Positions 1-64,000 of a stretch of 64,000 bases of DNA are shown here, piece by piece. The notes below the pieces were generated by a model. That model did no database searches and was not told the origin of the DNA. It was given only the letters and a program-made list of their open reading frames with translations. This stretch comes from Bdellovibrionales bacterium (GTDB taxonomy: Bacteria; Bdellovibrionota; Bdellovibrionia; Bdellovibrionales; UBA1609), in the NCBI GenBank assembly GCA_050249195.1, contig JBFWQY010000020.1, forward strand, positions 30,081 through 94,080. The letters run 5' to 3'. Position numbers and translations under genes: made by a program. Position 1 is the stretch's first letter, and every line of letters starts with the position of its first letter.

Positions 1-290
1 GTGCCCATACCGGTCACTAATCCCGCCGCGGGAACATCTCCTTCATACATCTCGAAAGCCGCCAGCGCGGAAAGCTCGAGGAACTCTGTACCCGGATCGA
101 GCAGGGCGCGAATCCGATCACGCACCAGCATCTTGCCCCGCGCGCGGTGCTTCTCGGCGGCCTGGGGACCACCTCCCGCTCGCACTTCGGACTCGCGGCG
201 TTTGAGTTGCGCAACCAGATCGCGCATGACGGATGAGTTCGCAAGAAATGTAGGCGACTGAGCAGAGACGCGGGATTCCAAGATGGCCAT
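1..290 (-). CDS. methylcrotonyl-CoA carboxylase carboxyltransferase (beta) subunit, N-terminal fragment; the gene continues past the left edge
   Basis: Own translation of the minus strand from the ATG at 290 gives MAILESRVSAQSPTFLANSSVMRDLVAQLKRRESEVRAGGGPQAAEKHRARGKMLVRDRIRALLDPGTEFLELSALAAFEMYEGDVPAAGLVTGMG. This matches the conserved N-terminus of LiuB/MccB-type acyl-CoA carboxyltransferases. The frame is open to the window edge and is absent from the ORF track; track ORFs 1..261(+) and 17..298(-) are other frames. Confidence 0.8.
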   Translation of the reverse strand, partial: MAILESRVSAQSPTFLANSSVMRDLVAQLKRRESEVRAGGGPQAAEKHRARGKMLVRDRIRALLDPGTEFLELSALAAFEMYEGDVPAAGLVTGMG

Positions 291-303
291 GCTCCCATCT
301 CTA

Positions 304-822
304 TTATGCAGGCAAGAATTTCTCAAGCGTAAAGGCCAGGTGGAAGGTAAACGTACCCGCCAGCCGACCATCCGTTAGATATGCGAAACAAGCGAACTCC
401 GCTTCACCGCGTGAGTCACGCGAGAGGTCCAGGCGCAATCTCTCCCATTCCGTCTGCGAAATGGAAAAGCGAAAGTCCACCGACTGATTCACCATATGAT
501 GAATTTCCCCGCGGCTGGACATCACGCGATAACGGAAAGGAAACTCCTGGCGGTAGCGCAAAAGCAAGAGGCGCATACAGAGATCCGCGCCCAGTTGCAT
601 ATGGCCTAGGCACACCTCACCCTCAATGGCGTTACGGAATGAAAGCGGTAGGTGGACCCACACCTGATTATCTCGCCAATCTTTGATGCGCAGACCGGAA
701 TACCAGTACGGCCACTCCGACGCATGCTTGGCGATCTGACGCGAAAGCCAAGGACTAACCCTTTGCACCTGGTCCACCATGCTTAGGAATGTGTCCCATC
801 CGATGAATTTGTTGTGCCGCAT
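304..822 (-). CDS. hypothetical protein (172 aa), immediately upstream of and co-oriented with the carboxyltransferase gene
   Basis: Track ORF. The stop at 304 lies 14 nt before the downstream ATG at 290. No motif recognised. Confidence 0.5.
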   Translation of the reverse strand: MRHNKFIGWDTFLSMVDQVQRVSPWLSRQIAKHASEWPYWYSGLRIKDWRDNQVWVHLPLSFRNAIEGEVCLGHMQLGADLCMRLLLLRYRQEFPFRYRVMSSRGEIHHMVNQSVDFRFSISQTEWERLRLDLSRDSRGEAEFACFAYLTDGRLAGTFTFHLAFTLEKFLPA

Positions 823-895
823 CTTATTCTCCGCTAGGATTTTGCTGGTTTAAGACGTTCCCGTGTCGAATTGCCGCTTGCTGATTGTAGATCAT

Positions 896-1381
896 ATGAG
901 GTCCCAAATGAAAATCGTGAGTGTGTTCGTTTTTGCCTTCGCCCTGATCGGATCCTGGATGCTGGTTCATACCAAGAAGCCGATTTCTGAATCCGTGCAC
1001 GCCGGAATTCAGAATGATCTCAAACGCATCATTAGCGATTACGTGCGGAATAATCTACCGGAAAGTCACCATCTTGAATTCAAGCGGTTCTGGACGGAAA
1101 CCCTCAGCAAAGACCGGGTCAAAGCTTATTTTATTTATGCGTTTCAAGACACTCCTAGCGAAGGCGAATCCGCCGAAGTGGAAATTGAAGGGTCCGCGAT
1201 ATTAAACAAGGTCAACGAATCAGACGACATGGTGACCTGGAGTTTTGATGAACTGCAGATTCTCAATAACACAGTGAATTTTGCCGACCCGATCCAGATC
1301 ACGGCGGGTGCCGGGGAGCTGGAAAGCGGCGGTACGGTGGCTCCATCCAGGTCTGAATCGGATGTGGAAAATGCAGAGTGA
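896..1381 (+). CDS. hypothetical membrane-anchored/secreted protein
   Basis: Track ORF 863..1381. Internal ATGs at 896/908 precede the hydrophobic segment KIVSVFVFAFALIGSWMLV. The C-terminus is acidic. Confidence 0.5.
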   Translation: MRSQMKIVSVFVFAFALIGSWMLVHTKKPISESVHAGIQNDLKRIISDYVRNNLPESHHLEFKRFWTETLSKDRVKAYFIYAFQDTPSEGESAEVEIEGSAILNKVNESDDMVTWSFDELQILNNTVNFADPIQITAGAGELESGGTVAPSRSESDVENAE

Positions 1382-2408
1382 ACGCTATATTTCCCTCGAT
1401 GAAGAAGGTTATTTCGCATTTGACGGCCGTCGTGTGGACGACGACTCCCTTGGTCGCGAGCTCATCCAGAACCTCAAACTGACGGAAAAGGATGCCGTGT
1501 GCACAACCATGCAGGGTCAAGAGGTCTGGGTCGAAGCCTTTGATGCCCCGCTGGTGGGACGGCACGTGCGAAGATTGGGAGGTGGCTTTTGCGAAATGGA
1601 TCTTCCTTACCACATGCGCACGAGATTCCATCTTGACACCCTTTGCCTCGATGAATGGGACCGATTTCATGGGCGCACCACCGAAGGCGTTCCCTTTGTG
1701 TTTTCGCGCACGGCCCAATACGAATTCTTCGATCTCTTGGATAGCTTTGATGATGAATCTGTGACTTTGGAGGGAAAGACTTATCCTGTACCTCCCTGGC
1801 TGGTTCCAATGGAAGAGGTTCGCAATTCAGGCTTTTGGACAGACAAGTACCAAAGCGCCGAGAAGCCAGGATGGGAGCTCGGACGCGAGAGTGTGGTGCT
1901 TCCAGAAGTGCTCCCGCAGTTGAAGCTGGGCAAATGCCGGGTTCTGGTTCCCGGATGCGGCAGCGGCCACGACGCGGCTTACTTCGCGCGGCTCGGGCAC
2001 GTCGTCACCGGGGTTGACTTCAGCGAAGAAGCCATCCAACGCGCGAAATCGCTCTATGGCCACTTGGAAAACCTGACGTTCGAGCGAGCCGATGTCTTCG
2101 CCTTGCCACCGACCTGGAACGCCCGTTTTGACCTTGTCTTTGAACACACGCTTTACTGCGCGGTCTCACCTGAACACCGCAGTGCTCTAGCAAAGGTTTG
2201 GAATCGGGTGCTTCACTCCCAGGGACACTTGCTCGGTATTTTCTTTGTTATGGAAAGACGGCTCGGCCCTCCCTTTGGGGGCAGCGAGTGGGAAGTGCGT
2301 GAGCGTCTTGGAGGAGCTTTTGATTTTCTATATTGGACACGGTGGCGCCGTTCTGTTGAAAACCGGCGCGGATTGGAACTTGTCGTGTTCGCCCGAAAGA
2401 AAGCCTAA
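1371..2408 (+). CDS. SAM-dependent methyltransferase (TPMT-like) with an uncharacterised N-terminal domain
   Basis: Track ORF 1281..2408. The ATG at 1371 overlaps the upstream stop. The motif RVLVPGCGSGHDAAYFARLGHVVTGVDFSEEAI is SAM-binding motif I, preceded by FWTDKYQS..PGWELG as in thiopurine-S-methyltransferase-like enzymes. Confidence 0.7.
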   Translation: MQSERYISLDEEGYFAFDGRRVDDDSLGRELIQNLKLTEKDAVCTTMQGQEVWVEAFDAPLVGRHVRRLGGGFCEMDLPYHMRTRFHLDTLCLDEWDRFHGRTTEGVPFVFSRTAQYEFFDLLDSFDDESVTLEGKTYPVPPWLVPMEEVRNSGFWTDKYQSAEKPGWELGRESVVLPEVLPQLKLGKCRVLVPGCGSGHDAAYFARLGHVVTGVDFSEEAIQRAKSLYGHLENLTFERADVFALPPTWNARFDLVFEHTLYCAVSPEHRSALAKVWNRVLHSQGHLLGIFFVMERRLGPPFGGSEWEVRERLGGAFDFLYWTRWRRSVENRRGLELVVFARKKA

Positions 2409-2436
2409 GTTTAGGCAGCGCAAATTCAAACCGATT

Positions 2437-2472
2437 CCGGCCCGGTCGAATAACCGGCCTTCCTTCTTTTTG
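2437..2472 (+). terminator. candidate rho-independent terminator after the methyltransferase gene
   Basis: GGCCCGG (2439-2445) pairs with CCGGCC (2454-2459) with one bulge, followed by the T-rich TTCCTTCTTTTT. Confidence 0.35.
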
Positions 2473-2626
2473 AGATTCATCAATATTTTTTAGTTTATTC
2501 GCTCGAATCATTTAGTTCTCGCTTGAGGTTAACGTGAGTGAGCTGAGCATCGTCCGCGATTGCTGAAATCCGCCTCGAAATAGAGCGTGTGGCGCGGCTG
2601 CGCTCAATCTCGGAGGATGTCTTCGC

Positions 2627-3358
2627 CTAGCGCACGCTCGCCGGAATTCGGGTCAGGGATGCCGGCACGTTGGCCGGACCGTCGGAGGGCGTAGCCGGCT
2701 CGCCGCCCTTTGCGAAGTATTGTAGCGCATTTAGGCTATGGAAGAGAGTCTGCGCCAGGGCTGGAGATTTCGCGGCAATGTGACCACAGTCACCAGGTTG
2801 CGGAAGACGAACCTCTTTGCGCGCTAATCGTCCCTGCGCCAGTGCCGTGACCACATTGTCGGCGGTTTGATAAAGAGCGTACTCGAGATGATTCAAGAGG
2901 TGCGCGGCCCGTTGGGTGGGCACCCATTGGAAGTCAAGTTCATCGCGTCCCATGGGAGGGCGGTTCACGGAGAAGTCGAAGTAGCGCGCGCGGGATTTCG
3001 AGCCCGGCATGTAGGTGAGGAAGAAGGTCTTAATCCCGTTGTCACGCACCGGTACCTCAAATCGAATCTTATTTACTCCCTGGCGCTGGAGACGGGCCGC
3101 ATAGACGCCAGCTCCCGCCGATAGGACCAGGATCTGACTGTCGTCCTCAGCTTCAACCGATAGAAACACAAGTCCGCCTTCGGTGAATACGGGTCCCGCT
3201 TGCTGGTTCGGGTCGGTGAGCGAGGCCACTTGGCGGGCGCATTCATGGGTGTGGATCTCATCCACCGCGGCGGGCGCCAAGGGGGCGCGCAACACAGAGG
3301 TGTGAGCCGCCATCAGGCTTCCGCCAAAGATGAGCTGCAAGAGTTTATTCCAAAACAT
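2627..3358 (-). CDS. secreted hypothetical protein
   Basis: Track ORF 2627..3454. The internal Met at 3358 begins MFWNKLLQLIFGGSLMAAHTSVLRAPLAP, which resembles a signal peptide. No catalytic motif recognised. Confidence 0.55.
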   Translation of the reverse strand: MFWNKLLQLIFGGSLMAAHTSVLRAPLAPAAVDEIHTHECARQVASLTDPNQQAGPVFTEGGLVFLSVEAEDDSQILVLSAGAGVYAARLQRQGVNKIRFEVPVRDNGIKTFFLTYMPGSKSRARYFDFSVNRPPMGRDELDFQWVPTQRAAHLLNHLEYALYQTADNVVTALAQGRLARKEVRLPQPGDCGHIAAKSPALAQTLFHSLNALQYFAKGGEPATPSDGPANVPASLTRIPASVR

Positions 3359-3744
3359 GCGAGTCGATCCTCTCGACCCCCGTTCAGCCTCCAAGTGTCC
3401 CTCTCCGTCTTGGAATTCAAAATTGATTCCAGCCCTTAAGCCGGTGTGTTCCAAATTAGGGCACCTATCTGTCTAAGTTTTGGTGAGTCGCTGTGGGAAT
3501 TAGACGGGCGGACACGCAAGAGGGAGGGGAAGGGAGAGTGGACGACCAGGGAGACAGGGAGGGGGCCAAGGCCCGCAGCGGACCGCTAGGACCTCGGTGA
3601 CCCGCAAAAGGGTGGCCAGCGGGGAACCAAGAGCGGCAGAGCGGCGCCGAGCTGGCAGACCTGGGCGGCAGGAGGCTGTTAGCCGCGCGGGAGCGCGAGA
3701 GTTGGGGCGGCGAAGTACGAGGCCACCTGAGCAGAAAACCAGGC

Positions 3745-3785
3745 CCAAAAAAAAGAGAGGCCCGGGTTTACTAACCCAGGCCTCA
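3745..3785 (-). terminator. rho-independent terminator of rnpB
   Basis: The minus strand reads GAGGCCTGGG-TTAGTAAA-CCCGGGCCTC (10-bp stem with one G.U pair) followed by TCTTTTTTTT. Confidence 0.7.
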
Positions 3786-3796
3786 CAGAATCACCG

Positions 3797-4214
3797 ATTC
3801 GGATTTGCTGTAAGCCGGATTCTGTCTACCGCCCCGACGTCGGCGAACGCGTCGAAAAGCGGCGAGGTCATCATTCCTCTGAGAGCGGTTTCTCAACCGT
3901 CCTTTAGCAATCTACCCGAAAGCCGGATACAGGCGGTATCCCGGCAAAGAACTCTTCCTTTCAGAAATTCCTTCAGAAATGCTCTTCGCCTTGCTTCCCT
4001 ATTCGATCTTGCTCCGCGCAGAGTTTGGCTGCTTTCACTCCGGCGACTCCCCTGAAATCTCCCGTTCCCGAAATCAGGATCTCAGCCCCGGACCTTCTCT
4101 CTGTTCCACTGTTCCTCACCTTACGGCGGAAGGACGTTATCCTTTGCGCTGCCTTATGGAGTCCGGACTTTCCTCGAAGGCCAAAAGCCCCCGCGATCAC
4201 CCGCAAATCCACAT
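3797..4214 (-). ncRNA. rnpB: RNase P RNA (M1 RNA)
   Basis: The minus strand contains the universally conserved GAGGAAAGTCCGGACTCC (complement of 4158-4175) and ACAGAATCCGGCTTACAGCAAATCC (complement of about 3801-3826). The 5' GGATTTGC (4203-4210) pairs perfectly with the 3' GCAAATCC (3801-3808) as P1. Ends are approximate, within about 10 nt. Confidence 0.85.
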
Positions 4215-4442
4215 CCTGTGTAGCATGATCCTGGAGGGGTCACAAGGCCCCATGGGCTCAGGTGGCACCAGATCCTTGGGCACTAATGGTGCCTGAGCCG
4301 TGGGAAGGGCCGATGAGCCGGCTGGCCCGCCGCAGCTGTTACTGCTTCTGTTCCTGCCACCACGACTGCGGGGCTCTGGTTCGCGGCCGGCACATTGATT
4401 GCTCTCTCTTCCTACTCTAGCAGGTCGCTAGTGGAGGTAATC

Positions 4443-5138
4443 ATGATTCGGGCCTTACTCTTGGATGTAGACGGGACCTTAATTGACAGCAATGACGCTC
4501 ATGCCCAGGCGTGGATGGAGGCTCTGAAGGAGGAGGGTTACAATGTCCCGCTTCGGGAGGTCCGCCGCCGGATTGGAATGGGCGGCGACAATCTTCTCCC
4601 TTCACTTCTGGGAATTTCGGATTCTGATCCCAAGGCAAAAACGATGTCCCACCGTCACGGAGAGATCTTTCGTGAGAAATATTTGCGCGAACTCAAACCA
4701 TTCCCGGGAGTGCGCGAACTTATTGATCACCTGCGCGGGCTCGGTCTCCAGCTGGTGATTGCGACCTCCAGTAAGAAAAAGGACTTGGAATTGCTCTTAG
4801 GCCAGGCGGGCCTGAAAGACCTCCTCTTGGATTCCACCTCGGCCGACGACGCCAGTAGCTCAAAACCGTCCCCAGATATCGTGCAAGCCGCGTGGAAAAA
4901 GACCGGCTGTCGGAAGGAGGAGGTGCTGATGATCGGCGATACGCCCTACGATATCGAGGCTGCCAAACGGGCCGGGGTCCGAATTATCGCGTTAACCTGT
5001 GGCGGCTGGACGCGCGACGAACTTAAAGACCGCGGCGCCGACGCCGTCTACACGGATCTTGCCGATCTTCTCGAAAACTTGACGACCTCCCCTATCCTTT
5101 CGGCTGCCGAAATCGGTTCCGGCCCGCCCCAACATTGA
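4443..5138 (+). CDS. HAD-superfamily hydrolase (phosphatase, PGP/beta-PGM-like subfamily)
   Basis: Track ORF 4395..5138. The ATG at 4443 follows GGAGGTAATC. HAD motif I is LLLDVDGTLIDS, and later motifs are IATSS and IGDTPYDIEAAKRAG. Confidence 0.8.
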   Translation: MIRALLLDVDGTLIDSNDAHAQAWMEALKEEGYNVPLREVRRRIGMGGDNLLPSLLGISDSDPKAKTMSHRHGEIFREKYLRELKPFPGVRELIDHLRGLGLQLVIATSSKKKDLELLLGQAGLKDLLLDSTSADDASSSKPSPDIVQAAWKKTGCRKEEVLMIGDTPYDIEAAKRAGVRIIALTCGGWTRDELKDRGADAVYTDLADLLENLTTSPILSAAEIGSGPPQH

Positions 5139-5162
5139 CTCGGAAGGACTAGTGACTATACT
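5135..5162 (+). promoter_or_regulatory. sigma70-like promoter for the tRNA gene
   Basis: TTGACT (5135-5140), a 16-nt spacer, then TATACT (5157-5162), 18 nt upstream of the tRNA 5' end. Confidence 0.5.
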
Positions 5163-5179
5163 GGCCCTTCTGACCGCGC

Positions 5180-5256
5180 GGGGCCTTAGCTTAGTTGGTT
5201 AAAGCAGCCGGCTCATAACCGGCGGATCCCAGGTTCAAGTCCTGGAGGCCCTACCA
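5180..5256 (+). tRNA. tRNA with anticodon CAT (elongator Met or lysidine-type Ile2; not initiator)
   Basis: Cloverleaf read by eye: acceptor GGGGCCT/AGGCCCT, D-arm GCTTAGTTGGTTAAAGC, anticodon stem-loop GCCGG-CTCATAA-CCGGC, T-arm CCAGG-TTCAAGT-CCTGG, encoded CCA. The anticodon stem lacks the 3 G-C pairs of an initiator tRNA. Confidence 0.85.
5241..5256 (+). repeat. attL core (tRNA 3' end)
   Basis: CCTGGAGGCCCTACCA, identical to 26883-26898. Confidence 0.7.
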
Positions 5257-5296
5257 GTTCTAACGATTCCAGATACTTACAAAGCGAATTCAGTGA

Positions 5297-5314
5297 TTGG
5301 TCCCGTTTGGTCCC
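5297..5314 (+). repeat. island-internal 18-mer TTGGTCCCGTTTGGTCCC (two TTGGTCCC units 10 bp apart), left arm
   Basis: Exact copy at 26747-26764. Candidate integrase arm-type binding sites. Confidence 0.5.
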
Positions 5315-5349
5315 GGTGCGATTGGGTTCTGCGACGGATCGTTCGGGTT

Positions 5350-6600
5350 TTAGCCGGCCTGCTCATCACTACGAGTTGAACTCACTAACCTCAACCGCTT
5401 CTCTGACTCACGCATTGCCTGTTCCGCACGCTGAGACCGAATCTTCGCATAGTGCTGCGGCATACCCTGGTCTTTCCAACCGCCTAACTGCTGAAGGCCA
5501 AGTAGGTCCTGAGTCTGATCGAGAAACCTAGTTGCCCCGGTGTGTCTGCATACGTGAGTACCACGATGAGGTAATCCAGCACGACTGAAGGCAATGTCGT
5601 ATGCATACTGAATTTGCCGATAGGTTAGGAGGTTTCCCTGATCATGAAAGATCAAGTCACAGCCCTCACGAACGTCTAAAGTAGAAAGAACCGCTTGAAC
5701 CTCCGTCCACAACGGAACCCAGTATGAATCCATTGTAGTCTTTGTACCTACCGCAAGCGACGGCGGTTTTCCTCCTACCCTAGGCCACAAGACATGCTCA
5801 CGAATATGATAGCGACCGTTGGGCAGATCCAAGTTGCTCCATCTCATCGCACATACCTCACTTACGCGTAACACTTGGTAAACCTGCACCACGGCCATTG
5901 CATAGAAGAGCGGGTCTGCTTGCTTGAGAGCGGTCAACCACTTGGTCAACTCGTCATCCGAGAGAACAACTTGTCTCGCGGCTCGCTTCCGTACTTCAGC
6001 CTTAGCAAAATGCTTTCGCTTGATCGGAAATACCAATCTTGAATCGTCATTTTCTTCGATGTGCCAGCGCAACAGGGTACTCAGCGCTTTGAGTTCTTTC
6101 TCGAAAGAGACCCTGGTGTTTCGCCTCTCACTGAGCATTTCTGGCGACTTGAGCCAGTCTATCCAATCCGAAATATTCTGAGAGGTTAGATCATCTACGT
6201 TCATCGTAAATAACGGTTCTAGGAGTTCTAACCTTCTCTCGTACAGGATCACAGTGCCTTCGGCTAGAAACGGGTACCGCTTGGCCTTGAAGTCTCTAAC
6301 AAGGTCAGCAACCGTATAACCGGCATGTTCGCATGTAGCGGTGGTGTTTTGTGTCTCCACCTGAACGTTACGCCGCTCCTTCCACTCACGAGCACCCTGA
6401 AGAGAACTAAAGCACCTCGCCTCTCTCCCGCTTGCTAGCTCTGAAACTCGCCGTGCTTGGTACTGCGGTCCACCAGGAGGATCTTCATAGCGTAACTTAG
6501 CTTCATTCCAGGCCCAGCGCCGTCTAATACCCTTATGACCGGCAACAGGTGCCCAAACAAGAGCACCTTTAAAAACCTTAGGATCAAATTTCTTTGTCAT
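5350..6600 (-). CDS. int: tyrosine recombinase / phage-type integrase
   Basis: 416 aa. The C-terminal catalytic region VCRHTGATRFLD...LGGWKDQGMPQHYAKI has the H-x-x-R and terminal Tyr pattern. The gene is adjacent to the tRNA. Confidence 0.85.
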   Translation of the reverse strand: MTKKFDPKVFKGALVWAPVAGHKGIRRRWAWNEAKLRYEDPPGGPQYQARRVSELASGREARCFSSLQGAREWKERRNVQVETQNTTATCEHAGYTVADLVRDFKAKRYPFLAEGTVILYERRLELLEPLFTMNVDDLTSQNISDWIDWLKSPEMLSERRNTRVSFEKELKALSTLLRWHIEENDDSRLVFPIKRKHFAKAEVRKRAARQVVLSDDELTKWLTALKQADPLFYAMAVVQVYQVLRVSEVCAMRWSNLDLPNGRYHIREHVLWPRVGGKPPSLAVGTKTTMDSYWVPLWTEVQAVLSTLDVREGCDLIFHDQGNLLTYRQIQYAYDIAFSRAGLPHRGTHVCRHTGATRFLDQTQDLLGLQQLGGWKDQGMPQHYAKIRSQRAEQAMRESEKRLRLVSSTRSDEQAG

Positions 6601-6836
6601 GGACGTCTCCTTTTAGAAAGGAACTCCACGACTTCCGACATCTTGAATCGAACGGCGCGACCAATCTTAAAGTACGGTAAGCCCTCATCCTTCATTAATT
6701 TCGAAATGTAGGACGGGCTTAGACTTAGCCGATTAGCCAACTCCGTTCGGTCCACTAAATTGAGAAAGAACTGAGCGTCCACCTTACCACAATGTTCACT
6801 AGGGACTACCTGTCGACTTTTCACAGAGGAACTCAT
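6597..6836 (-). CDS. excisionase-family/AlpA-like helix-turn-helix DNA-binding protein
   Basis: 79 aa with a 4-nt overlap with int. LVDRTELANRLSLSPSYISKLMKDEGLPYFKIGRAVRFKMSEVVEFL matches the MerR-superfamily excisionase HTH pattern. Confidence 0.65.
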   Translation of the reverse strand: MSSSVKSRQVVPSEHCGKVDAQFFLNLVDRTELANRLSLSPSYISKLMKDEGLPYFKIGRAVRFKMSEVVEFLSKRRRP

Positions 6837-7030
6837 CGGCGCTTCCTCTTCCTGGCTCTTGGCTTGCGCTTCTTGCCATTCGCTTTTGTGGCGGCTTTTT
6901 TGGCCTTCGTTCGTGCCCGAATCTCTCCCTCGCCAATCACATGAATCTTGCCGCCCCCGCTTAGGAACTTCTCGAGCTCCTCTTTAATAAACTTGCGAAG
7001 CTCTTTTTTTGAGAACCTTGTCTCTATCAT
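6833..7030 (-). CDS. small Lys/Arg-rich hypothetical protein
   Basis: Track ORF 6833..7057 with an internal Met at 7030. The C-terminus KAKKAATKANGKKRKPRARKRKRR is highly basic. Confidence 0.35.
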   Translation of the reverse strand: MIETRFSKKELRKFIKEELEKFLSGGGKIHVIGEGEIRARTKAKKAATKANGKKRKPRARKRKRR

Positions 7031-7502
7031 TTCTGCCCTCCTGGCATGAATTCCCACTCAATCCTTGAGCGGTTTTGGTGTTTCTAGCTTGAAACTCGAG
7101 TATTTCGTCGGGAATGATCCCATGGCCCCGGTACAAAATGAGCCTACCGATTTGAACCTTGAAGTTCTCCTCATCGAAAGCGCGGAACTCAAACGGCGTG
7201 ATACCTTGCTCTAACATCAACCGCTTGGTCCGACTGAGGGCCTTTAGTGAGGCTTTGGAATCCGACCGAAAGAGCGCGGCATACTTAAGTTTCTGATTCC
7301 AGATCGCGCACACCGTCGGTCCAAACGCTTTAATCCAGGTGTCGGATTTCAATTTGTACTCTCCGTATAGCTTCCCGAACCACAAATAGGCCGGGCTCGG
7401 CTCCTCTCGGAGCTTGGCGGCCCACTCCTGGGCAATGGCGGCTTTTCGTATGAACCTACGAAGCCCCGGCGGAACACCCGGATCGTTTTGATCGGTCATC
7501 AA
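6984..7502 (-). CDS. hypothetical protein (172 aa)
   Basis: Track ORF in the island operon upstream of xis/int. No motif recognised. Confidence 0.45.
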   Translation of the reverse strand: MMTDQNDPGVPPGLRRFIRKAAIAQEWAAKLREEPSPAYLWFGKLYGEYKLKSDTWIKAFGPTVCAIWNQKLKYAALFRSDSKASLKALSRTKRLMLEQGITPFEFRAFDEENFKVQIGRLILYRGHGIIPDEILEFQARNTKTAQGLSGNSCQEGRNDRDKVLKKRASQVY

Positions 7503-7537
7503 CTCCTCCTTGAGTTGTTAAGTCATTTTTAAACCGA

Positions 7538-8584
7538 TTAGAATTCGACAACGTTAAAATACCTCGGCTGAAATGCCTCACCATCGTAACCTTCAAAATT
7601 TAAGGTCCCATCTCCGTTAATAGACTTGATGATCAAACGTTTGCCTTTATCGATCCCGCGATAGCTAAATCCATTATCAATGGCAATCACTTCCATTCCG
7701 GGCTCAAACTCGTAAGTTTCCGTAATCGGTGATTCATCTTTCACGGCTACTTCAAGGCTGTTTCTGGGCTGATTGACGGCTGGTTCACATGGTAAATGGT
7801 TAACGGATAGATGACTCACGGATAGATAGTTAATGAATGAACGGAAATATGAAGAACGATAAATGTCCGACGAATTTACGGACAAATGTTCTAATGAACA
7901 AACGGACCGATGATAAAGGTCTAATAGCTTAGGAATCGATGAAGAGTCTTTCTCATCCAAGTGGAGTGCCCGCGTAAGCAGGGCCTTCACCAATAAGTCA
8001 AAGTGAGGTCTCCCTTCCTTAACCCGTTCCAGGACAAGTCTCTTCTTCCCCTTTTGACTCACTAGAAGAGCTCGGACACAGACGTTCACAAAATCGAGGT
8101 CATTATAGACTTCAAGGTTAGGAAACAGGTCAGACTCATTCACCAACCAGATTCCTGGCCTCCCCTTTCCATGTCCCCCTCCTACTGAGCTAGATTCAGC
8201 CAGAACAATAGTCATCCCGAGTCTGGAACTAAGGCAGTTAATGGCTCCCCTCCACGCCTGACCGGATTGGAGCGCAAGCCCATCCTTGGAAGGTTTCCCT
8301 TTTTTTGTCTTACTTGCTTTTAAGGGATCATCGACCGCCAAGTTTGGATCAGAATTGACAAGATCCTGAGCATCCTTTCGGCTCATCAGGAGCAATCTAC
8401 GATTCGTCACCCCAATTGAATTGCTAATACATGCGACTAACCGTTCAACTGAATCTCTGCTGTTGTAGTAGACCTCCAACATACCCTTGAGCTCCTCCGA
8501 TTGAATCTTAGAAACCTCGATAGGCGGCACCAAACGGTACCGGTCTAAGTCCCGTATCTTTAGAGCTAATTCTGAAAGCTTCAT
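7538..8584 (-). CDS. hypothetical protein (348 aa), in the position usually held by a replication/primase-type island gene
   Basis: Track ORF. No Walker or primase motif seen, so the function is unassigned. Confidence 0.5.
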   Translation of the reverse strand: MKLSELALKIRDLDRYRLVPPIEVSKIQSEELKGMLEVYYNSRDSVERLVACISNSIGVTNRRLLLMSRKDAQDLVNSDPNLAVDDPLKASKTKKGKPSKDGLALQSGQAWRGAINCLSSRLGMTIVLAESSSVGGGHGKGRPGIWLVNESDLFPNLEVYNDLDFVNVCVRALLVSQKGKKRLVLERVKEGRPHFDLLVKALLTRALHLDEKDSSSIPKLLDLYHRSVCSLEHLSVNSSDIYRSSYFRSFINYLSVSHLSVNHLPCEPAVNQPRNSLEVAVKDESPITETYEFEPGMEVIAIDNGFSYRGIDKGKRLIIKSINGDGTLNFEGYDGEAFQPRYFNVVEF

Positions 8585-8934
8585 TACTTCTCCTTCCTGG
8601 AAAGCATTGTTTGTTCATAGATTTTGATTCGTTTTGTAACTGTCGTGTGGGACCGCTTAATACCGACGCCTTTTAGGGCGCCCGAGATTTCACGGCTGGA
8701 GAGACCCTCGGCGTGGAAAGCCCAAATCTGACGGTCTATTTGGGATCGAAATTTATGGGTAGCAAGAAACAGTGTGGCGAGCCGGTAATAATCCGCTCTG
8801 AATGGGTCATAATTTGATGTGATCTTTGATGAGTACGATTTTAGGTCCCCATTTGGATCTTCAATGTCCCTAAAGCCGCTCTCTTGAAGCAGCTTTGCCC
8901 AATGGGCTTTGATTTCAGCAAGACCCTTTTTCAT
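8584..8934 (-). CDS. hypothetical protein with a probable C-terminal HTH
   Basis: 116 aa with a 1-nt overlap with the downstream ORF. The segment LSSREISGALKGVGIKRSHTTVTKRIKIY is HTH-like. Confidence 0.5.
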   Translation of the reverse strand: MKKGLAEIKAHWAKLLQESGFRDIEDPNGDLKSYSSKITSNYDPFRADYYRLATLFLATHKFRSQIDRQIWAFHAEGLSSREISGALKGVGIKRSHTTVTKRIKIYEQTMLSRKEK

Positions 8935-9661
8935 GGGGTATTCATTCCTTTCCCTACACTTCCTACTGGTAAAACCCCTAATTTCGAGATCTCACCGAAG
9001 CTCACAGAGGTGTTTACAGGGACGCCACGCACTCCTGAAGCATTTGGAAGCTAGACCGATTCAGGTGTCCCTCAATCAGTACTACTAAATGGGCTAAATC
9101 TTTGACTTGCCGGTTTCGACTTTTCGGCTGCCGATGCGTGGATCAGGTGATCGGGAGACGTCGAGTGACCGGACCGAATTAGATTGTCGAACTCAGTGTG
9201 TGTAACTACCTGAAATTAGGTGGTCGAAATCAGCGAGGAGCCACTTTTTCGTGTTGAAATCATCGACCCCCTTGTGTGGAGACCTAAGAATTCAAAAAAT
9301 CCCATAGATAGTGCTCTGACGCTGTTGCATTCCTTCTGAAGGAAACCTTTTCGACACGTTTACAGTCCGGACATATGTGAAAGCAACTGCTCCAACATTG
9401 CGATCGAGCCAGAGGTTCAAAAATTCGGTCCCGTTTAGCGTGGGTGATTCCCTCGTGCGGCCATCAGTGCATTTTGATGACGTCGAGACCCTGAAAATTC
9501 ATTCCCGCTCATGCCTAACGAAACGCTTTGCCTCTGGTTCGGTCCTTCTGGACACCTTTTAGGACTCAAAACGAACGTTTAGGGACGTGGAGTCCCAAGA
9601 TTAATCCATAACGTAATCTAATGAATGTAGATGCCCGACTTAAAGTCAAAGGAGGCGGCCG

Positions 9662-10051
9662 ATGGCCACCAAACACATTATCGTCCAAAACACGGAGAGC
9701 CACCCCAAGCCGCTCCGAAGTCATTTGTCAGGACTGTACGGCTCAAACACTTTCGAGACTGGTGATTCCTTTATTGTCTTCTCTCGAAATGATGACGAAG
9801 CATTCATCGGTGATATTTTCAGCCGTTCAGAAACCTTCAATTCGGAAACGCTAGCAGAAATCATCTCAGACTTTGTTACTTATCTTGAGAAAACTGGGTG
9901 CAGCCGGGTGAGTGTGTGTGTCGACGGCCTTAAACCGAGGGCGTTGGAGCTTGTTCACGCAGCCCAAAAGCTAGACTTCATACCTCAAGATCCGTTTAAC
10001 GACTATTTGGTCTTTTTAAAGGAGTTGGAACCCAATGGGCTCTGCAATTAA
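9662..10051 (+). CDS. hypothetical protein (129 aa)
   Basis: Track ORF with the RBS AAAGGAGGCGGCCG before the ATG. No motif recognised. Confidence 0.5.
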   Translation: MATKHIIVQNTESHPKPLRSHLSGLYGSNTFETGDSFIVFSRNDDEAFIGDIFSRSETFNSETLAEIISDFVTYLEKTGCSRVSVCVDGLKPRALELVHAAQKLDFIPQDPFNDYLVFLKELEPNGLCN

Positions 10052-10925
10052 AAGCGTCACCAATGCAGTCGGAAGCGCATTCGGTTTTGGCGGAGGCAAC
10101 ACAGTCCGCTTCGATCCGTCTAGATTTGCATACAACCCGGACGCTAAGTCTTTTGGTCCGATTAACCAGGATATCGAAGGTGCGATCCAAGGAGTTCGCC
10201 AAGATAATCGTAATGCGGTCTTAGGCATTGATCAGCGAACATATCGCGATAAGCAGACCGCTCTCGCTGAAGCTTTAGAGGCTCAGGCCAGGGGAGAGGG
10301 GCCTTCCCTAGCTCAAAACCAACTGAGAAAGGCCACGGAACGAAACCTACAAGACCAAATGGCACTAGCCGCATCCGCTCGAGGAAACGTCAATCCGGCA
10401 TTAATGCAACGGCAACTGATGCAGAACCAAGCGGCCACTAATCAAGCTGCGGCTCAACAATCAGCGGACTTACGATTCCAAGAGTTGATGGCGGCGAGGC
10501 AAATGCTTGGTGATCTTGCAACGAATGCCCGGAATCAAGACGCCGCCGCTCAACAGTACGCAACCGAGGCTGAGAGAGGAATGCTGGATCAGATTGCCGG
10601 TATCCGAGATTCGAATCGTGCAGCGGCTATGAACCTTGAATCGCTTCGCTCCAACAACGCTTTAGGAGTAGGTAACCAAGCCGTTCAGGACACTATCAAT
10701 CGACGTGACACTAGAACTCAGATGCATGGAGCTCTGATAAGCGGGATCGCAAGTGGAGCTTCGGCCGGCCTGGGAGGTCCTGCGGGTGGAGCCAAAGGTG
10801 GAGCAACTCCTAAGTATGACGGCGGACTGATTCCGGGTCGAGCCAAAGTTCCTGGAGACTCTCCCGCTAACGACACTGTTCCGGCTATGCTCAGTCCCGA
10901 TGAAGTGGTTCTCCCTAGGTCTGTT
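10035..10925 (+). pseudogene. phage-like Gln/Ala/Asn-rich structural protein (pilot/tape-measure-like), 5' part, interrupted by IS66
   Basis: The N-terminus MGSAIKSVTNAVGSAFGFGGG, long Q/A/N-rich helical stretches and the motif GDSPANDTVPAMLSPDEVVLP are typical of phage tail or internal proteins. The reading frame continues exactly at 13432 once the IS and one TSD copy are removed. Confidence 0.6.
10918..10925 (+). repeat. IS66 target-site duplication, left copy (GGTCTGTT)
   Basis: Identical 8-mer at 13424-13431, directly abutting the IS termini. Confidence 0.8.
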
Positions 10926-10984
10926 GTAACCCCTGCGTAATTCGCGCCTAGTGTTTGTGGCGCCGGTCGGTCAAGCTGGCCGAC

Positions 10985-11404
10985 ATGTTGGATACTGAAT
11001 CTGTCATTTCCGAAATTCTTCAAATCAAAGCACAATGGGTAGCCGAAGTCGGCGACAAGCCTCGGCGTCTTTGGCCAAAGGCCATCAAAGAGCGCGTTTT
11101 AGCACTTGTCGACTCCGGCATCAGGCTTCGCCAGATCGCCGATCGCACCGGTGTCCCCTATGAGACCGTCTGCCAGTGGAAATTTCAGCGCGAGCATAAG
11201 CAAAGGGGCTTTCACCAGGTGCCCGTGGTTCAATCCTCGAAGGAGGCAATTACAAATGCAGGCACGGTGGCCGCGCCGGCAGATGAAAGTGCACAGCCCG
11301 AGGGGCCGATCGGGATCCGCACTCCCGATGGTTACGTGATCAAGGTGTGGTCGGAGAGGTCTGCGGCACTGGTGATTACGTCTTTGCGCCAAGGAGGATG
11401 CTGA
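10985..11404 (+). CDS. tnpA: IS66 accessory protein TnpA (HTH)
   Basis: Track ORF 10955..11404, first ORF of the IS. The HTH-like segment is SGIRLRQIADRTGVPYETVCQWK. Confidence 0.7.
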   Translation: MLDTESVISEILQIKAQWVAEVGDKPRRLWPKAIKERVLALVDSGIRLRQIADRTGVPYETVCQWKFQREHKQRGFHQVPVVQSSKEAITNAGTVAAPADESAQPEGPIGIRTPDGYVIKVWSERSAALVITSLRQGGC

Positions 11405-11862
11405 TGTTCTTGGATAGAAAAGGACTTAGGGTCTTCGTGTACCGGGAGCCGATCGACATGCGCTGTGGCTTCGAGCGCCTGCACAGCTTTTGCGTTCATC
11501 ACATGAAAGCCGAGATGAACCAGGGACACCTATATGTGTTCTTCGGCAAGAACCGGCGGCGCTTGAAGTGCCTGGTGTACGACGGAACCGGTCTCGTTCT
11601 GCTCTCAAAGCGCATGGAGCGCGGCCAGTTCATGTCGCACGCGAAACTTCTCGGTCGCGCCGAGATCACGATCCAGGAGCTTCAGTTGATCTTGCACGGG
11701 AGCGTGATCAAAAAGCCCGTCGTCGACCGGAGCATGCCTGCCAGTGCGCCTTCGACGACGCATTGGGAAGGTGTTGATTTACCTGTTGGGTCTACGCCAT
11801 CTTGCAAACCTGCATGGGGAGCGCCACAAAATCCGCAGACCAGCTTCGCATCGAGAGACTGA
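11398..11862 (+). CDS. tnpB: IS66 accessory protein TnpB (Orf2)
   Basis: RVFVYREPIDMRCGFERLHSFCV...LYVFFGKNRRRLKCLVYDGTGLVLLSKRMERGQF is the IS66 Orf2 signature. The ATG at 11398 overlaps the tnpA stop. Confidence 0.8.
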   Translation: MLMFLDRKGLRVFVYREPIDMRCGFERLHSFCVHHMKAEMNQGHLYVFFGKNRRRLKCLVYDGTGLVLLSKRMERGQFMSHAKLLGRAEITIQELQLILHGSVIKKPVVDRSMPASAPSTTHWEGVDLPVGSTPSCKPAWGAPQNPQTSFASRD

Positions 11863-13412
11863 TCAAGTCCGAGACCAATCCGGAGATTTTGCAGATCCTA
11901 CTTCTTGAAACGGCAGAGGAGAACAAGCGGCTCAAAGCTCGGCTTGAGGCGCTAGAGAACGCGAAAGCGGCAGAAGCTCAAGTTACCATGGCGCTCGAGG
12001 AGCGCCTGAGGCTGCTTCGAGGCGCCATGTTCGGCCGCTCGCGCGAAGAGCGTGTGGAAGCGAGCGACCGAGCAAGGGATAAAAGCCAGGAGGCAGCCCT
12101 GCTGTTCTCGAAGGCGGCGTTCCCTGCGCCACAGACTCGGGACGATGATCAGAAGAACAAGGCAAAGGGTAAGGAACTCGATGGCGTGCCAGTTGAGCAC
12201 CGCATGACGCCCGAGGATCTGACCAAGGAAAGCGAGCTTCGCGGGCTTGCCAATCCATCAGGTGAGCAATGGAGGGACACTGGGCTCTACGATGAGTCCG
12301 TGAAGGTTCAGATCATCGAGCGAAAATACGTTCGCGAGCTGCACAGACGTTACAAGTACAAGCTCAAAGAAGAATACCTGCCGGTCGACGCGGAAAAGGA
12401 GGTCATCATCACGGCACCGGGGCCTGAAGAGCTTCTTGCGGGCATGAATTACACGACGGAGTTCGTGGGCAGCGTTGCCGCGGACAAGTACGTCTCCCAC
12501 ATCCCCCTTGAGCGTCAGACCCGGCAGATGGAAAGCTTGGGGTTAAAAGGGATCAAAACATCGACTCTCTCGAGGATGTGCTTTTTGGCCGCGGTCTCCT
12601 TAGAACCTCTAGCAGAGCGGATCAGAAAGGAGCTGATCCAAACAGACCTTGCGTTACACTTGGACGAGACTCCATGGAAAATACAAAACAGCAAAGAGCG
12701 CGACGGCTACATGTGGGTGATGTCGAATCGGTACGGTTCGTACTACTTCTTCAAGCCGACACGTTCAGGTCAAGTTCTTAAAGAAAAACTTGGCGACTAC
12801 TCAGGACCTGCTCTGACCGACGGCTATGGCGGATACTCGGTTCTTGAAGAACTTGGCATTAAGCAGGGACTTTGCTGGGCTCATGCACGCCGGGAGTTTT
12901 TCCCTCTTGAAAGCCATGATCCCTCGGTGAAGCCAATACTCGACCTCATCGATGAGCTGTTCGCCATCGAGCGCGAAGCGGAGACGTTTGAGCAACTGGC
13001 GGAGCTAAGAAAAGAGCGAAGTCGCCCAATCACCGAAAAGCTTCGTGAGCTTCTCATCGAGGAGTTCCCAAAATCCCGGCCGGGATCAGCCAAACGCAAG
13101 GCCATCGAGTACACGATGAAGCGCTGGCAAGGTCTAACGTTCTTCCTGGAGGACACGCGCCTGGCCCTCTCGAACAACGAAGCCGAGCGCACGATCAGGC
13201 ATGCGGTAATGGGCAGGAAGAACTATTATGGCTCGGGCAACCATGAGGGCGCGAAGACCGCAGCCATCCTCTTTACGATTATCGAATCAGCTAAGAAGAA
13301 CGATATTGACCCAAGATCATTCCTGCTCATGAGCCTCGCCCGCGCTGCGCGCGGCGAGGATCTTGAAACGCCTCTGGCCTATGCTCGCCGCACTCGTCAA
13401 CTCGTGAGTTAA
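11802..13412 (+). CDS. IS66-family transposase
   Basis: 536 aa with an N-terminal coiled coil and the signatures LHLDETPWKI, GYMWV and CWAHARREF, typical of IS66 TnpC. Confidence 0.85.
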   Translation: MQTCMGSATKSADQLRIERLIKSETNPEILQILLLETAEENKRLKARLEALENAKAAEAQVTMALEERLRLLRGAMFGRSREERVEASDRARDKSQEAALLFSKAAFPAPQTRDDDQKNKAKGKELDGVPVEHRMTPEDLTKESELRGLANPSGEQWRDTGLYDESVKVQIIERKYVRELHRRYKYKLKEEYLPVDAEKEVIITAPGPEELLAGMNYTTEFVGSVAADKYVSHIPLERQTRQMESLGLKGIKTSTLSRMCFLAAVSLEPLAERIRKELIQTDLALHLDETPWKIQNSKERDGYMWVMSNRYGSYYFFKPTRSGQVLKEKLGDYSGPALTDGYGGYSVLEELGIKQGLCWAHARREFFPLESHDPSVKPILDLIDELFAIEREAETFEQLAELRKERSRPITEKLRELLIEEFPKSRPGSAKRKAIEYTMKRWQGLTFFLEDTRLALSNNEAERTIRHAVMGRKNYYGSGNHEGAKTAAILFTIIESAKKNDIDPRSFLLMSLARAARGEDLETPLAYARRTRQLVS

Positions 13413-13423
13413 GCAGGGGTTAC

Positions 13424-13431
13424 GGTCTGTT
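13424..13431 (+). repeat. IS66 target-site duplication, right copy (GGTCTGTT)
   Basis: Identical to 10918-10925. Confidence 0.8.
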
Positions 13432-13629
13432 GTGAAAAGTGAAGACCCTTATAAGGCCACCAAGGAATTCCTTGAGGCATTGGATCGCAAGTATCCGGGA
13501 AAAATTGGGACTTCGAAGAAACAATCTAAACGGACCAATGAAGCGACAGGGTTCGGGGCCGTACTTGCCGCTCAAGCTGAATTGAATAATCGGTTGAAGG
13601 AACTGGAAGGTAAGAGAGGCAGAAAATAA
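13432..13629 (+). pseudogene. 3' part of the IS66-interrupted phage-like gene
   Basis: In frame with 10035..10925 after removal of the IS and one TSD copy (…LPRSV-VKSEDPYKATKEF…GKRGRK*). Confidence 0.6.
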
Positions 13630-14951
13630 ACACCCGGAGAGCCCCCTCCCCCTGGGTCAGATTCAGAATGCTGTTTTAAAAACTCGGACATTTTAGGAAA
13701 TTCAGGAACTATCCAAGCAATCAAACAGCCATGCAAATGACTATCGAGAAATAATTCCCCGTGAGTACTTTTGAAATGCTGAAACAATACCAGATGCATT
13801 GCAAAAACATACCTCCCACTTTTCTGCGGTACCGAAAAAACGTCCTCTGTCCAAACCCTCAATACGGAAGAGAAATAAGAAATTTATATTGAAAGTACTG
13901 GCTAAAAATCGCGGTACCTAAATATGGTTGTCGCAGCTTACCGTCAAAATGCTAGCAAAAATGCTTGCGCAAAATTTGCGTATTCCTCATGATGTGTACA
14001 AGTAATTTACGTAAATACGTATTTTGCGGGTAAGTGGTCAGGAAAAAGAGGAGAGAACTCTTTCGAAGTTCCCCCCTCGAACTCTCTTTAAAACCAGATA
14101 TTGACGTTTATCTGAGCTTTATCGAGAGCGCATAAGATTAGAAACCCTATGCTAGTGATGAGCGATACAGCGCCCCTCCTAGCCCCTGAGATGCTCCTTC
14201 CATCGGATTTACTCGGGGGTTCAGGAGAGGACGCATCCTCATTGGAACCTCCACGTTCCATGTTCCCTCCTTGGTTAGTACACGCAAACCGGCATGCAGA
14301 TGTACACGATATTTCGCAGGAGAAATACCCTTCCCCTACGAGCCAGTTACCGGAAATCTGGGGAGAGTTGGAACGTGGTCAAAAGATGTTCTCCAGCCTT
14401 TCGCCGATGGTCAACTTCAAAGCTCATATATTGGAGTGAATGCGATGCATTCTTACCGGGACAACGATGCAACTCGCTTTCGCACCTGTATCCAGCCCAT
14501 AAAGGAAAACGTCGACGGCCTCTTGCCCCCATATACGTTGCACTTTAGGTCCCGCCTAACCATAAATTCTTAGCTAGTCGGAGAACCCAAGGATCCCCGA
14601 CACCCCCTCCCCGGGGTACAAATCAGAATGCCGTTTTAAAAACTCTGACCTCTACAGCTTTTTCGGGTCGACTCCTCTTTGATCAGGGCACTAAACATAC
14701 CGTTAAAGGATACAGTGCCCAACAAAAGTCCGGGACCTCTAATTACCTCAAAATTCGATCTTCTAAGTACCTGAAATCAGGAGTCTGAAATTCACGAAAT
14801 GGCAAATTCTCGAGCGCAAATCCAGTCCCGAGGGGTCAGGTAGCCACCCCCCTTGAACACGCAAGAAATTGCCTTCTGAACGAATCTAATGAGGTTTGAG
14901 CAACAGTCGGGGCGACCAACCAGTAGGATAATGTCCCCCAAGTGCGGACTT

Positions 14952-15602
14952 CTATCGTTCACGGCAAGTTGAATTGATGAACGCCCCAGTCTGAGTTGAG
15001 GTGCATGATATCCGACGCTGTTGACTGCCGCTATTAACACCCTCTGAGAATCCCTTAAAAAAACGCTGCCAGAATCCCCTGCGCTCATTTTTGGGGTTAG
15101 CAAGGGCCTGCTGGTTGTTCTTTTCAATGGCACCAAGAACCAGGTCATTGTGAGTCTTTAGGAGATGAACCTCGACCGCCGGCAAATTGTTGTATTTGTC
15201 GGGGTATGCTTTCATAAGGTCGGAAAGACGAGTCCAGTCACCATGCTCATACTGAAGGCGGAACATAGCCATGACCTGTTCAATCTCTCCTCGATAAAGC
15301 TCCTGGCATTTCTTTTCGCTATTTCCATTTGAGAGACACGATCCAAGGAAGTCCGCATTGCGAGTAGCATAAACGGCGGTATTCTCAGCGTATATGTATG
15401 GGTTTGAGTTGAGTCCAGCGTTGGTGGCTTCCCTACGAAGCTTCGCAAGCTCTTCCGGGCTTCCAGGGAACACGAGTCTCTTAGCAAGTTCAACCTCAAC
15501 CGCTTTCGCCTGCGTCTCATGCTTTGAATTCTTACATCGGCCTATCGCACACCCTGTAGAAAGCGATCCCATTATCAGTAGAGGCACAACGAGTATGTTC
15601 AT
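14952..15602 (-). CDS. lipoprotein, function unknown
   Basis: 216 aa. The signal peptide has the lipobox MNILVVPLLIMGSLSTGC. There is a 4-nt overlap with the upstream RHH gene. Confidence 0.6.
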   Translation of the reverse strand: MNILVVPLLIMGSLSTGCAIGRCKNSKHETQAKAVEVELAKRLVFPGSPEELAKLRREATNAGLNSNPYIYAENTAVYATRNADFLGSCLSNGNSEKKCQELYRGEIEQVMAMFRLQYEHGDWTRLSDLMKAYPDKYNNLPAVEVHLLKTHNDLVLGAIEKNNQQALANPKNERRGFWQRFFKGFSEGVNSGSQQRRISCTSTQTGAFINSTCRER

Positions 15603-15763
15603 TTATCCTCCTGATCCTCCAGCCATCGACAATAGTCTATCAGAACCTGCTCCGCTACTTCACCAACAGTTAGCTTTCCTCGCTTAGCTTCTTTCTCAAG
15701 AGCCTTTTTCACATACTGAGGCACTCTGAATGCGATAGGTACTCTAGTATCCTTCTGGGCCAT
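15599..15763 (-). CDS. ribbon-helix-helix (CopG/Arc-like) DNA-binding protein
   Basis: Track ORF 15599..15817. The likely start is Met at 15763. MAQKDTRVPIAFRVPQYVKKALEKEAKRGKLTVGEVAEQVLIDY shows a beta-strand followed by two helices. Confidence 0.6.
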   Translation of the reverse strand: MAQKDTRVPIAFRVPQYVKKALEKEAKRGKLTVGEVAEQVLIDYCRWLEDQEDK

Positions 15764-15809
15764 CTCTGTCGCTCGTCTGAACACTCTGCGCATAGAAATT
15801 AATATAGAC

Positions 15810-15842
15810 GAATTCATATCGAATTCAATTTGAATTCATTTC
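15810..15842. promoter_or_regulatory. three tandem 11-bp repeats, each containing GAATTCA; candidate operator in a divergent promoter
   Basis: GAATTCATATC / GAATTCAATTT / GAATTCATTTC, lying between the RHH gene and the plus-strand paralog array. Confidence 0.4.
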
Positions 15843-15951
15843 CGATGGTGCCACGCAGTAATTTAGAGTAAACTAGGACTATCAACACGCAACCATCTTG
15901 CACCGGGCACCTCCTGAAGATCTCAAAATCAGCCTAAGAAGGAGGTAGCAA

Positions 15952-16218
15952 ATGGCTGGACGTAAGAAGAATGCTCGAACCGCCTCAAAGAAGGTCCAAC
16001 AGAACAAGCTGTTTCCCATTCCGTGGGAAGAGGTCCTACAGGGGACTCTGTATGGGCCAACAATTGAGCGCGAACTACGTGCGAAAGAAGGGCTGAGTGA
16101 CGATCTGAGTATCCTCCCCCCGCCTGGGACCAAGGCGTTTGACCGATTGACTAATAAACGACAACGAGAAGCTTTGAAGTGGTTCAAAAAGCAATCTGCC
16201 CGTTCAAAGCGCTCGTGA
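15952..16218 (+). CDS. small basic protein, paralog family member 1 (C-type motif)
   Basis: 88 aa with the RBS AAGGAGG. The C-terminus AFDRLTNKRQREALKWFKKQSARSKRS is shared with the C-terminus of 16666..17193. Confidence 0.6.
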   Translation: MAGRKKNARTASKKVQQNKLFPIPWEEVLQGTLYGPTIERELRAKEGLSDDLSILPPPGTKAFDRLTNKRQREALKWFKKQSARSKRS

Positions 16219-16258
16219 TTGAGAACTACCAACCTAAACCTAAAGAGGAGGAGAAATA

Positions 16259-16627
16259 ATGGCACGTAAGGAGAAATCTCCGAACAAGCAAAGAGGGGGC
16301 CGCCCGAGCCTCGAAGAGGAGGAAGCCATTAGATCCATGTTTGACGGGCTTCTCAGAAGAAGCATGAGCCGGAGACTTAAATTCCTCCCAGCAAAGAAGG
16401 CTAAGGTGTTCAAAACACTCTCGGTAGAGGAGCAATATCTGGCTCTAGAGTCCTTCATCAAAGACGCTCAAGAGTACTTCATCCTGACGGCCGATCTATA
16501 CAGAGATAAGGACGACAAAACTCTCGCGAGGGAGATCCGTGAGGCCTACGCTGAATACCGAGAACAACGCCGCCAAATAATTCATTTCGGCGCAGGTTAT
16601 CGAAGAATATCGACCTGTAACAATTAA
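16259..16627 (+). CDS. small basic protein, paralog family member 2 (N-type domain)
   Basis: 122 aa with the RBS GAGGAGG. VFKTLSVEEQYLALESFIKDAQEY..LYRDKDDKTLAREIREAYAEYREQRRQIIHF aligns with the N-terminal half of 16666..17193. Confidence 0.6.
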   Translation: MARKEKSPNKQRGGRPSLEEEEAIRSMFDGLLRRSMSRRLKFLPAKKAKVFKTLSVEEQYLALESFIKDAQEYFILTADLYRDKDDKTLAREIREAYAEYREQRRQIIHFGAGYRRISTCNN

Positions 16628-16665
16628 CCGGTCATGTATTTGACCCATTAACTAAGGAGGATGTC

Positions 16666-17193
16666 ATGTCAGTAGCACGTAAGCAGACGAGATCTCAGAA
16701 ACTAGAGTTAAAGAAGCTTTCCTATAGTGTTAGTCGCAGATTTTCTCGCTTCTTTAGGTTCCATCGCAATACCGATCCCAAGGTATTTAAGGCGCTCTCG
16801 TCACAAGACCAAGAAGACACTTTAGCGTTCTTCAGAGAACAATGGCTCGAATCGGTGGTCCTCACCGGCATCTATAACAGAGATCTTGACGATAAGACGT
16901 TTGCTGCAAAGATGCGCAAGGCGCTGGATGATTATCAGAAGGCTGCCAGACAAATAGATCGGTTCGATATGAAGTATTCCCGGAAGTCGGAGTCAATTCC
17001 AACCACTTCAGAAGAAGTCCGGCGAATTGAGGCAACGATAGTTGAGAGCATGACGGAAAATATAGCCTACTACCCGGCACCAGACTCCGATGCATTCAAT
17101 CAAATGTCAGAGCAAGAACAACAAGCCGCTTTGGAATGGTTTGAGAAGGACGCCGCCCGTTCAAAGCGGTGTGGACTTCCGGTTATCAAGTAG
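16666..17193 (+). CDS. small basic protein, paralog family member 3 (N-type plus C-type domains)
   Basis: 175 aa with the RBS AAGGAGG. It contains both VFKALSSQDQEDTLAFFREQ..YNRDLDDKTFAAKMRKALDDYQKAARQIDRF and AFNQMSEQEQQAALEWFEKDAARSKRC. Confidence 0.6.
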   Translation: MSVARKQTRSQKLELKKLSYSVSRRFSRFFRFHRNTDPKVFKALSSQDQEDTLAFFREQWLESVVLTGIYNRDLDDKTFAAKMRKALDDYQKAARQIDRFDMKYSRKSESIPTTSEEVRRIEATIVESMTENIAYYPAPDSDAFNQMSEQEQQAALEWFEKDAARSKRCGLPVIK

Positions 17194-17237
17194 GAAGCGC
17201 TGAGTGATCCAAACCTAAACTAACAAGGAGAAGAGTA

Positions 17238-17474
17238 ATGACTGTACGTGAAAAGATGTCTTCAACCGCTCGACAAAAACGACGAGAATGGCCAGAAAAA
17301 CTTTTGCAGCTAGATAGAGCGATCAAATTCAAGACTTATCCAGTACCAAAGTCGGAACCGTTTAAGAAGTTAACGCCCGAAGAGCAACGGATCGCTCAAG
17401 AATGGTATGACTGGGTGGTTACTACCATAAGAAGTAGGCGAGCTACTCGCAATAGCAAACATGGTGACAATTAA
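17238..17474 (+). CDS. small basic protein, paralog family member 4 (divergent C-type)
   Basis: 78 aa with the RBS AAGGAGAAG. PFKKLTPEEQRIAQEWYDW is a divergent C-type motif. The 3' end overlaps the recombinase start by 14 nt. Confidence 0.55.
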   Translation: MTVREKMSSTARQKRREWPEKLLQLDRAIKFKTYPVPKSEPFKKLTPEEQRIAQEWYDWVVTTIRSRRATRNSKHGDN

Positions 17475-18069
17475 GACCAAGCGGCCTCGAGTGGTCTTGT
17501 ACTGCAGAGTCTCCACTCTAGACCAGTCAAACGAGGCTCAAAAACGAGAACTTCTGGCTTACTGCTCTAGCCGGGGTTGGGCGGTTACTGCCATTTACGA
17601 AGACCAAAAAAGTGGCACAACCACAAACCGCCCTGCCTTTCAAAAACTGATGAAAGACGCTCACGCGAAGACATTCGATCGGGTCGTAGTCTTCAAAATC
17701 GATCGCATGGCAAGGTCCCTTAGGGATTTAATAGTGACACTTCAGGAGTTGATTGATCTCGATGTAGAGTTTGTCTCCATTAGGGACCATATTGACCTGA
17801 CTACAAGTGCTGGACGTCTCATGTTCAACATACTGGGAGCGTTCGGTCAGTTCGAAGCAGAGTTAATCAGGGAGCGGACGGTCTCGGGACTCAGAAACGC
17901 CAAGGCAAAGGGTAAACGACTGGGCAGACCTCCAACCATCGACGCCAAAGCTGTAATCGCTCGACGGAAGAGAGGGGCAAAGATTCGCGATATTGCCGCC
18001 TACTACGGCGTCTCTGATTCAGCGATTAAGAACATAATAGCCCGAACAAGAAAAAAGGGAACCCGGTAG
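17461..18069 (+). CDS. serine recombinase (resolvase/invertase family)
   Basis: 202 aa. The catalytic motif is VVLYCRVSTLDQSNEAQ, followed by a resolvase core and the C-terminal HTH KIRDIAAYYGVSDSAIKNIIAR. Confidence 0.85.
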   Translation: MVTIKTKRPRVVLYCRVSTLDQSNEAQKRELLAYCSSRGWAVTAIYEDQKSGTTTNRPAFQKLMKDAHAKTFDRVVVFKIDRMARSLRDLIVTLQELIDLDVEFVSIRDHIDLTTSAGRLMFNILGAFGQFEAELIRERTVSGLRNAKAKGKRLGRPPTIDAKAVIARRKRGAKIRDIAAYYGVSDSAIKNIIARTRKKGTR

Positions 18070-18345
18070 GACGATCACTCCCTGATAATACAGACATAAT
18101 ATAATCATAATATATTTAACCCAATAAATGTATTACACCCTTATATCTTAATGAATATCCGTTTAAATATCTGACTATACCCCTGATCGTGTCCCTAATC
18201 GTGTACATAATTTGTGTACAAAAATCGTGTATGTCTGTCTGAATGTACGAACATATGTACGTTTACGAACGTATTTTATCTAAATCTTCATATCCATCCG
18301 CCGATACGAAAGTTGGCACTCGTGCCGCAAATTGAGGAATCAGAA

Positions 18346-18546
18346 ATGGTGGACGGTGACTTTGAAGACATCTTTAAGCTGAGTGGCTACCTAGAAGCAT
18401 TGAAGTATCTGATAGCGGTAGCAACTGATGAGTTAGGGGCCGGAGTCACACCGGAGACGGTCCTAGTCCGCTTCCATGTCAAGGCCAGCCGTCTGAGGAG
18501 GCTTGAGGGGGCGAGCAAACGCATCCGGAGAAAGAGAGCCAGATGA
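18346..18546 (+). CDS. hypothetical small protein
   Basis: Track ORF 18214..18546. The ATG at 18346 follows GAGGAATCAGAA. The upstream part of the track ORF lies in an AT-rich repeat region. Confidence 0.4.
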   Translation: MVDGDFEDIFKLSGYLEALKYLIAVATDELGAGVTPETVLVRFHVKASRLRRLEGASKRIRRKRAR

Positions 18547-18941
18547 TTTGGATATTCTTGAATGGGTACTTTACCAACCGCCTCGGATTCCGAGCTCGTC
18601 CCGCATGTTGGGACCGTGTGGACATGGACTATGTACATGAACTCGACCCAAAGGCATTTAAATTCCTTAGGGCCTTTGTTGGTCATTTTTACGGCTGCGA
18701 TCTTCGAAACGCGAAGAAACTTTCCCCCAGTCTAAGGCGTCAAATCTATAATGAACACAACGCCTGTGCCCGAGATTTCTATAACAAGAGGGAGCGGGTC
18801 GACATAGACCATGAGCGATTTGAGAAGCTGGTTCCAAGTAAGCTTAAGGAAATACGAATCAGACCAAAGCGGACAAAGCCGGTTCCGAGGGTGGTCAAGG
18901 TGTATTGGGAGAATGGCGTCTGCATTCGTCGTTTCGCATAA
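18543..18941 (+). CDS. hypothetical protein (132 aa)
   Basis: Track ORF with an ATGA start/stop overlap with the previous ORF. Confidence 0.45.
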   Translation: MIWIFLNGYFTNRLGFRARPACWDRVDMDYVHELDPKAFKFLRAFVGHFYGCDLRNAKKLSPSLRRQIYNEHNACARDFYNKRERVDIDHERFEKLVPSKLKEIRIRPKRTKPVPRVVKVYWENGVCIRRFA

Positions 18942-19142
18942 GTGACTCGACTCCGAAAAACTCTTCGCACATTTGTGGACAGGGATTTGTGGACAGGAAT
19001 ATATTGCCCACACGTATTTAGTGAATACATTCCTACCTAGGCACACTTATCCCGATACCGCATAAATCCGCCAGAAGAACTTGGCCATGAAATTGCACAG
19101 AGTCTTCACGACCTTATTAATTAGGCTAGTGAAGGAGGACCT

Positions 19143-20228
19143 ATGTCCGAATGGAAGACCATTCTGGATTCAATGCGGATCGAGTTTTCAATTTCGCGGC
19201 ATACTCTTCAGTCCGAAGAGGATCGGGATGTAGAATCATATATAACAGATGTGAGCCTCGAGGCATATACCGTCGATGAAGCTGGCATAGAAGGCCTTGT
19301 TGGTAAAATCAACGCTCGGATACTCGATCTCGAGAGTGCCCGAGATCACGATCAACTCATCTGGGAGATCTGTGATAGTCAAGATTCTCAATTAGCCGCT
19401 ATGTATGAGAGTGTATTCCAGATCGATACAGATCCCGAAGATTTTGACGAACCGATTAGGGAAGACATAAGAAAAGACCTCTGGGACTCTGAACCAGAAA
19501 CTTTGATGGCGGTAGACCACACTGAAATAATAGATTCCTCCCTTTGGCTGACACCAATTCCCGCAGTGATGTTCTGGCATCTTATAAATCATTTTAGGAA
19601 CCAAACTTCAGTCTTTGTCGTGGATACAGAACCGATGCAAAAAATCGAAGGCGTCCTGAAATATGTCCCTGATTCAGATCCCCGATCTCTGTTTAGATTC
19701 CTCATGAGAAAGTTACTCTTTAAGAGTATTCCAAAGACTGAACACATGTACCTGACTAAGTACATGGGCTTCCCGTTAGACATTCGCAGGGTCCTGACGA
19801 ACGAAAGGGCTAAGGAGCAGCGGAACGGAACGGATCAACCTGCCACTAGTGGGCTTTCAGGAGACAAAATCGAAGGCATAATCGACGCCTATAAACAAAA
19901 TATGGGTGATGATTACGAAGAGATTCGGCCGGTCTTGCGTGAAACACTAACCGTTGGACAGTTAAGAGAACGACTCAAGGGAGAGAATCCCGCGCTCCCA
20001 GTTAAGGTTCAGATAGTGAAAGAAGTTGATGGATCTTCGTGGAGTGCTGACGATGCATTTGCGATTGACGCGTTTAATGCCTATGCATCAGAACACGAGC
20101 AATACTTCATTTTGGACGGTTGCGTACCGAGCGTAATTGAGCAATACAAAAAATTGTTGAATGACGACGAGGAGAACGACGAAGCACCGCCACCTGTTCA
20201 TCCTATTACGGCAGACCTTCCGCCCTAA
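19143..20228 (+). CDS. acidic hypothetical protein (361 aa)
   Basis: Track ORF with the RBS GAAGGAGGACCT. Asp/Glu-rich; no motif recognised. Confidence 0.6.
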   Translation: MSEWKTILDSMRIEFSISRHTLQSEEDRDVESYITDVSLEAYTVDEAGIEGLVGKINARILDLESARDHDQLIWEICDSQDSQLAAMYESVFQIDTDPEDFDEPIREDIRKDLWDSEPETLMAVDHTEIIDSSLWLTPIPAVMFWHLINHFRNQTSVFVVDTEPMQKIEGVLKYVPDSDPRSLFRFLMRKLLFKSIPKTEHMYLTKYMGFPLDIRRVLTNERAKEQRNGTDQPATSGLSGDKIEGIIDAYKQNMGDDYEEIRPVLRETLTVGQLRERLKGENPALPVKVQIVKEVDGSSWSADDAFAIDAFNAYASEHEQYFILDGCVPSVIEQYKKLLNDDEENDEAPPPVHPITADLPP

Positions 20229-20517
20229 ATCGACAGGGAACATGTTTGGTTGTCTGGTATCTTATCCGGTTGATAGGTCCGACAGGCTCGGCAAAATCTG
20301 ACTAAACGACAAGATTTCCAATCGAGGTTGGGTTCAAGATTTTTTGAATCCAACTTCAGCCTTAGTTGAACCAAAGTGACGCAATATTAGCATTAATTAG
20401 AAATAGTTTATTGTGTTCCGGTAAAAACTGAGGATGAGCACTTTTGATCTTATTCATTCGGACAACAAGCCGATAAGAAACTTAGCGCATCTTGCGCAGA
20501 GAGGGAGGCCTGTCCCG

Positions 20518-21027
20518 ATGAAAGCAATGCTCGGACTGATCTCATGTTTCGGATTGATAGGATGCGCGACTGCAATCCCCCTGACTGATAAAGAATCATG
20601 TGCTATTCGCGATCTCAAACTTGTTGGCGTAGACACTGGCTATGGTACCTCGGTGGGCTTTGCAACGGTAACGTCAACCAATTCATCGCACTCGGCGCGC
20701 GTATCCTCGACTGGCCATAGCTACGGAGAATTTCGACAATGTCGTCTGCCCGCCACTGATGAAGACAAATCGGAAATTGAGAACCTGAAGGCAGAGGCTA
20801 CACCAAAGCTCAGATACAACCAGAATATCCGCCAGAAGAAGATCTGGACCGGCATAGGATACGTGGCGTACATCATTCCTGGAATTGTGTTGAAAGTATC
20901 CTACGATAATCAATACGATGAAGCCGTCAATGAATCGGCTAAAATTCGTGAAGAGAACCTTGGCCGGCAGAAGCTTCAGCAACGCACTCCAGCTAATAAA
21001 TTAGATATAGATATCGGAGACCAATAG
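20518..21027 (+). CDS. lipoprotein, function unknown
   Basis: Track ORF 20434..21027. The ATG at 20518 follows GAGGGAGG. The lipobox is MKAMLGLISCFGLIGC. Confidence 0.55.
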   Translation: MKAMLGLISCFGLIGCATAIPLTDKESCAIRDLKLVGVDTGYGTSVGFATVTSTNSSHSARVSSTGHSYGEFRQCRLPATDEDKSEIENLKAEATPKLRYNQNIRQKKIWTGIGYVAYIIPGIVLKVSYDNQYDEAVNESAKIREENLGRQKLQQRTPANKLDIDIGDQ

Positions 21028-21075
21028 GAGCATTGTGTGTGCCAAAGTAGGCCTCGGACGGCTGCACTTTTCCGC

Positions 21076-21450
21076 TCAACTCAGCGTCACTTTACCTACT
21101 TCCGATAACTTCGCCCAACTATCGAGAATTGTCTCGCCCCTCTTTATCATCTCTATCGCATGCTGACATGACTCTTTTTTCCAGTCTTTCCTTGTGCGAG
21201 AAGCCATCCCTTGAAGCCCGGCAATGAATTGCTTTTTCACACTTGCGCTCTCCATCTCGCTCAGGTGCGGGTGCAGAAATAAAAAGATATCCGCTAGAGT
21301 ATTACTGTGGCCAACTCCCAGGCGGGTCTCGGACACCCATCGGAAATCGTTAATAATGTAATCGCTCTGGGGCCCTGCAGGGGCGTCCACCAACAACAAT
21401 TTAATCTTCTCAACCAATTCACGATTCGCTAACTCTACCCAGAAATCCAT
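21076..21450 (-). CDS. hypothetical protein (124 aa)
   Basis: Track ORF; no motif recognised. Confidence 0.5.
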   Translation of the reverse strand: MDFWVELANRELVEKIKLLLVDAPAGPQSDYIINDFRWVSETRLGVGHSNTLADIFLFLHPHLSEMESASVKKQFIAGLQGMASRTRKDWKKESCQHAIEMIKRGETILDSWAKLSEVGKVTLS

Positions 21451-22092
21451 TCAGATCCTCCTAGCCGACTTATTAGCAATCGGCAGGCCGACTCAACTGA
21501 GCTTATCTTCACGTACAAGGCTCAACAAATATCATGTCACTTTCCAAACATGGAGAATTTCCAGAACACAGAGGAAATGATGTCATGATTTTGGAATTGT
21601 CGATTTTCAATTTTGAACTCTATCACCTGAAACGCAGGTAGTGACTCACACCCCCTACACCCCGCCTGGCTATTTCACATTCATTTATGCCGTTAGAATC
21701 AAGTTCGCTCTCATCTCGGCTCTCATTGCAGAAAGGAACGTTCAGGCCAAACTTAGTTGTAGTCTTCCAAAACACTCCCACCTCATCGTCCCTGGTTATT
21801 GAGCCAGTCGCAGAAATCGACGAGTATTTGTTCCACAAGCCTACTCAACTCCTTTTTTGCCAGTGCTTCTTTTTTTGAGCGTCTCTTTTATCGACGGGCG
21901 GATTTTAGTCGAAAGACCCGTGACCTTGTGTTCCAAGCGTAAACAAGAGAAAAGCAGGGAAGTTGCTAACCAAGGAAGACATTAATTACATGTTGGATAT
22001 GTCTGAATGCTAGTGTTTTGTCAGAGCCGAAGCCTCACTGTCTCCAACGAGAATAGGGATAGGTATCCCATTTCAGAAGCGGATATACGGCA

Positions 22093-22479
22093 CTACGGTA
22101 TAATTAATCCGTCCTCCCTCAATCGGATGATCACATCATCACTTACATACATTCGCCGGGGACTGTCGATGCAATCCATGACTGCCTGGTGGAGGGGCCG
22201 ACCGCTCGATAAGACCATATACCGGCACGGATCACCTTCGCTCTCCTCCAGAACTGAACAATCTGGGCCTGGTGGTTCGATCCTGTCTTCTGATAGCCAT
22301 TGCGTAAGAGAATCAAGGCGAGCAGACAGGACTCGGGGATCAGCTACGGTGCTATAAACGATCGCGGCGTTATTAGCCTCTTCTATAGTCAATCCCACTT
22401 GACGCACTTGAATTCGCTCGCTTCCATCGCTTTTCTCAATGGTTACATAAGTAAAGTAATTCCGGCCTGCTCGTGACAT
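22093..22479 (-). CDS. hypothetical protein
   Basis: Track ORF 22093..22485. The ATG at 22479 lies 5 nt after GGAGGGTGG. Confidence 0.5.
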   Translation of the reverse strand: MSRAGRNYFTYVTIEKSDGSERIQVRQVGLTIEEANNAAIVYSTVADPRVLSARLDSLTQWLSEDRIEPPGPDCSVLEESEGDPCRYMVLSSGRPLHQAVMDCIDSPRRMYVSDDVIIRLREDGLIIP

Positions 22480-22519
22480 TTCCACCCTCCTTATTGAAAG
22501 ATGCCGTTCTTGGTCGCTC

Positions 22520-22900
22520 CTACGAACGAATGTATTTCAACGCTGCCTGCTCTAGGGTCAGCATGAACCCACAGATCGAGGACGCCGCTAGACCAGCAAA
22601 GACGTACTCGATTAAGCCAGGATCCCTGTCTAGCTGCCTTGTAAATGCCCATATAAGAAAAATCCACAGCCCCAGTCGAGTTACTAGAGTATAAACGATA
22701 GAAGTAACCACAATTGAGACAATAACACTCAGGCCGGTCATGAAATCGGATCCAGAGTCAGCCTGTTGAGCGGCAGCCCGTGAGCTGGAGGGTAATTTGC
22801 TAAGCGACTCGTTGTCAGTCACAAAAGAGAATCCACAGTCACAGGCCGCTGCGCTAGCCGGGTTCGTAAGCCTGCACCTAGGACATACCTTGCTTGACAT
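22520..22900 (-). CDS. zinc-ribbon membrane protein
   Basis: 126 aa. The N-terminal CPRCRLTNPASAAACDCG motif (CxxC...CxC) is followed by two or three hydrophobic helices. Confidence 0.55.
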   Translation of the reverse strand: MSSKVCPRCRLTNPASAAACDCGFSFVTDNESLSKLPSSSRAAAQQADSGSDFMTGLSVIVSIVVTSIVYTLVTRLGLWIFLIWAFTRQLDRDPGLIEYVFAGLAASSICGFMLTLEQAALKYIRS

Positions 22901-23024
22901 AACTTACCCCCCAAGGTCTCCTAATTAATAGTGTTACGTACACTTCGAACTAATTCACTTCGTGCCGCATCAAATAATGTCAGTAGATCTTCCACCTAAC
23001 TAAATATTGATTATAGTATTTTAA

Positions 23025-24734
23025 ATGGAAAATTCCCTGTCAACACTCATGGAGCAGATTAGATATGGCGCACCTGAAGTCGAATTAGCGCCAGTTTACA
23101 CTGACCTTGCAAAGAGGCAGATCGCCTTCAAGCGTATGGATATAGATTCAGCGCTCACTCTCCGGCTACTGGAAGATGTGTCAGACGTAAGATTCCAAAC
23201 AAGTACATTTCGAGGTGAAGTAAACCTTATTGGGAACGTACGAGTCAGCAAACTGAAATTTACTTCATGCGTGTTCGGACCCTATTCGAAAACTGTTCTC
23301 TCTCATGACTTCTGCGAGGACTTCGTTTTTGAAAGATGTACCTTTGAGCCTGGCTGCCATTTAGAATTCATTGGTCAGAACACCTCCGTCACTGGCTCAA
23401 GCATTAGATTCTTAGACTGCCCTCCCTCCGCGCACCTCACAAAAGTCACGATTACCGGAATCTTTCTCAAGGAGGTTAAGTGGACTCAGGTCCCGGTAAA
23501 GATCAAAGAAATCTTCCTAACGTGTTCAACGTTATGGTTTAATCCACTTCAGCTAGTAACTACGCATAGTGTGGAGGAGAGATTTGCTCTAACGGATGTT
23601 GTTGTTAGGGGAGCGATATCACAGATTGAAATGGGGCGAGTGACCGCTCCTATCACAATTGACGGATTGGTACTCGAGAAGCAGATCGACTTCAATGGGG
23701 ATTTCAGTGCGCGGTTGAAGGTTCGTAGACTTGAATTTGAAGATGGGGAATCTGGGACCTTACGGATCGTCGGCACATTTCGTGTTTCAGCCGTCTTTGA
23801 GAAAGTCGTCGCTAAAACGATTGAAATTCACCAAGTGACGATAACTGAGCCAAAAAGTACGTTGAATATTGAGCACTGCAAGGCTGACCAAGTGATTATT
23901 TCAAGACCACAAGGCCGAGGCTCCCTCACGGTTAAACATCTCGTTTGTGACACTCTGGCGTTCCCTTCTAATACAGGGGGAGTATTGACACCAACACTGA
24001 TCTTACATCATTGCGCAATTACTGGCTATCTTGCATTCCGACAGACACACTGGATTTCCGATATAGAGATACGTGATTCATCGGTGGAAATTCTTGACTG
24101 TGACTACGCAATTTTAGACGCTCATTTTTCTGCTTTAAACTGTGTATTTTTTAAACCACCATCCTTTTCAAACGCAAAAGTAAGCTCATTCTTTGTGTTC
24201 GAGCATTGTCAGTTTAAAGACGTAGGTGGCGGTACTAGCCACTATTACAGCAGGCTTAAAGCGCTCTCCAAAGAAAAGGACAACGAGCGGCAAGAAAGGC
24301 TGTTCGGCTCGTTAGAGTTGCAGTCCTATACATTGTCGGCACCGCGCTACTCCATGGAGTATGTAGTTGGTCGTCTTTATTGGATCGTGAGCGACTTCGG
24401 TCGGTCGATTAGTAGACCGCTCTGGTTTGTATTAGGGCAGTCAATCCTGGTTTTTGGACTCATCAACTATTGGAATACGCTTGAGTACATAGTTGATAGC
24501 CCAGCCTCGGCAGACGTTTGGTTTCAAACAGCGAAGGATTGGTCAAGAGAGCAACGAGCTATCTTCGAGACCCTCGCACACTCGTTGGGCCCGCTTGGAT
24601 TGTTTAGGGCGAATGATATCTTTGCCACAAAATCGTTTTTGGCGAACGCGATCTTGCTGGCACACGCCGTTCTATGCTCTATTTATTGGTTCCTCCTCTT
24701 ACTAGGCATTCGAAAGAGGTTTAAAGTTGAGTAA
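23025..24734 (+). CDS. large repeat-rich (beta-helix-like) protein with a C-terminal transmembrane domain
   Basis: 569 aa. About 400 aa of degenerate short repeats (FTSCVF, FERCTF, FLDCPP, LHHCAI, FEHCQF) are followed by the hydrophobic helices LWFVLGQSILVFGLINYW and ANAILLAHAVLCSIYWFLLLLGI. Confidence 0.6.
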   Translation: MENSLSTLMEQIRYGAPEVELAPVYTDLAKRQIAFKRMDIDSALTLRLLEDVSDVRFQTSTFRGEVNLIGNVRVSKLKFTSCVFGPYSKTVLSHDFCEDFVFERCTFEPGCHLEFIGQNTSVTGSSIRFLDCPPSAHLTKVTITGIFLKEVKWTQVPVKIKEIFLTCSTLWFNPLQLVTTHSVEERFALTDVVVRGAISQIEMGRVTAPITIDGLVLEKQIDFNGDFSARLKVRRLEFEDGESGTLRIVGTFRVSAVFEKVVAKTIEIHQVTITEPKSTLNIEHCKADQVIISRPQGRGSLTVKHLVCDTLAFPSNTGGVLTPTLILHHCAITGYLAFRQTHWISDIEIRDSSVEILDCDYAILDAHFSALNCVFFKPPSFSNAKVSSFFVFEHCQFKDVGGGTSHYYSRLKALSKEKDNERQERLFGSLELQSYTLSAPRYSMEYVVGRLYWIVSDFGRSISRPLWFVLGQSILVFGLINYWNTLEYIVDSPASADVWFQTAKDWSREQRAIFETLAHSLGPLGLFRANDIFATKSFLANAILLAHAVLCSIYWFLLLLGIRKRFKVE

Positions 24735-24853
24735 ACGTCATTCACAGTCTCAAGTAAGAGGAACTCTCCTGCCCGCGTAGAGCGCAATTCCAGACTGGAA
24801 GACATAAGGGGTTTCCCAACCAGGTCGTTAACAGTATTAGATTTTGCAAGAGA

Positions 24854-25960
24854 TTACCCGCTTGCCTCTGAGTCCATACTATCGAGCAGGCGCAAACTAG
24901 CACGACTTCTCCCTGATGAGCCCCCACCGTCCAAAGTAGAAATTACCAGGCCAAATAAATAGGAATTTAGTTCGTTGGAGTAGATATGTAGCTCCTTAGC
25001 AATTTGCGAACGGGAAATACCTTCCTTCCTCAAGTCCGAAAGAACGATCTGTAAGATCTTTGATGTCTCGTGGACTCCTCCCAAGGGCTCTTTCTTTCTA
25101 AAGCCTCGTTCAGATATTTGAATACAAAGCTGCCGGTAATGCCAATCGGAGGTTATCTTCAATGTATGTATCCTGTGATTGAGTGCAGCCACAGACACGT
25201 TCCATAACCTTTTCATTTTAATCAGAGTCTCCAGCGTGATGAAGCTAGGAGCAACTGACAACACGCTCTCCTTCGGCATAAGAAAGGCAGATGCAAACCG
25301 GTCCGCTTCGGTTTCAACCTCTCGACCCTGAATTTGGCCGTGGCGGTGAAGAACTAAATGCGCAAGTTCATGTGCAGCATCAAATCGGCTTCTCTCGGAC
25401 GACTTACTCGTGTTCAGAAAGATAAATGGAGTCTCCGTCCTCCAAAAACAGAAGGCATCTAGTCTCTGAGAATCTTTGGGAAGTGAGAAAATTCGCACCC
25501 CATTTGATTCAAGTTGATGCACGAGATTCTTGATCGCCGCATTCCCTAGGCCCCACTCAATACGAACAGCTTCGGCGGCAGCTTCCGGCTCTTCTCCACG
25601 CAAATCAGGAATTCTGGGAGCGGGCAGATCGTAGCGGCTCTCTATCCAGTCATTCAACGATGTCGCAATTACGCTCGCCGAAAGAGATGCATCCCTGTAC
25701 TTTGCAGTCAGATTGGAGAATGCGCGAAAGCTAACACCGTCAAGACATGGCTCATCCAGGCTTTCAGCAAAGAAGAACTCGACAGGGAAATCTAGCTCTT
25801 TGGCTATCTTGGATAAAATTTCTGTAGACGGATCAATCCCCTCTTCTCGCTCGTAATCAACAACGGTGCGAGGGCAGACCCCAATTAAACTGGCAAGCGT
25901 CTTCTTATTCAGCCCTCGTCGGCGTCGTGCAAGTGATAACCGATGTGGATTAAACTTCAT
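24854..25960 (-). CDS. XRE-family HTH fused to an ImmA/IrrE-type (M78) metallopeptidase domain
   Basis: 368 aa. The N-terminal HTH is LNKKTLASLIGVCPRTVVDYEREE. The HExxH motif is in FDAAHELAHLVLH, followed by the downstream EADRFASAFLMP. Confidence 0.8.
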   Translation of the reverse strand: MKFNPHRLSLARRRRGLNKKTLASLIGVCPRTVVDYEREEGIDPSTEILSKIAKELDFPVEFFFAESLDEPCLDGVSFRAFSNLTAKYRDASLSASVIATSLNDWIESRYDLPAPRIPDLRGEEPEAAAEAVRIEWGLGNAAIKNLVHQLESNGVRIFSLPKDSQRLDAFCFWRTETPFIFLNTSKSSERSRFDAAHELAHLVLHRHGQIQGREVETEADRFASAFLMPKESVLSVAPSFITLETLIKMKRLWNVSVAALNHRIHTLKITSDWHYRQLCIQISERGFRKKEPLGGVHETSKILQIVLSDLRKEGISRSQIAKELHIYSNELNSYLFGLVISTLDGGGSSGRSRASLRLLDSMDSEASG

Positions 25961-25969
25961 AACCCCACG

Positions 25970-26611
25970 CTAGCTTTTCCTCCTGACGTCAACAATTGGA
26001 TCGTCAGTAAACTGGACTTTGTTCGGCGGTGGCAAATCGTCACTGAGATTAACCACAGGAAGTATAATTCTTTCGCTGAAGTCTTCAACGTGACCATTGT
26101 CGCCGATAAAGGTGGGCATACTTACCTCGGCTCTAACCAAATCACCATCACTATAGGTGACCAAAACCCACATCTGGAACTTTCTGGCTTCCAGCGAAGT
26201 GGGCTCAATTCCCAGTTCCCTGTCCGACCAGGCAAGTTGCTGCCTATTGTTATAGACCAACTGAACCGTCTGGCTGCCTCTCTTATACCGTGATCGCGGG
26301 TCTTTACTTGAATTACCGGTACACTCATCACCTGATAATGCGCCGATTGCAACTTTGCCATCAGGGCTGATAACCTTTGGGAGACCACCGCTCTCGTCGT
26401 AGATCCAACCAGCGGGTGAGAGCATGTCTCGAAGTGCGGCTATCTTCTCTCCCCAACATACGATTCCCGCAACTATTCTAGGATGTAGACCGCTGAACTG
26501 ACGCCTCCGAAGTTCGCTCCTTCGGATCGTTTCACTGAGAATCTCAATCGACAGACCGAGCTTATCTAGTTGCGTTCGTATTGCGTTTGTTTTCTTGTGA
26601 ACTAGGGCCAA
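25970..26611 (-). CDS. hypothetical protein (213 aa), upstream partner of the XRE-ImmA gene
   Basis: Track ORF with a 9-nt gap to the downstream gene. No motif recognised. Confidence 0.55.
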   Translation of the reverse strand: MALVHKKTNAIRTQLDKLGLSIEILSETIRRSELRRRQFSGLHPRIVAGIVCWGEKIAALRDMLSPAGWIYDESGGLPKVISPDGKVAIGALSGDECTGNSSKDPRSRYKRGSQTVQLVYNNRQQLAWSDRELGIEPTSLEARKFQMWVLVTYSDGDLVRAEVSMPTFIGDNGHVEDFSERIILPVVNLSDDLPPPNKVQFTDDPIVDVRRKS

Positions 26612-26746
26612 ACAATTCCCCCTTCCTATTTCTTTCCCTCAATTGTGGTCTAAAAATAGGAAGTGTCAATCGGGATGCCCCGCACCATTTATTTCGCAAT
26701 ACTCCTCAGCCTTCGGCTTTCACATGCGACTCCGAGAAGAGTAGAG

Positions 26747-26764
26747 TTGGTCCCGTTTGGTCCC
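26747..26764 (+). repeat. island-internal 18-mer TTGGTCCCGTTTGGTCCC, right arm
   Basis: Exact copy of 5297-5314, in the same orientation and inside the island. Confidence 0.5.
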
Positions 26765-26812
26765 CCTCAGTGTAGAAATCGGTGAAAGTCAGTGGATAAC
26801 AGTGGAAGTCAT

Positions 26813-26898
26813 GGAGTCCTAAGTTATTGGTTAAACAAGAATTGCAAAATAGTTACTGCTACTTGGAAGGGCCTAGCCAATCCCTGGAGGCCCTACCA
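26813..26898 (+). pseudogene. degenerate tRNA-like sequence ending in the attR core
   Basis: GGAGTCCTAAGTTATTGGTTAAACAAG resembles the tRNA 5' half GGGGCCTTAGCTTAGTTGGTTAAAGCAG, and the 3' end is identical. The middle has no foldable anticodon arm. Confidence 0.4.
26883..26898 (+). repeat. attR core (direct repeat of the tRNA 3' end)
   Basis: CCTGGAGGCCCTACCA, identical to 5241-5256. Confidence 0.7.
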
Positions 26899-27102
26899 AA
26901 TTTGGAGACCGCTTCTTAAGGAAATCGAGAAGTGGCGAGCAATCCGAAAAACTGAAGCAATAACAGCTCTACGGCTCTACTCACTCGATGGTGGAACTTT
27001 GTCCAAAGTCTCAGTTGCTCAATAAGCCAATAGCGTAAAAAACGCGGACCGATCCATTTGCGGCGTTAGCCGCACCTCAGAACATAAAAATTTTGTGTCC
27101 AA

Positions 27103-28433
27103 TCAGTTCAGCGTTATCCCTGTAATGTCCACGTTGACCTTTCTGACTGAGGTAATGAGTTGATGATTGTGATGATGGACGTCCACGCCCAAATTTTTGA
27201 GCTGCTTGATGAGGAGTTTGATCTTGTGCTCTTTGGGATCGCCGCGCATGTACCCAAGCTCTTTGTATTTGTCTCCGGCTAGAATCTTGTAAATGGCCCG
27301 GGCGATTCGGTTTGCAACGGCCACTTTCGCTTTATTTGCAGAGCCTAGTGAAAACTTCCATTTGTTGTACTTTGCCCGATAAAACGAACCCCGTTTGAGT
27401 TTGGCTCCGTGAGCAGCCTGGATAAGGAGTTTTCTAAAATGCGGCGAGCCGTCTCGACACCTTGATCTTTTTTTTTACCCGCGGATTCATTGTTGCCAGC
27501 GGCAACGCCGGCCCAGGCCGCGAACTTCCGCTCGTCCGCGAAGTTTGACACGTCATTGGTAGCTTCGGCGATTATGCCAACTGCCAGAGTCATGTCGATA
27601 CCTGGGATTTTTCGAAGCTCATCGATCAGGTGCGCATAGGGTGTCACGTCAACGGCCAGTTTGCGATCAACTTCCAGTACTCGCGCCTTGAGGTCATCGT
27701 ATTGTTGCATCAACTCATTGATCAGAAAAATATGATTCATCGTAAAACAGTTTGTGAGGGATTTTTTGATTTCTCCTTTCCTTTTGATATTGGTGGTCAC
27801 CGCCGCCGCTAAGACGTCCGCCCGGGTCGTACCCTCGGCCAGGAGTCTGAGCACCTTCTGCCCTGCCACACCAAAAACATCTGAAACCACTGAGCCGAGT
27901 TTGATATTCCCATCCTCAAGGATCCTCTGAACTCTGTTTTTGACGCGCGCAATGTCGTCAGTCAGGTTCGTGCGATGGCGGCTCAATAATCGTAATTGTT
28001 GGAACTTATCCTCCGGGATAAATGAGGCTCTGATCAACCCGAACCTGTGCAACTGCGCGATCCAGTGGGAGTCGTTCATGTCGGTTTTCCTTCCAGGCAC
28101 GTTCCTCATCGTTCTGGCGTTGCCAACCGTACACTTGATCCCCATCTTGGACCACACGTTGTAAACGGGCTTCCAATAAACCCCGGTGCTCTCCATAGCC
28201 ACATCCTGAACCCCGCGCTCCTTGAGAATAACAGCCATTGCCATTAAATCCTCAGTGAACGTACCGCACTCGAATTGTTCGGCCTTTGCCTCCTTGTCCG
28301 CATCACCCTTCAAAATGGTGATCGCCAGGATCTGCTTGTGGACGTCCACTCCGGCAACGTCGGTTCTGATTGCATGCATGGTATGCACCTCCCGTGAGTA
28401 ATAAATCCCCGGAAGACATGAGAAGGGCTGCAC
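27103..28433 (-). pseudogene. IS110-family transposase, frameshifted in an A9 homopolymer
   Basis: Track ORFs 27345..28433 (DEDD-type N-terminus VAGVDVHK…, MESTGVYW) and 27103..27324 (C-terminus AVANRIARAIYKIL). Own translation shows the -1 frame is open from the A-run (27468-27476) to 27103 and reads KKKRSRCRDGSPHFRKLLIQAAHGAKLKRGSFYRAKY…KAKVAVANRIAR. Confidence 0.8.
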
Positions 28434-28679
28434 ATCTGCAAAATTTGCTCATCGAGGGGTATTGCACCCTCATACATAAAGTCCTTTGAGCGCCCAACCA
28501 GCCACGTTCTTTGTCGACCTAATAATCGAGATGTTACACAGGGTGATGTAGGCCAGACGTAGTTCGGCCTTTTTAGCTTCCGAGGATCGACGGTTGGTTA
28601 TCCTAAATCACAAGATTTTGGTAGCTTATGTTGCTGAAAGTCCGCGCAGCGCCTCCGGCGCGCGCGGGTCGCCGTTCTT

Positions 28680-29330
28680 TCATGCATTTAGCAGTCGAAG
28701 CCTGTAGTTAAAAAAGTTCCTGAACGCAAAAGCTCTGTATTGATAGAGCTTTGCGAGCCGGTTGTAGCCTTCAGTTTTGCTCCGTTCGTCAATCCCGTCG
28801 AAAAGTAATTTAAAATTTCCTTGCGCCACTTCATCAAAGTTTTCCTCAGCTTTTTGATTTCCTTCAGTTTCGACAGTCCCATTTGATCCGTCAGTCTCGT
28901 AAATGCCCGCGCCGCCTTGTTTGCTCCGCGTGTTCGGTAAAGTCGGTGTAACGCTTCTTTGTACCAGTAAATCTCTTTGAGCTTTGGATATTGTGTGAGC
29001 CACACATCGAAGGCATTTCGCTCGTAGTACTTTAAGTTATACCTATTTTTGAGCAACAGTCTGCGCACAGGGCTTTTTTCTCTTATCTCCTATGATCTCT
29101 ATTCGAGCCTTGTTGATCAGCAGATTAGTCAGCCTGAGCACGTGGAACTTATCGGCCACGATGATTGCATTGGGAAAAAAATCGGAGATGAACGCGGTGA
29201 CAGCACTCTTTGATGTCATCCCGATCCATCAAGAAGACCTCAAAGCCATGATCGGTGAGCGTCCAAAGTTCCTGCTCGAAAAGCTCTGTATTGAACAGGG
29301 TGACACGGAACTGTCGTAATACTCCGGGCA
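28680..29330 (-). pseudogene. ISL3-family transposase remnant with multiple frameshifts
   Basis: Three minus-strand frames carry ISL3 signatures: FPNAIIVADKFHVLRLTNLLINKAR (about 29110-29190), YWYKEALHRLY…EILNYFSTGLTNG, and TEGYNRLAKLYQYRAFAFRNFFNYRLRLL. Confidence 0.7.
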
Positions 29331-29351
29331 GGGCTGTTGCATGTGATTAAA

Positions 29352-29490
29352 GCGCTTGGAATCTCCTGGGCAGCGCGGGCTACCCGAATCAGTCGGGTGA
29401 TGCTTATCGTATGCTTTCTAAGTCAGGTAATCCGGAACTCAAGAATCTCGTGAAAGTTCTTCACATCGTTGGAATGAGACCGCGGGTCTT
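29352..29490 (+). pseudogene. remnant of a HigA-type (addiction-module antidote) HTH antitoxin
   Basis: …YRMLSKSGNPELKNLVKVLHIVGMRPRV resembles the conserved C-terminus LS..GNP.L.TLLKVL.ALGL.L.V. There is no intact N-terminus. Confidence 0.3.
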
Positions 29491-29980
29491 GAGCACAGAA
29501 TTTGTTTACCGCGGACGGGGCCTCGCTCGACTGCTCAAGGAGAAGCCCGACTGGGTGGAAGCAAGCCCGGGCTGCCGAATCAAGCCAAAGCGATCACCTG
29601 ATAAGCTTTAATGCGGGGATATGGTCAGGAAAGCGGCCGAATCTAATCGAGGGGTTGCCACCGCGCCAGAAATCCAGCACTCTGCCGGGCGGCAAGCTAG
29701 CTAAAAGCTCGTGTCATTGGCAACGCAGGTGCTAAATAAAATTAGTTAACTATAAAGAAATTAGACGCATTTCCAGGTTTGACATTCCAATAAAGTGTTA
29801 TTCCAATAATGAAACACTGTTATCGTCGTAGACATTGTTTAAGTCGTAGGCAATTTTATTTGGATCCCTTGGGCGCCCTTCATCTCCGTAATATTGCCAG
29901 ATACATAATGATACAGCAAAGCGGCCCTCTTTTTGCTTATCTTACTTTTTAATGTGGCTTGAATTTGAGGAATACATGGA

Positions 29981-31891
29981 ATGCAGTATTCATTCAGTGC
30001 GGAAGTGTTGCGAGCAGGGGGGTCAGTCGTGCAGATAATAAAGAGCAGATTTTCGTTGGTCATCGTCTTCACGTACACGGCTCTTGTTGCAGTGCTGCCA
30101 ACCGCTGAAGGTGGACAGACGCGAAGTGCGATCGTGCAAAAAGTGGTTCTTGGCCCATTGAACAGCTGGTTTACTTATACTCACTCCAATGGCTTTTATC
30201 CCAGTCACAGCAATTCCATAGTAGTTGCTCAGTCAATATACGGCACCGACGGCAGAGTTACCAACAAGAACTTGGTCAGCTTTGATTTGGCTAGTGCAGA
30301 GCAAAAGTTCATCCGCAGCAAGAAAACCCTAAGAATGTACTATTCAGTTTCGGAGACTGGATTGGCAGCGGTAGCCGAATACCCCAGTGGCGCCATTATT
30401 TTGCTGGACCTCAAGAATCTAGCGGCCGAAAAGGTGCTATATACGCCTGCCTCGGGCTTTCGCACCTCGGAGCCCGATATCACGCGAGATGGCCGTTTCG
30501 TTCTTTTCGGCGAAACAAATGTGGAGAAAATTGTAAACGGCTTAATCAAGGGCCCGTCGCGCTTGCTCAGGATAAACACGCAAACAGGAGCATTGGAAGA
30601 ACTCACGAGATTTGGTCACACCATTGATCATACGCACTTCTTTCCATTCAATGAAAGCTGGGCTTCTTTCTGCAACGTTAGCTAACTCACGCCCGTAGAC
30701 CGCATCTGGAATTGGCATCAGCAACTAGCGCCCGCCGGAACAAGCCCATTCCAGGCGCAAGGATCTGATGGGCGCTCTCTTGATTTTGGTCATGAGCGAA
30801 GTCTTTTTCACAAGGCCGGCCATGTAGTGGCCGCTTACGCTAGCAGTCTTAGCGAGGACAAGGGCATCTATGTCGTAGATACCGACGGAAAATCTCGCCT
30901 CGTAAGCTATGGGCCTAATGACCTCCATCCGAATGTAAGCCGCGATGGTAAACTGATCGTTACGGATACTCAGAATGGTTTTAATCAATATGAAAACACA
31001 CTTGCAAAAACGGATATCGTTCTCATAAATGCCTCTACAGGTGAGCGAGTAGTGCTTTACACGGCAATGATGGCTAAGGTTCACCCCTATCATGCCCACC
31101 CACACTTTAGCCCCGATGGGAAATGGATTATTTTTAATGATGCCGAACAACAGCGAGTGGTTGCGCTTTCTCTTGATTCTGCGAAATTAAACGCGTTCCT
31201 CAGTCAGGCGCGGGCCAAGTTCACGGCGCCGTGGGGAATCAACTCGGGTACCAGCGCTTATTCCAATGGAGTAGTATTATCCCTCCTAGAGAACGGGAAA
31301 CTAATTGCGCGGAACCAAAGTACTGGGGAGCGACTCTGGGAGTTAGCAACTGGTTCCAACCTGGATTGCCGTGATAAGGGTTGCCATCTCTCGCTACAAT
31401 CCGATGGTAACCTTGTACTCTATCAAGGCAGCACGCCCCTTTGGTATTCCCAAACGAATAAAGGAGGATTTCCCGGCAAGTTTCTGCAACTTTCTACACT
31501 TGAGCCTTACGTAAAGGTGCTATCTGCCAACGGGTCTATTTTATGGGCGAGCACTAACAACTACAAATCTCTTAGCCTCAAACAGGGGCAGTTCGTCCGT
31601 GTAGGTACGGCAATTGACGGTCGTTATCTTGTCATGCAAGGCGATGGAAATTTGGTGATGTATAATGGGGAAAGTTTCTCTGCAAGCAACGCAGTTTGGG
31701 ACACTAAAACCTACGGAGGATCCTGCCTCGCCGGTTGCCATGCGGAGTTTCAGCCAAGTGACGGAAATTTCGTGCTGTATGACGGAGCTCAAATTGTCGG
31801 GAACGCTTACTGGTCATCGAATACCTCAAGGATCGGGGATGTTCTCATGCTTCAGATGGAACCGCCCTACGTGAGAGTTAGGCTCAAATAG
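29981..31891 (+). pseudogene. secreted beta-propeller (TolB/oligogalacturonide-lyase-like) plus bulb-type (B-)lectin protein, interrupted by one in-frame TAA
   Basis: Track ORFs 29981..30685 and 30827..31891 are in the same frame. The only stop between them is TAA at 30683-30685. The C-terminal half carries three QxDxNxVxY motifs (LQSDGNLVLY, MQGDGNLVMY, QPSDGNFVLY). Confidence 0.7.
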
Positions 31892-32072
31892 CTTTGCCTT
31901 CATTTTGAGGATAATGACAGGTAGCTGGGTTCTAGAAATACTGATCTATGAAGCTCGCTGGACAATAAAGTAAGTCTTATTAATGGGATTAACATAAACA
32001 AAATTTATTCTTTCTAAAATTGCCAATGTTGTCCTCCGGTATTTTTCTCTCAAACTAGTGGTTGACGATCGC

Positions 32073-32805
32073 TTATCGTACGATAGCTGGTGCCATCCTG
32101 GGGGTAGTTCTTGTTGGAAGCTCTGTTACAGGTTGTATCGAATATCCGCGTCGAGCTAATAAATTAAGAAGGCCGTTCTGTCCGTAGAGATGACTTTGTC
32201 CAACCGCAAAAAAGGCACGTCCTTGTTCAACCCTAATTAAAATTGCCGGCATCCAGGCCAGATTTCGCGAAACGACCAGCGGACTATTGAGTTCTTCCTC
32301 AGAACCGATTTGACCGAATCGATAAGCATTGAGATCATCTTTACCTTGTTCAATGACGTAGTTGCGGTTGTGAGAGTACTTCAAGCGCACCGCAGTCTCG
32401 GTCGCTCAGTCGTGCTGCCACGCCAGACGGAATGCCATACTCAATCAGCTTCTGCCGGGTCCATTCGCCGACAGGAGTTCCGCCAAAAACCGCCATTTTA
32501 GCCATAGCCGAAAATGGATCTTTGGCATAATCGTAGAGACCGTCCTCCGCCATTACCCGTTCAACACTTACGGATTTGGAGTTTGCTATTTGCTTTTTGA
32601 TATCCCCAGGAAATTCTTCGAAGTCGACCGGAGCATGCGCAATACCTAGAATATAGGATGCCTCGCCGCCGCCCGCGGGAACAGTTCGAAAGTAAGCACC
32701 GCGAATTGTATGCCCTGCGCCTTGAGCCTGAAGGGGTGGCCGGCTCGTCGGTCCACACTCGTGGCCGCTGGTCCAGCTCCTGCGTAATGGCTTAATAGTC
32801 AGCAT
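32073..32805 (-). pseudogene. TraB/GumN-family protein, frameshifted
   Basis: Two overlapping minus-strand ORFs in different frames. The first contains SYILGIAHAPVDFEEFPGDIKKQI, the second FAVGQSHLYGQNGLLNLLARRGYSIQPV. Both are TraB/GumN-like. Confidence 0.5.
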
Positions 32806-32865
32806 TCGACGCGAGTACCGCTCGCGAGACTGTTTTTGCAGGCGAAGGTTTCAACAAGACGCGAG

Positions 32866-33390
32866 CTACATGCCAATCCCGCTAAGCGCGGTCAGCACAT
32901 AGCAATAGAAGAGATGCCGATCCGCCGTATCAAGATTCGGAAATCGTCTACCAATGAACGCACGGCTCACGCCGCTGTCAAAATAGACATCCACTTTGTG
33001 TTCCTGATTGAATAGATCTCTGGCTACCCTCCGCAACTGTAGCGTCTTGAATCCATCTCCTCCCAAAGCGTTGAAAAATTCGATTGCCCGACTGAATAGA
33101 TCATCCTCAATATCTTTCCGGGCCAGTGTTTCCATATGGGAATCGAACGCATGGCGATCATATCCATCAGAATTTCCAACCACCGAGCAGCTGTCGACGT
33201 TTATTTCGCCGAATGCACCCAGCTCGCAAATCCTCACGCGTACACGACCATTCGACATATCTTCCCGAAGAACATACTGCCCTGGCGCACTGGATCTCAC
33301 CCCGTTCTCTTGCGCTCTGGATTGCGGCATGACAAAACTCCAGACGGCAATGATAATGAAAAAAATCTTCGCAAATTTGGTTATTTTCAT
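32866..33390 (-). CDS. secreted hypothetical protein
   Basis: Track ORF 32866..33447. The internal Met at 33390 starts the signal peptide MKITKFAKIFFIIIAVWSFVMPQSRAQ. Confidence 0.5.
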   Translation of the reverse strand: MKITKFAKIFFIIIAVWSFVMPQSRAQENGVRSSAPGQYVLREDMSNGRVRVRICELGAFGEINVDSCSVVGNSDGYDRHAFDSHMETLARKDIEDDLFSRAIEFFNALGGDGFKTLQLRRVARDLFNQEHKVDVYFDSGVSRAFIGRRFPNLDTADRHLFYCYVLTALSGIGM

Positions 33391-33482
33391 GGAATTCGTC
33401 CTTACGCGTACCGTTTCAATTACTTGGGGCCACGATAGTCTCTGCAACTCAAAACGAACTGGAAAACGTTTACTGAGAAAGT

Positions 33483-34082
33483 TTAGACGCCGTCAATTCG
33501 ATAGATGGACAGCCTGTAAAATTGAGCTGATATCCAAGTTCTCGATACATTGTAGGCTGAAATTTGGTCCACTGGTCCCTCGGGCCGCCCGGTGGTAGAA
33601 TCGAATTCGACATCCCGGGCGGAATTCCAAGCGGCCAATACACGGCTGAATTCGCGGTTCTCGGTCACATCGGTTATCCCGCGATAATTTGGTATTGGCG
33701 GAAAAAAACATGGCTGGTTGGCAGGATCCTGTGAACGCCTACAGCACCTACAAAATTGGGTCTATTCTGATCAAGTAACCGATTCGCTTTGCGAGTCACG
33801 CCGGTGAGCGTGAAATGACAATCGGGCTCCTGGCGTGATGAAGCCGGAAGATACGACAAAAGAGGCTGGAGGCTGCGCATCCAAGATCTCCGAGCAGAGA
33901 TGAGAACTGTTCACGTGAACAGCGGATAAGAGGTCGAGCGACAGGAAGACGCGTTCAGCGCCAGATCGGGCGTACGGAGCATCGGAGCCAATGCCAGCCC
34001 GTCCGAAGTTCCATTCCCACGAACTGTGCCCTTCCGATTTGCACCGGGCCGCTGTAAACCGAAGGTTGGCAAGTGAATTCAC
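33483..34082 (-). pseudogene. possible formylglycine-generating-enzyme (SUMF1)-like remnant spread over three frames
   Basis: Fragments HSSWEWNFGRAGIGSDAPY, PNFVGAVGVH and SRVLAAWNSARDVEFDSTTGRPEGP loosely follow the order of the FGE-sulfatase motifs (EAEWEYAARGG; N.FGL.DMHGN; RV.RGGSW…R). This assignment is weak. Confidence 0.3.
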
Positions 34083-34163
34083 TTGGTTTCGCTGAGAGCG
34101 AGACGTTCACAAAAGTGCTTTACGCGTAAGCTTCGTCCGGACAATTTGCAGCTGTTTAAAACT

Positions 34164-34191
34164 TTGACACCGGGGTTCCGGCTTTTACTTT
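34164..34191 (+). promoter_or_regulatory. candidate sigma70 promoter of the 1284-aa gene
   Basis: TTGACA (34164-34169), a 16-nt spacer, then TACTTT (34186-34191). The ATG is at 34207. Confidence 0.35.
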
Positions 34192-34206
34192 GCATGATTC
34201 AGAGGC

Positions 34207-37200
34207 ATGCGGGCTCTTGCTGGATTCCTATTGCTGTTTGGCGTGGCCATGCCGTCCTTTGCCGTCGGTGAGCCCACTCGCTTGCCACTTACCGAGGCCC
34301 TCGACGGGGTAAGCGCCTTGTTCGGCGAGGAACCGACGCATGCGGGTGTGGAGCGACTTTTAATAGAAGGGTTTACTAAATATCGCGACTACACGCCTCT
34401 TTTTGAAAACGACCGCATGTCTTGGGACGGCTATATCGTGGAGGACCTTGAGATCGAGAAGTTCTTTTCGGATTACTACCTCAAGCGCGGAGCCGACGAA
34501 TGGAGATTGGACAGCCCTTGGTTCTATGAGGAATATCCTCACCAACTCAGAGACGCGAGCCTAACCCGGCTCGCCAAAGGCGATGACAGGGACAAACAAT
34601 TTGTTATGACGAGAGTGTTCGAATCGCTTATCTGGTTGCACGACCGATTTGATGAGAACCTAGCCGCTCTCGTACAAAGAGAGCCGATACTGAGAACCGC
34701 CCGCACGACGGCTTTGGCTATCATAGAGTCTGCCCTTGATCCGCCGAAACTGACTGATCTTCCACGCAAGCTCTCGCAGCGCGAGCTTGAGGATCTAGCC
34801 ACTCAGCACGCTCGAGCTCTCTTTGTCACAACTTACGGTTTTGACATCCGTAATGAACCTAAATCTCAATCGACCTACATGAAGCTGGGACTGATGGAGC
34901 TCGAGTCTTCAGTCTCAAAGCTGGCGAACCAAATATCCGAGTGGACCAAAATGCCGTTGGAACGAGCCCGGATTCGTGCCGAAAGAGTGTTCATGCAACA
35001 GTATGGCGTTAACCCGTCTCGGCCGAGCTCGAATTATCTTCTAACTCGGGGCGAGCGTTCTTATACGCGACTGGAGGAAATCTACCACGATCTTTGGGAT
35101 AAGGAACTCTTGGCCGCGGAATTGCTCAATAACCGGCGACCTCGTCCCCCGGATCCACAACATGCAAACGACGGCGATAGCGTGCGAATCGACTACATCG
35201 CGCAGGTTGTCGCTCTTAAGGAACAACTCCTGAAGCACTTTCGTGATTCTTTAGATCCCAACCATTGGCAAATATATGAACGCTTAAATCATCGCACGTT
35301 TCCCGGAGCTGAAGAACAATACAGACTGGCATACGACCCGGCTCGGGAGAGTATTGCCCATCTGAACTGGACCACTCATCGTTCGTGGGGCTGGAGCCAT
35401 CCTTCCATCGCGGATCCATCGCGTCCCAATACAGAATTGGTGCCTTTCTATTTCCCGGAAGATCGACTACGGGATTCCTTACTCAGGGGCCAAGTACGGA
35501 GAGCAAACCTGGAAGGGCATGCCCTCACCAAAGAGAACACTGTGAGCGCGCATTTTCGTAAGAAATTGGAAGAGCGCTCCGTTATCGGAGCTTTAAGAAA
35601 GCCGGGCTCAGACATTTTCTTGGACACAAGCCCCCCTCGCTTCCAAGATTTCGTGTTTCAAGACTTGCATCTGCGGGCTCAGGCATTCGGAACACTCTAC
35701 GTACTTCTCGACGACTTGGAATTCAAACTCAGTAGTTTTGAAGCGGCCAAGCACCGGCCGTTCGCCCGTCTCCCTCCTAACATAGCCGATCAGGAAAGAA
35801 CGAGTCGAGAGCTCCGGGAAATGCCTTCCGAATTTGCCAAATTTGAAGAGAGAACTTACGACAACTGGTTCAAGCCCTTGTTCAATCGCCACTATGCCGA
35901 GTATACGCGCCGGGTTGGGTTTTCTCGTTTCGAATTGTTACGTCTGCTGGCCGTATGGCTGACTCGCAATGCCCCTGATTATTTGTCCGCGCGAGATCAG
36001 TCCGCAGGCCTCACCGATCTATCTCTCATCGCCGCGCCATTTAAAAACGCCGTCGAGCGGTATGCGAGTAAGAAGGAGTTTTGGGAACGTGAATCCTATC
36101 GGGTCAAGTATGAGCCCAAAGCCGACAGCACGGCTGTATCAGCTCGGGCTGCTCCGGTTAAATTAAGAACGGACGCCCCGCTCGCAGAGCCGAGCGGGAA
36201 TGAAAAAGCTCCGCTTCAATACGAGCCCCTTACACACGCTCTCAGTGGCGATGAGGACGGAATCGTCCGAGCTGACACTTTTCATGTTCCCGCTGACCGG
36301 CTGAGCTTTATTAGTGCGCCAATTGTCGTGCATGTGGCCTCTTGGAGCGTAAGCCCGGTAACAGTTTTCGGCCCGCAAAAACTACAAGACCTCGAACCGG
36401 TAACTTTCGCAAAATCGAGCCTGAACCTCTTCAGTCGCCGACGAGTTATGGTCCTCAAGGGGCAACCTGTTCTCGAAAGCAAGATCCTCCCGCTTCTGTC
36501 GCCCATCGGCAGCGTCCTCACCGGACTCCAGGTTTATGATGAAAACGGAAGTTTTATCCCTCCCACTGCCTATGTGCTCCTGAAAAGTGGTTGGGACCAA
36601 GGATATGCCATCCGCTTCACATCGCCCAAGACACCCAAAAACGTGCGCTATCGCGCCTACTATAAGGCGGACCATGACGTCTCTGAGCTGGCAGCATTGC
36701 CCCTCACGCCTGAGGAGCGCAACGTGGTGGACATTCGGCTCCGCAGTGCCCGCGCCAACGTCGTTGCCGATCGAATCAAAGACAAACCGTCTCTATCCCC
36801 CCTTTCTCTCGCACAGGTTTTTGCAAAGAGCTCCTATTATGTGGACTCCACGGCTGAGCCCATCGCGATAGGGGGCCATGAGCCTCATCACTATTCTAAG
36901 CTGGTGACCAAAGATCACTATTTTGTGGGGAATTGTTTACCATCACATACCTTTTTAGAATCGGTTATCGAACCGGTTCTCGCGGGGCGGAAAATCTTCG
37001 TGCAAGTCCGCACAGTCTTATTGATGAACGGGAGGCGCTACCGCGAGGGAGAACCCCTTCACGCCGTGTTGTTTATGAGGAATGAAGCCGGGAAATCGAG
37101 CTGGGTGGATGCAACACCTCACCACGGCCCATTAAAACAGGTCGCGCGCCCTGATACATTTACCATTGGGGGCCTCGTCTTAAGATCTTTGTTTGGCCCT

Positions 37201-38061
37201 CTCGGCCGCGCACTTCTCGATGATCTAAAAGACGCAGCTCAGGATTCGGTCAACACATTTATAGCCAGATTGTCATCCCCGTTCCGTGGAGAGGCTCCCT
37301 TGACCCAAAACTCGGACAAGGTGAATAGTGAAATAGCGGAATTGGAGGGAGAGAATGCGAAAGCTTCGGAGCCAGATAAAGGCACGTCCAAGGCCGCGCC
37401 TTATGCACCGACTGAAAGGGTTGAAGCGGGAAATTCTGAATCGACCAAGAGCCAAAGGCCGGCCGAACAGCAACCCACTGATCCTGTATTCATAGATCCG
37501 ATTCAAAGAGCTTGGGACGCTCAGATCTCTCCTGAATCCGACATGTACAGGGGTTTGAAGTCCGCTCTGACCACCTTGGCGGCAGAGCGTGCCACCATCA
37601 TGAACAAAATGCGCGAGGCCGGAATCGAAAAGGTCGACCGCTCCCACCCAGCCTGGACCGCGCTCGAATTTGCATCCGTCATTATCAGCTACGCCAATGG
37701 CACAAAAAGTTTCGACGAACTCACCCAGGATTTTTCACGTCTCTGGAACATTCCCTTGGATCGCAGGGAACAAACCCCGCTCTCTTACCTCTTGGCTCTG
37801 CGGCAGAAACTGGAATGGGGACTGCGTATTGCTGAGCGAGCTAAGCGCGAGAGCAGAGGTAAACGGCCGGAGGACCGCAATCTGATCCTATTGAGCGAAT
37901 CTCTTGCGACCCAATCCCTCACCCTCACACTGACACCTGGAATGGAATACTGGCATAGGTTGAAAGGCATTTTGGATGATGGGTTGGGCTGTGTCGGTAT
38001 CTTAAACCCGGGCGCCGCCAGCAACTCCATTCATAGCCCTTCAGTACGCAACAATCAGTAG
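34207..38061 (+). CDS. large secreted protein (1284 aa) with a transglutaminase-like cysteine-protease core near the C-terminus
   Basis: The signal peptide is MRALAGFLLLFGVAMPSFAVG. The Cys-His-Asp arrangement is GNC(910)LPSHTF … LH(952)AVLF … WVD(968)ATP, with spacings of 42 and 16 typical of the transglutaminase-like superfamily. Confidence 0.75.
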   Translation: MRALAGFLLLFGVAMPSFAVGEPTRLPLTEALDGVSALFGEEPTHAGVERLLIEGFTKYRDYTPLFENDRMSWDGYIVEDLEIEKFFSDYYLKRGADEWRLDSPWFYEEYPHQLRDASLTRLAKGDDRDKQFVMTRVFESLIWLHDRFDENLAALVQREPILRTARTTALAIIESALDPPKLTDLPRKLSQRELEDLATQHARALFVTTYGFDIRNEPKSQSTYMKLGLMELESSVSKLANQISEWTKMPLERARIRAERVFMQQYGVNPSRPSSNYLLTRGERSYTRLEEIYHDLWDKELLAAELLNNRRPRPPDPQHANDGDSVRIDYIAQVVALKEQLLKHFRDSLDPNHWQIYERLNHRTFPGAEEQYRLAYDPARESIAHLNWTTHRSWGWSHPSIADPSRPNTELVPFYFPEDRLRDSLLRGQVRRANLEGHALTKENTVSAHFRKKLEERSVIGALRKPGSDIFLDTSPPRFQDFVFQDLHLRAQAFGTLYVLLDDLEFKLSSFEAAKHRPFARLPPNIADQERTSRELREMPSEFAKFEERTYDNWFKPLFNRHYAEYTRRVGFSRFELLRLLAVWLTRNAPDYLSARDQSAGLTDLSLIAAPFKNAVERYASKKEFWERESYRVKYEPKADSTAVSARAAPVKLRTDAPLAEPSGNEKAPLQYEPLTHALSGDEDGIVRADTFHVPADRLSFISAPIVVHVASWSVSPVTVFGPQKLQDLEPVTFAKSSLNLFSRRRVMVLKGQPVLESKILPLLSPIGSVLTGLQVYDENGSFIPPTAYVLLKSGWDQGYAIRFTSPKTPKNVRYRAYYKADHDVSELAALPLTPEERNVVDIRLRSARANVVADRIKDKPSLSPLSLAQVFAKSSYYVDSTAEPIAIGGHEPHHYSKLVTKDHYFVGNCLPSHTFLESVIEPVLAGRKIFVQVRTVLLMNGRRYREGEPLHAVLFMRNEAGKSSWVDATPHHGPLKQVARPDTFTIGGLVLRSLFGPLGRALLDDLKDAAQDSVNTFIARLSSPFRGEAPLTQNSDKVNSEIAELEGENAKASEPDKGTSKAAPYAPTERVEAGNSESTKSQRPAEQQPTDPVFIDPIQRAWDAQISPESDMYRGLKSALTTLAAERATIMNKMREAGIEKVDRSHPAWTALEFASVIISYANGTKSFDELTQDFSRLWNIPLDRREQTPLSYLLALRQKLEWGLRIAERAKRESRGKRPEDRNLILLSESLATQSLTLTLTPGMEYWHRLKGILDDGLGCVGILNPGAASNSIHSPSVRNNQ

Positions 38062-45457: not shown

Positions 45458-48362
45458 TGCTTTTCACTTTCACCAACACTTCAACCAGGTTGGGGTACGC
45501 TCCCCTCATATCTAGATAGGGAAGAGATTCATCGCCAAGATGGATTGCGTATAGCGTTTCACCCACGATGTCGCGCAAGACCCAAGCAATTTCACTTTTA
45601 TAGATGTTCCGGCCCACATGCCATCCCTTCCGGTCCTGCCCGCCTTGAACCGTGTCGAAGAATCGCCAGAGGCGCTCCTTGGCCTTCGCGAGCACGACGT
45701 CGCTGTCCTCACGAAACTCCGTGACTGTGATCTCAATCTTAAGGTCTCTCAACTCCGGATAGCAGGTCTTAATCCTGTTCGAAACAGAGCGGGAGATTAG
45801 ATATTCATCAATCTTGGTCAACAAAGAATCGTTCGTGTGCAGATCTTCAATCTTCTTTGGAACAACAATGATTTTTATCCTGTTGGTCTCGGTATCAAAA
45901 AAAGCCTGGCAGGTGTGAACCTCACTGAACGCTTCGATCACGATGTGCTCGAAATCGGAAAACGTCACTGGTCGATCAGAATGTTTGAACTTTCTCGGCG
46001 CCACCTGATAAAAGTCGTCCTCACTTACGGCCAACCGATAACCTGTCGGTCTCAGGAGATTCTGGCCTTCTTTGAGGCCGGGAATCTTTTTCGCGATCGC
46101 GTTGATCTCACCGGCACCAACTCCCGAAACACCGGGCGAAAGTTCCCTGAGTCCGATGATTGAGATATTTTTTGATCCCACCGGCGGCGACTTGCCTTTG
46201 ACGCCGTTACCGAACTGAATTTTACCTTCGGCGTGAAACAAGACGTAATGCCGATCGTTCGGTCCTGAGCTCAAGAAATTATCGACTCGTATCCATTCAA
46301 AGATCTTGCTGTCACGGCTCAAGCGCAGCCCAGACTCGCCACTATGGACAACCGGCTCATCAATCCAGACGCTCAGGCTCAGTACATCTTTCGCCACCAG
46401 ATCGATAGCTTGCCCAGGTCTGCCGGTACCACTGAAATAAAGAATATCCTGTTCTGTTCGAACTCCTTCTGCCTCAACCGTGTTGTTGTAAACACCGTTG
46501 ATCACCAGTTTGCGAATCTGCTCGACGGTCGGATCTCCGCCGTTGGGTCCGGGTGATAAACGCAGTTCCAAAATGAAGCTTTTCCTGTCGTCGTCAAAAT
46601 ACCATCCTTTCAAAGGCGGATGGATAATTCGCCCGCTTTTCGTCAGACCCAGAGTCCGGTCTTCGGAGCTGGTGATCTGCGTCCAATTATAGGCATTGCT
46701 TTTCCAGTACCAGTCCATTTTCAGATTCTGCACGAGATCTTTATTTTGTGGATCAACGAAGATGCACCATTCAACGGCTCTATCCTCGCAGACCTGATCG
46801 AATTCAAAGAAGAGACCAATGTGACTATGTTCAACTCTCAGAAGATTTCCGGGTTGACCAGCATCAAAGTCACCGACCGAAACGCTCTTTCCCCATTGCT
46901 GGTCGCCGACGGACTTCTCCATCACGATGTTCACAATTCTGACCCCGATCGCAATGAGTGGAAATCGCTTCAGGAGTTCGCCATAATCATATGGCGTTCT
47001 CTCGAGGCCTCTCTTTTCGAGAATGGCATTTAGATTGTCTATATTATCCTGAATGGGATTTTCCACGGTCGCTCGGAGCCAGCGTGCTTCGGTCCCTTGG
47101 ATCGTAGATAGGGGAATTCGGGGAATGGTAAACTCGAGATTCAAAAAAGGTGTCCCATCATCACGAGTGCCCGGCATGACTGAGGAGGTGTCGAACCCGG
47201 GAACCGCCGTCCAGAAAACACCGTCGAAGAACTCGAGTTTGGAAACCGACAGGTCACCCTCCAGGAGAAGGGCGACGATCTTGTCATCCACTTCAATGGC
47301 ATGGAAGTCCTTTGTCACCGGACTGAATATTTCATGAAAGATCTTAATGTCGATGGATATTCTCGCGCTGGATTCGGGCGTTGAGAGAGATTCCAATCCG
47401 CCAATATACAAGAAGTTACTTGTACCCGGGTTTAAATTAAAATGTTTGGAGTCGGCGCCGACGACAATTTTCTTTTCGCCAACAACAACCCCGGCTGGCG
47501 CCGAGCACTGGAAGAATGTGGCACTCCCAAAGTCCACATCCGTGATGACCTTCCCTTTTAAATTCAGCTTATTGACAATCTCAACCTGGAAATTCTCGCT
47601 CTCTGAAACTCGAATGGGGAGATAGACATAAGCCGAATTAGCCTCGTGTTCCGCGAGATCCTCTTCAATCCCCATCAGATTGAAAATGCCCTGTTTTCTC
47701 TCGCTCTCACCAGAACCGAACAGGCCCCCAAAGAGCACCGGCGAAACCTCCTCTCCGTCGATAAAGAACTTAAACAGGCCGGTAAACTGATCAAAGTTGC
47801 TACGCGCCCCCGATATTTTCATGTTCTTGAGCTGTAGGAACTGAAAACCGTCCTTTGGTATCTTCTCGTTGACGGTGAAAACCTGGCGGTAGGAAATATC
47901 GCTTCCGGATTCATCCTTTAGAGCGATTCGATCGGTGATTTGTCCATTGACGCCCGCGATCTTCCAGGTTCTTGAACGTGAATGGTCTTCGATCGTCACG
48001 CTCTTGATCGTGTTGTTGCGAGCCGTCAGGTCCTCGGTGGTTTCGAATGAAACATCAGGATTCTTTTCAGTGGTCAGCCTTGTACCTTTCGGCACCAGAA
48101 CTTCATCATAACCTTTGGCGAGCGTGAAATGAATCGGCGCCACCGCGCGCTCCGGAGGAAGAGACGATAGGCCGATGTTGTCACAGATGTAGCGAAAATA
48201 TTTTTCATCCAGAAGGTTACTTCTTGCGGCAAGCAAGCGAACAATCCGGTTAAGTGACATCAGCAAGGGATAAGACGGGTGTCCCTTCCGTAGTGGCAGG
48301 ACGGTCTCAATCTGGTGATTAATTTGCTCTTCGGTGCGGCGGTCAATGAAGAACCCGCTCAT
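45447..48362 (-). CDS. large baseplate wedge protein (Afp11 / gpJ-gp6 position)
   Basis: 971 aa with an ATGA overlap with gp25. The assignment is mainly positional. Confidence 0.6.
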   Translation of the reverse strand: MSGFFIDRRTEEQINHQIETVLPLRKGHPSYPLLMSLNRIVRLLAARSNLLDEKYFRYICDNIGLSSLPPERAVAPIHFTLAKGYDEVLVPKGTRLTTEKNPDVSFETTEDLTARNNTIKSVTIEDHSRSRTWKIAGVNGQITDRIALKDESGSDISYRQVFTVNEKIPKDGFQFLQLKNMKISGARSNFDQFTGLFKFFIDGEEVSPVLFGGLFGSGESERKQGIFNLMGIEEDLAEHEANSAYVYLPIRVSESENFQVEIVNKLNLKGKVITDVDFGSATFFQCSAPAGVVVGEKKIVVGADSKHFNLNPGTSNFLYIGGLESLSTPESSARISIDIKIFHEIFSPVTKDFHAIEVDDKIVALLLEGDLSVSKLEFFDGVFWTAVPGFDTSSVMPGTRDDGTPFLNLEFTIPRIPLSTIQGTEARWLRATVENPIQDNIDNLNAILEKRGLERTPYDYGELLKRFPLIAIGVRIVNIVMEKSVGDQQWGKSVSVGDFDAGQPGNLLRVEHSHIGLFFEFDQVCEDRAVEWCIFVDPQNKDLVQNLKMDWYWKSNAYNWTQITSSEDRTLGLTKSGRIIHPPLKGWYFDDDRKSFILELRLSPGPNGGDPTVEQIRKLVINGVYNNTVEAEGVRTEQDILYFSGTGRPGQAIDLVAKDVLSLSVWIDEPVVHSGESGLRLSRDSKIFEWIRVDNFLSSGPNDRHYVLFHAEGKIQFGNGVKGKSPPVGSKNISIIGLRELSPGVSGVGAGEINAIAKKIPGLKEGQNLLRPTGYRLAVSEDDFYQVAPRKFKHSDRPVTFSDFEHIVIEAFSEVHTCQAFFDTETNRIKIIVVPKKIEDLHTNDSLLTKIDEYLISRSVSNRIKTCYPELRDLKIEITVTEFREDSDVVLAKAKERLWRFFDTVQGGQDRKGWHVGRNIYKSEIAWVLRDIVGETLYAIHLGDESLPYLDMRGAYPNLVEVLVKVKSNGF

Positions 48363-48745
48363 GACCAGGCTCCCTCAGGATAAAAGGGAAAAACCAGGTT
48401 TGCGCTGCTGTTGGTTTCAATCAAAGTGTACTTGACCTCAATTTCGAATCTCGGATCCTCGGCGCCGTGTTTGGATCGCACCTCCACTTCGACATTCTTG
48501 ATCCGTGGCTCCCAGCGCCCCAGAGCTTTAACGATATTTTCTTTCATGACGCTGATCGTGTAGGCGTCGATCGAATTGAAAACCATATCATTGATGCCGC
48601 AGCCGAAATCGGGCCGCATGACCCTTTCTCCTCTGCGTGTCAGAAGAACGATCTTAATGGACTCTTTGATCGCCTTTTCATAGCTGACCTGTTCAAGATC
48701 GCGGGAAACGCCGACACCCAAAAAGTCCTTTTTCATTTCACCCAC
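48359..48745 (-). CDS. gp25/GPW-like baseplate wedge protein
   Basis: 128 aa. IKESIKIVLLTRRGERVMRPDFGCGINDMVF is the GPW/gp25 signature. Confidence 0.85.
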   Translation of the reverse strand: MGEMKKDFLGVGVSRDLEQVSYEKAIKESIKIVLLTRRGERVMRPDFGCGINDMVFNSIDAYTISVMKENIVKALGRWEPRIKNVEVEVRSKHGAEDPRFEIEVKYTLIETNSSANLVFPFYPEGAWS

Positions 48746-49100
48746 CTATAAACACCGTGCTGACCGCGATCACTGTTGATGTCGGTAAATCAGCCGGATC
48801 GTTGCAGGTCTTCACCTGGTCTCCGGACCTTGCCGCCGGTTTGCCGTTGATAAAGACGCTGGTGCTCCCCTGAACAACCGTGCCCTTGTTGCTGGCCGGC
48901 GAAGTTCCTGACATATGCGCGGTCGTGTTCTGCGCCTCACTGTCTTTGGTGGCCGCCGGAAAGCCCTGGATATTAACGTCTGAGCTTAGACCTCCACTAA
49001 TGAAGCCAACGAAGGGGAACGGAGCCGTGCTCCCATTCGGCAAAAGATGCGTATCTGTTCCGGTCACCTGATCATTTTGTTTGGCCGCAGGGTTACCCAT
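48738..49100 (-). CDS. PAAR-domain spike-tip protein
   Basis: 120 aa, containing GFPAATKDS and NGKPAARSGD PAAR-type motifs. Confidence 0.8.
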   Translation of the reverse strand: MGNPAAKQNDQVTGTDTHLLPNGSTAPFPFVGFISGGLSSDVNIQGFPAATKDSEAQNTTAHMSGTSPASNKGTVVQGSTSVFINGKPAARSGDQVKTCNDPADLPTSTVIAVSTVFIGG

Positions 49101-49110
49101 TTTTTCTTTC

Positions 49111-49719
49111 CTAATTCAAGTTGATCGCCGTTGCGTTGATCTTGACACTGGAACCATTGATTTCCATGCGGCTGGATCCGTTCTTGATCTCCGTCTTGCT
49201 TTTACTTTCAAACACAATCGTGTCCGCCTTCATCTCAATCTCGCCGTTTTCCGATTTGATGGTGATCTTCTTCTCGGAGATGATTTCAATGGCGCCATCC
49301 TTTATGTTCAATTTAATGGAATTCTTTCCCTCACCATCACTAATCAGGATGTACAGATCATCTTTGTTGTCGCTGAACTCAATCTTGTGGCTGGCGGTGG
49401 TTCTGATCACCTTCAGGTGGTTTTTGCCCTCTTGAACATCGGACGGGGGAGTGTCCTTGCCGTTCCATAAACTGCCGACAATGACGGGCTTCTGGAAGTT
49501 CCCCATTTGAAAGAAAACCAGCACCTCATCGCCGACCTCCGGAATAAACTGGATGCCGCGGTCTTTACCGGCAAAGGGCGCCGCGATACGCGCCCAGCCG
49601 CTCTCAATCTTCTCATCCAGCCATGGATACTTCACTTTCACTCGTCCAAGCTTGTCGGGGTCCTCGAGCGAGGTCACCAGAGCAATCACCGGTCCGGCTT
49701 GATTTCCTCTTTCGGTCAT
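49111..49719 (-). CDS. spike protein (gpV/VgrG-like OB-fold plus short beta-helix)
   Basis: 202 aa. LGRVKVKYPWLDEKIESGWARIAAPFAGKDRGIQFIPEVGDEVLVFFQMGNFQKPVIVGSLWNG is followed by repetitive beta-strand units (IEIISEKKITIKSENGEIEMKADTIVFES). Confidence 0.85.
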   Translation of the reverse strand: MTERGNQAGPVIALVTSLEDPDKLGRVKVKYPWLDEKIESGWARIAAPFAGKDRGIQFIPEVGDEVLVFFQMGNFQKPVIVGSLWNGKDTPPSDVQEGKNHLKVIRTTASHKIEFSDNKDDLYILISDGEGKNSIKLNIKDGAIEIISEKKITIKSENGEIEMKADTIVFESKSKTEIKNGSSRMEINGSSVKINATAINLN

Positions 49720-50750
49720 ATTCCAACCCTTAAAACGGACAGATCCGTTTCCAGATTATTCTGATAAAAGGTCTGCTTCACCTCGGAGATGAAGTATTTG
49801 CCGGCAAATTTGCCGAATCCCTTCAAATTGATATTGTCCGATATTCTCAGCTCCGGATTGCCCGAAATGGACAGCTTTCCTTTAACCGTATTCAAGGAGT
49901 TGCGAAAAAACCGGCCGCTGACAAATTCATCAGCCATCTGCTGATCGACCATCTCGGGATTGAAGAAATGGTTCTTGCGATCGCCGAAGCCACCGGAAAA
50001 CCGCTGGAAGGAGCTCTTCTCTTGTCCCATGGAGACCGGGCTTTCCGTTGCCGATTTTTTGGAACTGATGGATTCCTTCTTCATCTCATCCCAGCCGCCG
50101 TATTGATGATCCCCATACTCTTGACTGATCGCCATGTAAATTTCGCCGTCCCGGATGTCGCGCGGGAACTCAACATCGGCAACGGCCGTCGCCGAGAGAT
50201 CCGCTTTTTTGTAATGAAGCTCCTCATCCCGAACGTAAACGATAAAGCCCGTCAGCTCCATCCGACCAAGCAAAAATTGATAATCGGTAAGAGCGTGTTG
50301 GATGACGTTCTCATGCTTGCTTTTGGAGTCCTCCACCGAGCAGGAGATTCTGTTGGATCGAGCGATCTCCTCGACGATCTCCGAATCCTTTTTGTCGTTG
50401 TAAACGTTGGTCTTTTTTCCGAGCTTAAGACGATTCAGGTAATCGTGTCCTCGGATCACCACCTTGCCGCCATTTTTATCGAACTTCGGTTCCAGGGAAT
50501 AAATCTCGCCGATGATCAGCTGGCTTTGGTTCATCTGAATTTCGACTTTGTCACCCAGATTGAAGTGATCGAAGTTCAGATAATCCCAGCTCTTGTGTTG
50601 AACGGATTGGGCCATGAATTCAATGGAAAACATGCCCGGAACGCAGACTTCCTGATGGACGACAATTTCCGTGATCGTCTGCAAATCCGAGCTGGACAAC
50701 GGCTTGTTGTTCACCCGCACCATAGGCTTGAAAACCTGGACGTCGCTCAC
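49716..50750 (-). CDS. gpD-like (late control D) baseplate hub protein
   Basis: 344 aa. Position and N-terminal pattern (VRVNNKPLSSSDLQTITEIVVHQEVCVPGMFSIEF) match the gpD family. Confidence 0.7.
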   Translation of the reverse strand: MSDVQVFKPMVRVNNKPLSSSDLQTITEIVVHQEVCVPGMFSIEFMAQSVQHKSWDYLNFDHFNLGDKVEIQMNQSQLIIGEIYSLEPKFDKNGGKVVIRGHDYLNRLKLGKKTNVYNDKKDSEIVEEIARSNRISCSVEDSKSKHENVIQHALTDYQFLLGRMELTGFIVYVRDEELHYKKADLSATAVADVEFPRDIRDGEIYMAISQEYGDHQYGGWDEMKKESISSKKSATESPVSMGQEKSSFQRFSGGFGDRKNHFFNPEMVDQQMADEFVSGRFFRNSLNTVKGKLSISGNPELRISDNINLKGFGKFAGKYFISEVKQTFYQNNLETDLSVLRVGI

Positions 50751-51553
50751 GATTTCGGCTCCGTATCCGGGATAATGAGCTGTTTGCCGATGTGATCTCG
50801 GGGAAATGCCAATGGATCCGTGATCTCATTGACCCTGGCAATTTCCTTCCACTTAGAGGGATCTTTCATCTCGTTGGCGGCAATCAGATCCAGGCGCATG
50901 CCCTGGACGACCGTAAGAACTTTCCGGCAAGCCTCAAGGCCTAGCGCGTTCAATCCCTCATCATCGGTCATATAGGCTTTGAGCACCAAATTCACTTTTG
51001 CCCGTACAGGGATGCCGTCGGGCAAAAACATCGTGTACTTGATACTCAAATTTTCCAGGTGTCCGCGGTACTTGAAGTCGCCCCATTTAAAAATAAGCAC
51101 CGGAGGAGCTTTGGTCTGAGAATCATTGGGCTTATTCGATGCCGGTTGAAAAAGTGATTTGAGGTGTTTCACGCCGTAGATCATGCTACCGGCCTTCGGC
51201 AACAAGTTGGTCAGACCGAAGCCTCCCACTGTGCCTTGCCGATTTTCCCTGACGTCCACGGGACCGGCTGGAGTCGAATAGGAATCGAAAATCAGCTCCA
51301 AAGTCAGGTTGTCCCGGGTGTATCCCATAAATGCTGTTTTCGACTGATCGCTGCCCTCACCCCACTTGGTTGTATAACCTTCGACAAACTCGTTGGGATT
51401 AAACATGAACTCAAAAAACCCGTCTTTGGCGCCCGACTCGCCATCAACGAAACCGCTGAGACTGCGGTCGCTGATCTGCTCGCCAATCCCTTCGACGTAG
51501 ATACGCGCTTTGGTAAAGGATGTGAATCCCGAGGTGGCGGTGGTTAAGTCCAT
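50747..51553 (-). CDS. CIS tube-like / LysM domain baseplate hub protein
   Basis: 268 aa. The N-terminal half is tube-like (ARIYVEG…FEFMFNPNEF…LTLELIFDS). The C-terminus is LysM-like (RLDLIAANEM…WKEIARVNEITDPLAF..IGKQLIIP). Confidence 0.7.
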   Translation of the reverse strand: MDLTTATSGFTSFTKARIYVEGIGEQISDRSLSGFVDGESGAKDGFFEFMFNPNEFVEGYTTKWGEGSDQSKTAFMGYTRDNLTLELIFDSYSTPAGPVDVRENRQGTVGGFGLTNLLPKAGSMIYGVKHLKSLFQPASNKPNDSQTKAPPVLIFKWGDFKYRGHLENLSIKYTMFLPDGIPVRAKVNLVLKAYMTDDEGLNALGLEACRKVLTVVQGMRLDLIAANEMKDPSKWKEIARVNEITDPLAFPRDHIGKQLIIPDTEPKS

Positions 51554-52353
51554 AATCCCGCTCCCCGCATGGCCTCAATCCGTGACCTCTGCTGCAGACG
51601 TTTTAACACGTCCTTAGTGATCTCACCCGCATGTTGAGAAAGCTGATGACGGACCTGGTTGACGACGTTGACGGAGGTTTCCTGTCGGAACTCATTTCTT
51701 ATGTGAACGAGGGTCGAATCCATTTTTTGAATGAGAGTCTTCTCCAACGCGTAGAGGTCATTTTTATGACGATTTTCAATTTTGTAAGTTCTTTGATAAT
51801 GTTCATTTTTAACGCTGCTCGTTCTGTCCCTCGCTCCCGTGATCACACCATCAACGCCTGGAGAGACAACGGAAGCGTTCAATTGCAATTGTTTTTGGCT
51901 ATGCCCGCGGACAATGAGCAGTCGATCGTGAAATCTGTCAGCTCTGCTCGAAAGAAGAGACCGGCTGCTGAGGCTCAAAAGATTATGATACGTTCTGACC
52001 AGCCGGTACATGGACCTGTCATTTTGAATCCATCGTTCCTTATGCGGGTTCACAATTGAAAGTTTTCTGATGTGACGGATGCTCTGGACGGGCGATGAGC
52101 GTGTCACAGGATGAACTCGCGTCATATTTATGGCTGTGGACAGCTGCGGGCGGATGCAACGGTTGTGAGCAACTAAAATGGATTGGTAGACATTCAGTTT
52201 GTAAATCCGGTTCTGCACGACTTGAAGAATATTCCGCTGATTTCGAACCTCAATCGTTCGCTGGCGGAGGGCCGGTTGGGTCCGCGCCATCGGGGCGTGC
52301 CGCAAAGTCCGTTTCAAGTGGTAGGTCCTGAGTCGCAAACGTCCGCATCTCAT
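51544..52353 (-). CDS. highly basic protein in the tape-measure (Afp14) position
   Basis: 269 aa, rich in Arg/His/Lys/Asn/Gln. It is tightly packed between tube 2 (1-nt gap) and the LysM protein (10-nt overlap). The assignment is positional only. Confidence 0.4.
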   Translation of the reverse strand: MRCGRLRLRTYHLKRTLRHAPMARTQPALRQRTIEVRNQRNILQVVQNRIYKLNVYQSILVAHNRCIRPQLSTAINMTRVHPVTRSSPVQSIRHIRKLSIVNPHKERWIQNDRSMYRLVRTYHNLLSLSSRSLLSSRADRFHDRLLIVRGHSQKQLQLNASVVSPGVDGVITGARDRTSSVKNEHYQRTYKIENRHKNDLYALEKTLIQKMDSTLVHIRNEFRQETSVNVVNQVRHQLSQHAGEITKDVLKRLQQRSRIEAMRGAGLWT

Positions 52354-52354
52354 T

Positions 52355-52786
52355 CTACATCAGCCTCAAAATGCCATTATGGGTGAAAGTGATAGAGGCG
52401 ATGGCCATCTCACTTGCCGTGGCCTTCAGAATCGGCGCATCCCATTTGATAGGCACAGCTTCGAGCAGAGACCATGTCGCCTTAACTGAATTGCGCGCAT
52501 CCAACGCCGTAATGTGGATATTGCTGCGTAGGCCGTAGCCCCTAACCACGGCCTCGTGCCAAGCCAGCAGCTCGCGCGACCATGCCAGGCCCTGCTTTAA
52601 CGTCACGTCGCTATACTTGGTCGGACCGATCAGTGAGATCTCGGACTGGTTCAAGCCCCCGACTTTAATCTTTTCCACCGTCGTTTCAGCCGCAATAGCT
52701 GACACTTCCATAAAGCCGGCCACCGCGAGCCCCTCGATGGCCACTAGAAAGTTGTACGTCAAAAAGGGCTCGGTGCGCTCGATCAT
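52355..52786 (-). CDS. inner tube protein 2 (Afp5-like paralog)
   Basis: 143 aa. FLTYNFLVAIEGLAVAGFMEVSAIAAETTVEKIKVGG matches the tail-tube family. Confidence 0.8.
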   Translation of the reverse strand: MIERTEPFLTYNFLVAIEGLAVAGFMEVSAIAAETTVEKIKVGGLNQSEISLIGPTKYSDVTLKQGLAWSRELLAWHEAVVRGYGLRSNIHITALDARNSVKATWSLLEAVPIKWDAPILKATASEMAIASITFTHNGILRLM

Positions 52787-52950
52787 ACGTCGAAGATGTT
52801 CCTTTCTTCCTTAGCGCCCAACGACCGGTTGATGGCGCTGATTTCCTCGCACCATCGCAACCGGTCACGATGCTCCATCTGAAGGAGCCCGTTCATTCCC
52901 CAGTGAAAGTGATACGCAATGAAGGCGATTTCTTCATGCGCCTTCTTCAC
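52783..52950 (-). CDS. small conserved-looking protein (55 aa), translationally coupled
   Basis: The GTG at 52950 overlaps the upstream TGA (GTGA). The product is MKKAHEEIAFIAYHFHWGMNGLLQMEHRDRLRWCEEISAINRSL. Its stop overlaps the next ATG (ATGA). The track ORF extends to an upstream ATG at 53016. Confidence 0.5.
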   Translation of the reverse strand: MKKAHEEIAFIAYHFHWGMNGLLQMEHRDRLRWCEEISAINRSLGAKEERNIFDV

Positions 52951-53327
52951 TGGGTAAGTTGCGACTCCCCCGCGAAGGACACCTCCGTCTCGAACCGGTG
53001 CTGGCACTTCGGACATTCCGAGTGAAATTTAGCCGACGCGGATTCATTAATCCGATTGTAAAATTCCTGCAGAAAATAAAAATCTTTGGCATAAAGCCGT
53101 TCAATAAGCGCGGGGCTGATGTCCTTGATGTCCCCGAGACGCGTGATCACTCTCGAAAGCAAGATCACCGTCAAATAATCCTGATTCGCTTGCACCCTCG
53201 GATCGCGCAAGGGGAGAATCTCATCGGCAGCGGTCGCCAAACGCATAACGCCCTTACGGTGAAGTGTGCCGTCCTCGGACAGGAAACCCTTTGGCAGCTC
53301 AAACTCAAATTCCGTCCTGATCAACAT
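52947..53327 (-). CDS. tail-assembly-chaperone-like protein with a C-terminal CxxC
   Basis: 126 aa. GTLHRKGVMRLATAADEILPLRDPRV resembles the P2 gpE / Mu gp41-type chaperones. The C-terminus contains CPKCQHRFE. Confidence 0.55.
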   Translation of the reverse strand: MLIRTEFEFELPKGFLSEDGTLHRKGVMRLATAADEILPLRDPRVQANQDYLTVILLSRVITRLGDIKDISPALIERLYAKDFYFLQEFYNRINESASAKFHSECPKCQHRFETEVSFAGESQLTQ

Positions 53328-53344
53328 TTCGATTCTCCTCCCAA

Positions 53345-53779
53345 TTATTGAATGCGAGTGAAGCCTTCGTGAGCCAACTCAACGGTTTCCAGCAAGACCT
53401 CGCTGTTTTTGGCGTTGAAATCCGTGGCGTCGTATTTGACCGGCCAAGCTTCGAAAATGTTCCAGCGCGCCTTCTCCTGCCCGGTATCGTCGACCACCAA
53501 CAGGGAGATACTGCGGCGACTGTCGGGACTGTTCGTACCATGCTCTTCAATGATCTTGCGCCAATTGTAGAGCTCCATGTTGTCGGTCATTCCTCTTTTT
53601 AGTGTGATATTCCCGTACTTGGTGAGTCCGGCGATCTTTTTCAGCTTGGGAAGGTCCTTTCCCTCCCGATACTCCACCACGTCGCTGCTTGAATCCGGTG
53701 TGGTCGCCTCACTAAATGCCGCAACAACGATTTTGTCGATTTCGACACGAAAACGATAACCGAGATATGGATCTGCCAT
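53345..53779 (-). CDS. inner tube protein 1 (T4 gp19 / Afp1-like)
   Basis: 144 aa. MADPYLGYRFRVEIDKIVVAAFSEATTPDSSSDVVEYREG is the tail-tube signature. Confidence 0.85.
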   Translation of the reverse strand: MADPYLGYRFRVEIDKIVVAAFSEATTPDSSSDVVEYREGKDLPKLKKIAGLTKYGNITLKRGMTDNMELYNWRKIIEEHGTNSPDSRRSISLLVVDDTGQEKARWNIFEAWPVKYDATDFNAKNSEVLLETVELAHEGFTRIQ

Positions 53780-53791
53780 TCCTAAACTCCT

Positions 53792-54916
53792 TTATGACTG
53801 TGTACTTTGAACCAGTTTAATAATGATGAATTCCGCCGGTCGGCTGGGTGCCATGCCGATCTCAATATTCAACTTTCCCGCGTCTCTCTCCGAGGGCGGA
53901 TTGTTTTCCTCACTGATCTTCACGTAGAAAGCTTCGTTTTCTTTGTTCCCAACCAGCGCGCCACGCAGCCAAAGATTTCGCAGGAAAGCCGTAATGCTGC
54001 GGTGGACGGTCCCCCAGAGAGCTTTATTGTTGGGTTCGAAGACCACCCATTGAAGGCTTTCCGTGATGGACTGCTCAGCAAATATAAAGAGACGTCGCAC
54101 GCTAATATGGGCGAATTCACCGGCTTCCATAGTCCGTGCACCCCAAATTGTTGTTCCGTATCCATCCAACGTACGGATCAGGTTTAACTTAAAATTGTCG
54201 AGCGAAGTGTTGAAGGCAGCATCATGCTGATTCTGGCTGACCTTCGTCTGCACCCCGATTGCGGGAAGAACACCGTGCTGAGTTCCGGCGGCGACTTGAT
54301 GAACGCCAACGTCGTTATCCACCTTCCCATACTGAGCGGCGATCAATCCGCTCGGCGGGATAAACTCGGCACCGTTGAGTGTCACCCAAGGGAAATAGGC
54401 GGCAGCGTAAGAAGAGGCCGTCAGGCCCGCGAAATAGGTGAGGGCCGCGTTGTAGGTCATATCCGCCGGCGGATCGATCAAAATAAACAGGTCCTTCCGG
54501 GTATCCGCATAAGCTTTGATCTTGGCGTAAGCCGCGGCGTGCGCGGTGGTATCCTCGGTCAGTCCGGGAAAGGCGATCAGACTCAGAGACTTGTTGCGAT
54601 CCAAGGCCGTCGCCAGAGTCTCTGAGAACGATTCTTCGTCGGCACCATTGACATGAGCCAGGTAACAAAAGCTGCCGCCCGCCACAAAGTAACTGCCCAT
54701 CACCTTTTTCAGGCGCAATGAGGATTCGTCATTTGCGGTCACGTAACGATCCACGTCGCCGATCTTTGCGATCAGCTTCAGCTCTCCGTGAGCAATTTCG
54801 CCTGTGGTATCAACATCAACCCCCACAAAGGCGGTCAGACTCGTGCTGGCCATGGCAACGGGCCTGTCCATACTTCCGCCACTTTCAAAACGAATTCCTG
54901 GTGCGTAGTTTGGCAT
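53792..54916 (-). CDS. contractile sheath protein 2 (paralog)
   Basis: 374 aa. APGIRFESGGS…STSLTAFVG and the C-terminus GKLNIEIGMAPSRPAEFIIIKLV match the sheath family. Confidence 0.85.
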   Translation of the reverse strand: MPNYAPGIRFESGGSMDRPVAMASTSLTAFVGVDVDTTGEIAHGELKLIAKIGDVDRYVTANDESSLRLKKVMGSYFVAGGSFCYLAHVNGADEESFSETLATALDRNKSLSLIAFPGLTEDTTAHAAAYAKIKAYADTRKDLFILIDPPADMTYNAALTYFAGLTASSYAAAYFPWVTLNGAEFIPPSGLIAAQYGKVDNDVGVHQVAAGTQHGVLPAIGVQTKVSQNQHDAAFNTSLDNFKLNLIRTLDGYGTTIWGARTMEAGEFAHISVRRLFIFAEQSITESLQWVVFEPNNKALWGTVHRSITAFLRNLWLRGALVGNKENEAFYVKISEENNPPSERDAGKLNIEIGMAPSRPAEFIIIKLVQSTQS

Positions 54917-54919
54917 TTT

Positions 54920-56098
54920 TTACCCCTGCGATGTTTTTTGTGTGAATGTCAGAACAACGAATTCGGCGGGCTTCACTGGCGCGTACTTCAACGTGATGTG
55001 CAACTCTCCCAGCGCCATCGTTTCTGCGTTATTGGTTTTGTCAACGATCACCTGAAAGGCCTCCTCTTCCTTGGAGCCGAACAAGGCACCTTCCTGCCAA
55101 AGCCGGCGCATAAAGGCGGTTACCGAGCGATTCACCTGTCCCCACAGCTCCGGAGTGTTCGGTTTAAAGGTGACCCACATCAGTCCATCACGGAGGCTGT
55201 CTTTAAGAAAGGCTTCGAGGCGACACACGTTGACGTATCTTTCGCCGGAGGCGGCGCCGCTGGGATACCAGGTTCTCGCGCCCCAAATGCACGTCCCCAC
55301 CCCGACAACAGGACGGATGAAATTGACCTTGATACCTTCCTTGTTCGTGCTGCGTTCAACAAACTTGTCATGTTCGATTTCGGAAGCCGGGTTCGTGACG
55401 CCAACGACCGAGCGGCAGATGCCACCGGAAATGCCGGCAGGAGCTTTATGAACCCCGCGCTCGCCGTCCGTACGTGCATATACTCCGGCTACGACACATG
55501 AAGGAGGTATATCGACCGTCTGGGTGGCGTCCGTCGCATCAACGACCTTCACCCAAGGATAATAAACCGCAAGCATTTTATCGTAGAGACTGCCGACAGC
55601 TGAAAATGTCGCAAGATCAATCTCGTCATCCGTATGATCCGCGGCTGCAACGGCATCGATAATCGCGAAGGCATTGATCTTCGTGCAGACTTCCACCACA
55701 TTGGCTGCAAATGTAGCGTCCGCCGCTCCCTCGGGATAGCAGAGAATCGTGATTTGCTCGTTGGCCAGAATGAGGTCCTTGGCCTGAGCGAACGTCTTCT
55801 TCGCGCCATCGTTCAGGTTAAGAACATAACAAACGGTGCCGCCCTCCGCGAAAAAATGTTTAACAGCGTAGGGAAGGTAACACTCGGTATTATGGACGGT
55901 ACCATACAATTTGGCCTCGTCACCCCCTCCATACTCGCTAACAAACTCAGAGTAGTTGGTGATCTTTGTCACCTTTAAGCTCGCGCTGGCTTCTTTGACC
56001 AACCCGACAAACAGAACCGTTGATGTGCCGGCCCCCGCAATCGGATTGAGTCCGCTCGATTTCTCTTCAAAATAAACCCGGGGTGACAAAATCTCCAT
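54920..56098 (-). CDS. contractile sheath protein 1
   Basis: 392 aa. The N-terminus SPRVYFEEKSSGLNPIAGAGTSTVLFVG and the C-terminus GELHITLKYAPVKPAEFVVLTF match the sheath family. Confidence 0.85.
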   Translation of the reverse strand: MEILSPRVYFEEKSSGLNPIAGAGTSTVLFVGLVKEASASLKVTKITNYSEFVSEYGGGDEAKLYGTVHNTECYLPYAVKHFFAEGGTVCYVLNLNDGAKKTFAQAKDLILANEQITILCYPEGAADATFAANVVEVCTKINAFAIIDAVAAADHTDDEIDLATFSAVGSLYDKMLAVYYPWVKVVDATDATQTVDIPPSCVVAGVYARTDGERGVHKAPAGISGGICRSVVGVTNPASEIEHDKFVERSTNKEGIKVNFIRPVVGVGTCIWGARTWYPSGAASGERYVNVCRLEAFLKDSLRDGLMWVTFKPNTPELWGQVNRSVTAFMRRLWQEGALFGSKEEEAFQVIVDKTNNAETMALGELHITLKYAPVKPAEFVVLTFTQKTSQG

Positions 56099-56135
56099 TC
56101 AGCGACTCCTTTTCATTTCTTCATTTTCATCATTA

Positions 56136-56714
56136 TCATTCGTTGATAATTCGGGTCTCGAGATCGATTTTCGGAGCGTCCGAAAGGGACGAGACCGGCT
56201 GAATCTCGGGTAATGTCTCCAACTGGTCTGCCTTTGGATACACGAAGACCGGTGCTAGCTGATAAAAAAGCGCCAGCGATTGGGCTTTCGCCGGAAACAT
56301 CGACCAGAACTTATTGAGCTCTTCCAGCCCCATTATCTTCGAAATAATCTTAACTACATTCTCGTGCGCTTCTGATTTTTGAACGATAAAGGGGTGCCGG
56401 AAGAAATAATCAGAGACATTTTCGAGAAAATTCATCTCCTGCTCCGAATCGTCAAATGTGGAATAAATAATAATGTTAGCCTCAATCACCAACAGAGGCG
56501 CTCGGTACCTGCCAGCGGAGACGCGTTCAGAAGGACTATTGACATAATGTGGATTGCGATTGAAATGGTAAATGTAAATGCCGAGTTTATCTTTACCGGC
56601 GTGCTGCGGCGACTTCACAAGGATATCGTTGGCATTGATCAGGTTGGTCAAAGCCGCACCCGTCGCTGTTTTAATCGAATCGCATATCTCATACAGAACC
56701 ATCGCTGTGCTCAA
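56136..56714 (-). CDS. DUF4255-type protein (Afp16/Pvc16-class tail terminator/cap)
   Basis: 192 aa with an ATGA overlap with the ATPase. Size and position match DUF4255. The assignment is partly positional. Confidence 0.6.
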   Translation of the reverse strand: MSTAMVLYEICDSIKTATGAALTNLINANDILVKSPQHAGKDKLGIYIYHFNRNPHYVNSPSERVSAGRYRAPLLVIEANIIIYSTFDDSEQEMNFLENVSDYFFRHPFIVQKSEAHENVVKIISKIMGLEELNKFWSMFPAKAQSLALFYQLAPVFVYPKADQLETLPEIQPVSSLSDAPKIDLETRIINE

Positions 56715-58522
56715 TGGGTCTCCTGATCCAGCGGATTACTGAAGAACAGACCCATTTTTTTGTGCTCCATTTCGGCGGCGGCCACGATATGCTCCATCTC
56801 AATCTGACCGCTATCCCCCTTGGCGCTGAGGGCGGCATTCAACGCGATTTTTCTGATACTGGCGCCGGAAATCTTCATCTTTTCGGCCAGTAGGTCAAAG
56901 TCAATTGTCCCTAAAGGGGCTCGCGCAGGAAACGACGACTGCCACATCCGTCGCCTTTCCCGCGCCGCCGGAAGAGAGAACCGTATGGAATAATCAAAAC
57001 GACGGAAAAAAGCCGGGTCGATGTTTCGCTCGAGGTTGGTCGCCAGCACCACAATACCGTCGTGCATCTCCATTCTCTGCAGGAGATAATTGATTTCAAT
57101 ATTGGAAAAACGGTCATTGGACGATTTCTGCTCGCTGCGCTGGGCGAACAGCGCCTCGGCCTCATCGAAAAGCACGAGGGTCGAGGGACCCACCAGGTCC
57201 TTAAAGACTTTCTCGATATTTTTTTCCGTTTCACCGACGTACTTGCTGATCAACGACGACAATTCAATTTTGTGCATCGTCCGTCCCAGCTCAAAGGCCA
57301 TAACGTTGGCGCTGAGGGTCTTGCCCGTACCGCTGGCGCCGAAGAAAAGAACGTTAACGCCCTCGTGAGTAGAGAAATCCTGCGAAAAGCCCCACTCACG
57401 CAAAACGAATCCTCGATCCCTGATACTCGCAATCACTCGCCTAAATTCCACCTCCTGCTCAGGCGCAAAGATCAGGTCTTTCTGCGAAAAAGTGCGGCTT
57501 TGCGCGGCCGGATTCTTCACCTCAACCGCAATAACATCGTTGATGGGATCACCTGAATGCCGTTTCTGTAGGCAAACCACAGGCCACCCGAACCGAACCG
57601 CCTCGCTCACAATTTTTTGAGCCATCGCCGAGTCGCGCATTTCGTCGCCAAGATCAAGAGCCAGGAGCGAGTGGGTCAAAATCGTTTCCTTAAAAAGTTC
57701 ACCCACGAGATCGAACGAACGCTCAACCAGTGGCACTTCGGCGAGCTTCAAAACAAGAGTGTTGAGGTCACAGTCGCGAGAGAGCTGGCGCGCGAAGTCC
57801 AGGCGGTGATCATCATTGCCTCCATAAACAAGGACGGCTTTTCGGCCCATTAGATCCGTAACGGAGTCCGGTCCGCTCACGAGAAGCTTGTCCGTGGAAT
57901 AGGGATGAAATGCGGTGCAGGCGCGGATAGGACCGCCGGCCGAATTGTCGCCGACGAGAAACCGAAAGACTCTCTCGTTGAGACGAAAAAAACGACCCAG
58001 AATTTTACCGACCGGCGGTCTCTCGAAAATATCAATCAGGTGGAATTGCAACAGGGGTGAGTCCGCCGTGAGCGGCCAATCGGTTTGCGGTTCGGAATTG
58101 ATGAGTTGCAGAGCGAACTGAATGGTCGGTAAGGTAAGATCATCCAGTTTATTATAAAAGCGAAAGATAAAGTCGGCGTTTTCATCCAGCTCAGCGAATA
58201 GTCCAAGAAGAAGGAATAAGGCCTCGGATTCTGAAAGGCTGAACCGACGGATTAGTATCTGAAAGCGACCTTCGTCTTCTTCTTTAGTCTCAGCCAGATC
58301 CCTGGCAACGGCCGCGATTCGCCTGTCAATCTCAGCCCGACCAAGACCGGCGATCAAATCACCGAAGATATGGAAAAACGGCTCCGTATCCCCATTACTT
58401 ATGATGAGTCGCTGAACTTTCAACCTAACATATTCCAAATGTCTCGCGTACAGGGGTACATCCTTGTCCAAAGTACAGCCGATTGAAAGCTGATCATAAA
58501 CAGAATCGTTTTTAAAAAACAA
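56711..58522 (-). CDS. eCIS AAA+ ATPase (Afp15/Pvc15 class)
   Basis: 603 aa. Walker A is GASGTGKT and Walker B is LVLFDEAEALF. The N-terminal region FSLSESEALFLLLGLFAELDENADFIFRFYNKLDDLTLPTIQFALQL is typical of eCIS ATPases. Confidence 0.85.
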   Translation of the reverse strand: MFFKNDSVYDQLSIGCTLDKDVPLYARHLEYVRLKVQRLIISNGDTEPFFHIFGDLIAGLGRAEIDRRIAAVARDLAETKEEDEGRFQILIRRFSLSESEALFLLLGLFAELDENADFIFRFYNKLDDLTLPTIQFALQLINSEPQTDWPLTADSPLLQFHLIDIFERPPVGKILGRFFRLNERVFRFLVGDNSAGGPIRACTAFHPYSTDKLLVSGPDSVTDLMGRKAVLVYGGNDDHRLDFARQLSRDCDLNTLVLKLAEVPLVERSFDLVGELFKETILTHSLLALDLGDEMRDSAMAQKIVSEAVRFGWPVVCLQKRHSGDPINDVIAVEVKNPAAQSRTFSQKDLIFAPEQEVEFRRVIASIRDRGFVLREWGFSQDFSTHEGVNVLFFGASGTGKTLSANVMAFELGRTMHKIELSSLISKYVGETEKNIEKVFKDLVGPSTLVLFDEAEALFAQRSEQKSSNDRFSNIEINYLLQRMEMHDGIVVLATNLERNIDPAFFRRFDYSIRFSLPAARERRRMWQSSFPARAPLGTIDFDLLAEKMKISGASIRKIALNAALSAKGDSGQIEMEHIVAAAEMEHKKMGLFFSNPLDQETH

Positions 58523-58690
58523 TCTGAGAAAAAAATTTTGAATGCGCCATAAACAGCTTTAGCGAAGTCAGTTTTTCTAAAATCCACTGACTGGACCATA
58601 GTCCAGATAGTGTGATCTGAGTTGCTAAACTGTTCTTAATCTATCCTGAGCTCTAGAAAGAAAGCTCAAGTCGGTATCGCGCGGGCTCTT

Positions 58691-58750
58691 CGATTCGACT
58701 CGACCCGACTCGACCCGACTTGATTTGATTTGATTATATTGGATTCGATT
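58691..58750. repeat. 12-unit pentanucleotide tandem array (YGAYY) with 10-bp super-periodicity
   Basis: CGATT CGACT CGACC CGACT CGACC CGACT TGATT TGATT TGATT ATATT GGATT CGATT. It contains or abuts 5 GANTC sites and lies between the eCIS operon and the divergent kinase gene. Confidence 0.8.
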
Positions 58751-58965
58751 CTTTCGCCGCAGGCCATAAATTCACTTTCTAGATTGATCAAGAATGATTT
58801 ACCTGAACTGACTTGCTCTCTTTTTTACGCCCCTTCGTTGGGGCATTCTTCGGCCGACATATGGATGTAGATCTCAAGTGCGCGCCCTGCGACCCAGAAC
58901 GCATCGCATCAGCCACTCCCATCCTAATGGTTGCAAGCCTTCTAAAAGGTTACTACTAAGTTTTC

Positions 58966-60762
58966 ATGCGCGATCCTCTGGCCCACGAACTCCTCATTCA
59001 ATGGCGCCAAGCACGCGCCATTCGGGTAGGACAAATCTTTGGAGTTGTGGGATTTCTTCTTGCGGGGCTCACAACCTTAGCCGACGTCATCTGGGCGAAC
59101 TATGTTCTCTTACCTACGGATTTCATCCTCATGTGGGGATGTGCGCAGACTTTGATTTGGGTGCGAGCACCGCAGCCACCCCAGTATTTCTGGAAACCGA
59201 TTTACTTCAGCTACTTTGTCGCGAGTTTGCCCACATATTGGATAACGGGAGGCCTGAGCAGCCCCTTCTTCGGAATTGGCATTGCCTTGCTCTACGCGAC
59301 TGGGGAGATCTTGGACGCCAGAGGTCGCTCACGATTTCACCTGGCTTTTGCCTTGTTGCACATTCCGGCCTTTATCGTTGCGGAATATCTTCATCCATTG
59401 GCAAGCCCGCCGCCCCTGCCGCTCGCCTTTACCGCACTCGTGACCGCCGCAAATCTATGCGGGGTATTTGTTTGCTTTCGTTCCTTTCTGCACACGGAGG
59501 AGGAGCTCTCGCTGAAATTCAGTGAGCGCCAGGCTCAACTGGCTGAAGCCGGAACGCTGCTCGAAAGGCGCGTCGAAGAGCGCACCCTCCAACTTGAGCA
59601 AAGTCTTGAGCGCGAGATCGCCGCGAAAGAGCTGGCGGAAAAGGCCAGCCAGGCAAAAATGCAGTTTTTGGCAAACATGAGTCACGAGATCCGCACTCCT
59701 CTGGGGGCCGTCTTGGGCTTTGCAGAGATTCTAGCCGAGGAAAGATCACCAGAGAAAATCAATGAGTTTATAACCCGCATCCGCACAAATGGAACTCAAC
59801 TCTTGCGTCTGGTGGACGATATTCTGGATCTTTCCAAATTCGAGGCGGGAAAGATCCCGATTCAGAAATCGGCGGTGGACGTGAAGGCTTTGATCCGCGA
59901 GACGGCCAATTCATTTCAGCCCGCATTGCGCGCCAAGAAACTGAGACTGGATCTCTGTATAGACAAAAGTGTCCCCTCGGAGCTCGTAATCGATGAAACA
60001 CGCACGAGCCAGGTCTTTGGGAATTTGCTCAACAACGCCATCAAGTTCTCTGATTCGGGCACAATCAAAGTGTCCGTACAGGCACGTGATAACAGACTCG
60101 CATTGAGTGTTGAAGACATGGGAATTGGCATTTCCCCCATGGATCAGAAAAATCTGTTTCAGATGTTCAGCCAAGCGGACAGTTCGATCGCACGCCGGTT
60201 TGGTGGCAGCGGACTGGGATTGGCCCTCTCCAAGCGCATCAGCGAGGCCATGGGCGGCACGCTTGAACTCATGTGGAGCGTGCCAGGCAAGGGCAGCCAT
60301 TTTCAGTTCCAGGTCCCATTTGACGTACCGCACGCCTTGCGCCCAGCGTCCTGTGAGTCTTCGCCCAACAGACGGCCCGCTGGCAGAGGCTCAACCACAC
60401 ATCATGTTCTTCTCGCTGAAGATTCGCCCGACAACGTCTTCCTGATTTGTCATCTCATCGAACCGCTCGGATATAGGATCGACGTGGCTACCGATGGGCT
60501 TGCAGCGGTGGAAGCCGCGCTTCAGAAGCACTATGATTTCATTCTGATGGACATCCAAATGCCCCGCATGGATGGCCTCGAAGCCACACGACAAATCCGA
60601 GCTCACGGCTTTAAAAATCCCATCATTGCCCTGACGGCTCACGCGCTTCGGTCGGAAGCCGAACGCTCCCTGGCCGCCGGCTGCAACCGCCATTTAACAA
60701 AACCTGTGTCACGTGCAGAGTTGATTGAAGTACTGAGCGATACGCGAGCTCACGCTCCGTAA
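58966..60762 (+). CDS. hybrid sensor histidine kinase / response regulator
   Basis: 598 aa. An N-terminal multi-TM region is followed by the H-box MSHEIRTPL, the N/G boxes NLLNNAIKFS, DMGIGIS and GGSGLGLALSKRI, and a C-terminal receiver domain (VLLAEDSPDN…ILMDIQMPRMDG…LTAHA). Confidence 0.85.
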   Translation: MRDPLAHELLIQWRQARAIRVGQIFGVVGFLLAGLTTLADVIWANYVLLPTDFILMWGCAQTLIWVRAPQPPQYFWKPIYFSYFVASLPTYWITGGLSSPFFGIGIALLYATGEILDARGRSRFHLAFALLHIPAFIVAEYLHPLASPPPLPLAFTALVTAANLCGVFVCFRSFLHTEEELSLKFSERQAQLAEAGTLLERRVEERTLQLEQSLEREIAAKELAEKASQAKMQFLANMSHEIRTPLGAVLGFAEILAEERSPEKINEFITRIRTNGTQLLRLVDDILDLSKFEAGKIPIQKSAVDVKALIRETANSFQPALRAKKLRLDLCIDKSVPSELVIDETRTSQVFGNLLNNAIKFSDSGTIKVSVQARDNRLALSVEDMGIGISPMDQKNLFQMFSQADSSIARRFGGSGLGLALSKRISEAMGGTLELMWSVPGKGSHFQFQVPFDVPHALRPASCESSPNRRPAGRGSTTHHVLLAEDSPDNVFLICHLIEPLGYRIDVATDGLAAVEAALQKHYDFILMDIQMPRMDGLEATRQIRAHGFKNPIIALTAHALRSEAERSLAAGCNRHLTKPVSRAELIEVLSDTRAHAP

Positions 60763-60926
60763 TAGGATGCATTGTTATCAAACCGCCGGTTCCGATCGGA
60801 GCGTGAATTCTCCTCGGTGTTGGACCTCAGCGCGCGGCGGCCGCAGCAGGGCCAGCAGGAATAGGAGCTACCTGTTGGCCGGCCGGTGCCCCTGTGTTCC
60901 CTGGAGGGGACACACTACCAGCAGCG

Positions 60927-62381
60927 TCAGGTGGTCGAAGACATTGGTCCAAGCCTGTACCGAACATTGGCGCCTTTAAACCGCGCCCTCAACTTTCCCT
61001 GCCTAAGGCCCTCCTGGCAACGCCTGAGGAAAGCGCTACGGGAGAGGTCAAGCGCCTGACAAGCTTCTACCGCCGTAAATTCATTGGCTCCAAACTTTTC
61101 CCTGAGACGGTCTAGCCACAGATCACTCTTATGCACCTGATGCAAGGGAGCCAAAACAGAGGCATTTTGGTTTAACACGACCTTGTAGTTTCTATGAGAT
61201 TCTACAATCTGAAAGCCTGAGGCCTTCATGGCCGCGCGCGTACGCCATAAACATTGATGCACACGGTTCGGTGAGGAGTTGATATTGAATCGTTCACCCG
61301 GGAAGAGCTGAGCAAAGAGTGCTCCAAGCTGAACAGGCCTATAAAAATCTTTGAACATCACGGTCATCAGGCGAAAGCAAATGCCATCAAATACGGTTTC
61401 GCCTTTCCCTTCCGCCGTAGTCAATCGGCCCGTGGTGAGGTCGAGTACGGAGGAGCCGGACCCGAGTTTGAATTTCGTGATGGTCGCCTGGCGTCCAAGC
61501 TCTTGGCAGAGGCGTTCGCGAAATGATTTGAAGGGTGTCCCAAAGAGCAAATAGTGAAAACGAGATTCTTCAAAATGAATCATCAATCCGAAACGATCGG
61601 CGTCGCGCGCACTCTCCCAATGCCGCTTTTGGACCGCAAGTTCCCGAAAATGCAGGATAGGATCGGTGCTCTTGTGTCTAAAGCCTTGGAGAATCGCTTG
61701 CCACTTGCCAATAAGAAGCTCATCGGACGTGCCATCTGATGTCAAGATGCCTCTGGCCTGGTTGAGACTGGTCTCGGCCTCTCGCCACCGGCCTTGGCGC
61801 AGCTCCATTTGACCGGAGAGCTCAAAACAGTTGGCCAGGAGACGTCCAAATCCATTCTCTCTCGCAAGCGCAATTGTCTGAGCCAGAACCTCACGGGATC
61901 TGTCCCACTCTCCAAGATTGACGAGACAAGCCGCGAGGTTCACCTGCGCCAGCGCACGCGAGTAGAGCGGAGGCCCTGATGCAATATACGGCTCGAGCTG
62001 TTGGACCGCAAATTCAAAGTCCCAATTGGCCATGTGGCAAAAAGCCATGTAGAGGGTGGCTTCGGGCACATCCCGGATTTCGGAGAGAATCTTCAAAGCT
62101 TCCAAATTGTTCCCGTTCTTTGAAATCAGGGCGGCATACTCGGCGCGCTCGAACGGTGAAGCCTCCGCTTTCCACCGGCTCCGTTCATTATATAAAAGCG
62201 GTGTGAGAAGACGCAGCCCAAGGGAAAAGAGATTGGCTCGGCGACAGATCGTGGCCAGGCCTAATGTTTCGGCGCGGCTGACAGAATTCAAATTCAAACG
62301 CGAGATCTTATGGCGGACTGAAGCTGCCCGTCCCTGTCTCAAATCGAGATCGCAATCCGCAATGAGCTCCTGGACTGTCAT
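60927..62381 (-). CDS. TPR-like repeat protein with a probable C-terminal winged-helix DNA-binding domain
   Basis: 484 aa. The N-terminal half consists of helical repeats. The C-terminal part (LMTVMFKDFYRPVQLGALFAQLFPGERFNINSSPNRVHQCLWRTRAAMKASGFQIVESHRNYKV) resembles an OmpR/wHTH effector domain. Confidence 0.55.
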   Translation of the reverse strand: MTVQELIADCDLDLRQGRAASVRHKISRLNLNSVSRAETLGLATICRRANLFSLGLRLLTPLLYNERSRWKAEASPFERAEYAALISKNGNNLEALKILSEIRDVPEATLYMAFCHMANWDFEFAVQQLEPYIASGPPLYSRALAQVNLAACLVNLGEWDRSREVLAQTIALARENGFGRLLANCFELSGQMELRQGRWREAETSLNQARGILTSDGTSDELLIGKWQAILQGFRHKSTDPILHFRELAVQKRHWESARDADRFGLMIHFEESRFHYLLFGTPFKSFRERLCQELGRQATITKFKLGSGSSVLDLTTGRLTTAEGKGETVFDGICFRLMTVMFKDFYRPVQLGALFAQLFPGERFNINSSPNRVHQCLWRTRAAMKASGFQIVESHRNYKVVLNQNASVLAPLHQVHKSDLWLDRLREKFGANEFTAVEACQALDLSRSAFLRRCQEGLRQGKLRARFKGANVRYRLGPMSSTT

Positions 62382-62544
62382 GCTCTCATAACATCATTGC
62401 CCCGTGAAAATTCACAGGTTTGTGTCTCAAACTGAGCCGCCTCTCACCATTTTTTTAAGTCGCGAGATTCAGACGTAGCTGAAAAAATGTGTAGGTATGA
62501 GATTCATATCGAAACGAGATACAATGCAAGCAAGGGGGAAAGAA

Positions 62545-63252
62545 ATGACGAATCCAATAGCGAAGCTGATGACGACTCTGATTTCAGTCATAAGCTTAAG
62601 CTTTTTAACGGTCGGCTGTTCAGAGACGGATTTCTCTTCACGATCACAATCAAGCCTCAAGGCGAGCGGCGAAAGTTACGCCGGCAAAGTTTACTCCTAC
62701 AGGATCGACGAGTTTTGCTCTGACGGCACAAATGTCGCCTCAAGTATCGAGGTGACGCCTGAAGGCCAAATCCTCCTTGTGAAAGACAATTGCCAGATTC
62801 TCTCTCCTCCCCAGGCTCTCCAAAGTTCGGAAGTCGACCGCTCGGGAGCCGAGAGTATCCTAATCTATCAAAACCATGTTTATATCGCCGAGAAAGCAAC
62901 GGATGCGGCCGATGAAACGCCGGGGCCAGGCGATGAGACGCCCGAAGAAAATTCACATTCCAACGGATCGGTCTGTTTGGTGAAGGGAACTGATTACGCA
63001 ATGGATGAGGCGTTTGCCTTGTACCACCCGGGAGAAGCGCCAACTTCTTCGCGCGACAGCTGCAAAGCCCAAGGGGCACTGGGCCGGAAGGCAAATGGCC
63101 AGCCCATGCGGACGAGCATCTACTATATCAAGTTGTCATCACTTCCTCCCCGCCTGCGCGAATACAATCCAAACTTTATCAACGCGGATGAGGTGGTTGA
63201 ATTTATCATGCTCAACTTTGACCCGATTACGACCGTGGGCCCGTCGCACTGA
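62545..63252 (+). CDS. lipoprotein, function unknown
   Basis: Track ORF 62497..63252. The ATG at 62545 follows GGGGGAAAGAA. The lipobox is LSFLTVGC. Confidence 0.55.
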   Translation: MTNPIAKLMTTLISVISLSFLTVGCSETDFSSRSQSSLKASGESYAGKVYSYRIDEFCSDGTNVASSIEVTPEGQILLVKDNCQILSPPQALQSSEVDRSGAESILIYQNHVYIAEKATDAADETPGPGDETPEENSHSNGSVCLVKGTDYAMDEAFALYHPGEAPTSSRDSCKAQGALGRKANGQPMRTSIYYIKLSSLPPRLREYNPNFINADEVVEFIMLNFDPITTVGPSH

Positions 63253-63494
63253 TACATATCTTTCGAGCCTTGGCGCAGAGCCGAGAGCGGCAACAGGCTG
63301 GCAGGGAGCACCTGCCAGCAGCCTCTCGATAAGGAGATCCTTTGTTCGACCCGGCAATAGGTAATACCGTGGCCTTCCAAAGGCCCTGACCTCCTAGAAT
63401 AAACTAAATCTGTGTTCTGGGTCTTCATGATGGCTAGCTGAAGGACCTGAATTGAATGTCTTAGATACTATAACTGTCATAAAATGGAGAATAG

Positions 63495-63752
63495 CTACTT
63501 GGCCAATTCAATTCCCATACATCGGTATTGATCTCCCTGTAGAGCTATAGTAAATCTAACCTTGCGTTCAATCTTTACAAGATATTCATTTATACCTAAG
63601 TTATAATATTGACAGACTAGCGCAGATGAAGATGTATCAAGCGCGTTCTGTATTTCAGTCACATATTTATTAATGCGAGCTTCATCCGTCTTATCCGCTG
63701 CAAGTGCCGGGAAAGTTATTAATAAACCAAATAAAAGTATGAACTGCTTCAT
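63495..63752 (-). CDS. small secreted hypothetical protein
   Basis: Track ORF 63495..63881. The ATG at 63752 follows AAGGAG. The signal peptide is MKQFILLFGLLITFPALAA. Confidence 0.45.
   Translation of the reverse strand: MKQFILLFGLLITFPALAADKTDEARINKYVTEIQNALDTSSSALVCQYYNLGINEYLVKIERKVRFTIALQGDQYRCMGIELAK

Positions 63753-64000: not shown

Follow-up and report, generated by a model that had tools for sequence, protein, structure and literature searches.

A window of 64,000 nucleotides from a Bdellovibrionales assembly, whose host we take to be an uncultured Bdellovibrio-like predator, carries the 3' end of a tRNA(CAT) gene twice, with a tyrosine integrase gene beside the tRNA. This locus raises the question of whether a mobile element entered the tRNA gene, by which machinery, and whether it can still leave. 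The segment is, with considerable confidence, a genuine genomic island of 21,642 bp, integrated site-specifically into the tRNA(CAT) 3' end by a lambda-type tyrosine integrase system. The element is real and well preserved, although as a mobile island it is of an ordinary kind. Its boundaries are defined by the following features.

5180-5256, forward strand: target tRNA(CAT) gene (ARAGORN; Rfam 69.8 bits)
5241-5256, forward strand: attL core, a 16-bp direct repeat formed by tRNA positions 61-76 (repeat search)
26883-26898, forward strand: attR core, the displaced original 3' fragment of the tRNA (repeat search; empty-site comparison)
26899-26965, forward strand: native right flank, 83-85% identical to the sequence directly 3' of the same tRNA in two sister species, G016 and G015

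The target tRNA is intact and, as a non-initiator, is either elongator Met or Ile2. Three CAT tRNAs are present in the genome including the target, and the initiator is located on C30. The initial annotation had proposed exact 16-bp att repeats at this tRNA, and this is confirmed: the 16-mer CCTGGAGGCCCTACCA has just two copies in the window, there is no third in the 4.94-Mb genome searched, and 0 of 100 shuffles gave two matches. The proposed integration into the tRNA is borne out by G016 and G015, in which the same tRNA(CAT) is joined straight to a homologue of 26899-26961 (83.5% and 85% identity); as everywhere in this work, these genomes are MAGs or metagenome contigs. Their contiguous sequences map to 5180-5256 and 26883-26961, with the 16-mer mapping to both ends. 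Because the tRNA in both species runs directly into the sequence that follows attR, the insertion of 21,642 bp, measured from repeat to repeat, is precise. The length is about 19.1 kb without a later IS66 insertion. Without IS66, the island has a GC content of 0.475 against a genome mean of 0.530, and its tetranucleotide distance lies in the 95th-98th percentile for 14-26 kb, a composition atypical of the genome. The synteny of the left flank is kept across the genus. On the right, a nest of ISL3/IS110 elements is found 67 bp past attR.

Islander is a database of tRNA-gene genomic islands moved by tyrosine integrases (PMC4383910). The present island shows the defining combination of an intact tRNA with a displaced 3' repeat, an adjoining tyrosine integrase gene and a site that is empty in relatives. 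It further resembles such islands in its integration into a tRNA 3' end, a tRNA regenerated by the element, a displaced fragment marking the far end, and its atypical base composition. It differs in that its integrase clade turned up in Bdellovibrionota only among the sequences searched, with no close phage, plasmid or IMG/VR relative, and in that close paralogues use three different tRNAs.

Two genes next to the tRNA provide the recombination functions.

5350-6600, reverse strand: tyrosine integrase, 416 aa (PF00589, 5.6e-17)
6597-6836, reverse strand: excisionase-type HTH_17 protein, 79 aa (PF12728, 4.4e-9)

The distance between int and the tRNA end is 94 nt, and the excisionase-type gene overlaps the start of int by 4 bp; both genes had been recognised in the initial annotation. 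The integrase possesses the catalytic R-K-H-R-H/W-Y residues as well as core-binding and catalytic domains. In an alignment of 39 sequences, R245, K287, H349, R352 and Y384 are invariant, while W375 is at least 90% conserved. The AF2 model (pLDDT 87.7) predicts an N-domain (residues 1-77), a disordered linker (78-92), a core-binding domain and a catalytic domain. Foldseek searches with this model returned Tn1549 Int (E 2.7e-12) and lambda Int (E 4.9e-11). The N-domain is mostly modelled at pLDDT 85-95, with five predicted strands and a helix. Searched alone, it gave no significant PDB match by structure or sequence (best Foldseek E 1.2), and it matched neither the lambda nor the Tn916 Int arm-binding domain. 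Because of this, it is only the position of the N-domain that suggests an arm-binding role, which it may nevertheless fulfil.

Among the sequences searched, the integrase clade was found in Bdellovibrionota only, and searches of phage and plasmid collections and of IMG/VR yielded no close relatives. The literature searches turned up no account of this integrase family. Members combine the int-xis module with variable cargo and, usually, a small serine recombinase, and the only backbone genes common to the relatives are the recombination genes. Excisionase counterparts with 48-80% identity occur in all seven related elements compared, invariably immediately upstream of int. The target sites of the family are tRNA-Met(CAT), tRNA-Val(TAC) and tRNA-Val(CAC). 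Both ends are available for three members only. Besides the present island, these are two islands of approximately 11 kb in tRNA-Met and tRNA-Val: L043 (11,415 bp), whose 16-bp repeat comprises the same tRNA positions as here, and L036 (about 10.95 kb), with a 19-bp repeat. A further related element, in G004, occupies the same tRNA as the present island and encodes an Int with 61% identity, an Xis, and a homologue of a 172-aa cargo protein.

The att architecture is conserved across this family. In the present island it comprises three elements in addition to the cores.

5297-5314, forward strand: P' arm doublet, two copies of TTGGTCCC in 10-bp phase, a candidate integrase arm-type site (repeat search)
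26747-26764, forward strand: P arm doublet, identical to the P' doublet (repeat search)
26781-26833, forward strand: conserved P-arm blocks, candidate excisionase or accessory-factor sites (three-way alignment)

The exact 18-mer TTGGTCCCGTTTGGTCCC had been noticed inside both ends in the same orientation; it has just these two copies in the window, on the same strand, and is otherwise absent from the 4.94-Mb genome. The P' doublet is separated from the CCA end by 40 nt and from the int stop codon on its other side by 35 nt. From the end of the P doublet to the attR core there are 118 nt, compared with 119 nt in L043 and 115 nt in L036. In 7/7 related elements, the interval from the tRNA end to the int stop codon contains a phased 8-mer doublet, whose motif is altered to TGCGAAC in the most divergent relative (Int 36% identity). 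The 150-bp P arm is conserved among the three complete islands (z ~20 versus shuffles), with local alignment scores of 42-47 versus 9.5 ± 1.6 for shuffled sequences; over the adjoining 150 bp further inside, local alignment detected no similarity among these islands. The conserved blocks contain three GTGRA units in 10-bp phase, namely GGTGAAA at 26781 and CAGTGGA at 26790 and 26800, followed by GTTATTGGTTA at 26823.

The cargo records a second insertion, into a phage-type gene.

10035-10925, forward strand: 5' part of a tail-fibre-like gene, truncated by IS66 (homologues 49-61% identical)
10926-13423, forward strand: IS66-family element of 2498 bp, three ORFs open (Pfam, inverted repeats)
13432-13629, forward strand: displaced 3' end of the S74 gene, 65 codons (81-83% identical to the C-termini of phage homologues)

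Intact homologues of the tail-fibre-like gene carry a C-terminal Peptidase_S74 (endosialidase chaperone) domain (PF13884) and sit in structural modules of SU10-like podophages, in agreement with the earlier reading of a phage-like structural gene killed by IS66. The IS66 element encodes TnpA, TnpB and TnpC (PF01527/PF13384, PF05717 and PF03050) and is bounded by inverted repeats (10926-10946 and 13403-13423) and the 8-bp target duplication GGTCTGTT (10918-10925 and 13424-13431), in keeping with its family, whose terminal inverted repeats start with GTAA. It is single-copy in the assembly.

Whether the island can still be excised is a finely balanced matter, in which we lean slightly towards present-day competence. 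An independent Logan assembly of SRR27751816 covers window positions 5207-26995 at 100% identity through both junctions and contains the integrated form only. Because the contig spans both junctions unbranched, that sample contains few attB and attP forms, if any. This observation would suit an element that was truly integrated and no longer moves, its exact repeats reflecting a recent arrival. Such a fixed relic is a serious if somewhat less favoured possibility, with which the landing of IS66 in the cargo, the ISL3/IS110 nest outside attR and the failure to detect transfer or replication genes also agree. It is countered by the intact int and xis, all catalytic residues being conserved, by the identity of both cores and both doublets between their copies, and by the agreement of the P-arm blocks with the family consensus. 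Furthermore, IS66 lies in the cargo, outside the recombination module.

The following course of events is proposed for the integration. A lambda-type tyrosine integrase would have recombined the attP of the element with the 3' end of the non-initiator tRNA(CAT) gene, exchanging strands inside, or at the 5' edge of, the final 16 nt (tRNA positions 61-76). Sublocation classes were reportedly introduced by Williams in 2002. The element would bring an identical tRNA 3' end and push the original 16 nt out to attR, and the tRNA is intact at attL because of this supplied 3' end. In attP, the core would lie between the two identical TTGGTCCC doublets, one ending 118 nt upstream and the other starting 40 nt downstream. 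Most probably the doublets serve as arm-type sites, to be bound by the integrase N-terminal domain (residues 1-77) on its disordered linker. The HTH_17 excisionase, as the protein that would direct excision, probably docks on the conserved block with three phased GTGRA units that lies between P doublet and core. The assignment of a binding protein to each repeat is our inference. Arm repeats on both attP arms, distinct from the core sequence, are what characterises a heterobivalent lambda-type system. The arm-site reading, first put forward as plausible, gains support from the relatives because they share the phased doublets at the same place (7/7) and, in the three complete islands, both arms with a conserved P arm.

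In lambda, attP comprises the arm-type sites P1, P2 and P'1-P'3 and the Xis sites X1-X2. Like lambda Int/Xis and the Int of Tn916/Tn1549, the island has an integrase whose core-binding and catalytic domains adopt a lambda/Tn1549-like fold in the model, preceded by an N-terminal domain predicted to stand apart on a flexible linker. Further points in common are candidate direct-repeat arm sites flanking the core, at about 120 nt upstream and 40-50 nt downstream, a small gene for an excisionase directly upstream of int, and phased repeats in the stretch from the P arm sites to the core. In contrast, its predicted N-domain fold matches no solved arm-binding domain, each arm has just two identical units, which are candidate sites by sequence, and its excisionase is of the HTH_17 (MerR/AlpA-like) type rather than a lambda Xis.

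The mismatch of the N-domain with known arm-binding domains leaves room for another use of the 18-mer doublets, as operators for Xis, for RHH or HTH regulators, or for a nucleoid or other protein. This is unlikely, as three elements have doublets on either arm whose distances from the core are like those in lambda, and as the doublets persist though cargo and regulators all differ, Int and Xis being the only shared genes. In addition, the motif changes to TGCGAAC in the element with the most divergent Int.

The remaining cargo of the island, between the recombination module and a defence locus close to attR, is as follows.

6984-8934, reverse strand: three orphan genes for proteins of 172, 348 and 116 aa, co-oriented with xis-int (no family matches)
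14952-15817, reverse strand: lipoprotein-like protein, 216 aa, and Arc/RHH-like regulator, 72 aa (phrog_582, Arc-like repressor, 1e-4)
15952-17474, forward strand: four paralogous small basic proteins, 88, 122, 175 and 78 aa (pairwise BLASTP E 2e-13 to 5e-4)
17461-18069, forward strand: small serine recombinase of the resolvase/invertase type, 202 aa (PF00239, 1.4e-44)
22520-24734, divergent: zinc-ribbon membrane protein, 126 aa (reverse), and repeat protein of 569 aa with a C-terminal membrane segment (forward) (UPF0547 match)

The description of the cargo as mostly orphan holds, since most of the other ORFs have no match in Pfam, PHROG, NCBIfam or PADLOC. The 172-aa orphan is 39-43% identical to the G004 island gene, the 348-aa orphan has no homologue in 5.8e9 proteins or 1.84e9 representatives, and the 116-aa orphan has a weak C-terminal HTH. 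The lipobox of the 216-aa protein was read by eye. The previously noted four-member family of small proteins is upheld by the BLASTP values above, and none of the four matched any family library searched. The serine recombinase, likewise identified correctly, has a counterpart with 32-44% identity in 4/7 related elements. For the divergent pair, a weak UPF0547 zinc-ribbon is the sole match, without PHROG or PADLOC matches.

The defence locus had been described as an XRE-ImmA pair.

24854-25960, reverse strand: RmrA, an XRE-HTH fused to an ImmA/M78 metalloprotease (HELAH), RosmerTA antitoxin (PADLOC RmrA 1.6e-145)
25970-26611, reverse strand: RmrT, RosmerTA toxin, 213 aa (PADLOC RmrT 1.7e-50)

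Both domains of the description are present, but they belong to a single 368-aa protein, RmrA (PF06114 1.8e-27, PF01381 2.7e-8), in which HELAH represents the HExxH motif. The second gene, rmrT, lies 9 nt upstream on the same strand. By its gene content, an RmrA with XRE HTH and ImmA/M78 domains adjacent to RmrT, the locus is a predicted RosmerTA anti-phage toxin-antitoxin system. RosmerTA (RmrT/RmrA) anti-phage systems were reportedly described by Millman et al. in 2022, and we know of no biochemical function for the RmrT class. The present locus resembles them in its RmrA domains, the RmrT immediately upstream, the strong PADLOC matches and carriage on a mobile element, and differs in its host, a predatory Bdellovibrionota bacterium, and in being predicted from genes. 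For RosmerTA, neutralisation of toxicity by RmrA and phage protection in other family members have been reported (PMC10440598).

As for the kind of element, neither a prophage nor an ICE is indicated, because no capsid, terminase, relaxase or replicase was detected. Pfam and PHROGs revealed no capsid, portal, terminase, tail or lysis gene, the S74 tail-fibre-like gene being the lone phage-type gene. Relaxase, coupling protein and type IV secretion, the marks of an integrative conjugative or mobilisable element, gave no Pfam or NCBIfam match on any island ORF. Primase or replicase, capsid-redirecting and packaging genes, as expected of phage satellites (P4-like, PICI, cfPICI, PLE), were not detected by Pfam, PHROGs or NCBIfam, and the int-proximal genes are orphans. 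With no recognisable replication, packaging or conjugation genes, cell-to-cell transfer must therefore rely on something else.

One candidate is a helper phage. A far-reaching version of this idea would make the int-xis-attP module an undescribed family of minimal (11-22 kb) Bdellovibrionota cargo islands, with a novel-fold arm-binding N-domain, that are satellites hijacking helper phages. This is quite unlikely; if true, the satellite lifestyle would include the tail-fibre-like gene captured from a podophage as well as the small serine recombinase that recurs in the family. P4-like or PICI satellites are small, and their int and AlpA/Xis-like genes lie at the end opposite to the defence cargo. 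The island shares this layout, its family members measure 11-22 kb, and it carries a podophage-derived gene. Nevertheless, its identity as a satellite that needs a phage of Bdellovibrio-like bacteria for packaging and transfer is very unlikely: Pfam, PHROGs and NCBIfam detected no primase/replicase, no capsid-remodelling gene and no packaging gene such as a terminase small subunit, relatives of the int family are absent from IMG/VR, the island DNA is unmatched in the phage collection searched, and the relatives share recombination genes as their sole backbone. Nothing specific supports the satellite character suggested initially. Tycheposons of Prochlorococcus are cargo islands of 10-20 kb in tRNA genes with a tyrosine recombinase at one end. 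By description only, they resemble the present case as small tRNA-gene islands with terminal recombinase and variable cargo that compete for tRNA hotspots, whereas no primase/helicase replication module was detected here. A decayed prophage that lost its structural and lysis modules, to which the S74 gene, the Arc-like repressor and the terminal int and xis could point, is extremely unlikely, as the complete 11-kb relatives also lack such modules and the phages with S74-gene relatives share nothing else with the island.

The site-specifically integrated island leaves the understanding of such elements unchanged because its mechanism follows the lambda paradigm. What distinguishes it is that its docking sites are legible unusually clearly: the island is fully delimited with an empty-site control, and the attP core, the arm sites and the probable excisionase sites can be read from three-way conservation. 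Little work has been devoted to the mobile elements of predatory Bdellovibrio-like bacteria or to their defences against phages, and the present element shows that predicted defences of the RosmerTA type are carried by such islands in predators. Together, attP and int-xis provide a ready substrate for testing compact site-specific integration in Bdellovibrio genetics.

The element, which measures 21,642 bp between two copies of the 16-mer CCTGGAGGCCCTACCA (the 3' end of tRNA(CAT)), is a site-specific integrative island that belongs mechanistically to the lambda-Int type. The gene calls match the gene list of the initial annotation (tyrosine integrase, excisionase-type gene, IS66, serine recombinase, and XRE-M78), and the main features are the following:

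5180-5256: tRNA(CAT)
5241-5256: attL core, 16 bp
5297-5314: P' doublet, 18 bp, candidate arm-type site
5350-6600, minus strand: tyrosine integrase gene (int)
6597-6836, minus strand: HTH_17 excisionase-type gene (xis)
10926-13423: IS66, 2498 bp, with three ORFs, all open, and an 8-bp target duplication GGTCTGTT
17461-18069: serine recombinase, resolvase-type
24854-25960, minus strand: RmrA, XRE-HTH/M78 fusion (PADLOC 1.6e-145)
9 nt upstream of the RmrA gene: RmrT, 213 aa (PADLOC 1.7e-50)
26747-26764: P doublet, 18 bp, candidate arm-type site
26883-26898: attR core, 16 bp

ARAGORN assigns tRNA(CAT) as the sole tRNA of the window and Rfam agrees; int and xis lie beside it, as initially described. 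The repeats are exact, as initially described. The 16-mer and the 18-mer TTGGTCCCGTTTGGTCCC each occur in the window only at their two places, and the 4.94-Mb assembly holds no further copies of either. Two matches of the 16-mer were reached in no shuffle, and no degenerate copy of the tRNA 3' end (23-mer, up to three mismatches) is present elsewhere in the window. As the surroundings of the two 18-mers are unrelated, these are not part of a longer duplication.

Left of the tRNA, the genes are syntenic across the genus. Right of it, the sequence differs in almost every species, which marks tRNA(CAT) as an integration hotspot. In the genomes G016 and G015, which represent two sister species, the tRNA is directly followed by AATTTGAAGACCGCTT..., the sequence found after attR in the window. 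A single stretch of G016 maps by blastn to both ends of the island, with nt 4-80 matching window 5180-5256 and nt 65-142 matching 26883-26961 at 83.5% identity. The 16 nt common to both mappings are the direct repeat, and G015 behaves in the same way. The joined flanks of the window align end to end with both genomes. G015 lacks any integrase of the island's Int family, and G016 contains only one 28%-identical match, on a contig other than that of the tRNA. This empty site therefore places the insertion of the 21,642 bp exactly at the tRNA 3' end, as the initial annotation had supposed. Base composition also marks the island as foreign: its GC content is lower than that of the genome (0.475 without IS66 vs. 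a genome mean of 0.530, sd 0.027, in 4-kb windows), and in tetranucleotide distance it falls at the 95th-98th percentile over 14-26 kb.

The independent Logan contig SRR27751816_422059 (21,789 bp) matches window 5207-26995 at 100% identity and crosses both junctions; thus, the window contig is not chimeric there. Both ends of the Logan contig have ordinary explanations. The left end (5207) lies 30 nt before base 5237, where the tRNA departs from those of its relatives, in an assembly made with k = 31, and the right end is the start of a repeated IS at 26966. Base 5237 lies in the T-loop, which reads TTCAAGT here vs. TTCGAGT in all same-genus relatives. The start of the Logan contig precisely 30 nt ahead of it points to a related tRNA variant in the same sample. 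Immediately to the left of the tRNA lies a HAD hydrolase gene (4395-5138), which is missing from that position in relatives. In the near-identical MAG GCA_050184215.1 (locus L039, 1512-2169) it is split into two ORFs and differs in length by about 38 bp.

Only 67 bp of the native right flank are left (26899-26965). They are followed from 26966 by an ISL3-family element (region 26966-29070), which is interrupted by an IS110-family element (about 27012-28668) and of which an uninterrupted copy is found on contig C42 of the same genome. The 126-bp IS110 ends occur at several contig ends and probably cause assembly breaks. Gene fragments extend to about 34 kb, including a lectin-like ORF and a C-terminal piece of a TraB/PrgY/GumN protein, namely a 105-aa ORF (32073-32390) that matches only the last 60 positions of this family. 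The low-GC region of 26.9-34 kb was considered as a second or tandem island and rejected, as it holds no further tRNA fragment and consists of an IS nest and gene fragments.

A profile search yielded 43 homologues of the integrase. All with a source name belong to Bdellovibrionota, including Bdellovibrio bacteriovorus 109J (36% identity). No relative was found in IMG/VR, and matches in the phage collection were weak and partial only. Residues R245, K287, H349, R352, and Y384 are invariant in a 39-sequence alignment, and W375 is present in at least 90%. In the AlphaFold model (mean pLDDT 87.7), an N-terminal domain of five strands and a helix (residues 1-77) is joined by a disordered linker (78-92) to the core-binding and catalytic domains. 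Foldseek ranks Tn1549 Int and full-length lambda Int highest. The N-domain by itself gave the lambda analogy no support: modelled alone (pLDDT 75) it gave no significant PDB match in a fold search (best E 1.2), and its profile found no solved relative. It is a separate, conserved, and rightly placed domain, for which membership of the lambda/Tn916 arm-binding fold could not be demonstrated.

Seven related elements were compared. A Xis homologue lies directly upstream of int in all seven and a small serine recombinase (32-44% identity) is present in four; the remaining gene content is unrelated. The cargo of the B. bacteriovorus element includes an OLD/AAA_15-type protein. Every relative carries two 8-mers in 10-bp phase in the interval that separates the tRNA end from the int stop codon.

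Integrase identity, target, and P' doublet of the window island and related elements
Element; Int identity; target; P' doublet
Window; reference; tRNA(CAT); TTGGTCCC-gt-TTGGTCCC
G004; 61%; same tRNA-Met; TTGTCCCC-aa-TTGTCCCC
G003 (loci L021/L030); 60%; tRNA-Val(TAC); CTGTCCCC-at-TTGTCCCC
L032; 58%; tRNA-Val(TAC); CTGTCCCC-ga-TTGTCTCC
L035/L043 (one element); 56%; tRNA-Met; CTGTCCCC-gt-TTGTCCCC
L036; 52%; tRNA-Val(CAC); CAGTCCCC-at-TTGTCCCC
L031; 43%; no tRNA found nearby; TTGTCTCC-at-TTGTATCC
L037 (B. bacteriovorus AP029059.1, 2635019-2656257; most divergent member); 36%; another tRNA-Met; TTGCGAAC-aa-ATGCGAAC

Three of these integrases (G003, L032, and L036; 52-60% identity) target tRNA-Val(TAC) or tRNA-Val(CAC) instead of tRNA-Met(CAT), with an arm motif that is nearly unchanged (TGTCCCC). 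Core specificity has therefore switched while the arm sites were retained. In L037, the motif differs at the same P' position, which suggests that arm motif and integrase change together.

The far arm could be checked in two complete relatives, L043 and L036; in G003, G004, and L032 the far ends run beyond the contigs, and L031 shows no convincing att repeat.

Geometry of the attachment sites in the three complete islands
Island; length; core repeat; tRNA end to P' doublet; P doublet to attR core
Window; 21,642 bp; 16 bp; 40 nt; 118 nt
L043; 11,415 bp; 16 bp (CCCTCAGCCCCTACCA, same tRNA positions); 52 nt; 119 nt (CTGTCCCCATTCTGTCCCC)
L036; about 10.95 kb; 19 bp; 51 nt; 115 nt (TTCGTCCCCATTTTGTCCCC)

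Upstream of the attR core, 150 bp can be aligned among the three islands, with local alignment scores of 42-47 vs. 9.5 ± 1.6 for shuffles. The adjoining genes are unrelated, and the three share no similarity in the 150 bp that follow further inward. Conserved blocks of this P arm are the doublet, TCGGTGAAA, a GTGRA run of three units in 10-bp phase (window 26781, 26790, and 26800), and GTTATTGGTTA (window 26823). The arrangement is that of a lambda-type attP: the core has arm sites on both sides, at about 120 nt upstream and 40-50 nt downstream, and phased repeats separate it from the P arm sites. Based on this geometry, the doublets are assigned as candidate Int sites and the phased GTGRA block as candidate Xis sites. 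The reading of the 18-mer as an arm-type site gains from the recurrence of the same phased design, in the P' arm of all seven relatives and in the P arm of L043 and L036, with Int binding as the inferred role.

Judged by its sequence, the island is somewhat more probably still able to excise than defective. The int and xis genes are intact, the cores and arm doublets are identical, and the P-arm blocks fit the family consensus. Against this, the one independent assembly (Logan, SRR27751816) is without a branch for attB or attP.

The cargo is mostly orphan, as first noted, and PHROGs, PADLOC, and NCBIfam give nothing beyond RosmerTA for the orphan genes. A defence-system HMM scan (PADLOC), an analysis already proposed in the initial annotation, identified RmrA and RmrT, which are predicted to form a RosmerTA toxin-antitoxin defence system. 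The supposed XRE-ImmA pair does contain XRE and M78 domains, but these form one fused protein, RmrA, with RmrT upstream. In published work, RmrA is described as an antitoxin with a protease domain that pairs with toxins of various kinds, and phage defence was shown for other members (PMC10440598). A "defence-island family" is not claimed, as PADLOC matches in the cargo of related islands are marginal only.

The phage-like structural gene thought to have been killed by IS66 is tail-fibre-like. A 301-aa ORF starting at 10035 runs into IS66, and its homologues (49-61% identity) carry Peptidase_S74, an endosialidase-chaperone domain typical of tail fibres. On SU10-like podophage contigs (SU10 capsid, adaptor, collar, holin, and endolysin), these homologues are flanked by large structural genes. 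The 65 codons after IS66 match the C-termini of the S74 homologues; therefore, the gene was split recently. No other island gene matches these phages. A 129-aa ORF (9662-10051) overlaps the start of the S74 gene, in the position of a small GNAT-like gene of related phage contigs; its assignment as such was rejected, as the similarity is marginal (E 0.04-0.09; 23% over 84 aa at E 0.09). After the split gene, a 47-nt direct repeat (13643-13689 and 14603-14649; 81% identity; CCCCTCCCC..CAGAATGC.GTTTTAAAAACTC.GAC) flanks about 960 bp of DNA that appears to be non-coding and has no copies elsewhere in the genome. Outside the window, a region of contig C10 (about 69.7-73.3 kb) shows similarity to the S74 tail-fibre-like protein and to a second protein of the SU10-like phage contigs, and may hold a prophage or tail-like cluster.

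The island further encodes an Arc/RHH-like regulator, two lipoprotein-like ORFs (read by eye), and four small proteins that are paralogous, in line with the four-member family described initially. A zinc-ribbon membrane protein and a 569-aa repeat/membrane protein gave no informative match. Three orphan genes adjoin xis, including one for a 348-aa protein without a homologue in 5.8e9 proteins; a full HMMER search of 1.84e9 representatives returned only its own fragment and one weak match. The intergenic region 8935-9660 was scanned for iterons, promoters, and terminators, with nothing above background. Capsid, terminase, portal, relaxase, coupling protein, primase, and replicase genes were found in none of the libraries searched (including PHROGs, PADLOC, and NCBIfam), and phage and plasmid collections contain no match to the island DNA. 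The label "satellite-like" found no specific support.

No description of the integrase clade or its attP design was found in the literature, and both appear to be undescribed. In mechanism, tRNA target, and defence cargo, the element follows the standard pattern of genomic islands.
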